This document shows, piece by piece, positions 1 through 43,686 of a DNA stretch of 43,686 nucleotides. Every line of letters starts with the position of its first letter. Position 1 is the first letter of the stretch. Below the pieces are notes generated by a model, which saw only the letters and a list, made by a program, of their open reading frames with translations, was not told where the DNA came from and searched no databases. The translations under genes and the position numbers were made by a program. This DNA comes from Verrucomicrobiota bacterium (GTDB lineage Bacteria; Verrucomicrobiota; Verrucomicrobiia; Limisphaerales; JADLHS01). Location of the stretch: the NCBI GenBank assembly GCA_008933055.1, contig WBXK01000003.1, forward strand, positions 1 through 43,686, read 5' to 3'.

Positions 1-1
1 G

Positions 2-331
2 TTTTATGATTCAGCGGGGGCGGTTAATGGTTTGATTGAACAACGAATACTGGAACTCGTAGTTTCCGGGGAGCGGTTGGTATTTTCCCCCGACAGGATC
101 ATGAATTCCACTCAAAATATTCGCGCCGCTCTTGTATACACAAATAAGATTCTTTTCAAGGAACAGACAAACGGCCTCAGTCCTGTGCAAGTTCGACCAC
201 AAAACGAAACTTCCCAATCAACCTCCCGATCAAGAGTCCCCGTCTTAATTGTCTTTGCCGCCGTTGGACTAGGATTGCCCGCAATTTTTTACTTTGGTAG
301 CTGTAAGTTCACAAAACATGAAAACAAATAA
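2..331 (+). CDS. 3' end of a hypothetical protein with a C-terminal membrane anchor (cut by the window edge)
   Basis: The frame is open from base 2 (FYDSAGAVNGLIEQ...) to TAA at 329-331. It ends in a hydrophobic helix VPVLIVFAAVGLGLPAIFYF followed by a basic tail. Confidence 0.6.
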   Translation, partial: FYDSAGAVNGLIEQRILELVVSGERLVFSPDRIMNSTQNIRAALVYTNKILFKEQTNGLSPVQVRPQNETSQSTSRSRVPVLIVFAAVGLGLPAIFYFGSCKFTKHENK

Positions 332-343
332 GAAAGGCACAAA

Positions 344-736
344 ATGAAAAATAACGAGAATGCAAAACAGTCTGCGAAGCTCTTGGTTGTCGGCATCATA
401 ATAATTGCGTGTGCTACGACCGCATTACTGGCGGCATGCGCGGGTACAACGACTAAGTCTTGCGGGCAAAACCGGACGGACGGGGGGTTCGATCATGGTT
501 GTCAATCCGACTGGGTATGGACAAAAACATATACCACGTACGAGACATGCACGATTGAGTACGCAACCGGAGCAATGGGATGCGAGCAAAACGGCACTAA
601 CCAATGCACTGAAACTATAGAAATGACTTATTCAATAGAAACGCCCCCTAGTTGTGTGAGTGGAACAACGACGAACCAATGGCCAATCGGTAAATCTAAA
701 CCCAATAATGTGCCATGCCCGCCGCCTGTAGGTTGA
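344..736 (+). CDS. small secreted Cys/Thr-rich protein (130 aa), possible lipoprotein
   Basis: Purine-rich AGAAAGG precedes the ATG. Basic N-terminus, hydrophobic stretch and an LAAC lipobox-like motif; 8 Cys from that position onward. Confidence 0.7.
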   Translation: MKNNENAKQSAKLLVVGIIIIACATTALLAACAGTTTKSCGQNRTDGGFDHGCQSDWVWTKTYTTYETCTIEYATGAMGCEQNGTNQCTETIEMTYSIETPPSCVSGTTTNQWPIGKSKPNNVPCPPPVG

Positions 737-751
737 TGGGCATGATTTCCA

Positions 752-2233
752 TCAGTCCTTCGGCTCGAAGCGGAAAACCTGCGCTCCGTGCGCGACGACA
801 TCAAGGTAAAGTCCTTGTTGCGCCAGATCGTTTCCGGCGCGTTCGTAACTCTCCTTGCTCAGGAGATCACTCATAACCCAATCACGCTCGGCTAGTCCCG
901 CGAAATACAGAGATACGTAGCACTGGCTCGGGTGCCATGCCAGATTCACCACCACGAGATCAAAGCCAGTGCCTTTCCCTTGCCACAACACGACGATGAA
1001 GTTCTGCGCCGTCGGGTTTCCATCCCACGCCGCACGCGGTGCGAGGATCTGCCCGCGCCCAACACCCACTTCGGATTTTTTTAGAACTGCGAGCAACGAT
1101 TCGTACGCAATCTTTACCTCCTCCTGCTCCGCTTCGACGGCTCGCCGGCCTAGCTGCACTGGCATTTTGATCCGCGAGCCAGTCAGTTGACCTTCGTGCA
1201 AAAACCTCATTCCCGGCAGCCCAAGGATCGCCAACGCAGCTCCACGATTTTCCGCGGGTGAAAGTTTTGTGGCAACGCGCAGCTCGTCGTGGTTCTCAAG
1301 AAAGTGAATGCTGCGTGTCACGTAATCCTCCGGCGCAGACAAAAGTTTCCATTGCGCCTCTGCGTGATGCCGCTCGATCAGATCGTCGTAAAGCGCCTTA
1401 TCGTAGGTGAAGTTGAAGCCGAGCGATTGCAAAAGACCTTCGAGCCCCCAGTAAACTTCCGCTATGAAAATGAATTCTGGCTGCGTGCGCTTCACCTCTT
1501 TGATCGCATCCGGCCAGAACTCTTGTGCGAGATTCGGCTCGGTTGTCGGCAAGTGTGCCCAAGTCTTGGCGAACACTTCATTAAGCAACAGCATCGCCAT
1601 GTCACAACGCACACCATCGCACTTCGAAGCGATGGAGAGCAACAGCGTCCGCATCGCGCTGCGCGTTTCGCTGCGGCGATAATCCAGTTGAGCCACATCC
1701 GTCCACGGCGCGAAGTAAGGGTCTTTGCCATTGGCAACCCAACGTGAGCCCGCTGGGGTCTTCACCTCGAATGTTCCGTCCACCTTCCTAGGACTTTGGA
1801 CGAATAACTCTGGTTGCAAGATCACCCACGGATGATCCAACCCCATATGGTTTGGAACGAAATCGAGAATGAGCTTGATCCCGAGTGCATTCAGCTTGGT
1901 GCGGAAAGTTTTCAAGCCATCATCGCCGCCCAAAGTTTTCGGCACGGAATAATCTGCGATGGAATAGGGCGAGCCTGCCACGTCAGCATCCTCCCACCCC
2001 GGCAGCACGGCGTCATACTCCCGCCGCAAATCAGGAAGATTCAGCGCGATTTCGCGAGAACGCGCACCGGTTGTCCACACGCCCATGAGCCAAACGTGAG
2101 TGAAGCCGGATTTCTGCCAGAACGCGAACTCCTGCTCCGGCACGGTGGCAAGTGTGATATCGCGTTTATGGAGCGTTGACAATTCCCGCAACCAACAACG
2201 CGTGTTGATTTGATAAAGCAATGGATGGCTCAT
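752..2233 (-). CDS. GH13 alpha-amylase family glycosidase
   Basis: Motifs GSPYSI.DY, LDFVPNH, GVRCDMA (nucleophile), AEVYW (acid/base) and FLENHDE. Confidence 0.9.
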   Translation of the reverse strand: MSHPLLYQINTRCWLRELSTLHKRDITLATVPEQEFAFWQKSGFTHVWLMGVWTTGARSREIALNLPDLRREYDAVLPGWEDADVAGSPYSIADYSVPKTLGGDDGLKTFRTKLNALGIKLILDFVPNHMGLDHPWVILQPELFVQSPRKVDGTFEVKTPAGSRWVANGKDPYFAPWTDVAQLDYRRSETRSAMRTLLLSIASKCDGVRCDMAMLLLNEVFAKTWAHLPTTEPNLAQEFWPDAIKEVKRTQPEFIFIAEVYWGLEGLLQSLGFNFTYDKALYDDLIERHHAEAQWKLLSAPEDYVTRSIHFLENHDELRVATKLSPAENRGAALAILGLPGMRFLHEGQLTGSRIKMPVQLGRRAVEAEQEEVKIAYESLLAVLKKSEVGVGRGQILAPRAAWDGNPTAQNFIVVLWQGKGTGFDLVVVNLAWHPSQCYVSLYFAGLAERDWVMSDLLSKESYERAGNDLAQQGLYLDVVAHGAQVFRFEPKD

Positions 2234-2309
2234 ACAATCCTGTATCGGACGTTATCAGGGGACGTTTGAGCCGCAACGGCAAAGGAATACTTAACGCTGC
2301 GTGCGTCCG

Positions 2310-4097
2310 CTAAACAGTGGCATTTGTGGGCACCACTTCTGGTTCGACCCACTTGTTATGTTCTTTGATGAGGTCAACGAGGCGTTCCACCGCGTCGGCT
2401 TCGGGGATATTGAATTTGATCGGCGTTTTGCCGACGTAGAGATTGATCTTCCCGGGCGCGCCGCCCACGTATCCAAAGTCCGCATCAGCCATCTCGCCAG
2501 GTCCGTTCACGATGCAGCCCATGATGGCGATTTTTACACCTTTGAGATGTTCCGTACGCGTCTTGATGCGCGCGGTCACGGTCTGAAGATTGAACAACGT
2601 GCGCCCACAGCTTGGGCACGCGACGTAATCCGTCTTGAAGCTGCGGCATCCCGCCGCCTGCAAAATATTATAAGCCAACCGCAGCGATTGCCCCGCGCCA
2701 GATTCGTTGCGAACAAGGATCGCATCGCCGATTCCATCCGCCAGCAATGAGCCGATGACAACTGAAGCACGAAGCAAAGCGATCTTGGGTTCAAGCGCGC
2801 TGGATTCAAACGCCAGACAATCCTTCAGCAAGATCGGATTGTTGCGACCGAGCCGCTTCAATTTCGCCGCCAACAAACGGAATGCAGTGATAGCTGGCAG
2901 ATTCAAGCCATCCTTCACTGTAAGTAGTTGCGTGTCGCAATTGATCCCAAAGTCCTGCGTCGGATCAACCTCAGCGACGTTCAGGTCTTCATAAACCGCC
3001 TCCGGCTTCACGTCGTCCTTGGGTCGAATCTTCGGTGCAACCTTGTCCCACGTCCCACGAGTGACAACCACGCGGATGAGTTGTTCGCCGCCGCATTTGA
3101 CCTGTTCGTTCAACTCAATCTCCGGCGTTTCGCGGCGCTCAAAGTGGAAGGGGTCAAACGAAGGTTGAAGATTGAACGTAGAATGATGAAGATTCGCCAG
3201 CTTCGGAATCTGTGCCAACAAATCGCCGCAGACTTCAATCTCGCGAGGAGAATCTTCAGTCAACGAAACACGAATGGTATCGCCCAAGCCGTCGCACAAA
3301 AGCGAACCGATTCCGATGGCGGATTTGATCCGGCCATCTTCACCTTCGCCTGCTTCTGTGACACCAAGGTGAATCGGGTAATTCCAGTCGACCCCCTCCT
3401 GTTCGAGTCGCGCCACGAGCAGTCGATAGCACTCGATCATCACCTTCGGGTTACTCGACTTCATCGAGAACTTGAAATTCTGGAAGTCATGCTTGCGACA
3501 GATGCGTGCGAACTCCAGCGCGCTTTCCACCATGCCAAGCGGGGTGTCGCCGTAACGGTTCATGATGCGATCACTGAGCGAACCGTGATTGGTGCCGATA
3601 CGCATGGCGCGCTTGAGCCTGATGCACTCCAGCACGAGCGGCGTGAACTTTTCCTCGATGCGCCTCAACTCCTCAGCATATTGCGCGTCGGTGTATTCCT
3701 TGATAGCAAATTTTTTTGAGTCAGCGTAATTGCCTGGATTCACGCGCACGACTTCCACCCACTTTACAGCTTCCATCGCGGCCTCGGGCTTAAAGTGGAT
3801 GTCCGCGACGATGGGAACATTGCAGTCGCGCTTGCGAAGTTCAGTGACAATGTTCTGCAGGTTCGCCGCATCCTTCACCGTAGGCGCTGTAATGCGGACC
3901 AGCTGGCAACCGACGGCAACGAGATCAAGCGTCTGCTGCACGCTGGCCGTAGTATCCATCGTGTCGCAGGTGATCATGGACTGCGCCACGGCCGGATGAT
4001 TTCCGCCGATGACCACGCCTCCATTCTTAGGATCGCCGATCACGACTTCGCGCGTCTGACGACGCTTGCAAACGTAGGGAGACTCGCAGTAGCGCAT
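2310..4097 (-). CDS. ispG: (E)-4-hydroxy-3-methylbut-2-enyl-diphosphate synthase, long form
   Basis: Motifs QSM, VADIHF, RVNPGN, RIGTNHGSL, HLGVTEAG, CPSCGR and MGCIVNGPGE. Start moved to ATG 4097 (MRYCESPY), just downstream of rseP. Confidence 0.95.
   Translation of the reverse strand: MRYCESPYVCKRRQTREVVIGDPKNGGVVIGGNHPAVAQSMITCDTMDTTASVQQTLDLVAVGCQLVRITAPTVKDAANLQNIVTELRKRDCNVPIVADIHFKPEAAMEAVKWVEVVRVNPGNYADSKKFAIKEYTDAQYAEELRRIEEKFTPLVLECIRLKRAMRIGTNHGSLSDRIMNRYGDTPLGMVESALEFARICRKHDFQNFKFSMKSSNPKVMIECYRLLVARLEQEGVDWNYPIHLGVTEAGEGEDGRIKSAIGIGSLLCDGLGDTIRVSLTEDSPREIEVCGDLLAQIPKLANLHHSTFNLQPSFDPFHFERRETPEIELNEQVKCGGEQLIRVVVTRGTWDKVAPKIRPKDDVKPEAVYEDLNVAEVDPTQDFGINCDTQLLTVKDGLNLPAITAFRLLAAKLKRLGRNNPILLKDCLAFESSALEPKIALLRASVVIGSLLADGIGDAILVRNESGAGQSLRLAYNILQAAGCRSFKTDYVACPSCGRTLFNLQTVTARIKTRTEHLKGVKIAIMGCIVNGPGEMADADFGYVGGAPGKINLYVGKTPIKFNIPEADAVERLVDLIKEHNKWVEPEVVPTNATV
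3161..3195. repeat. degenerate heptamer tandem repeat in frame inside ispG
   Basis: aaggttg aagattg aacgtag aatgatg aagattc; encodes NLHHSTFNLQP on the minus strand. Confidence 0.7.
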
Positions 4098-4104
4098 GGG
4101 AAAA

Positions 4105-5526
4105 CTATTTCTTGGGCGCGAACATAATCGGCTCGTTGGCGCGACGCTCACTGCGAGAGTTCCGAATCCAATCGCCCACATCGTAGAACGCGATCCAGGC
4201 CATGAAACCGATCAACAGAATCGCAAACCCACTCTGAATATAATTCAGAATCTTCGGATTGACGGCACGCCGCCGCACGACCTCGATGAACGAGAGTAGA
4301 ATGTGACCACCATCTAGAACGGGCAGTGGCAGCATGTTGAGCATGGCGAGATTGACGTTCAACACAACGCTGAACCACAGCACCCAACGCCAACCGTCTT
4401 CGCTCTGAAAGAAGTTCGTATAGACACGGATGATCATCACGGCGCCGCCAAGTTGCTGCACGCCGATGTCGTTCTTCTTGTTGATGACCGCACCGACCGT
4501 CGCAAAGATTTGTTTCGCGCTCGCCTCGATCTGTTCCCAAGGACCAGGATACGTCAGCGTGTGATTCGTTTTGTCGAGCCAAACGATACCGAAGATCGGG
4601 GGAAAGTTCGTAGGTGTCGTGGGAGCTGCGGCAAGAATCTCCTTGTTGAACTCCTCAGTTCCGCGACGAACGGTGAGGTTGATCGGCGGAATGCTTTTGT
4701 TTGTCATCAGCTCCTGTGCGTATTCCACAGCGAGCAAGCTCAGAATCTTGTCACCATTGATAGCGACAATTTCATCTCCGCGTTTCAATCCCGCCAAATG
4801 TGCCGGACTGTTCGTCAACACGTCGCCGACGACAGGTTTTGCGATTGGCCCAAGATAAACCTGCCGCAACGCGCGGCGCTCATACCATGAGGTCTTTTGT
4901 TTGATGTAGGTTGGATAAGCCATCGCCTCCTTGCCATCACGCAGATATTTGACGGCAATATTCGTGCCCTCGCTCGTGATGATGCGCCACTTGATACTGT
5001 CCTGCGACGGTGGGCCAAAAGTTTTGATCGGGTGACCATCCACCTCTAGAATTTTATCGCCCGCGCGCAAGCCGGACTTCCAAGCTGGCCCCTCCGGCGT
5101 CACCCATCCAAGAACAGGTTCTACATCAGCAGCGCCTTCGGGCTTTCCGACTTGCCAAACGATGACAGCGAAAAGTATCGCGAGCAAAAAGCTAAACAGC
5201 GGCCCCGCGAAGGCCACGATGATTTTGTCCAACGGCGAAACATTCGGAAGTTGCTCAGCCTTCTCGTCGGTCTTTCCTTCGATGGCTTCCATCGTCGCCA
5301 TCTGTGGAAGGGAGACATAACCCCCAGCGGGAATCCAACCGAGCGCGTATTCGACACCGTTGAAGGTTTTACTCCAGATCGGTTTGCCAAACCAGATGGC
5401 GAAACGTTCAACCTTGAGACCACGCCAGCGGGCGGCGAGGAAGTGACCAAGTTCGTGGACGAAGATGAGAAGGTTCAGCGCGAACAACGCTTCCAAAACG
5501 ACGATGATGATTTTCAATATAGACAT
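4105..5526 (-). CDS. rseP: RIP metalloprotease RseP (M50, two PDZ domains)
   Basis: HELGH zinc motif, NMLPLPVLDGGH, two GLRAGD/GLKRGD PDZ motifs; adjacent to ispG. Confidence 0.93.
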   Translation of the reverse strand: MSILKIIIVVLEALFALNLLIFVHELGHFLAARWRGLKVERFAIWFGKPIWSKTFNGVEYALGWIPAGGYVSLPQMATMEAIEGKTDEKAEQLPNVSPLDKIIVAFAGPLFSFLLAILFAVIVWQVGKPEGAADVEPVLGWVTPEGPAWKSGLRAGDKILEVDGHPIKTFGPPSQDSIKWRIITSEGTNIAVKYLRDGKEAMAYPTYIKQKTSWYERRALRQVYLGPIAKPVVGDVLTNSPAHLAGLKRGDEIVAINGDKILSLLAVEYAQELMTNKSIPPINLTVRRGTEEFNKEILAAAPTTPTNFPPIFGIVWLDKTNHTLTYPGPWEQIEASAKQIFATVGAVINKKNDIGVQQLGGAVMIIRVYTNFFQSEDGWRWVLWFSVVLNVNLAMLNMLPLPVLDGGHILLSFIEVVRRRAVNPKILNYIQSGFAILLIGFMAWIAFYDVGDWIRNSRSERRANEPIMFAPKK

Positions 5527-5612
5527 GCGATAAACGTTTCACCCAAAGGGCGAGATGAGTATATCGGCGAAACCGTGGCGAGCAATGACGGCTTTCGATT
5601 CTTAGCACAAAC

Positions 5613-5642
5613 AAAAAAAGGCCGCGTCGTGAGACGCGGCCT
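5613..5642 (-). terminator. intrinsic terminator after fusA
   Basis: Perfect 10-bp stem aggccgcgtc/gacgcggcct with a 4-nt loop, followed by a U-tract on the minus strand. Confidence 0.85.
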
Positions 5643-5670
5643 GCTTGAATTCAACTGAACCTCGGCTCGA

Positions 5671-7887
5671 CTAGGTACGAGCAGCAGGTTTGTTCTTAGC
5701 CGTATCGAGGAGTTTTTCCGCGACGCTGTTGGGCACTTGCGCGAAGGTGAACGGTTCCATCGAGTAAGACGCACGACCTTTCGAGAGGGAACGGATAGCG
5801 GTGGCATAGCCAAACATTTCAGCCAGCGGCACGTGGGCGTTGAGAACAGTCTGACCATTCTTCGCTTCAATGCTGACAATCGTGCCACGACGACGGTTGA
5901 TGTCGCCGAGCAGATCGCCTTGGTATTCGTCGGGAGTGGTACATTCCACTTTCATCAGCGGTTCGAGCAAGATCGGCGCGGCTTTTTTGAACGCGTCTTT
6001 CAAGGCGAAGATACCCGCCATGCGGAATGCCAGCTCGTTCGAGTCAACTTCATGGAACGATCCGTCGACGACTTCAACTTTGATATCGATGACCTGATAG
6101 CCCGCATACACGCCTCCTTTGATGGCCTCATTGATGCCGTCAATGACTTTGGGAATAAATTCCTTAGGAATCGAGCCACCGACGATTTCGTCAACGACTT
6201 CAACACCCTTACCCTTCTCGTTCGGATAAACTTTGATGCACGCGTGACCGTATTGTCCTTTGCCGCCGGATTGACGAATGAACTTACCTTCGCCTTCCGC
6301 TTCTTTCGTAATCGTTTCGCGATAAGCGATCTGCGGAGCCCCAGTGTTGGCCTCAACTTTGAATTCGCGTTTCAAGCGGTCGATTATGATTTCCAGATGC
6401 AACTCGCCCATGCCTGCGATGATGAGCTGGGCGGTTTCTTCATTGGTGAAACAGCGGAACGTCGGATCTTCTTCCGCGAGACGCTGCAAACCTTCGGACA
6501 ACTTGTCGCGATCTTGCTTGGTCTTGGGTTCGACTGCCATCGAGATAACAGGTTCAGGGAATGTTGGTGGTTCAAGAGTCACGTCAAAGTCTTCATTGCA
6601 CAGCGTGTCACCCGTGGTGATGTTGCGCAGACCGACGAGTGCGGCGATGTCGCCCGCATACACAGCATCAATGTCTTTCCGCTCGCTTCCTTGAATGACC
6701 ATGAGACGACTGACACGTTCACGTTTGCGCGTGCGCGGATTGTAGATCGTGTCGCCCTTCTTGAGCTGACCGGAATAAACACGGAAGAACACTAGTTTGC
6801 CAGCGTACGGATCTGTCCAGAGCTTGAACGCGAGAGAGCAAAGCTTTTCATTGTCGGTCGTAGGAACATTGACCACAACGTCCGTGCCAAGTTCATGACC
6901 TGTAGCACCAGGAATGTCCAGCGGACTGGGCAGATAATCAATGACAGCGTCCACGAGTACCTGAACGCCCTTTTTCTTGAAGGCGGAACCGCACAACACC
7001 GGAATGATCTCAATCTTGCAAGTGAGACGGCGGATGGCGGCCTTCAGAACAGGGGCTGTGATCGGCTTGTCTTCGAGAACCAAATTGGCGATTTCGTCAT
7101 CTTTGTTGGAGACGGCATCAATTAATTCCGCAAGCGCGGCATTGGCGCGATCTTGATCTTCTGGTGCGATTTCCCGGATCTCATAGTTGAGACCTTCATT
7201 CGCTTCGGTGGGCCCCCAGTAAATCGTCTTCTGATTGACGAGGTCAATCACTCCTTCAAAGCCACCTGTGACAGGTTTCCCTTCGGCTTCAGTCGGTCCT
7301 TGCCCCAATGGTAAGAAGATCGGGAACGCATACGCCTTAAGTTTCGTACGCATGTCGTTGAGGGCGTTTTCAAAGTTCGCGCCGATACGATCCATCTTAT
7401 TGACGAATGCGATGCGCGGCACGTTGTACTTCGTGGCCTGACGCCACACGGTTTCAGATTGCGGCTGCACGCCTGCCACGCCGCAGAACACAGCGACAGC
7501 TCCGTCGAGAACACGCATGGAGCGTTCGACTTCAGCAGTGAAGTCCACGTGTCCGGGCGTATCAATGATGTTGATGCGATGCGGGACATTGTTAAACGCC
7601 TTAAATACTTTATCTTCCCCAGCCTTCGCACATTTCTGAGTCCAGAAGCAAGTGACAGCAGCGGATGTGATCGTGATCCCGCGTTCCTTTTCCTGCTCCA
7701 TCCAGTCGGTCACCGTATTGCCATCATCCACGTCACCGATTTTGTGGATGAGTCCGGTGTAAAACAAAATCCGCTCGGTGGTCGTCGTCTTACCGGCGTC
7801 GATGTGCGCGGCGATACCGATGTTTCGTGTGCGTTCGAGAGTGTATTCGCGATTGGGCGAATTAGGTGATGTTGCAGGAGCTGTCAT
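5671..7887 (-). CDS. fusA: elongation factor G
   Basis: Motifs AHIDAGKTT, RGITI, DTPGHVDF, NKMD, GMGELHL and GGKGQYGH; follows rpsG. Confidence 0.97.
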   Translation of the reverse strand: MTAPATSPNSPNREYTLERTRNIGIAAHIDAGKTTTTERILFYTGLIHKIGDVDDGNTVTDWMEQEKERGITITSAAVTCFWTQKCAKAGEDKVFKAFNNVPHRINIIDTPGHVDFTAEVERSMRVLDGAVAVFCGVAGVQPQSETVWRQATKYNVPRIAFVNKMDRIGANFENALNDMRTKLKAYAFPIFLPLGQGPTEAEGKPVTGGFEGVIDLVNQKTIYWGPTEANEGLNYEIREIAPEDQDRANAALAELIDAVSNKDDEIANLVLEDKPITAPVLKAAIRRLTCKIEIIPVLCGSAFKKKGVQVLVDAVIDYLPSPLDIPGATGHELGTDVVVNVPTTDNEKLCSLAFKLWTDPYAGKLVFFRVYSGQLKKGDTIYNPRTRKRERVSRLMVIQGSERKDIDAVYAGDIAALVGLRNITTGDTLCNEDFDVTLEPPTFPEPVISMAVEPKTKQDRDKLSEGLQRLAEEDPTFRCFTNEETAQLIIAGMGELHLEIIIDRLKREFKVEANTGAPQIAYRETITKEAEGEGKFIRQSGGKGQYGHACIKVYPNEKGKGVEVVDEIVGGSIPKEFIPKVIDGINEAIKGGVYAGYQVIDIKVEVVDGSFHEVDSNELAFRMAGIFALKDAFKKAAPILLEPLMKVECTTPDEYQGDLLGDINRRRGTIVSIEAKNGQTVLNAHVPLAEMFGYATAIRSLSKGRASYSMEPFTFAQVPNSVAEKLLDTAKNKPAART

Positions 7888-7903
7888 AAATTGTTTGAGT
7901 GAT

Positions 7904-7941
7904 AAAAAAAACGCCCCGAGCAGTATTTGCTTCCGGGGCGT
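7904..7941 (-). terminator. terminator-like hairpin in the rpsG-fusA spacer
   Basis: Minus strand reads cgccccg-ga-agca-aatac-tgct-cggggcg followed by 8 T. Confidence 0.6.
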
Positions 7942-7956
7942 ATAAAACTTTTCGGA

Positions 7957-8430
7957 CTACCAGCGGAAGTGTGCGAAGGCTTTGTTGGCCTGCGCCATTT
8001 TGTGAACGTCGTCACGTTTTCGAATTGCTCCGCCCTGACCTTGGAACGCTTCCATTATCTCGGCAGCCAAAGCTGCTGCCATTGGAGTGCCTTTGCGGGC
8101 GTCCGCGAAATCCACGATCCAACGCAATGCGAGCGCAGCCTGACGGTCAGAAGGAACTTCGAGCGGAACTTGATACGTAGCACCACCGACGCGGCGAGGC
8201 TTGGTTTCAATGCGGGGCTTAGCGTTATCCACAGCGCGCTGAAGGATTTCAACGGGATTGCTTGCCGGATTTTTCTCCGAGAGAGTTTCAAACGCACCAT
8301 AAACGATGCGTTGTGCAGTGCTCTTCTTGCCGGAGAACATGACGGTGTTGACCAATCGCGCTACGAGAACGCTCTGGTATTTTCCGTCCTTTTGTGCTGG
8401 ACGCCTTGAGGCTTGACGACGACGTGACAT
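7957..8430 (-). CDS. rpsG: 30S ribosomal protein S7
   Basis: GKKSTAQRIVY, RRVGGATYQVP, HKMAQANKAFAHFRW. Confidence 0.98.
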   Translation of the reverse strand: MSRRRQASRRPAQKDGKYQSVLVARLVNTVMFSGKKSTAQRIVYGAFETLSEKNPASNPVEILQRAVDNAKPRIETKPRRVGGATYQVPLEVPSDRQAALALRWIVDFADARKGTPMAAALAAEIMEAFQGQGGAIRKRDDVHKMAQANKAFAHFRW

Positions 8431-8460
8431 GTGTTCGTTAAATTCTTTTGGGGTGAATGA

Positions 8461-8856
8461 TTACTTGGCAGGGGCGGCTTTTGCGGCTTTTGGACGCTTC
8501 ACGCCATACTTGGAACGGCTGACGCGGCGCTTCTCAACGCCAGCGGCGTCGAGCGTTCCACGCACAATGTGATAGCGCACACCGGGCAAATCTTTCACAC
8601 GACCACCGCGCACGAGCACGATGCTGTGTTCTTGAAGATTGTGACCTTCGTCCGGGATGTAAGCGATGATTTCGAAACCATTCGTCAAACGAACCTTCGC
8701 AACTTTACGCATCGCTGAGTTCGGCTTCTTAGGTGTGCGAGTCATGACTTGGATGCACACGCCACGACGGAAGGGCGAGTTATCCAGAGCCGGAGACTTG
8801 GACTTATACTTGATCTTATTACGGCCCTTACGGACCAATTGATTGATTGTCGGCAT
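8461..8856 (-). CDS. rpsL: 30S ribosomal protein S12
   Basis: [30 protein letters not shown]. Confidence 0.98.
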
Positions 8857-8913
8857 TTGCTAAAAGTTTTTCCCGCTCTACTGGGTCAATAATCGCCACT
8901 GAAACGGACGCAG

Positions 8914-8941
8914 AGAGTAACAAAGGCTAGTTCACCCGCAA
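8914..8941 (-). promoter_or_regulatory. candidate sigma70-type promoter for rpsL-rpsG-fusA
   Basis: Minus strand TTGCGG-16 nt-TACTCT with a TGn extended -10. Confidence 0.4.
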
Positions 8942-9105
8942 CAAGATTTTTTGAGAAAAACTCGGACAAGCAGTCGCATCCGACCGCCTCGCTGCTTTTT
9001 GCACCAGAACCAGCTCAAAATACTCTCGCCTCAAAAATACTTGCGGAGCATTCTCCCGTCATTGCCGTCTAATTCATGGTAAAGAAAGTTCACCGCAAAA
9101 ACTTT

Positions 9106-10566
9106 ATGCAAACATCACATTTGAAAACAATCGCCCCTGTCCTGATCGCACTGACTTCACTCGCCAGTCTCGATGCCACCGCCGAACCCGCGCTTACTAT
9201 TTACAACCAGGGCTTCGCCGTCGTGCGCGACGCCGTGCCGCTCGATCTTAAATCCGGTGTCAACGAAGTCAGATTTGCCAACGCCACTGCGCATCTGGAA
9301 CCGGACTCAGTCATCCTTCGCGACCCGTCGGGCACGCGCACCTTGCAAATCCTCGAACAGAATTACCGCAATGATCAGGTGTCACAGGCGTTGCTGCTCT
9401 CGCTCAACGAAGGTAAAACTATTGATTTTCAGAACGAACGCATGAAGGACAACACCATCGCACGTGAAATCATCCCAGGCAAAATCATACGTAGCGGTTA
9501 CGTGACCCGCGGCAGCGAAACACAACCGATCATTGAAGTTAACGGTAAGTTGCAATTCACCCTGCCCGGCGAACCACTATTTCCTAGCCTCGGCGATAAC
9601 ACCATTCTTCAACCCACATTGAACTGGATCTTGCGCGCCGACAAACCCGGTAAACTCAAAGCCGAAGTCAGCTACGTCACTGAAGGGTTCACGTGGAAAT
9701 CGGACTACAACCTCGTCGCGCCGGCAAAAGGCGACACCGTTGATCTCATAGGTTGGATTACGATGGATAATCAGAGCGGTAAAACCTTTGAGAACGCCAA
9801 GATCAAATTGATGGCGGGTGATGTGAGTAAGATTCAACCTCAACGAAACCGTAATGAAATGAGAATGTACGCCGCCAAAGCGATGGTTGCCGACGAGATA
9901 CAATCGACCGTCTCAGAAAAATCCTTCGATGAATTCCATCTCTACACCTTGGCGCGAGCCACTACACTGCGCGACCGCGAAACGAAACAAGTCGAGTTCG
10001 CCCGAGCAGAGTCTGTGAAAGCTCCCGCCGTTTACATCTACGACGGCGCGGAAGGTTCCGGCTTCTACGGCGGACGCAACAACGACCCCGGCTACGGCAC
10101 ACAATCCAACAAGAAAGTCTGGGTCTATCGCGAATTTGTGAACTCGGACACGAACAAACTTGGCATCGCCTTACCCAAAGGCAAACTGCGCTTCTATAGG
10201 CGCGGCGACGACGGACAGTTGGAGTTCACCGGCGAGAACGAGATTGATCACACCCCGCGCAACGAAACCATCCGGGTCAAGACCGGCAACTCCTTCGACC
10301 TTGTCGGCGAACGAAAACCCACCGACTTCAAGACCGACCAATCTGACAAATGGATGACCGAAACTTTTGAGATCAAACTACGCAACTATAAGAAAGAAGC
10401 CGTGGAGATCCGCGTGGCCGAACACCTCTATCGCTGGAAAAACTGGAACATCACCGCGAAGTCTGATGAATTCAAAAAGACCGACGGCCAAACAATCGAG
10501 TTCCGCGTACCGGTGAAGCCCGATAAAGAAAAGACGATCACCTACACCGTGCATTATTCTTGGTGA
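9106..10566 (+). CDS. secreted DUF4139-family protein
   Basis: Signal peptide followed by LTIYNQGFAVVRD, W.SDYNL, ITMDNQSGKTF.NAKIKLMAGDV and ETKQVEF. ATG 9106 is preferred over 9076. Confidence 0.85.
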   Translation: MQTSHLKTIAPVLIALTSLASLDATAEPALTIYNQGFAVVRDAVPLDLKSGVNEVRFANATAHLEPDSVILRDPSGTRTLQILEQNYRNDQVSQALLLSLNEGKTIDFQNERMKDNTIAREIIPGKIIRSGYVTRGSETQPIIEVNGKLQFTLPGEPLFPSLGDNTILQPTLNWILRADKPGKLKAEVSYVTEGFTWKSDYNLVAPAKGDTVDLIGWITMDNQSGKTFENAKIKLMAGDVSKIQPQRNRNEMRMYAAKAMVADEIQSTVSEKSFDEFHLYTLARATTLRDRETKQVEFARAESVKAPAVYIYDGAEGSGFYGGRNNDPGYGTQSNKKVWVYREFVNSDTNKLGIALPKGKLRFYRRGDDGQLEFTGENEIDHTPRNETIRVKTGNSFDLVGERKPTDFKTDQSDKWMTETFEIKLRNYKKEAVEIRVAEHLYRWKNWNITAKSDEFKKTDGQTIEFRVPVKPDKEKTITYTVHYSW

Positions 10567-10598
10567 CAGGAGCATCGAGCATTGCTCGACCTGACAAT

Positions 10599-10634
10599 GA
10601 AAAAGGGCGGGCTATTAAGCCCGCTCTTTCGTTT
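10599..10634. terminator. probably bidirectional terminator between DUF4139 and smc
   Basis: aaaa-gggcgggct-atta-agcccgctc-tttc between convergent genes. Confidence 0.75.
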
Positions 10635-10657
10635 GTAATGATTCGCTGCAATCAAAC

Positions 10658-13600
10658 CTATACTGACGGCTGTGTCCCAGTCACATTAGCAGTGGCAACC
10701 TGAGCCAAGATAGCAATGTCCATCGTTTCCTCCCGCCGATGCGGAGCGTCTTCCTCCTTGTCCACCGGATTGGGCATTGGTGTTTCGAGGCTGCGCATCG
10801 GCGTCGTTCCCGTTTCCGTCACCGGCTGATCGGCAACCTTGTGGAACTTCACGCTCACAATCTTGCTTACGCCGTGTTCTTCCATCGTCACGCCATAAAG
10901 CACGTCGGCCATGCCGATGGTGCGCTTGTTGTGGGTAATAATGATGAACTGCGAGTGATTGATGAACCGTTGCAACACGCGGATGAAACGGTTGATGTTC
11001 GATTCGTCCAGAGGCGCGTCCAATTCGTCCAGAACGCAAAACGGACTCGGCTTCACCTGGTAGATCGAAAACAGCAGCGAAACCGCCGTCATCGTCTGTT
11101 CACCGCCGGACAACAGCGTGATAGTCTGCAGCTGCTTGCCCGGAGGCTTCGCCACAATCTCAATGCCGGATTCGAGCACGTCGTTTTCATCCGTCAAAAT
11201 CAAATCCGCTTTGCCGCCGCCGAAGACTTCGGTGAACATCAGCCGGAAGTTGTCGCGAATCTGCGTAAACGTCGCCAGGAACATCTCCTTTGTCTGCGTG
11301 TTGATGCGATTGATGACTTCGAGCAACTGCGCCTTGGCCGAAACCAGGTCGTCGTGCTGCGTGGTGAGAAATTGATGACGTTGCTCGGTCTCTTCGTATT
11401 CCTCGATGGCCACAAGATTCACCGGTCCGAGATCATCCAGCTTTCGCTGCAACTCTTCTACCTGTTTTGCCACAGCGTCCCAATCCGTGCCCGCGCCGCT
11501 ATGCGCCATCTGCTCGGGCGTGAGCGTTTCCACCATAGCGGGTCCTTCGTCCGCGTAGGTAATGGTGATGCACTCGCTGCGGATGTCGTCGAGATTGAGA
11601 TGATACTTCTGCTGGGTGCGCTCACGGAGATTCTGAGCGGTCATGTTTTTCTGCGCCAATTCGATCTCAATCGTGCCGCGTGATTCCTGCAGCTGCGTCA
11701 ACCGCCGCCGTTGCTCGCGCAGCGTTTCGTCGCGCGTATGCACCTCTGCCTCCTGCGTCCGCTTCTGCTCATACAACTCCGACGCCTGGGCATTTACTTG
11801 TTCGCGGTCGTGGGCGAGGTGGGAGATCTTGGCCTGCGATTCCGCAATCTCCGATTCCGCCTGCGCCTTGCGCGCGATGAATGAAGCAATCTCGCCCTTA
11901 CGCTGCTCAATGACTTGCCCAAGTTCGCGCACGCGTTGTTCAAGCGATTGCACCTGTTGCCGGAAGGAGGCCGACATCTGCTCCTCGGTCGCCAGCGAAA
12001 CCTTGCTTTCGGTCAACGTCGCCGTCGCGGTGTCTCGATGGTGGCGCGCGGCCTCAAGTCCACCTGTGAGTGTGGCGAGCGTTTCCTGCGTCGCATGCTC
12101 CTTGGTGGCGAGGATTGTGGCGCGCTCGATGAGTTGCGAGCGTTTGTCGTTTCCTTCCTTTTCCTGCTCCGCCAAACTCGTGACTTCGTAAACGACCGTC
12201 TCAATCTTTTGACGCAGCAAACGATTGGAGTTTTGCAGCGCATTGAACTCTCCTTCGCGCGTCGCGATGGCGACCTCTTGCTGGCGCAATTCGGTCTGCG
12301 CTTCCTGTAAACTCGCCTGCAATTCGGTCTGTTCGCTCAAAAGCGCACCCCGCTTGCGGCTCGCTTCAGCAACTTTCTCCTGCAATTCAGCAACACTTGT
12401 CTCCAGTTCGGCAATCTGATTCTTACGACCGAGAATCGAAGACGGCGCTTTGCTGTTGCCGTTTCCGTTGAGATAACCGCCAGTGTAAATGCCGTGACGA
12501 TTCAGCAAATCCCCACCAATCGTCACGAAGTCGCAGCCCGCGTGACCGTTCTGGATCTGCGCCGTCGCCGTGGAAAGATTCCCCGCGATGAACGTGCGAC
12601 CGAGCAATGACTTCAATAGATTTTCCACCGAGGGATCAGTCCGCACGACGCTCAACGCATGAACAATCTCGCCTTCGCCCAGAGTCTCCTCCGACAACGC
12701 CCCGGCAGCCGGCGACATTTCGCCAGTGAAGGAGAGCTGGCTCTCATCGGTATGTTTGATGGACAAAGCCGCAACACTAGCGCGGCCCGCCTTGGTGTTC
12801 GCGAGATCGGAAAGAATCTGCTGCGCCGCCTCAGGTTGCTCGGTGAGCACGAGCTGGAGGTTATGACCGAGCGCGTTCTCGATCGCGATGACGTATTGAT
12901 CCGGCACGCGGATTCGATCTGCTAGCGAACCAATGACTGACTGCGACTTGCGCAACGCCGCCACCGCTCCCGCGCTGAAACCTTCATGCGAACCTTGAAG
13001 TTGTTCTAGAACGTTGAGCCGGGAACGCTTTTCCGCCTGTTGCTGCAAAAGCTTATCCTGCTCCGCGCTGGATTGTTGCATCTCCACCTGCAATTCCTTT
13101 AAACGCGCTTGACGTTGCTCGACCGAGCCGCGCGTGCTGGCCACGCTGAGCTTGTCCGTCTCAACATTGGCCGCGAACATCTCCAACCTCGCTTCAAGAC
13201 TGACGCGCTCCTCTTCGAGCTGAATCTTCTCGGTAGAAAGTTTTTCAAGCCGAACCACATTGCCCTGTTTCTGCAGATCGAGAGCGTTGATTTGGTTGCG
13301 GACGCGAGTCAAATCCTGTGCCGCAGCAAACGCCTCGGACTGCGCTTGGCGCAATTGTTCCTGCCCTTCGCGAATCTCCTGCTCCACCTGCTGCAACGCG
13401 GCCTGACGAACCTTCAATTCCTCGCGATGCGTGGCGAGTGTTGCTTCAGAAACCGCCATGCGCTCTTTCACAGAGGCGAGTTCGTTCTCGGCAAAACCGC
13501 GACGATTCTCCGCCTCAGAGATATCCAACATCGCCTTCGTGTTTTGCGAGGCGAATTCCGCGAGGCGCTCTTCATTGAACTGCACGCGGCTCTCGTGGCG

Positions 13601-14512
13601 ATCGATCTCGCTCTTGAGTTCCTGACCGCGCTGCTGGGCAACGCCGATCTCATGCTCGAGCTCGGACAGACGTTCGCGCAATTGACCTATCTCGTCTTCA
13701 AAGCGCAGCACATCCGCCGAACCAGTTTCAATCTCGCTACGAAGATTTTCCACCGTGGCTTGACGATCTCGAATCTCACCGAGCAATACGTCGAGTTGAT
13801 GCCGTGCGAGTTGCGTATCGAGATGTTGCAGTTCGATCTGGATTTGTTTGAAGCGCCGCGCCTTGCCGGCCTGCCGTTGCAGCGAACCGATCTGACGTTT
13901 CACTTCCTTGATCAAATCCTGAACGCGCAATAAATTTTGCTCCGTGGCTTCGAGCTTGCGAAGTGACTCGCGCTTTTGCGATTTGAACTTCGTGATCCCA
14001 GCGGCTTCTTCAAAAATCGTACGGCGATCTTCCGGCTTGGTGGAAAGGATCGCCGTGATATTGCCTTGGGCCATGATCGAATAACTCGTCTTACCCATGC
14101 CCGTGCCCATGAAAAGTTGCTGCACGTCTTTTAACCGGCACGGCGTACGGTTGATGAAGTATTCACTACCGCCGTCGCGGAAGACACGACGCGTGAGCGT
14201 GACTTCGTTGTAGGAAAGCTCAATGCCCGCCGCACGTAATTGTTCCTGATCCACTTCGCCGATAGTGAGCGAAACTTCCGCCATGCCGACAGGCTTGCGT
14301 CCGTCCGTGCCGTTGAAGATCACGTCGGCCATTTCGCCACCGCGCAGAGCCTTGGCCGATTGCTCGCCGAGCACCCACCGGATTGCATCGGAGACATTCG
14401 ATTTACCGCAACCGTTCGGCCCAACAATCGCCGTGACACCGGGCTGAAAATTCAAGGAGGTCTTGTCCGCGAAGGACTTGAAACCCAGAATTGTTAAATT
14501 CTTGAGATACAT
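10658..14512 (-). CDS. smc: chromosome segregation protein SMC
   Basis: MYLK..ILGFKSF start at 14512, Walker A GPNGCGKSN, coiled coils and hinge, LSGGE signature, Walker B LDELDAPLD. Confidence 0.96.
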   Translation of the reverse strand: MYLKNLTILGFKSFADKTSLNFQPGVTAIVGPNGCGKSNVSDAIRWVLGEQSAKALRGGEMADVIFNGTDGRKPVGMAEVSLTIGEVDQEQLRAAGIELSYNEVTLTRRVFRDGGSEYFINRTPCRLKDVQQLFMGTGMGKTSYSIMAQGNITAILSTKPEDRRTIFEEAAGITKFKSQKRESLRKLEATEQNLLRVQDLIKEVKRQIGSLQRQAGKARRFKQIQIELQHLDTQLARHQLDVLLGEIRDRQATVENLRSEIETGSADVLRFEDEIGQLRERLSELEHEIGVAQQRGQELKSEIDRHESRVQFNEERLAEFASQNTKAMLDISEAENRRGFAENELASVKERMAVSEATLATHREELKVRQAALQQVEQEIREGQEQLRQAQSEAFAAAQDLTRVRNQINALDLQKQGNVVRLEKLSTEKIQLEEERVSLEARLEMFAANVETDKLSVASTRGSVEQRQARLKELQVEMQQSSAEQDKLLQQQAEKRSRLNVLEQLQGSHEGFSAGAVAALRKSQSVIGSLADRIRVPDQYVIAIENALGHNLQLVLTEQPEAAQQILSDLANTKAGRASVAALSIKHTDESQLSFTGEMSPAAGALSEETLGEGEIVHALSVVRTDPSVENLLKSLLGRTFIAGNLSTATAQIQNGHAGCDFVTIGGDLLNRHGIYTGGYLNGNGNSKAPSSILGRKNQIAELETSVAELQEKVAEASRKRGALLSEQTELQASLQEAQTELRQQEVAIATREGEFNALQNSNRLLRQKIETVVYEVTSLAEQEKEGNDKRSQLIERATILATKEHATQETLATLTGGLEAARHHRDTATATLTESKVSLATEEQMSASFRQQVQSLEQRVRELGQVIEQRKGEIASFIARKAQAESEIAESQAKISHLAHDREQVNAQASELYEQKRTQEAEVHTRDETLREQRRRLTQLQESRGTIEIELAQKNMTAQNLRERTQQKYHLNLDDIRSECITITYADEGPAMVETLTPEQMAHSGAGTDWDAVAKQVEELQRKLDDLGPVNLVAIEEYEETEQRHQFLTTQHDDLVSAKAQLLEVINRINTQTKEMFLATFTQIRDNFRLMFTEVFGGGKADLILTDENDVLESGIEIVAKPPGKQLQTITLLSGGEQTMTAVSLLFSIYQVKPSPFCVLDELDAPLDESNINRFIRVLQRFINHSQFIIITHNKRTIGMADVLYGVTMEEHGVSKIVSVKFHKVADQPVTETGTTPMRSLETPMPNPVDKEEDAPHRREETMDIAILAQVATANVTGTQPSV

Positions 14513-14564
14513 ATTGTATGAGGTTTTAACGAAACCAAACTGGTTGTGCCCTGTAAAGCGAAAA

Positions 14565-14611
14565 CCACACGCTATTGTGGCCACGCCCACCGACTGCACA
14601 ACTAATTGGTG
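14565..14611. promoter_or_regulatory. tandem NrdR-box-like sites upstream of smc
   Basis: ccacacgctattgtgg (14565-14580) and gcacaactaattggtg (14596-14611), offset by 31 bp. Confidence 0.45.
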
Positions 14612-14791
14612 AGGAGCCGAGATTGGGCGTCGTGCGATTGGGCTATTACTTCCCTACTTTTCCCACAACTTTGCCGACGAAAACCGTTTTACGCCTGTGC
14701 GTCGGATCCCGCAATAGTTTTGTTGAAAAATCCTCAACTAGTTCTGCGGATGCTGTTATCTTGAGGCCACAGACGCGCTGAACCGACTCAC

Positions 14792-15073
14792 ATGAAAGTA
14801 AATCCAAACAACGAAGTGCCGTTCACAGTACCGCGACCGAGCAAAGCGACACCGCCCGAGCGCTCAAGCGACAACGGCACGCCAAACTTCGTCGCGAAGA
14901 ACAATCTCGCTCAACAACTCGCGTCTACACTCGACGTTCGCGCTGATGAAGTTGTCCGCGCCAAGACGCTCATTGCTGATGCGGATTATCCCGACGACAA
15001 AACCATCCGCGCCGTGGCTCAACAGATTGCAGATATGATTCAACCACCTTTGGATGTGGGCAACCAAGTTTAA
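14792..15073 (+). CDS. FlgM-like small protein (possible anti-sigma factor)
   Basis: 93 aa, disordered-looking N-terminal half, C-terminal DVRADEVVRAKTLIADADY...VAQQI resembling the FlgM C-terminal helices. Confidence 0.55.
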   Translation: MKVNPNNEVPFTVPRPSKATPPERSSDNGTPNFVAKNNLAQQLASTLDVRADEVVRAKTLIADADYPDDKTIRAVAQQIADMIQPPLDVGNQV

Positions 15074-15154
15074 ACGCCCACACCTGCTTCCGAAACGCAG
15101 TGAATTCTTGACGGCGCACAAAGCCAGCAACACGCTTACGGAGGTTATCACAGC

Positions 15155-16786
15155 ATGAAGATATTTTTGTCCTTGGTTGCAGTGCTGATCAGCATCTGCA
15201 ACTCCTTCGCGGTAAATCCCGGAGATGAGGTCGTGGTCATCTATAATTCGCGCCTAGCTGAGTCCAAAGCGCTGGCAGAGTTTTATGCGCGCAAACGCAA
15301 AGTGCCCCTGCAACAAGTCTTCGGCCTCAACATCACTAACGGCGAGGAGATGTCGCGGGAAGAATTTCGCAATGAATTGCAACGTCCGCTCGCGAAAAAG
15401 CTCGAAGAACTCAACCTCTGGCGCACAGGACGCGGCGAACTCCCCGGAACGAACGGCACGCGCTTAAGCGTCATACGCAAGGTCATTGAGTCCAAGATCC
15501 GTTACGCTGTTCTCTGTTATGGCGTGCCACTTAAAATCCGGAAAGACACCACAATTACTGAAGTTGATGAAGCCACGATGCGGCCGGAGCTACGTCGCAA
15601 CGAGGCCGCCGTGGACAGCGAGCTCGCGTGCCTGCCCTTGACTTATTCGGGCTACAGGCTTGCTGGGCCACTTCTGAACAATCTTTACAGCACGACGAAT
15701 GCGAGTTTGTTGCATCCGACGAATGGCATATTGATCATCGCACGGCTCGACGGGCCGACGCCTGCAATCGCTCGCGGACTCGTTGAGAAAGCGTTGCAAG
15801 CCGAGGCCGAAGGTTTTTGGGGACGCGCCTACTTTGATCTCCGCAACATCGCTGATCCAAACTACAAGGTCGGTGACGAATGGATCCGCAACGCATCGCA
15901 AGTCGCCCAACTCGTCGGATTCGATACGGTCGTGGATGAAAATGCCGATACTTTTCCTGCAAGTTTTCCGCTGAGCCAAGTGGCGATCTACATGGGATGG
16001 TATCGCGAAAATGTGAGCGGACCGTTCCTGCTGCCGAAGGTCGAGTTTATGCCTGGCTCATTCGCGTATCACCTGCACTCGTTCAGTGCATCGTCGCTTC
16101 GTGTCACGAATCACAACTGGGCCGGTCCGCTTCTCGCCAAAGGCGTCACTTGCACCATGGGCACAGTGGACGAACCCTATCTCACCGGCACGCCGGATGT
16201 CGGTGCGTTCGCCGGACGCTGGATGTATTTTGGATTTACGTTCGGCGAGGCAGCGTGCGCGTCTCAGGCAATGCTTTCCTGGCAAACGACCGTCGTTGGG
16301 GATCCGCTCTATCGTCCATTCGGAAAAAACGCACAAGAAGTTCACCAATCACTCATCGCGAGTAAAAGCAGGTTGCTGGAATGGTCCACAATTCGCCTCG
16401 GCAATCTCAGTCGCAACCAAGGCATGAGCGCGGCGGAACTTGCCGCTATCATTGAAGACATGCCACTGACGAAGGAAAGTGCGGTCTTGACGGAAAAACT
16501 CGCCGATCTTTACGTCGCCCAAGGCAAGCCCGCTTCGGCCATTGCGGCGTACGAACGCACACTCACGCTTGATCCCACGCCGCAACAACGCATCCGACTC
16601 CGCCTGACTCTTGGAGAGAAATACGTTACCGCAAAGAACGACGAGCTAGCGCGCAAGAGTTACGAGAAGCTACTCGAAGAAAATCCTGATTACACTGACG
16701 CCATAGTCATGCGCAAAAAAATTAACACGCTTACGCCGATGCCGCTGATTAATAAAGACTCGAATGACCGCGGCGAGAAACATTGA
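15155..16786 (+). CDS. TIGR03790-family exported protein with C-terminal TPR
   Basis: Signal peptide; motifs VVVIYN...S..LAEFYA..R.VP, YGVPLKI, AAVDSEL, ARLDGP, YHLHSFSA, GTVDEPYL and VVGDPLYRPF; TPR-like helices at the end. Confidence 0.85.
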   Translation: MKIFLSLVAVLISICNSFAVNPGDEVVVIYNSRLAESKALAEFYARKRKVPLQQVFGLNITNGEEMSREEFRNELQRPLAKKLEELNLWRTGRGELPGTNGTRLSVIRKVIESKIRYAVLCYGVPLKIRKDTTITEVDEATMRPELRRNEAAVDSELACLPLTYSGYRLAGPLLNNLYSTTNASLLHPTNGILIIARLDGPTPAIARGLVEKALQAEAEGFWGRAYFDLRNIADPNYKVGDEWIRNASQVAQLVGFDTVVDENADTFPASFPLSQVAIYMGWYRENVSGPFLLPKVEFMPGSFAYHLHSFSASSLRVTNHNWAGPLLAKGVTCTMGTVDEPYLTGTPDVGAFAGRWMYFGFTFGEAACASQAMLSWQTTVVGDPLYRPFGKNAQEVHQSLIASKSRLLEWSTIRLGNLSRNQGMSAAELAAIIEDMPLTKESAVLTEKLADLYVAQGKPASAIAAYERTLTLDPTPQQRIRLRLTLGEKYVTAKNDELARKSYEKLLEENPDYTDAIVMRKKINTLTPMPLINKDSNDRGEKH

Positions 16787-16819
16787 GCCAACGGCCTCGC
16801 CAATATCATATTTATAGCA

Positions 16820-19800
16820 ATGTCGCTTGAACTCACTGAAGCACTATTGCAGAAAGCTGCCGGTTGGGATGTAGTGAAACGCGCCCGCGCCTATCTCCAG
16901 CTCGGGCAGGTGCTGAGTTCCTACTGGCAACCGCCCCTTCTACGCGGCGTAGTGCAGAACGACGCCGTCTCGTTCCGCGCATCGATGGTCATCAAGAACG
17001 AGATAGACATAGAAAACCTGTGCAATTGTCGCGACGCGCGCGAGTGGGGAAAGATTTGCGCGCACGGCGTGGCGGTGGCGTTGCATTGGATCGAGGCACA
17101 AAAGCCGAATGCAGCAATCGCCCCCGCTTTAGGTCACACGACCAGCAGCGTTCCGAAAGCCAAGCCGCCGAAGAATCGAGCCTTATCCCTCCAACGCAGT
17201 GCGACCGGCGAATCAGCCGAATTGTTCTTCATCCTCCCCCCGAACTTTGAGCAAGCCGTCTTTCGTGGGAAAGTCATGGTGGTGTTTGAAGCAAAATGGG
17301 GCGGCGGCCGTTGTCCGCTGAACGCATTGCCAAAAAACCGGGCATTCGCCTTCTCCGCGCAGGACAATGCAATAATTGAATGCATTGAAAGTTTTGCCGA
17401 GGGCGAAACTCCGGCTCTGCTACAATTGGACGCTAAAGACTTCGCCGTGTTGTTGCCGCTGCTGGCCGAACACGAAAACATAACGATTGGCAAAGACAGC
17501 AAAGTCACAGTGTCACGCTCGACGTTCAAACTGCCTCTAAGAGTGACGCTGGAGGGGAATGGCGAAATTGTTTTTGCGCTAAAAGAGAAAGTCGGAACGT
17601 TCTCATTTGTTGGCGATTGGGTTTGGCACAAACAGACCTTGCAACCGCTCGGTTTGCCTGCCGTCGCCCAGAGCGTTCTGCTAGCGCCAGTGCGGATACC
17701 GCGCTCGCAAGTGCCGATGTTCCTGAGCCAGCATTGGCCGCAACTCCAGGCTGCTGGTGGCGTGGATACGAATTTCAAGCTGGAAGATTTCACCCTTGAA
17801 CCGCAAGCGCCGCGCTTTGTGTTGTCGCTGCGCGGCGGGCTGGCGCAACTCGGCGCATTGCTCCAGTGCGCCTACGGCTCGCGCACCATGACCGTGGGAG
17901 TGACCGCATCCGACGAAGGCGTCTGGCTGCCCGACCCCGATGTGCCGACGCGCTACTCCACGCGCGACTTTAACGCCGAGCGTGCGGCGCTGGCGCGCTT
18001 GCAACGCAGCGGCTTCATCGGTCCGGACGGTCAGGGCAAGTTGCAACTCACCGGCCAGAGTGGCGTGTTGAATTTCTTTGCCCGCGAATTCCCAAAGTTA
18101 CGACGCGAGTGGAGCGTGACGCTCGACGAACAGTTGGAGAATCGCACGCTGAAGAACATCGAGCGCGTCGAGCCACAGTTTCAGATCACGTCATCCGGTG
18201 TGCAATGGTTTGATCTTGGCGTGGTGTTCGCATCAAGCGGCGGCGAAACTTTTTCGGCGGCGGACATCCAGCGACTGGTGCTGTCCGGCCAAAGGCACAC
18301 GCGCTTGAAGAACGGCAAGATGGCGGTGATTGATACTAGTGCGGTTGAAGAATTACAGGAAGTGCTGCTCGATTGCGCACCGCAACAGAACGCGCAGGGC
18401 TATCGTATCAACAGCAAGCAGGCAGGCTTTCTGGAAGCAACGTTGCGGCAGCACGGCGATTGGAAGATGCAAGCGCCCGCCGCTTGGCGCGATCGCGCGG
18501 CCAAGCAAAGCGGCGAGGCAAAACTAGAATGCCCCCCGCTCGGCGATCTGGAAGGCGTGCTGCGTCCTTATCAAAAGCAAGGCGTGGCGTGGCTGGGTTT
18601 TCTGCGCGAGAACCGCTTCGGTGGGATTCTCGCCGACGAAATGGGCTTGGGCAAAACGCTACAAGCATTGGCGTTCTTCAACTCCCTGGGCGAAACCAAA
18701 TCACAACCGCATCTCATCGTTTGCCCGACGAGCCTCGTGTTCAACTGGGTAGCGGAGGCGAAGAAGTTCACGCCCGGACTGAAGGCTTTGGCGTTGCAAG
18801 GGCCGGATCGTCATGCGTTGTTTGACCAAATCGCCACGAGCGACATCGTAGTGACGAGTTATGCGTTGATCCGACGCGATGCCGAAAAGTATCGCGAACT
18901 GGAGTTCGATACCGTGGTGCTCGACGAAGCGCAGCACATCAAAAATCGTCAGACACAGAACGCACAAGCCGTGAAATTGGTGCGAGCGCAACATCGGCTC
19001 GTGCTCACGGGCACGCCGCTGGAAAACTCCGTGCTCGATCTCTGGTCCATCTTCGACTTCCTAATGCCCGGGTATCTCGGCACGGCTCAGGATTTCCGCG
19101 AACGCTACGAGTTGCCCATCGCGAAAGAGAAGAATCTCGAAACGCAGAAGCGGCTCGCGCGGCGGCTGCGCCCGTTCATGTTGCGGCGTCTGAAGAAGGA
19201 CGTGGCGGCAGATTTGCCGGCGAAACTGGAACAGATTTCGTTCTGTGAACTGACGCCCGATCAGCGCAGCGTTTATCAACAAGTCATCCAAGCGAGCCGC
19301 AAGGAAGTGTTGGAGGCCGTCGGCGCGCAAGGCATCGCCAAAAGTCGCATGGTAGCTCTAACGGCGTTGTTGCGGTTGCGGCAAGTGTGCTGCGATCTGC
19401 GCCTGCTGAAGTTGGAGAACGTGAATCCCGCCAATGCCTCCGGCAAACTCGAGATGTTCGGTGAACTGCTAGAAGAAGCAATTGATGGCGGCCATCGCGT
19501 GCTCGTGTTCAGCCAGTTCGTTGGGATGCTGTCTTTGTTGAAAGAGCGACTCGAGCAGGAAGGCGTTGAGTATTGTTACCTCGACGGCTCAACCACCGAC
19601 CGTGCCGCAGTCGTGGAGAAATTCCAGTCCACGACAACAATCCCATTGTTCCTCATCAGCCTCAAAGCGGGCGGCGTCGGCCTAAACCTCACGGGCGCGG
19701 ACACGGTGGTTCATTTCGATCCGTGGTGGAATCCGGCGGTGGAAGATCAAGCCACGGATCGCGCGCACCGCATCGGTCAGACGAAGGTGGTGACCAGCTA

Positions 19801-19945
19801 CAAGCTGATTACCCGTGATACGGTGGAGGAGAAAATCTTGAGCCTCCAGAACCGCAAGCGCGAGATCATCCAGGCGACGATCGGAGGCGAGGAGGAGTTT
19901 GCCGCCTCGTTGAGCTGGGACGAAATCCAGGAACTGCTGGCGTGA
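16820..19945 (+). CDS. SWIM zinc finger / SNF2-family helicase
   Basis: CNC...CAH SWIM motif; LRPYQ, LADEMGLGKT, LDEAQ, LTGTPLEN, GGVGLNL and QATDRAHRIGQ. Confidence 0.93.
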   Translation: MSLELTEALLQKAAGWDVVKRARAYLQLGQVLSSYWQPPLLRGVVQNDAVSFRASMVIKNEIDIENLCNCRDAREWGKICAHGVAVALHWIEAQKPNAAIAPALGHTTSSVPKAKPPKNRALSLQRSATGESAELFFILPPNFEQAVFRGKVMVVFEAKWGGGRCPLNALPKNRAFAFSAQDNAIIECIESFAEGETPALLQLDAKDFAVLLPLLAEHENITIGKDSKVTVSRSTFKLPLRVTLEGNGEIVFALKEKVGTFSFVGDWVWHKQTLQPLGLPAVAQSVLLAPVRIPRSQVPMFLSQHWPQLQAAGGVDTNFKLEDFTLEPQAPRFVLSLRGGLAQLGALLQCAYGSRTMTVGVTASDEGVWLPDPDVPTRYSTRDFNAERAALARLQRSGFIGPDGQGKLQLTGQSGVLNFFAREFPKLRREWSVTLDEQLENRTLKNIERVEPQFQITSSGVQWFDLGVVFASSGGETFSAADIQRLVLSGQRHTRLKNGKMAVIDTSAVEELQEVLLDCAPQQNAQGYRINSKQAGFLEATLRQHGDWKMQAPAAWRDRAAKQSGEAKLECPPLGDLEGVLRPYQKQGVAWLGFLRENRFGGILADEMGLGKTLQALAFFNSLGETKSQPHLIVCPTSLVFNWVAEAKKFTPGLKALALQGPDRHALFDQIATSDIVVTSYALIRRDAEKYRELEFDTVVLDEAQHIKNRQTQNAQAVKLVRAQHRLVLTGTPLENSVLDLWSIFDFLMPGYLGTAQDFRERYELPIAKEKNLETQKRLARRLRPFMLRRLKKDVAADLPAKLEQISFCELTPDQRSVYQQVIQASRKEVLEAVGAQGIAKSRMVALTALLRLRQVCCDLRLLKLENVNPANASGKLEMFGELLEEAIDGGHRVLVFSQFVGMLSLLKERLEQEGVEYCYLDGSTTDRAAVVEKFQSTTTIPLFLISLKAGGVGLNLTGADTVVHFDPWWNPAVEDQATDRAHRIGQTKVVTSYKLITRDTVEEKILSLQNRKREIIQATIGGEEEFAASLSWDEIQELLA

Positions 19946-19946
19946 G

Positions 19947-20534
19947 TCATCGCGGTTTGAAGAGTGTTGATCTCCATTTGCAGAGGACTTTCACGAACAC
20001 CGAGTCACCACGATTGCTGAAAATTTCGACCACTGAGCTACCGGATGAGATTGCCCGTTTGATCGAGATGATAAACACGACGAGAAAAACAATCTGGTTC
20101 TGCCAGCCGTCCAGCTTCCATTGGCTTTTCCAAAACCATATCGGGCGACGCAATATCGGCTCACTGTAACAGATGGGCCACAGATCGGACGGTGAAGGCC
20201 CACGCGAGCCGAGAAGATCGCACAACAAGTGCAAATGAAATGTCAGTAGGCAGAAACCAAATGTGCGCCATCGTTCTCGCGCAAAGAATACCAGCAGCCC
20301 ACAAAGCAAAATCGCCCCCGGACAGCCGTGGCAGAGAACGTGGTGGTAGCGATGGTAGAATTGAAACGTGTTCGGCTGATCGGTCACCACGGCACGAACC
20401 ACGTCCGGAATCATTCCGAAACCGTCCAAGTCAGGAATTACTCCAGCCAATGCAATAAGTTGTCGGTCACGCGGATTTTTTGTGGCGACCGAGCCGATCA
20501 GCCAGCTTCCCATAAGATGGACGACCGGGGACAT
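19947..20534 (-). CDS. membrane-bound metal-dependent hydrolase (YdjM-like)
   Basis: MSPVVH, IPDLD, YHHVLCH and HLLCDL motifs; hydrophobic segments. Confidence 0.8.
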   Translation of the reverse strand: MSPVVHLMGSWLIGSVATKNPRDRQLIALAGVIPDLDGFGMIPDVVRAVVTDQPNTFQFYHRYHHVLCHGCPGAILLCGLLVFFARERWRTFGFCLLTFHLHLLCDLLGSRGPSPSDLWPICYSEPILRRPIWFWKSQWKLDGWQNQIVFLVVFIISIKRAISSGSSVVEIFSNRGDSVFVKVLCKWRSTLFKPR

Positions 20535-20546
20535 GATTCAAGAAGT

Positions 20547-21239
20547 TCACTTCCAACTCGTCGCGATCCAGAAACAGCCCACACCTATCGCAACCGCAGC
20601 AGACACACCCATCAGACCACGATACGCCCCTGCCCCGCGACTGCCCATGCGATTTGCGATCCAGCCCAAGCCCCACGAGAATGTCGCCATCGCCGCGACT
20701 GTTCCCACCCCAAATGAAATCAGGAAGGCGACCGAATGAATCTTCGTGGGCAACGCCAACGCTGGAAGCACGCCGAGAAAATGTGAGCTACCAGCCAGTC
20801 CATGCAACGCGCCGATGCCGAAAGCCGCATGCGTGTGCCGATGAGCATCAGGCTGCTCCTGAGCATGCCCGTGATTGTGAGTGTGGATGTGAACATGGCG
20901 ATCTCCATCGTGTTCATGTTCATGTGCATGAACATTTTCTTTCAAGGCAAGTTTCAATGCCCACAAACCGATACCGAACAACATCACGCCCACGAGCCGT
21001 TCGCCCCAAGTGGAAACCCAATCAACAGGAAGTATGTCCTTCAACGCAAGCAACAGCAATCCTACGAGCGCAACGCCCGCCGAATGACCCAAGCCCCAGC
21101 GTGCGCCAGGCAACCACGCAGCACGCGGACGCCGCATCGCCAGCGGCGCGACTGCCGCCAGATGATCCGGCCCCGTCCAGACGTGCACCGCCCCGGCGAC
21201 AAGTCCCGTGAAAGCGGCGATGATGATGGTTACAATCAA
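20547..21239 (-). CDS. Ni/Co transporter, NiCoT/UreH-like, His-rich loop
   Basis: HVWTGPDH signature, WGLGHS, HAHEHEHDGDRHVHIHTHNHGH and HGLAGS. Probable TTG start at 21239. Confidence 0.8.
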   Translation of the reverse strand: MIVTIIIAAFTGLVAGAVHVWTGPDHLAAVAPLAMRRPRAAWLPGARWGLGHSAGVALVGLLLLALKDILPVDWVSTWGERLVGVMLFGIGLWALKLALKENVHAHEHEHDGDRHVHIHTHNHGHAQEQPDAHRHTHAAFGIGALHGLAGSSHFLGVLPALALPTKIHSVAFLISFGVGTVAAMATFSWGLGWIANRMGSRGAGAYRGLMGVSAAVAIGVGCFWIATSWK

Positions 21240-21356
21240 GCGGAGTGGACTGTGGGGGATTTTCCGATTCAACGCAAAGCAAAGATGAGGGCAACAGCGA
21301 TGTATCGGAACAATTCCATGCGTAATTCTGACAGGGAGTTCCCTCAAACTAGCCGC

Positions 21357-22320
21357 ATGATTTTGAAGAAGAGAATTACTATCGCGGTTCTGATCGCTTT
21401 CATGACGCAATCTTTCTCCGCCCATGCGCAAGCGACGAATGCAGATCCGCACGTTTATCTTTTGAGCACATTCAAGGAAGGCGAGCAAAGCGGTTTGAAC
21501 TTCGCTTACAACTTCGAGGGATATCATTGGAGTGCTGCGCCAATACTTTTCCTGAAGGCTCATGTAGATGGCAAAATAATGCGCGACCCCAGCATCTCTC
21601 GCAGGACGGATGGGACGTGGCATCTCGTTTGGACTGCGGCGTGGAAAAGCAACAAAGGCTGTGGCTACGCATATAGCAAAAACTTGGTTCACTGGTGCGA
21701 GCAGAAATTCACCCCTATTATGGAGCATGACCAGACCGCCTGCAGTGTCTGGTCACCGGACATCTTCCACGACGCGAAGGAAAATCAATTCCTCATCTGC
21801 TGGGCTTCAACGATTCCCAGCCGCTTCCACGATCATCTCGAACCGATCACGAACAATCTTCGTATGTATTTCATAATGACGCTCAACTTCAACACTTTGA
21901 CGCCTACGAAGCTGTTCCTTGATCCCGACTTATACGTGATTAATCGTCATATTTTGAAAACAGGTGGAGTTGGCCCGGGGACGGGCGCACTTCTTAAGTT
22001 CTGGTGCTCAAAAACAACAATCGTCCCCGGCGCAATGAGCGCGCTCGGCTATAAACCACTGCCCCCATGGCGCGATATCCCAACCAATCTGACGGATAAG
22101 TTCACCGAAGGGCGGAGCGCGTTGAAGATCTGTGACGATTGCCTAATCTACTAGGAGTCCTATCAGGCCAATTACTATGGCGCCAAGAAGACACACGAAT
22201 TTAAGACGTTTACCATGTGACTGGCGAAACTACCTTTTCATAAGATTTGAAACACGGGACAGCGTTCGCCACAAAGAAGAGAGTTTTGGATCACTTGTTG
22301 AAGGTCGGCAACCGGCTAGC
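21357..22320 (+). pseudogene. decayed secreted GH43-like glycoside hydrolase
   Basis: Signal peptide, MRDPSI, WHLVWT and eroded motifs (WSPD, VINRHI, EGR). A homolog-like VLVLKNNNRP lies in another frame near 21997-22030. In-frame TAG at 22152 is followed by ESYQANYYGAKKT, and KHGTA is in a shifted frame. The end coordinate is approximate. Confidence 0.75.
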
Positions 22321-22378
22321 TTCAGGCATACATACTTGGATGACTCGGAGGCAATCGATTCTGGCGCGGTTTAAGTCT

Positions 22379-22685
22379 TTACCTTGTGACGATTCCCATG
22401 GCCGTATCAAAACCAATAGTCGTATCCGTCAAGGCGATGTCGTTATCAATCGTCTTGGGCAATGTGACGACATTCAGCCCCTTTTCCATTAGCCCGCAGC
22501 GCGTTCTTGTGCGTACCGCCGCCGCCCAGACAAACCAACGCGTCGAGCTTGTTGCTCTCGTAAGTGCGCGCGATCATATCCCGCATATCACATATCCGTC
22601 CATTGACTTCCATCCGATGCGGCTTATCGCGCCCCGTGCCGAGCAACGTACCGCCTGCGGTGAGGATTCCGATTCGTTTGGGCAT
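22379..22685 (-). pseudogene. pfkA: 6-phosphofructokinase (PfkA family) remnant
   Basis: [12 protein letters not shown] is fused directly to TLLGTGR; then [12 protein letters not shown], a +1 frameshift near 22494, [13 protein letters not shown]...GFDTA and a stop. Confidence 0.85.
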
Positions 22686-22760
22686 GGGATTATTAAGGTT
22701 TTACTTACGAACCACCGTTTGTCCTAGGCCATTCGTAATTCCTAACCTGCAAGCCGTAAA

Positions 22761-23495
22761 TCAAATTCCGCCAAAGCGTCTATGACGTTTTGAATACTCC
22801 TCAAGCGCGGCGTGGAATTGCGGCTTCCGGAAATCTGGCCAGAGTGTGGGCGTGATGACAAACTCAGCGTAAGAAATCTGCCAGAGAAGAAAATTACTCA
22901 CGCGCATCTCACCACTCGTGCGGATGAGCAGGTCAGGATCGGGATAGCTGCGAGTGTAAAGATTCTGTGAAACAACCTGCTCGTTGATGTCGGCGGGTTC
23001 GAGCTTTCCAGCCTTCACGTCTGCGGCGATGTTGCGGACAGCGTCAACGATCTCGGTGCGTCCGCCATAACTCAAGGCCAGCACGAGGGTGAGACCGTTG
23101 TTCTTGTCGAGTGTGGCTTTGGCTTTCTTGAGTTGCTCCTGAACATTTTCCGGCAAACGCCATATCTGGCCTATGGCTTCGAGGCGAACGTTGCTCTTGT
23201 TCAACTCCGGCGTCTCGTTCTTGAGATAGTGGATGAGATATTTCATCAGTGCATCCACTTCGTCCTTAGGGCGATTCCAGTTCTCGACCGAGAACGCATA
23301 GAGCGTAAGATACTTGATGCCTAGTTCGCCAGCTGCCTTGATGATCGTGCGCGCTGACTCCGCGCCTTGGCGATGTCCTTCGACGCGCGGTAGATGACGT
23401 TGCTTCGCCCACCGTCCATTGCCATCCATGATTATGGCGATGTGCTGGGGCAAGCTGGCTTTGGCTTCGTGGGAAAGTTGTGATGTCGCACTCAT
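22761..23495 (-). CDS. uppS: isoprenyl transferase (undecaprenyl diphosphate synthase)
   Basis: HIAIIMDGNGRWA, YAFSVENWNRP, SYGGR and DLLIRTSGEMRVSNFLLWQ. Confidence 0.96.
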   Translation of the reverse strand: MSATSQLSHEAKASLPQHIAIIMDGNGRWAKQRHLPRVEGHRQGAESARTIIKAAGELGIKYLTLYAFSVENWNRPKDEVDALMKYLIHYLKNETPELNKSNVRLEAIGQIWRLPENVQEQLKKAKATLDKNNGLTLVLALSYGGRTEIVDAVRNIAADVKAGKLEPADINEQVVSQNLYTRSYPDPDLLIRTSGEMRVSNFLLWQISYAEFVITPTLWPDFRKPQFHAALEEYSKRHRRFGGI

Positions 23496-23502
23496 CCGTT
23501 TT

Positions 23503-23568
23503 TCCGCAGATTACGCGGATGGACGCAGATTCAAAAACAAATCTACTCCAACCTATGAAATCTGCGGA
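23503..23568. repeat. inverted-arm repeat element in the purA-uppS spacer
   Basis: Perfect 10-bp terminal inverted repeat tccgcagatt/aatctgcgga. The left arm is three CGCAGAT-like units at 9-10 bp spacing, mirrored by three degenerate AATCTG units. Confidence 0.8.
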
Positions 23569-23578
23569 CGACTTTCGT

Positions 23579-27377
<3,799 letters not shown>

Positions 27378-27438
27378 TCGTTTGCTTTCAAAACAGAAAC
27401 TGGATTCCTAACCCCAGAGTTTTGAGTAAGAAGGAGGG

Positions 27439-29253
27439 TTACCAACGCCGTACGCGATAGAACCGCTGAGAACCAAAAGCCGTCGCATCAGTGAGAACAA
27501 GATTTGCCCCGTTACCCGCGACCAATGGCAATGCCGTCCAATTTGTATCGGCCAAAGAACTCTTGTATTCCAAACGATAAACTCGCCCACTCTGACTGGG
27601 CACTTTGACCCTAAACGTGTTCGAGAAAAAAGTTGGTTCACTCATCAATGAAGCTGTGACAGGAGGCCCACTTCCTACCAAAGCAAGACTGTGGTTGAAC
27701 GCGGCAGACACAGCTACAACGTTGGTGAGTTTCGTCGGCACGTTGGTCTGTCCGACATAATTGAGTCCCCAAGCCACAACGGTTCCGTCTGCTTTGAGAC
27801 CGACGTTGAAATGCCAGCCTGCATCAATCGCTACGGCGTTGGTCAAGGTTGTCGGAACATTCGTTTGTCCGTATGCGTTGTAGCCCCACGCGCGAACAGA
27901 TCCGTCACCCAATATCGCTACACTATGAAGCAGGCCGCCAGCTACACCCACAACATTTGTCAAACTCACTGGCACATTAGTTTGCCCGTAACCGCCGTCT
28001 CCCCACGCCACAACAGTTCCATCTGACTTTACAGCGAGGCTGTGTTGAAATCCTGCAGCGATTGCAACCACGTTGGAAAGATTGGCAGGTACATTTGTTT
28101 GCCCCAAATTATTCCCACCCCAAGCGAACACTTTTCCGTCGCTTCTGAGTGCCAGCGCGTGAAATCCCCCAACCGCAATAGACACTAGATTAGACAATCC
28201 ACTAGGGGTGTTGGAAATACTGTTCAATCCAGCACTATTGATACCCCAAGCGAACGTTTGCTCATCGGAAAACAATGCCAAACTTCCACGAAAATCGGCT
28301 GCGACACTGACCGCGTTCGTAAGCGAAATGGGCAATGTTAACTCGCCGTCATTATTCATTCCCCATCCGACTACGATGCCGGATGAATTTACCACCAAGT
28401 TGTGAGTAGCACCGGCGGCAATACCGATGATGTTCGTCATCCCTTTTGTCGCGGTAGCTCGTCCAACCAGATCTAATTGTCCCCACGCTGCCACTTGGCC
28501 GAATTCCAAAGAAGAGATTGAACTCGCGATTGATCCAGCTGAGTTCGTGACGACGACTTGATAGTTTCCAAGGTTGGTTTGTTGCGTGTTCGTGATCACG
28601 ACAAAACTATTGGTAGCGCCGGCGATGGTCGTCCCATTGAATTGCCATTGATAACTCAGCGGCGGCGTTCCTTGAGCAACGGTAACAATCATAGTATCCA
28701 GTCCCGGCACTTGAGACTGGCTCAAAGGTTGGTATGTCATCTCTGGAGAAAACGAACCCGCTGAGTAATTGACTTCGTCAACATACCCAACGCCACTGCC
28801 AGTGAATATCCACCTGAGTGTTTGCGATCCAGACGAAAAAAAGATTGTTTCTTGCCGCCATGTTCCCCATTGGAAAAAATTGGTTTGCTCCAATCCATTT
28901 ACCGTGAACGAAAGATTCCCCGACGCGAAGTCGCTAACATTCCACCAAAAAGTAATTTTACCTGGACCGGTAACAGTTGTTTGCAAGATTGAGGATTGAG
29001 AAGGTGGCGGATTACCACTTCTTGCGGCACTCCCTCCATCGTGTGTTTGGCTTGGTATGGTCGTGAATCCCCACTGGTTTGGAAAAGGCGTCGTCCAAGT
29101 CAGATTTGTAGCATTAAGCGCTTGGCCCAGCGTCTGGCCGGAGACTGAAGATGTCGCGAAAAGGATTGAAAGCGCCGGCACCGCAAGTTTTCCAAAAGGC
29201 AATACGAATGTCCTATAAAACAATCGGCCTAAGAATTCAAAATCCAGTTTCAT
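27439..29253 (-). CDS. secreted Ig-domain + RCC1/BLIP-II-like 7-repeat beta-propeller protein
   Basis: Signal-like N-terminus, Ig motif GTPPLSYQWQFNG...GNYQVVVTNSAG, seven AWG.N..GQTNVP..L.NVV.IAAG..HSLA repeats and a C-terminal RFYRVRRW. Confidence 0.85.
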   Translation of the reverse strand: MKLDFEFLGRLFYRTFVLPFGKLAVPALSILFATSSVSGQTLGQALNATNLTWTTPFPNQWGFTTIPSQTHDGGSAARSGNPPPSQSSILQTTVTGPGKITFWWNVSDFASGNLSFTVNGLEQTNFFQWGTWRQETIFFSSGSQTLRWIFTGSGVGYVDEVNYSAGSFSPEMTYQPLSQSQVPGLDTMIVTVAQGTPPLSYQWQFNGTTIAGATNSFVVITNTQQTNLGNYQVVVTNSAGSIASSISSLEFGQVAAWGQLDLVGRATATKGMTNIIGIAAGATHNLVVNSSGIVVGWGMNNDGELTLPISLTNAVSVAADFRGSLALFSDEQTFAWGINSAGLNSISNTPSGLSNLVSIAVGGFHALALRSDGKVFAWGGNNLGQTNVPANLSNVVAIAAGFQHSLAVKSDGTVVAWGDGGYGQTNVPVSLTNVVGVAGGLLHSVAILGDGSVRAWGYNAYGQTNVPTTLTNAVAIDAGWHFNVGLKADGTVVAWGLNYVGQTNVPTKLTNVVAVSAAFNHSLALVGSGPPVTASLMSEPTFFSNTFRVKVPSQSGRVYRLEYKSSLADTNWTALPLVAGNGANLVLTDATAFGSQRFYRVRRW

Positions 29254-29303
29254 GGGATACTTGAGATTGATTATTGCTCATTGTCTAACCCGGTCAACCG
29301 AAA

Positions 29304-29355
29304 GTTTATGTCACGGATCGCGGACATTTGACATAAACGTCCACTGCTCTACTTT
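29304..29355 (+). promoter_or_regulatory. uvrA promoter with an overlapping palindrome
   Basis: TTGACA (29328-29333)-16 nt-TACTTT (29350-29355). Perfect inverted repeat gtttatgtca-15 nt-tgacataaac (29304-29338). Confidence 0.6.
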
Positions 29356-29361
29356 CGGCGC

Positions 29362-32300
29362 GTGTCTGAACCGAAATCATCCGCCGTCATCCGCCTGCGC
29401 GGGGTGCGGCATAATAATCTAAAGAACTTTGATCTCGATCTGCCACTGCACCGGCTCATCGTCATCACAGGCTTGAGCGGTTCGGGTAAAAGCTCGCTCG
29501 CCTTCGACACACTTTACGCCGAAGGCCAGCGTCGTTACCTAGAAACCTTCTCGCCTTATGCACGGCAGTTCTTCGACCGCATGGACAAGCCGCAAGTGGA
29601 CAGCATCGAAGGCATCCCGCCCGCCATCGCCATTGAGCAGCGCAACGCCGTTCGCTCCACGCGTAGCACCGTCGGCACGATGACCGAGATCTGTGACCAC
29701 ATGAAAGTGTTGTGGCCACATCTCGCGCAATTGCAATGTCGTAGCTGCGGCCAGCCGGTGCGTAAGGATTCACCGCAGAGTGTGTGGGAACAATTGAGTG
29801 CGGAACACGGAATCCAGAGTGCGGAATTGCTGATCGCATTCGATTTACCAATCTCACAGAAATTGTCACTAGAGGAGTCCCTCGCGTTGATTTCCAAACA
29901 AGGTTACCAGCGGCTGTTGCTGGATGGCGAAGTCATACGATTAGACGATGCGCCAACCCATTCCGCACTTTGCCCTCCGCACTCAGCACTAACGGTCGTT
30001 CAGGACCGCATCAAACTCGCGCCCACCTCCCGTTCCCGTTTCATCGAGGCCTGCGAGCAAGCCTACCATTTTGGCAAAGGCAAACTGTCCATCTCGGAAA
30101 TCAACCCTACATCTCCCAACCTCAATCCTCGCCAATTTTCTAACCGCCTTCACTGCGCCACCTGCGATATAGAATACCCCGAGACTTCGCCCGCGCTGTT
30201 CAGCTTCAATCACCCGCTCGGCGCGTGTCCGACCTGCAAAGGCTTCGGTCGCACCATCACGATAGATTACGAACTAGCCATTCCCGACCGGTCGCTGACC
30301 CTGGCCCAGGGCGCGGTCAAACCCTGGCGCACAGGCATGAGCGCCGAATGTCAGACGGACCTAAAAAAATTCTGCAAGTCCAGCCGCGTCCCTATGGACG
30401 TGCCGTTCAACCAGCTTTCCGCCGAACACCAACGGTGGATCATCGAAGGCGACAAGGATTACGGCATCGACGAAGACCACCAATGGCCGCGCGCCTGGTA
30501 CGGCGTGAAAGGCTATTTCCGCTGGTTAGAATCCAAGTCTTACAAGATGCACGTCCGCGTGCTGCTTTCGCGTTACCGCGCTTACACCAAATGCCCAACG
30601 TGTGACGGTGCGCGGCTGAAGCCGGGGGCGCTCCTCTATCTTCTCGCGACCGAGAAAAAAAAGCTGACGCTCCCCAACTTCTACGCCCTGCCTGTCCGCG
30701 ATGCGCTGGATCTGATCGAATCACTCGCAAACACGCGAACCCCAGACGCGCGACTCCAGACTCAAGACCCCATAACCCACGCCCTAGGCGAAGTCCGCGC
30801 TCGGCTCGCCTATCTCAATGAAGTCGGCCTAGGCTATCTAACATTAGATCGCCCCACTCGCACACTCAGCGGCGGGGAGACCGAACGCGTCAATCTCACG
30901 ACCTGCCTCGGCACACGCTTGGTGAACACGCTGTTTGTACTCGACGAACCCAGTGTTGGCTTGCACCCGCGCGACACCGACCGGCTCGTTCGCATTCTTG
31001 AAAAGCTTCGCGACACCGGGAACACCGTCGTTGTCGTCGAACATGAAGCCAGCGTCATGCGCGCTGCCGATCAGATTGTGGACATCGGCCCGGGCCACGG
31101 CGCAACCGGCGGAGAAGTTGTCTTCCAAGGAACTCTGCCAGAGTTATTAAAATCCAATCGCTCGCTCACCGGCCAATACCTGAGCGGGCGAAAGCAGATC
31201 GAGATTCCAAAACGTCGCCCCTTAACTAGCGACACGAGTCGGGTCAAGATCACCAATGCCACCCGCCACAATTTCAACAACGTTTCCGTCGAGATTCCGC
31301 TGGGCCGATTCGTCGCTATCACCGGCGTCAGTGGCTCAGGCAAATCTACGTTGATCCGCGACATCCTGCTCCCCGCACTTCAGGCTAAGCTGCAGAATCT
31401 GGATGCGGCTGTTGCAAAAGCGTCCGACCGGATGGATTCAGACGAAGACAGCAAGACTAACGAGGACGAAACGTCCAGTATCCATTCTCCACCCTCAATC
31501 CTCAGCGGTTTCGAAAGCCTCAGCCAGGTCGTACTTGTAGATCAATCCGCGCTGGGTAAAACCCCGCGTTCTAATCCGGCCGTTTACATCGGCGCGTTCG
31601 ACGACATCCGTGAAGTCTTCGCACAATCTGAAGTCGCGAAGCAACGCGGCCTCAACGCAAATGCCTTCAGTTTCAACTCTGGCGTCGGCCAGTGCGAAAA
31701 ATGTCGCGGCGCTGGCTTCGAGAAGATCGAGATGCAATTCCTCAGCGACATTTTCATTCGCTGCCCGGACTGCAATGGCCGCCGTTATAGGCAACACATC
31801 TTGGATGTCAAGATTTCCGCTGCGAAAGCAAAGCAGGATTTTTCCATCGGCGACATGCTCGAGGCGACAGTGGATGAAGCCATTGAGTTTCTCTCGGGCT
31901 TACCCGATTCCAAACCCGCTGAGCGTGCCGCAACAAGCTTGAAGTTTCTGCAAGAAGTCGGCCTCGGCTATCTGCGTTTGGGCCAACCCATCAACACGCT
32001 TTCCGGCGGCGAAAGCCAGCGCCTGAAACTCGTGCGCCATCTCGCGGAGGCTGTAGCGGCGGCCTATGACCGCAGAAACAAAGAAGCAACAGGTAACCAC
32101 GGTCACAGACCGCAACCACAACAGAAACCCACGCTCTTCCTCTTCGACGAACCCACCACAGGCCTGCACTTCGACGACGTCCGGGTGTTGCTCCAAGCGT
32201 TCCAACGCTTGGTGGACGCGGGACATTCCGTTCTCGTCATTGAACACAACCTCGACGTCATCAAATGCGCCGATTGGGTGATTGACCTTGGCCCGGAAGC

Positions 32301-35094
32301 TGGAGATCGCGGCGGACATATTGTCGCTACAGGAACACCCGAAGAAGTGGCGGACTGCGAGTCAAGTCACACGGGCATTTTTCTGCGAAACGTCCTGACT
32401 GAACAAAGCGGAAATGGAAAAGCACCGAAGCGGCGCAACCCCGCCCTATTTCCCATCTCCTATGTGCCATCTCCTATTTCGATCAGCGGCGCGAGAGAGC
32501 ACAACCTCAAAAACATCTCACTGACGATCCCGCGGGATCAATTCGTCGTCATCACCGGCGTGAGCGGTTCGGGCAAGAGCACACTGGCGTTTGATCTCCT
32601 TTTCAATGAGGGCCAGCGGCGCTTTCTCGATTCGATGAACGTCTATGCGCGACAATTCGTCGAGCAGATGGCGCGGCCCGACGTCGACTTGATCACTGGA
32701 ATTCCGCCCACGGTCAGCATTGAGCAACGTACCACGCGCGGCGGAGGCAAGAGCACCGTGGCAACCGTAACCGAGATTTATCATTTCATCCGCCTGCTCT
32801 TTGCGCGACTCGGCACGCAGTATTGTCCCGACTGCCAGTTACCGGTCGAGGCCCAGAGCCGCGACGAGCTTGCGAACCATCTACAATCGGAACTTAAGCG
32901 ACGTGGCGACCTCTTGCTGCTCGCGCCGATCGTGAAGAACCGGAAAGGTTTTCACACCGATGTCGCCGAGTGGGCTGCGAAACGTGGCTACAAACAAATC
33001 CGCGCAGATGGAAAAATTCACGACTCAAGCAAAGCCTTTCGAATGGATCGATTCAAGGAACACGATGTAGAGATCATTCTCGGCGTTGTGGAGAAAGGCA
33101 AAGGTAGCGTGGGACAGGAATTGGTAGACGAGGCGCTCAAGCTGGGTCACGGCACGCTCTACGCGCTGGATAATCAGAAGCAGCTCACTATTCATTCGAC
33201 CGAACGCGCCTGTCTAGGTTGCAATAAGTCTTTCGCTCTATTGGACCCAAAAAACTTTTCCTATAACTCCGCGCAAGGTTGGTGCACTAAATGTCGTGGC
33301 TTCGGCGAGTTGTTTTATCTGCCCGATGTGGAACGCGGCGCGGACGCCGATTCTATTGAAGAGAGCTGGTGGAGCTGGGCCACGGAGCGGGAAGTATGTC
33401 CCGAGTGCCATGGGGCACGCTTGAATCCAGTGGCGCGCGCTGTTCGTTTACGATTCGGAAGCGGCAAAACTGAGTCGCCGACGATTGATGCCTTCTCCGG
33501 GCTCGATGTGGAAGCGGCTTTCGATTTTGTTCGCAAGCTGAAGTTTACGGATCGCTCCGCCGAGATTGCCCGCGACATCATTCCTGAAATCCGTGAACGT
33601 TTAAGGTTTCTTAAGGAAGTCGGCCTAGGTTACATGCAGCTCGGCCGCGCCGTGCCCACTCTTTCCGGCGGTGAATCGCAACGCATCCGCCTCGCCGCAC
33701 AACTCGGTTCAAATCTCAGTGGCGTGCTATACGTGCTGGACGAACCGACCATCGGCCTCCATGCCCGCGACAACGAGCAACTGCTCGACGTGCTCCAGAA
33801 ACTGCGCGGGCGCGGCAACTCCGTAGTAGTCGTCGAGCACGATGAAGACACGATGCGCCGCGCTGATCACGTCATTGATCTTGGGCCGGGCGCAGGCGTG
33901 CATGGCGGGCGTGTCGTGGCGAGCGGGACACTTGCCGAGTTGGCAAAACACCCTGAATCCGTCACCGGCCAATGCCTGCGGGCAGAAAAGAAATTTCCTG
34001 CGCGGGGTGAACGGAGAAGCATTGAAAACGGTAAAGGGAGAAAGGGAGAGGGGGCAATGCTTACCCTCCGCAATGCGGCATTGAACAATCTCAAAAAGCT
34101 TACGGCGAACATTCCGCTCGGAAGGTTTGTTGTCGTGACCGGTGTGAGCGGCTCAGGCAAAAGCACCTTGATCCGCGAATGCTTGCTGCCGGAGTTGCAG
34201 GCAGTCGTGGCACAGAAGTCATCGGGGAAAAGCAAAAACCTGTCTGGCTTTGAATCGCTCAAGTCCGTTTACGAAGTGGATCAAGCCCCTATCGGCCGCA
34301 CTCCGCGCTCGATTCCCGCGACCTATGTGGGCTTCTTCGATGACATCCGTGCGTTGTTCTCACAAGTCCCCGAGGCGCGGATGCGCGGTTACTCGGCCAG
34401 CCGCTTCTCCTTCAATAGCTCGCAAGGGCGTTGCCCCGAGTGTGAAGGGGCAGGCCAGATCAAGCTGGAGATGAACTTTCTACCGCCTGCGTTTGTACGT
34501 TGCGAAACCTGCAACGGCACGCGATTCAATCGCGAAACGCTCGACATCGAATACTCCGGGAAAAACATCGCGCAAGTGCTCGACTTGTCCGTGGAGGAGG
34601 GCATTCAGTTTTTCGCTAGCGTCCAGAAAATCAAGCGCGCGCTCGAAGCCTTGCACGATACCGGACTGGATTATCTCAAACTCGGCCAGCAAAGCCCGAC
34701 GCTGAGCGGCGGCGAGGCGCAGCGCGTGAAACTGGTGACCCACCTCCTCACCGGCTTGAAGCCCGGACTGGATCTGGCACAAATGGCGAATCGCCGAACC
34801 AACATCGCAAAAAAAAATCTATTCATCCTCGAAGAACCGACTATTGGTCTGCACATGGCGGACGTGCGGCGGTTGGTCGGGGTTTTGCAACGACTCGTGG
34901 ATGCGGGACACTCCGTTATCGTCATCGAACATAATCTGGATTTGATTGCAGAGGCGGATTGGGTGATTGATCTCGGCCCGGAAGGTGGGGCGGGTGGTGG
35001 GCAGATTATTGCCGAAGGAACCCCCGAAGACATCGCCAAGAACAAGCACTCGCACACCGGGCGGTTCTTACGTAAGTTAATCGTAACAACATGA
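29362..35094 (+). CDS. uvrA: excinuclease ABC subunit A, double-length (two UvrA units, 1910 aa)
   Basis: Four Walker A motifs (GLSGSGKS, 3x GVSGSGKS), four LSGGE signatures, repeated CxxC zinc modules and two EGQRR motifs. Confidence 0.95.
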   Translation: MSEPKSSAVIRLRGVRHNNLKNFDLDLPLHRLIVITGLSGSGKSSLAFDTLYAEGQRRYLETFSPYARQFFDRMDKPQVDSIEGIPPAIAIEQRNAVRSTRSTVGTMTEICDHMKVLWPHLAQLQCRSCGQPVRKDSPQSVWEQLSAEHGIQSAELLIAFDLPISQKLSLEESLALISKQGYQRLLLDGEVIRLDDAPTHSALCPPHSALTVVQDRIKLAPTSRSRFIEACEQAYHFGKGKLSISEINPTSPNLNPRQFSNRLHCATCDIEYPETSPALFSFNHPLGACPTCKGFGRTITIDYELAIPDRSLTLAQGAVKPWRTGMSAECQTDLKKFCKSSRVPMDVPFNQLSAEHQRWIIEGDKDYGIDEDHQWPRAWYGVKGYFRWLESKSYKMHVRVLLSRYRAYTKCPTCDGARLKPGALLYLLATEKKKLTLPNFYALPVRDALDLIESLANTRTPDARLQTQDPITHALGEVRARLAYLNEVGLGYLTLDRPTRTLSGGETERVNLTTCLGTRLVNTLFVLDEPSVGLHPRDTDRLVRILEKLRDTGNTVVVVEHEASVMRAADQIVDIGPGHGATGGEVVFQGTLPELLKSNRSLTGQYLSGRKQIEIPKRRPLTSDTSRVKITNATRHNFNNVSVEIPLGRFVAITGVSGSGKSTLIRDILLPALQAKLQNLDAAVAKASDRMDSDEDSKTNEDETSSIHSPPSILSGFESLSQVVLVDQSALGKTPRSNPAVYIGAFDDIREVFAQSEVAKQRGLNANAFSFNSGVGQCEKCRGAGFEKIEMQFLSDIFIRCPDCNGRRYRQHILDVKISAAKAKQDFSIGDMLEATVDEAIEFLSGLPDSKPAERAATSLKFLQEVGLGYLRLGQPINTLSGGESQRLKLVRHLAEAVAAAYDRRNKEATGNHGHRPQPQQKPTLFLFDEPTTGLHFDDVRVLLQAFQRLVDAGHSVLVIEHNLDVIKCADWVIDLGPEAGDRGGHIVATGTPEEVADCESSHTGIFLRNVLTEQSGNGKAPKRRNPALFPISYVPSPISISGAREHNLKNISLTIPRDQFVVITGVSGSGKSTLAFDLLFNEGQRRFLDSMNVYARQFVEQMARPDVDLITGIPPTVSIEQRTTRGGGKSTVATVTEIYHFIRLLFARLGTQYCPDCQLPVEAQSRDELANHLQSELKRRGDLLLLAPIVKNRKGFHTDVAEWAAKRGYKQIRADGKIHDSSKAFRMDRFKEHDVEIILGVVEKGKGSVGQELVDEALKLGHGTLYALDNQKQLTIHSTERACLGCNKSFALLDPKNFSYNSAQGWCTKCRGFGELFYLPDVERGADADSIEESWWSWATEREVCPECHGARLNPVARAVRLRFGSGKTESPTIDAFSGLDVEAAFDFVRKLKFTDRSAEIARDIIPEIRERLRFLKEVGLGYMQLGRAVPTLSGGESQRIRLAAQLGSNLSGVLYVLDEPTIGLHARDNEQLLDVLQKLRGRGNSVVVVEHDEDTMRRADHVIDLGPGAGVHGGRVVASGTLAELAKHPESVTGQCLRAEKKFPARGERRSIENGKGRKGEGAMLTLRNAALNNLKKLTANIPLGRFVVVTGVSGSGKSTLIRECLLPELQAVVAQKSSGKSKNLSGFESLKSVYEVDQAPIGRTPRSIPATYVGFFDDIRALFSQVPEARMRGYSASRFSFNSSQGRCPECEGAGQIKLEMNFLPPAFVRCETCNGTRFNRETLDIEYSGKNIAQVLDLSVEEGIQFFASVQKIKRALEALHDTGLDYLKLGQQSPTLSGGEAQRVKLVTHLLTGLKPGLDLAQMANRRTNIAKKNLFILEEPTIGLHMADVRRLVGVLQRLVDAGHSVIVIEHNLDLIAEADWVIDLGPEGGAGGGQIIAEGTPEDIAKNKHSHTGRFLRKLIVTT
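29796..29990. repeat. pair of inverted heptamer arms in frame inside uvrA
   Basis: gagtgcg gaacacg gaatcca gagtgcg (29796-29823) and cgcactt tgccctc cgcactc agcact (29964-29990); gagtgcg is the reverse complement of cgcactc. Confidence 0.75.
30737..30771. repeat. heptamer tandem repeat in uvrA
   Basis: gaacccc agacgcg cgactcc agactca agacccc, encoding TPDARLQTQDP. Confidence 0.65.
31474..31503. repeat. heptamer tandem repeat in uvrA
   Basis: tccagta tccattc tccaccc tcaatcc, encoding SSIHSPPSIL. Confidence 0.6.
32052..32120. repeat. GTAG-type REP-like inverted doublet in frame inside uvrA
   Basis: tgtagcggcggcctatgaccg versus the reverse complement of cggtcacagaccgcaaccaca: 16/21 identical; each arm is itself palindromic. 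Confidence 0.7.
32445..32479. repeat. heptamer tandem repeat at the junction of the two UvrA units
   Basis: cctattt cccatct cctatgt gccatct cctattt, encoding LFPISYVPSPI. Confidence 0.7.
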
Positions 35095-35570
35095 TCGATC
35101 CCTACGAAGAAACGATTCAAGGCGAGACCACGTTACGAATGCCGCTAGGCGGGCGACATGAATTGATCTGCACGCGACTTCAAACAGCGTTGACTGCGAG
35201 CGTTACTGATTTTCCGGGCACAAAGTTACACGAACTTCGCAGCGCGATGCGCGTGGACGCTAACAATCTTCTGCGTCCAGACATCGCTATCGCGACCGCC
35301 GCCACGGGCAAAATCTGGCTCGTCGCAGAAGTCGTCAGTTCGGAAGACCATCACGCTGACACCGTGGAAAAGAAACAGATCTACGAAACGATGAAACTTC
35401 CGCGTCTCTGGATGATTGACCCACGCTACAACAATGTGGAGGTGTATCACGCCACAGAATATGGGATGCGACTAGAACACATCCTCGCTGGTTCCGACGT
35501 GCTCACGGAGAAACTACTGCCGAAGTTTCAGTTGGCGATTGCGGATTTATTTGCTTCGAATCACACGTGA
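35091..35570 (+). CDS. Uma2-family (PD-(D/E)xK) endonuclease-like protein
   Basis: RPDIA, LVAEVVS, D..EKKQIY, LWMIDP and LLPKFQL..ADLF; ATGA overlap with the uvrA stop. Confidence 0.85.
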   Translation: MIDPYEETIQGETTLRMPLGGRHELICTRLQTALTASVTDFPGTKLHELRSAMRVDANNLLRPDIAIATAATGKIWLVAEVVSSEDHHADTVEKKQIYETMKLPRLWMIDPRYNNVEVYHATEYGMRLEHILAGSDVLTEKLLPKFQLAIADLFASNHT

Positions 35571-35591
35571 ACAAGCTTCACGCGCTGGCGC

Positions 35592-36245
35592 TCACCCGAA
35601 GCTTTCCTTCTCCTCACACGGCTCTAATTTAGCTATCGTAGCCATGATCTCGTCTGCGACTTGCTGATAGATCTCCTTCAGCCGTGCCTTGGAACAGGTC
35701 TTCGCCTCTGCACGCAAAGCTGCGAAATCCATCGGTTTGCCGTACTTGGCTGCGATCTTGCGGGGCTTGGGAATCGTTGCGTCCTTGCCGTAGGCCTCGA
35801 AAGTCCCAAACACGCGCACCGGCACGACTGGTGCGTCTGACTTGATCACGGTCAATCCGATGCCTGATCGCGCGTGCTGAAGTTTCCCATCCGTCGTCCG
35901 AGTGCCTTCGGGAAATAGAATGATTCCACCGCCCGCCAGCAAACGATCCATGATGGCCTTGAGTCCACGCGCGCCGCCGCCATCGCGATCGACTGGAACA
36001 GCGTCCCAATTGCGCAAGACCCAACCGACGCCCCAGAAACGAAACAGCGACTCCCGCGCAAGATAACTGATACCGCGATGCAACCCCGTTCCCACCAGCG
36101 GCGGGTCCATGATGCTGGCGTGATTGCAGGCAAGGATGACCGGGCCAGATTTAGGGACGCGCTCCGCGTTGAACCACTCTGCGCGGCAATAAAGTTTGTA
36201 AGCCGTGCGGAAAAACCGCCAGCCGCAGTAATAGACAGGGTTCAT
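35592..36245 (-). CDS. plsC: 1-acyl-sn-glycerol-3-phosphate acyltransferase
   Basis: NHASIMDP and FPEGTRT motifs; overlaps the cmk stop. Confidence 0.9.
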   Translation of the reverse strand: MNPVYYCGWRFFRTAYKLYCRAEWFNAERVPKSGPVILACNHASIMDPPLVGTGLHRGISYLARESLFRFWGVGWVLRNWDAVPVDRDGGGARGLKAIMDRLLAGGGIILFPEGTRTTDGKLQHARSGIGLTVIKSDAPVVPVRVFGTFEAYGKDATIPKPRKIAAKYGKPMDFAALRAEAKTCSKARLKEIYQQVADEIMATIAKLEPCEEKESFG

Positions 36246-36898
36246 CGTCCGTCTGCCTTGAGCCGTGCCTGTATGTCTTCGATCAACAAGCAGCTCGTCT
36301 GCTCGCTCGTCATGTTCGAGTTGTTGATGACCTTCGCACCCAGCGCAATCATCAACGGTGCGGCGGCGCGCTGGCTGTCACGTTGATCTCGATCGGCGAG
36401 ATTTTCATTCACGCCCTCTGCCACGCGACGCTTCGTGCGCTCTTCAAGATGCGCGTCGAGGTAGTATTTGTAGTCTGTCTCGGGGAAAACATTCGTGCCG
36501 ATGTCGCGACCTTCCATCACCATATTGCCGAACTGGATGCAATCACGCTGCGCCTTCTTCATCCACTCGCGCACCCTCGGCACAGCGGCAATCATCGAAA
36601 CGGCCACACTGACCTCCACGAGACGGATTTCTTTCTCGGGAAAATAACCATCCACCGTGAGGCGCACCTTGGCCTCCACGCATTCCAACTTAGTATTCCA
36701 CTTGCGACACGCCACAGCCACGGCTTTGGCGTCATGGAAATCAATGCGCTTGGACAGGCAATACCACGCAAGCGTGCGATACATCGCGCCGGTGTCCACA
36801 TAGACGTAGCCGAGCGCCTTCGCGACCAACTTGGCGTTGGTGCTCTTGCCGCTGGCGCTCGTGCCATCAATGGCGATGACATTAGGATGTTTCTTCAC
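36242..36898 (-). CDS. cmk: cytidylate kinase
   Basis: IAIDGTSASGKST, DTGAMYR, EGRDIGT and RDQRD. Start is GTG 36898 or TTG 36904. Confidence 0.93.
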   Translation of the reverse strand: MKKHPNVIAIDGTSASGKSTNAKLVAKALGYVYVDTGAMYRTLAWYCLSKRIDFHDAKAVAVACRKWNTKLECVEAKVRLTVDGYFPEKEIRLVEVSVAVSMIAAVPRVREWMKKAQRDCIQFGNMVMEGRDIGTNVFPETDYKYYLDAHLEERTKRRVAEGVNENLADRDQRDSQRAAAPLMIALGAKVINNSNMTSEQTSCLLIEDIQARLKADGR

Positions 36899-36914
36899 AA
36901 TCAAAAAACTGAGC

Positions 36915-36975
36915 TTAGAAAGAATTCACATCATTTTCAGAATTGAATTTTGTGAATTCGGTTAATTCTGCCTGA
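36915..36975. repeat. inverted-arm repeat element in the aroA-cmk spacer
   Basis: Three AGAATT-like units at 9-bp period (36921-36944) mirrored by three AATTCT-like units (36946-36969). Confidence 0.7.
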
Positions 36976-36976
36976 T

Positions 36977-38323
36977 TTAATCCGCAAACAAATCTTCCCC
37001 GGCCAACTTCCGGGTGCGTTGACCGTCTTTGACTTCCCAAATCTCTACACCTAAGCCGTTCGGCGGCGCGGCAGCCAACTTCTGGAAAAAATTGGGGAAC
37101 GTCTTCTTTACACAGGAAGGATTCTTGAGGCGAATGCCCGGCACTTTCAATCCCAGAATTGCGAAACACATCGCCATACGATGGTCGTTGTAGGTCTCGA
37201 TCTCTGCGCCGTGGAGCGTTTGGTCAGAATATACCGTCAAAGCATCGCCATTCTCGACAACATGAGCGCCAATTCTTGTTAGCTGCTCGCGCAAAGCCAC
37301 AACGCGCTCACACTCCTGAACTCGCAATCGACCAAGATCAGTAAACCGAATCGGTTCAGCCATCCCGGTTGTCCCGAGCGCTTGATTGAGAGGCGCTTTG
37401 GCGATCGCAGTCATGATACTGTCGCCGAGATGAACCTTTCGCGATAGAAAACCGCTCAGCTCAACCAGATTACAATACTTGGGATAGTCAGAGTCGATCT
37501 GCCAGGTTGTCTTAGGCCAATGCGCAACGGTAATCCAACCCATCTCTGGGTTCTTTCGAGCAATCCACGCCACCCAATCCGCCGCTAAAAAATAGCTCCC
37601 GCCCGAAGCGTCCGGCTCAATCTGGAATTTACCGCCACCCCAAGGAAATGCTTCTACCAATCGCTCGGTCATGGTCACGTATGGTGCTTCCTCGTCATCA
37701 TCGCCAGCCAAATCGACATGCCAACAGCCGTGTTTGGCAGAAAGCTTCAACGCCGAAGCGAATTGAGAACTTTCGTCGATGCTCACTGTGCAGCTTCTTA
37801 CCTCCGCTTTCTCTCCTCGCACCTGCCCTTGAATTACCGCGGGCAACTTTTCATTCGTTGCGTCCACGCGATAGCCAAGCTCGCGAAGCGCCTGGAACAG
37901 CGCTGCCTGCGGACGCTCGTGCATTCGCGACACACCGCTCAATCGATACACGCCAGCACCGAGACAGACCATCGCCGCCAAAAATCGCGCCGCCGTGCCC
38001 GCATTGCCAACAAACAATTCTAGCGGCTTCTCCGCCGTACCCGCCTTGGGAATTCTGCCGCCCTGCCCTTGGACCGTGATAGTGCGATTACAAAACTCCG
38101 CCGGATCATTCTCCACGCGCACATCAAAGCCCATCGTCCGCAACGCCTCGGTCATCACCTGCGTGTCTTCGCTCCAGAGCGCGCCAGTCAAAGTCACCTC
38201 ACCCTCTGCAAGCGCCGCGAGTATGAGAGCGCGGTTCGTGATGCTCTTCGAACCCGGCACGGTGATTTCCGCGCGCACGGATTTGTCGGGAGGGACGATT
38301 TCGATGAGGTCGGGTAAAGCCAT
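36977..38323 (-). CDS. aroA: 3-phosphoshikimate 1-carboxyvinyltransferase
   Basis: PGSKSITNR, GNAGTAARF, SSQF, LRVQECER, DHRMAM and CVKKTFP. Confidence 0.95.
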   Translation of the reverse strand: MALPDLIEIVPPDKSVRAEITVPGSKSITNRALILAALAEGEVTLTGALWSEDTQVMTEALRTMGFDVRVENDPAEFCNRTITVQGQGGRIPKAGTAEKPLELFVGNAGTAARFLAAMVCLGAGVYRLSGVSRMHERPQAALFQALRELGYRVDATNEKLPAVIQGQVRGEKAEVRSCTVSIDESSQFASALKLSAKHGCWHVDLAGDDDEEAPYVTMTERLVEAFPWGGGKFQIEPDASGGSYFLAADWVAWIARKNPEMGWITVAHWPKTTWQIDSDYPKYCNLVELSGFLSRKVHLGDSIMTAIAKAPLNQALGTTGMAEPIRFTDLGRLRVQECERVVALREQLTRIGAHVVENGDALTVYSDQTLHGAEIETYNDHRMAMCFAILGLKVPGIRLKNPSCVKKTFPNFFQKLAAAPPNGLGVEIWEVKDGQRTRKLAGEDLFAD

Positions 38324-38332
38324 GCTTCGTTA

Positions 38333-38419
38333 AGCCACAGATGAAACACAGATGAAACACAAATAAGAATGCCGACTCGGAGAAAGCCACCTGAGCAGCA
38401 TCTGTAGGAATTTGTGGCT
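38333..38419. repeat. inverted-arm repeat element in the tyrA-aroA spacer
   Basis: agccacagatgaa acacagatgaa acacaaat (11-bp units) ... atctgtagga atttgtggct; terminal inverted repeat matches 9/10. Confidence 0.8.
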
Positions 38420-38424
38420 GAAAT

Positions 38425-39309
38425 TCATTCTAGGGAAGGCGACGCGCAGCAGGCACACCAGTTATCGCGACGCTGCTTGGCGGTTTCATAAAACTTCGCG
38501 ATGGCCTTCGCGTCGCCACGTTTTAGGGCAGATTGAAACTTGTTCAACTCGGCGATAAATCCACTCAACGCCCGCCCGATTTGTTTACGATTGGTCACCG
38601 CGATGTCCCGCCACATTTCCGGTGAGCCTGATGCCACCCGGGTCGTGTCGCGAAAGCCGGTGGCGCAAAGCAGCGCCTGCTCCTTCGGCAGTTTGGGATC
38701 AAGCACGAGATTCGCCAGCGTGGCTGCCATCAAGTGCGGTAGATGACTGGAACGGCTGACAAACGCATCATGCTCATCGGGGGAAGCACGCAGCAACCGC
38801 GCGCCGACATCTTTCCAAAGCGTCTCCACCTTGCGCCACGCCGCTGGATTAGTGTTCTGCGTCGGAGTCACCACACAAACCGCGCATTCAAACAATTCAG
38901 CACGCGCCGCCAGCACGCCCTGTTTCTCACCGCCCGTCATCGGATGGCTGCCAATAAAGTGCGCTCCAGCCTTCGCGACAAGCGATTCCAACTCGCGCAC
39001 CACGCTGCCCTTCACGCTGCCGACGTCGGTGATGATTGCGCCGCGCTTGATTGCGGGGAGCATTTGGCGCATCAGTGGCTTCATCTGCGACAACGGCGTA
39101 CACAGCACGATTAAATCAGCGCCGGAAACCGCCGCGAGCAGATCAGTAGTGGCGTAATCTGTCGCACCCGCGCGTTCACATTCCTTGATGCTCACCTCGC
39201 GCCGAACGTATCCCGCAATCTCTTTAGCAAGTTTACGTCGGCGCAGCGCCAAGCCGAGCGAACCGCCCAGCAAGCCCACGCCTACGAGTGTGATTTTATT
39301 CCAACGCAC
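38425..39309 (-). CDS. tyrA: prephenate/arogenate dehydrogenase
   Basis: VGVGLLGGS, TDVGSVK, HPMTG, EHD....SSHLPH and GFRDTTRVASGSPEMW. Confidence 0.93.
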   Translation of the reverse strand: MRWNKITLVGVGLLGGSLGLALRRRKLAKEIAGYVRREVSIKECERAGATDYATTDLLAAVSGADLIVLCTPLSQMKPLMRQMLPAIKRGAIITDVGSVKGSVVRELESLVAKAGAHFIGSHPMTGGEKQGVLAARAELFECAVCVVTPTQNTNPAAWRKVETLWKDVGARLLRASPDEHDAFVSRSSHLPHLMAATLANLVLDPKLPKEQALLCATGFRDTTRVASGSPEMWRDIAVTNRKQIGRALSGFIAELNKFQSALKRGDAKAIAKFYETAKQRRDNWCACCASPSLE

Positions 39310-39316
39310 ACGGGAA

Positions 39317-39351
39317 GGATAGCGGATGGAGGATGGAAGATGGAAGATGGA
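39317..39351. repeat. heptamer tandem repeat upstream of tyrA
   Basis: ggatagc ggatgga ggatgga agatgga agatgga. Confidence 0.85.
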
Positions 39352-39369
39352 AAGTAGCCCGGCGTGAGT

Positions 39370-40452
39370 TTAAATCTTTTGAACCGGAACCAATCGGCCT
39401 CTATCGCGCGCCGAAGCGAGACATGCGTCTAGGACGAGTTGCGTCTTCAGGGCTACTTCCGGCCAGAATTCGTTCAGCTTACCGGACTGAACGTAGGCGG
39501 CAAAATTGCGGATCATCAGAGTGTCTTGCGCGGTGGGATGGCCGAGTTGCGGCAATGCCCCGGCGTCGAGCGGCACAACTGTGCCCGTCGCCGCAGGGAT
39601 ACGATGCTCGGTCGCGTTGATGTCATACGCGGACTCGTAGCTGTTGCGTGGATGCACATAGTCGGCCGTGCGCAGCGTTCCCTGCGTGCCCATAAAGCTG
39701 ACCCATTGCTGAGCCGCAATGGCAAAGGAACAATGGAAGCCAGCAGAGACGCCATTCGCGAAAAACAGTTCGCCGGAGAACAGCGTTGGCGTCACGCCGT
39801 CAGCCGCGACTGCTAAGATGCGTCCGGCGGCGGTCGGCAGCTCCCAATTCATCGCGAACAATGAGATCCGGAGGCAATAACAACAGAGATCACCGAGACA
39901 GCCGTAGGGTTTGAGCGAACTCTGCACGCGGATGTTCGCTGGGAAATTGGGATTGTCGCCGAGGAAGCTGAACTCCGACGCGATGCGACGCAGCGGCCCA
40001 ATGCGATTTGCGTCATCCAGCACCGCCCGCACCAAGGCGAGGCGCGGATGATGCATGAACATGACGCCGTCCATGAACTGCACGCCATATTGCCGGCAGA
40101 CGGCGAGCATCTCGCGCAAGTCTGCCGCGTTCGCAGCGCAGGGTTTTTCCCTGAACACATGTTTGCCGGCTCGGACTGCTCGGATGACCCATTCCTTGCG
40201 CACCACCGTCGGCAACGGAATGTAAACTGCATCAATCTCGGGAGTGGCGAGCGATGCTTCGTAGCTACCATGAACTTTTGGCGCAGGCTCGAAAGTCGCC
40301 TGCACCTGACATTCGCGGATGAATTGTTGACCACGCGCCACGTCGCGGGCCGCGAGAGCGGCGGCGACGCCATTTCCGGAATTGAAGAACGCCTTCCAGT
40401 TTTTGGGGGCGATGCTCGCCGCGCCGAGAATCCCCCAACGGAGTTTGGTAAT
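39370..40452 (-). CDS. Gfo/Idh/MocA oxidoreductase lacking a canonical start codon (possible pseudogene)
   Basis: In-frame ITKLRWGILGAASIA begins at ATT 40452, with an in-frame TAA just upstream. Also DAVYIPLP, KHVFREKP and MDGVMF. Confidence 0.75.
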   Translation of the reverse strand: MTKLRWGILGAASIAPKNWKAFFNSGNGVAAALAARDVARGQQFIRECQVQATFEPAPKVHGSYEASLATPEIDAVYIPLPTVVRKEWVIRAVRAGKHVFREKPCAANAADLREMLAVCRQYGVQFMDGVMFMHHPRLALVRAVLDDANRIGPLRRIASEFSFLGDNPNFPANIRVQSSLKPYGCLGDLCCYCLRISLFAMNWELPTAAGRILAVAADGVTPTLFSGELFFANGVSAGFHCSFAIAAQQWVSFMGTQGTLRTADYVHPRNSYESAYDINATEHRIPAATGTVVPLDAGALPQLGHPTAQDTLMIRNFAAYVQSGKLNEFWPEVALKTQLVLDACLASARDRGRLVPVQKI

Positions 40453-40476
40453 GGGTTCAAGTTACCAAAAACAACA

Positions 40477-40532
40477 AAGGAGGAACTCAGAAACTCCAAA
40501 ACATGCATTCGTGAGTTCCTGAATTCCTCCTT
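40477..40532. repeat. inverted-arm repeat element after cbiX
   Basis: aaggaggaactcagaaactccaaaa versus the reverse complement of ttcgtgagttcctgaattcctcctt: 20/25 identical; 8-bp units. Confidence 0.8.
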
Positions 40533-41374
40533 CACACCTTGTCTTTAGAATTGATTGCCGCCTCGCGCGCGCGTTCCAAAACCACCTCCGCCATGAGCGG
40601 CTCGCTGCCGATGGCTTGCGAATACCACGTAAGCTTGCCCAGTTTCTCCGAGGGATTGCGCCACGTCGGCAGCCCGGCGGCGAGACGTTCTTTGACCAGT
40701 CGCTCGGGTTCGCCCAGCAACACCGGAATATCCTCGGCTGTATGCAAGCCATCGCTGATAAAGAATGGCACAACGACGACGTTGCGGGTCGTGGCGGTGG
40801 CCTGACATCCTTTGATGCGTGGGTCTTCGTCCATGTAAATGGCCTGGACATCCGCATAGAGATTTTGCGTGCGGATCAATTCCACCTGTCGCTCGATAGC
40901 CAGGCGCGATTGCGCACTGCGTTCTGTTCCGTGTCCGGCGATGAAGAGTGTGATGTCCTTGGGCTTCGGCGCATGCGGAAAGGGAAATTGTTCCACCACG
41001 CCCCGGGCGCGGGCAAGTAACACATTGGTCATGCTTGGGTGTGTACCGACGGGCTTGGCGTAGATCAGGCTGAACTCTGGGGTTTGGACTCTGGAGTTCG
41101 CGTCCAGCCCCAGTTCGCGAGGGATGACTTCGCCAGCAAAATATCCTTCGCTGATCATCAACGGGACGACGTAAACGCGCGGGGTTTTGATCTCGGCGAG
41201 AACGGCTTTGATCTGCGGCTCTTGTTTCCAGAACGCCTCGCACACCGCTGCGAACATTCCGCGCCGGCGCAACTCAGAAGCGTGCTGCATCACAGGCAGC
41301 GCCGAACCGTCATTGAGGGTCGTGCCATGGCCGAGGATGACCAGTGTGGCATCTTTGAAATTTTCAGTATTCAT
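40532..41374 (-). CDS. CbiX/SirB-family chelatase-like protein (two domains)
   Basis: LGHGT, AFWKQEP, VVPLMISEGYF, AGHGT and VVPFFISDGLHTAEDIP. Confidence 0.85.
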   Translation of the reverse strand: MNTENFKDATLVILGHGTTLNDGSALPVMQHASELRRRGMFAAVCEAFWKQEPQIKAVLAEIKTPRVYVVPLMISEGYFAGEVIPRELGLDANSRVQTPEFSLIYAKPVGTHPSMTNVLLARARGVVEQFPFPHAPKPKDITLFIAGHGTERSAQSRLAIERQVELIRTQNLYADVQAIYMDEDPRIKGCQATATTRNVVVVPFFISDGLHTAEDIPVLLGEPERLVKERLAAGLPTWRNPSEKLGKLTWYSQAIGSEPLMAEVVLERAREAAINSKDKV

Positions 41375-42072
41375 CAGGCCTTATGCCCAGGCACGTTGAG
41401 CGGTCGTCCATTATCTCCGGGCCCGATCTTCAACAAGAACGGCACGGCAACCCTCGCCCACTCTTCCGGCGACGGATAACTTGACGCGCCCCCACCAAAG
41501 CAGCTGCGCAACATGTCGGTGTTAATCATGCCCGGATTCAACGCTACCGCAGCCATGCCCGACGGCAATTCCTGCGAGAGAGATTGTGTCAGCCCTTCAA
41601 CAGCCCACTTCGTAGCACAATAAGGCGCGACTTCCGCATCCGCCGAACGCCCCCAACCGGAACTCATGTTGATGATGACGCCGCTCTTGCGCTCAACCAT
41701 CGCAGGCGCGAAATGACGGACGACATTCGCCACGCCCCGCAGATTCGTGTTCATCACCTCATCAAACTCACGCGCCTCGATCTCCCACAGACGAGCGTTG
41801 GCATTGATGACTCCGGCGTTGTTCAAGATCAAGTCCGGCACGCCATGCGATGTCAGAACGAGACTCGCCCAGGACTTCACCGCCGTGTCGGACGCCACAT
41901 CCACCGGATAAAAATCATGTGGTGCACCGTGCGCCTTTCGCAATCGGTCAATCTCTTTGCCTGATCGTCCGCAGCCTAGAACCGTGTGACCGAGCCGGAT
42001 GAATTCCTCCGCCATCGCGCGACCCAGTCCGCGTGTGGCACCCGTGATGACAACTAGTTTTCCGCCCGGCAT
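41374..42072 (-). CDS. SDR family oxidoreductase
   Basis: TGATRGLG, NNAG, YCATK and NPGMINTDM. Confidence 0.92.
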   Translation of the reverse strand: MPGGKLVVITGATRGLGRAMAEEFIRLGHTVLGCGRSGKEIDRLRKAHGAPHDFYPVDVASDTAVKSWASLVLTSHGVPDLILNNAGVINANARLWEIEAREFDEVMNTNLRGVANVVRHFAPAMVERKSGVIINMSSGWGRSADAEVAPYCATKWAVEGLTQSLSQELPSGMAAVALNPGMINTDMLRSCFGGGASSYPSPEEWARVAVPFLLKIGPGDNGRPLNVPGHKA

Positions 42073-42189
42073 AATTTAAATTGTTCAGTCAAGCGCTGCC
42101 GCGTTTCAATTAAAATCTCTTCGCACCACTCATAAGGGAAGCACCCTCAGCTTGCATCCTTGCGAAATGACGCTACTACAAGAGGCATC

Positions 42190-42534
42190 CCATGATATAA
42201 CGCGCACGCATAGGCCACGAGATCGCCCCAAGCAAGCCCCCCCCCCAGCCGATCAGCAAACCACCCAGAGTCGTCTTAAGAATCCGCTCTATCCAAGGGG
42301 CTTACAAAGTTGACTGCATTCTACCGCTGCTGAAACCATGGATACTGCCAACCCAACGCCCACGGTCGCTTGTGGGCTTCAGACGCACGAGATCAAGAAA
42401 AACAGCACCGCCCATGAGGCATCGCCAAGTTTTTCAACCAGCTCTGAGTCAAACATTCGCCACAACAGCAGCTTTACCAGCCCAAAAATAAAAATCAAGG
42501 CGGCTAGCGCTGTGTAGAAAAATCTGAGGGACCT
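42190..42534 (-). pseudogene. DUF2809-like membrane protein remnant (absent from the ORF track)
   Basis: Hand translation gives ...KLGDASWAVLFFLISCV*SPQA...AAVECSQLCKP / WIERILKTTLGGLLIGWG / AWGDLVAYA, with one stop and two frameshifts. Boundaries are approximate. Confidence 0.65.
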
Positions 42535-42537
42535 TGT

Positions 42538-43686
42538 TCACATGGACAAAAGCGGAATAATCTTATCTGCTGGACCAGATTGCTCTTCCCGCGTCAGCAG
42601 ATTGCGAACCCTCACCGCTTCAGCCTCAACTTTCATCGTGTGCTTCGCGTTCAGCTCTTGCGCGCGTTTAAATTGTTTTTCTGGTTTCGTGGGCGTGAGC
42701 GCGTATTCCACGACGTGGCCAGCAGCGCGTAACTCTTGGACGAGCTTGAGCGATTGAGGGCGAAGGGTTTCGTCCTCGACTATCACAAACACATCCACGC
42801 CAGCGTTGAATTGCGGGAGCAGTCCACGCGCCTTGAGCAGTTCAAACAACACCACGTCGCCCATGCCGAAGCCGAGCGCCGGCAGATTTACTTTACCACC
42901 GCTGATGAGCTTCACGAGATTGTCATAACGCCCACCACCGGCGATGGCCCGGAATTCCCCCTTGCAATCAAACGCCTCAAACACCGGCCCTGTGTAATAC
43001 GCTAGACCGCGAATGACCTGATAGTCCACCTTCACAAAATCGCCCATGCCGCGGGCTGCGAGATTGGCAATTATTGACGCGAGTTCCGTCGTGGGCGTGC
43101 CGGATTTGATGAACGCGTTCACGTCGTCAAGAGAGAAACCGAGCGCCGCTAATTTCGCCTGTGATTCTTCGGCGGGGGCGCGTTCCAATTTATCTATGAT
43201 CTGGAAAAAGTCGTATTCATGCCCGGTCTTGCCACCGCGTTGGCTAAAGTAATCATTCCACGCATTGCGGCTGCTCAATCGGATAACGAAATCCTCAGCG
43301 GTCAAGCCGAACGAGCGCAACGTATCAATCAAGAGGGCGATCAGTTCAGCATCGGCGGCGGGGTCTTGTTCTCCAAAGACGTCTGCGTTGAACTGGAAGT
43401 GTTCTCGCAACCGGCCTTTCTGCTGGCGCTCGTAGCGGAAAAGTTGTGGGATTGCGAACCACTTAATAGGTTTCTTGTAGTTGCGCTCATGCGCCGCCAC
43501 CATGCGCGCGAGCGTGGGCGTCATCTCGGGGCGCAATGCGATCTCGCGGTCGCCCTTGTCCTTGAAGTTGTAGAGTTGACCGACGATTTCCGCGCCGCTC
43601 TTGGTGGTGAACAGCTCAAGGGATTCGAGCGGCGGGCCATCGTATTCGCGAAAGCCATAACGCCGGGCGACATCGCGCCACTTGGA
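42538..43686 (-). CDS. hisS: histidine--tRNA ligase (5' end outside the window)
   Basis: The frame is open to the window end (W..VARRYGFREYDGP); LRPEMT, FRYERQQKGRLREH, RGLAYYTG, GGGRYD and GFGMG. Confidence 0.96.
   Translation of the reverse strand, partial: SKWRDVARRYGFREYDGPPLESLELFTTKSGAEIVGQLYNFKDKGDREIALRPEMTPTLARMVAAHERNYKKPIKWFAIPQLFRYERQQKGRLREHFQFNADVFGEQDPAADAELIALLIDTLRSFGLTAEDFVIRLSSRNAWNDYFSQRGGKTGHEYDFFQIIDKLERAPAEESQAKLAALGFSLDDVNAFIKSGTPTTELASIIANLAARGMGDFVKVDYQVIRGLAYYTGPVFEAFDCKGEFRAIAGGGRYDNLVKLISGGKVNLPALGFGMGDVVLFELLKARGLLPQFNAGVDVFVIVEDETLRPQSLKLVQELRAAGHVVEYALTPTKPEKQFKRAQELNAKHTMKVEAEAVRVRNLLTREEQSGPADKIIPLLSM

What the first reader, a model, noticed from the sequence alone, without database searches (positions are those of the whole stretch)
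3161..41100. 7-bp tandem repeats sitting in frame inside conserved genes
Seen: degenerate heptamer arrays of 4-5 units in ispG (3161-3195), uvrA (29796, 29964, 30737, 31474, 32445, plus an 8-mer array at 34024-34054), aroA (37794-37824, QVRGEKAEVRS) and cbiX (41073-41100, NSRVQTPEF). A 7-bp period is not a codon multiple, so the pattern arises at DNA level, yet every frame stays open. The 31474 array resembles the reverse complement of the intergenic (RGATGGA)n array at 39317. The cbiX array shares a 12-mer (aactctggggtt) with the spacer at 27410-27421. Inference: a repeat-seeding process adds new peptide loops to housekeeping proteins, analogous to cyanobacterial STRR heptamers or Rickettsia palindromic elements, but with many different unit sequences.
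Basis: partly seen in the sequence, partly recalled or inferred. Interest (0 to 1): 0.72.

Follow-up and report, generated by a model that had tools for sequence, protein, structure and literature searches.

The report
Heptamer repeats overwrite essential gene linkers
Runs of four or five 7-base repeats sit in frame inside housekeeping genes of this freshwater Verrucomicrobiota bacterium, and in related species the same slot holds up to ten different repeat types at identical length, so the repeats likely overwrite tolerant protein linkers instead of adding to them, probably through a process tied to small four-helix-bundle genes that are bracketed by the same kinds of repeat.

Summary
The arrays are real, though individually decayed. 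In coding DNA genome-wide, 66 period-7 arrays occur against 12.8 in synonymous-codon shuffles; the 12-mer shared with 27410 is chance.

They mostly replace loop sequence instead of adding it. At the ispG slot, 12 of 62 orthologous alleles carry strong arrays of ten different units, all 12 at the modal length of alleles without a strong 7-mer array and in the same position. lpxB, cbiX, pheT and three uvrA slots behave alike. Perfect arrays are bounded (52 of 94 are 29-33 nt).

The units are those of the inverted arms flanking four-helix-bundle (TIGR02436, IVS-type) genes: 77 of 106 such genes have arms on both sides, against 4 of 1593 control genes. Matching arrays cluster near their cassette (19 of 61 against 2.4).

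Best reading: a cassette-linked, one-step, length-neutral writer of about 32-nt modules. Its enzyme is unidentified, and no reverse transcriptase tracks with it.

This scan has reported the repeat/four-helix-bundle link many times on other DNA. What this window adds is the equal-length overwriting, which my ten paper searches did not find in print.

The parts
3161..3195 (-). Five decayed heptamer units (AACCTTC type, downstream-arm orientation) in ispG, aa 302-314, the linker after the N-terminal domain
   Evidence: Perfect 5-unit allele in G001; ten units at one length in orthologs.
29796..29826 (+). G-rich upstream-type arm (GAGTGCG/GCGGAAT) in uvrA, aa 145-155; inverted partner of 29962-29992
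   Evidence: Duplex -38.4 kcal/mol against -19.0 +/- 5.9 for equally spaced uvrA segments, reached by 0.2% of 2000.
29962..29992 (+). C-rich downstream-type arm (ACTCCGC) in uvrA, aa 201-212
   Evidence: The two arms pair in the predicted fold, but the whole-region z-score is only -1.54.
30737..30779 (+). Downstream-type array (ACTCCAG/ACTCAAG) in uvrA, aa 459-472, between two predicted helices
   Evidence: (five unit families in 6 array alleles).
31474..31504 (+). Downstream-type array (CCATCCT family) in a lineage-specific uvrA loop, aa 705-715
   Evidence: Falls in a gap against PDB 2R6F; pLDDT under 50 for most of it.
32404..32481 (+). Linker fusing the two UvrA halves: shrunken upstream arm (about 32404-32423) plus downstream arm (32445-32481, CCATCTC/CCTATCT)
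   Evidence: G001, G010 and G022 keep both arms in frame; the window's linker is 105 nt against 126 nt in G001, 21 nt less.
34022..34054 (+). 8-mer upstream-type arm (AAAGGGAG) in the second UvrA half
   Evidence: Same unit in G012; complete two-armed 8-mer hairpin at this slot in G039; REP-like palindromes in others.
37794..37824 (-). Decayed upstream-type array (GGTGCGA) in aroA, aa 167-177, replacing a shorter loop (net +12 nt)
   Evidence: Predicted coil between strands 162-165 and 176-181.
39317..39352 (-). Intergenic solo downstream-type arm (CCATCCT/CCATCTT on the sense strand) ending 8 nt before the prephenate dehydrogenase start
   Evidence: Cassette downstream arms end just before start codons in the same way.
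41071..41100 (-). Decayed downstream-type array (AACTCCA/GAGTCCA) in the CbiX-like gene
   Evidence: seven or more units at this slot in the genus, mostly at one block length.
2310..4100 (-). ispG (long, three-domain type), host gene
   Evidence: TIGR00612 above cut-off.
29362..35094 (+). Fused double uvrA, 1910 aa, host gene
   Evidence: TIGR00630 above cut-off; split in several relatives.
36977..38323 (-). aroA, host gene
   Evidence: TIGR01356 at E 5e-74, below the curated cut-off; PDB matches.
40532..41374 (-). CbiX-like chelatase gene, host gene
   Evidence: PRK02395 and CfbA models, below cut-offs.

Best explanation
The in-gene arrays are 4-5-unit heptamer runs of the same unit families as the inverted arms around four-helix-bundle (IVS-type, TIGR02436) genes, and they likely arise by a one-step, length-neutral overwriting of about 28-35 bases of a tolerant linker, repeated many times at the same slot with whatever unit is then active. 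SHOWN: arms bracket the four-helix-bundle genes, with one orientation after a stop codon and its complement before a start codon; unit type follows protein clade; in-gene slots hold different perfect units at one length, position and mostly one orientation; arrays are born near 32 nt with preferred ends and then decay, and this window's are old and fixed. INFERRED: the four-helix-bundle protein, predicted to be a pentamer like its solved relatives, binds its own unit (five subunits for 4-5 units), acts mostly near its own gene, and lets a host repair polymerase or recombination step write a fresh module between short matches 28 or 35 nt apart, often on an older arm. Equal-length swaps keep the frame by construction, and other outcomes are purged. 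The catalytic step is not identified, and the cassettes that would have written this window's arrays are no longer in this assembly.
For: ispG: 12 of 62 distinct alleles have strong arrays, ten units, eight perfect, all 12 in a 51-nt block, the modal length of the rest (30 of 50). lpxB: G000, G011, G010, G012, G017 and G013 (77-84% DNA identity for the pairs computed) share a 66-nt block and carry units of four families; one perfect array is shared by G007, G002, G019 (third-position identity 64-71%) and G028 (41-50%). Over 11 slots, 59 of 81 array alleles lie within 3 nt of the slot's modal length. States are scattered on trees built without the loops. After removing duplicates, 52 of 94 arrays with three or more perfect units are 29-33 nt and 3 of 94 are 39 nt or longer; modal end phases are 25 and 24 of 41 against 17.4 expected, p 0.0002 and 0.0005. 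77 of 106 four-helix-bundle genes have arrays on both sides against 4 of 1593 control genes, and 57 of 89 arm pairs are reverse complements within one base. Units cluster by protein clade. 21 of 42 strong G000 arrays, and 11 of 25 in CDSs, match an arm unit exactly, against 3.4-5.2 and 2.0-2.6 expected. 19 of 61 non-arm arrays within about 1.5 kb of a cassette match that cassette's unit, against 2.4. The G000 protein matches PDB 2GSC, five chains, E 9e-15.
Against: G000 has only 2 four-helix-bundle genes but about 70 units, and none of the window's arrays matches those two cassettes; the assembly is 78% complete. Away from cassettes, the match of arrays to the own genome's arms is weak (9 of 69 exact against 4.0, p 0.008; p 0.02-0.26 at other settings); the stronger figure was inflated by proximity. 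Only 2 of the 10 ispG units match a sampled arm exactly, against 0.9 expected. Array density against cassette count gives rho 0.38, p 0.015, among 40 related genomes, with counter-examples: G010 has 1 gene and many arrays, G016 and G020 have 6 genes and none. No catalytic activity is known to me for this family. Orientation at lpxB is mixed by base skew and ambiguous for one unit. Some slots do hold net insertions (aroA, ribH in G001 and G022, full hairpins). No event was caught in progress.
Confidence: 0.5

Rival explanations
1. One-step replacement happens, but by host gene conversion or short-tract recombination among existing arrays, within or between genomes. The four-helix-bundle gene is a passenger that benefits from arms and does not direct the writing.
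For: Explains kept length, register and orientation through homology. G007 has the same 33-nt perfect array in ispG and cbiX. Weak genome-level match between arrays and resident cassettes.
Against: Unit follows protein clade. Local enrichment, 19 of 61 against 2.4, though near donors could also give it. Many cassette arms are imperfect while in-gene arrays are perfect. Does not explain where new perfect units of bounded size come from.
Confidence: 0.2
2. Two-armed hairpins insert into loops like MITEs, then collapse by deletion to one arm because selection restores loop length.
For: Complete in-frame hairpins exist at these slots: ispG in G021 (+48 nt), uvrA 34024 slot in G039, the uvrA linker in G001, G010 and G022, and near cassettes. 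REP-like palindromes insert at the same loops. Solo arms remain at some emptied gene junctions.
Against: All 12 strong ispG heptamer alleles have identical length, position and orientation. Sister species differ by concerted base changes in all copies (G005 against G007). Collapse should leave either arm and varied ends.
Confidence: 0.17
3. Ordinary polymerase slippage of local 7-mers, filtered by selection for frame: the explanation offered for heptamer repeats by Mrazek et al. 2007, as summarised in PMC4679880.
For: Changes of exactly 21 nt are seen: lpxB in G023 (+21) and the window's uvrA linker against G001 (-21). Array starts overlap bases already present in array-free alleles.
Against: Slippage changes length by multiples of 7, yet 39 of 81 alleles show no offset and 20 more only 3 nt. 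By inference, in-frame steps of 21 nt can homogenise only copies three units apart, so they cannot make four adjacent copies of a new unit perfect. Sizes are capped near 33 nt. Units are shared with cassette arms.
Confidence: 0.07
4. The arrays are regulatory binding or RNase III sites on mRNA that selection keeps perfect while the cognate protein is present.
For: Arms sit at stop and start codons. The 29796/29964 pair can form a stable duplex. The Coxiella IVS, whose 5' part has heptamer repeats, is cut by RNase III (PMC4990558).
Against: Only 12 of 144 G000 arrays have an inverted partner within 1 kb. The two uvrA arms change unit independently in G006, G010 and G011. The window's arrays are decaying. 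Selection alone does not supply the multi-base swaps.
Confidence: 0.06

Closest known systems
Heptamer long simple-sequence repeats: TAACTGA of Beggiatoaceae (PMC4679880), GGGAATC of Xanthomonas and Nostoc (PMC4692102), Geobacter metallireducens heptamer and octamer elements (PMC2700814); cyanobacterial STRR (recalled)
   Same: 7-nt period; 4-5 copies preferred; closeness to start and stop codons; inverted pairs; some copies inside genes.
   Different: Those papers treat one or a few units per genome, mostly intergenic, and in the passages I read propose regulation, G-quadruplexes or slippage. Here about 70 units occur, 80 of 144 arrays are inside CDSs, and orthologous slots swap units at equal length.
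ORF-bearing intervening sequences of 23S rRNA (Coxiella S23p IVS, PMC4990558; PF05635/TIGR02436; PDB 2GSC)
   Same: Same protein family; gene enclosed by complementary arms; the Coxiella element has tandem heptamers before its ORF.
   Different: Cassettes here lie at junctions of protein-coding genes in the flanks examined, not in rRNA. The window holds no such gene, only arm-type arrays in frame. RNA excision was not tested.
Rickettsia palindromic elements and intragenic GTAG REPs of Opitutus terrae (PMC10969869, PMC3733652)
   Same: Small repeated DNA read in frame in unrelated housekeeping proteins, including uvrA. REP-like palindromes occupy the same ispG, aroA and uvrA loops in relatives.
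   Different: RPEs and REPs are palindromic insertions that add residues. These are tandem arrays of many units that mostly replace sequence at zero net length. No Y1 transposase was found in G000.
Diversity-generating retroelements (Avd pentamer with reverse transcriptase; bioRxiv 10.1101/2023.10.23.563531) and DRT10/telomerase-type repeat synthesis (bioRxiv 10.1101/2025.10.16.682844)
   Same: Avd is a pentamer similar to S23-type proteins and binds RNA; constant-length replacement of coding sequence by DGRs is recalled; DRT10 makes tandem repeats from a short RNA template.
   Different: No reverse transcriptase in G000 and in only 14 of 41 genomes. G001, G007 and G012 have perfect in-gene arrays and no RVT_1 match. 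I did not search for template/variable repeat pairs or adenine-specific change.

Membership tests
Heptamer long simple-sequence repeats (STRR-like) | Tandem 7-nt units in excess of chance, dispersed in the genome | tested here: met
   114 against 8-14; 66 against 12.8 in CDSs.
Heptamer long simple-sequence repeats (STRR-like) | Copy-number variation by slippage in steps of one unit | tested here: not met
   59 of 81 alleles within 3 nt of modal length; only isolated 21-nt changes; no gaps in same-species contigs.
IVS-type four-helix-bundle cassette | PF05635/TIGR02436 gene enclosed by complementary arms | tested here: met
   Met for the genome and relatives; the window itself holds only arm-type arrays, no such gene.
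IVS-type four-helix-bundle cassette | Location inside 23S rRNA | tested here: not met
   Flanks shown are protein-coding gene junctions; rRNA loci were not searched separately.
IVS-type four-helix-bundle cassette | Excision from RNA by RNase III | not testable with these tools
   Only contigs were available, and the one RNA holder had a share of 0.05.
Rickettsia palindromic elements / intragenic REPs | In-frame presence in unrelated housekeeping genes | tested here: met
   80 of 144 arrays inside CDSs.
Rickettsia palindromic elements / intragenic REPs | Palindromic element of conserved sequence inserted as a net addition | tested here: not met
   Tandem arrays of many units; zero net length at ispG; 12 of 144 paired.
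Rickettsia palindromic elements / intragenic REPs | RAYT (Y1) transposase in the genome | tested here: inconclusive
   PF01797 not found in G000, 78% complete; relatives not searched.
Diversity-generating retroelement | Cognate reverse transcriptase | tested here: not met
   None in G000; 14 of 41 genomes, 7 of 23 high-quality ones, against 38 of 41 with four-helix-bundle genes.
Diversity-generating retroelement | Template/variable repeat pair with adenine-specific mutagenesis | not tested
   No search was run; the alleles seen differ by whole-unit change.
DRT10/telomerase-like repeat synthesis | Reverse transcriptase with a non-coding template RNA | tested here: not met
   No reverse transcriptase tracks with the arrays. 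Fixed end phases are only a works-like resemblance.

The most novel reading that the evidence does not exclude
Bacteria carry an undescribed, RT-independent repeat writer. Each clade of IVS-type four-helix-bundle pentamer specifies one heptamer and has a 4-5-unit module written into DNA near its gene at constant length. This builds the arms of its own cassette and serially recodes linkers of essential enzymes (ten different peptides in one IspG slot), and would account for the long-unexplained heptamer repeats of bacteria.
Probability: 0.35. Interest if true: 0.92.

Novelty: new variant of a known kind. Interest (0 to 1): 0.76.

Why it matters
Heptamer repeats are an old unexplained excess in bacterial genomes, usually put down to slippage. 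The ispG and lpxB slots show ten and about nine different units written at one place at the same or nearly the same length, which slippage does not predict. That turns the puzzle into a testable claim about a one-step replacement process and gives the function-less four-helix-bundle family a candidate role. It is also a route of protein evolution in which about ten residues of an essential enzyme change in one event without a frameshift, and a warning that such linkers mislead alignments and dN/dS estimates.

Tried and rejected
1. The 12-mer shared by cbiX and 27410-27421: chance.
2. The genome-wide match of arrays to the own genome's cassette arms looked strong (18 of 117 exact against 6.1) but was largely due to arrays close to cassettes; in housekeeping loci alone it is weak.
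3. A match within one base of some arm unit is uninformative, since random 7-mers reach it about three times in four; only exact matches are used.
4. A reverse-transcriptase or Y1-transposase writer in G000: none found; RVT_1 does not follow the arrays in relatives. No further four-helix-bundle remnants in G000.
5. A conserved RNA hairpin in uvrA: whole-region z -1.54, 18 of 200 shuffles as good; the arms switch unit independently.
6. Ongoing variation: none in contigs of 4 of the 24 listed runs. Contigs drop rare variants, and no useful RNA run was available.
7. Weak extra candidates at 26285, 30101 and 42607 score 20-21/28, the level of shuffles, and are not counted.
8. The UvrA model is of low confidence (mean pLDDT 65) and is used only for loop placement.
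9. A plasmid search with IspG and a taxonomy look-up added nothing.
10. Rows dropped: 5 of 111 cassette loci not located; 13 of 147 short or weak TIGR02436 matches; the 28 most distant of 80 ispG loci were not given, and 20 of the 82 given did not fit its anchor pattern.
11. Mrazek et al. 2007 is not held and is known here only through PMC4679880.

Full report
SETTING. The window is contig C3 of a 2.5-Mb, 78%-complete assembly. The closest IspG relatives are mostly labelled Verrucomicrobia, several as subdivision 3, and the DNA occurs in lake and river metagenomes. Genes were called in the genome with a dicodon model of my own (2292 genes). G-numbers are unnamed relatives: G001-G023 same genus, G024 same family, G025-G040 same order.

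1. OBSERVATION. Each in-gene array alone is weak (11/24 to 19/29 lag matches), and most are missed by Tandem Repeats Finder. The genome-wide signal is clear: 114 period-7 loci against 8-14 in shuffles, and 66 against 12.8 inside CDSs after synonymous-codon shuffling, 24 against 0.2 at the stricter cut. About 70 units are involved. The 12-mer link to 27410 is chance. Same-species contigs from four runs cross the uvrA, aroA-region, 39317 and cbiX arrays with few differences and no gaps.

2. WHAT ORTHOLOGS SHOW. At cbiX, most same-genus alleles have one block length but carry different units (ACTCCAG-type in G000, GACTACG in G017, GACTCAA in G011, ACCATCC in G012, GACTTCA in G007 and G004), and other families have a longer plain loop. 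At ispG, 62 distinct alleles were lined up. Twelve have strong 7-mer arrays of ten units, eight of them perfect; all twelve have a 51-nt block, the modal length of the other alleles (30 of 50), and all start in the same place in the pyrimidine-rich orientation. I repeated the test on three G000 arrays outside the window. In lpxB, six close species share a 66-nt block with units of four families, about nine units occur in all, and one perfect array is shared by species whose third codon positions are only 41-71% identical. pheT has six unit families at 63-66 nt, and ribH has two at 66 nt plus longer alleles. Over 11 slots, 39 of 81 array alleles equal the modal length and 20 more differ by 3 nt. 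On trees built without the loops, sister species differ in state. Orientation is constant per slot in most cases; lpxB is mixed by base skew, and the uvrA 34024 slot includes a full hairpin. The same loops hold REP-like palindromes or other hairpins in other species; intragenic GTAG REPs are in print for Opitutus terrae uvrA (PMC3733652, passages). The slots are loops or linkers: aroA between two strands, ispG after the first domain, uvrA in coils or low-confidence stretches.

3. MODULE SIZE. Of 94 non-redundant arrays with three or more perfect units, 52 are 29-33 nt and 3 are 39 nt or longer. Within unit families, starts and ends fall on preferred phases (25 and 24 of 41, null 17.4). The lower bound is set by the search; the upper bound is not.

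4. LINK TO FOUR-HELIX-BUNDLE GENES. TIGR02436 is found in 38 of 41 genomes, twice in G000. 77 of 106 such genes have 7/8-mer arrays on both sides against 4 of 1593 control genes, and the arms are inverted, G-rich upstream and C-rich downstream in most. In a fuller inventory, 100 of 136 have both arms and the unit follows the protein tree. Half of the strong G000 arrays match an arm unit exactly (21 of 42, null 3-5). Arrays near a cassette tend to use its unit (19 of 61 against 2.4), often as gene-less hairpins, one of them in frame. Of 49 cassette flanks mapped onto G000, those displayed are mostly empty junctions; some keep a solo arm (C51) and one has a hairpin of another unit (C64). In the window, 29796 and 29964 form an inverted pair around 45 ordinary codons, and the UvrA fusion linker is a two-armed hairpin in G001, G010 and G022, of which the window keeps a version 21 nt shorter than G001's. 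Against the link: neither G000 cassette matches the window's units; the own-genome match away from cassettes is weak; the ispG units match sampled arms no better than chance (2 of 10); the density correlation is modest and not phylogenetically independent (rho 0.38).

5. MECHANISM. Slippage changes length by multiples of 7. Staying in frame needs steps of 21 nt, which can homogenise only copies three units apart (inference), so four adjacent perfect copies of a new unit at unchanged length in an essential gene point to a single templated replacement. I judge it most likely (0.5) that the cassette system supplies unit and size. The G000 protein matches the five-chain structure 2GSC; that protein is described as a homopentamer (PMC4990558), and the related Avd is a pentameric RNA-binding barrel, which fits 4-5 units per module. 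Binding, action in cis and the use of a host polymerase are inferred, not shown. A resident reverse transcriptase is not required. Rivals are host gene conversion (0.2), hairpin insertion and collapse (0.17), slippage (0.07) and selected regulatory sites (0.06). Slippage and hairpin insertion clearly occur as secondary events.

6. WHAT IS KNOWN. I read passages of PMC4679880 (including its Introduction), PMC2700814 (legends of its supplementary files, not the files, which may bear on in-gene arrays), PMC4692102, PMC4990558, PMC4060949, PMC10969869, PMC3733652 and bioRxiv 10.1101/2023.10.23.563531, and the abstract of bioRxiv 10.1101/2025.10.16.682844. Heptamer arrays of four units, inverted pairs, in-gene copies and heptamers in one IVS are all in print. 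Ten searches listed no paper that states a general arm rule for four-helix-bundle genes or equal-length unit swapping in coding slots; most subscription journals are not covered. STRR and gene names for loci outside the window (lpxB, pheT, ribH) are recalled from the sequences, not from a family search. Earlier notes of this scan already report the four-helix-bundle link (51 findings) and different elements at the same uvrA loops; one word search for same-site replacement returned nothing.

7. VERDICT. The comparative pattern (fixed-size modules of many units written over one coding slot without a length change) is robust and unexplained by the standard model. The cassette link is well supported for the arms and moderately supported for in-gene arrays. 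The enzyme is open. Interest 0.76.

Noticed in passing
window 38336-38361: An 11-nt tandem repeat just upstream of aroA; at this junction G008 has a four-helix-bundle gene (G008:C10:48034-48348). Similar CACAGA-rich repeats lie beside a GxxExxY gene in G000 (L153) and form a hairpin in the aroA loop of G016 and G020, which suggests a second repeat and protein family.
   Followed up: partly
ispG, aroA and uvrA 34024 slots in relatives (L061-L120, L031-L060): Several families of GTAG-type palindromes occupy the same loops in frame in other species, so three kinds of small element compete for the same tolerant sites.
   Followed up: partly
window 29362-35094: Double UvrA, fused in some relatives and split in others; in G001, G010 and G022 the fusion linker is a two-armed heptamer hairpin, so a repeat hairpin supplies the joint of a gene fusion.
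   Followed up: yes
window 40470-40530 and 36915-36975: Imperfect intergenic hairpins of other repeat types between the Gfo/Idh-like gene and cbiX, and between cmk and aroA.
   Followed up: no
window 39370-40341 (-): The Gfo/Idh/MocA-like oxidoreductase ORF seems to lack its N-terminus in frame and scores far below family cut-offs; possibly a decaying gene.
   Followed up: no
window 35091-35570 (+): Small gene right behind uvrA without an NCBIfam match; it resembles Uma2-type nucleases (recalled) and follows uvrA in G013, G004 and G034 too.
   Followed up: no
window 344-736 (+): Cysteine-rich 130-aa ORF with a lipoprotein-like signal and no NCBIfam match.
   Followed up: no
cassettes L284, L305, L326, L354, L356 and L257, L281, L361, L364: Some four-helix-bundle clades have arms of reversed base skew (C-rich upstream, G/T-rich downstream), so orientation is a property of the clade.
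   Followed up: partly
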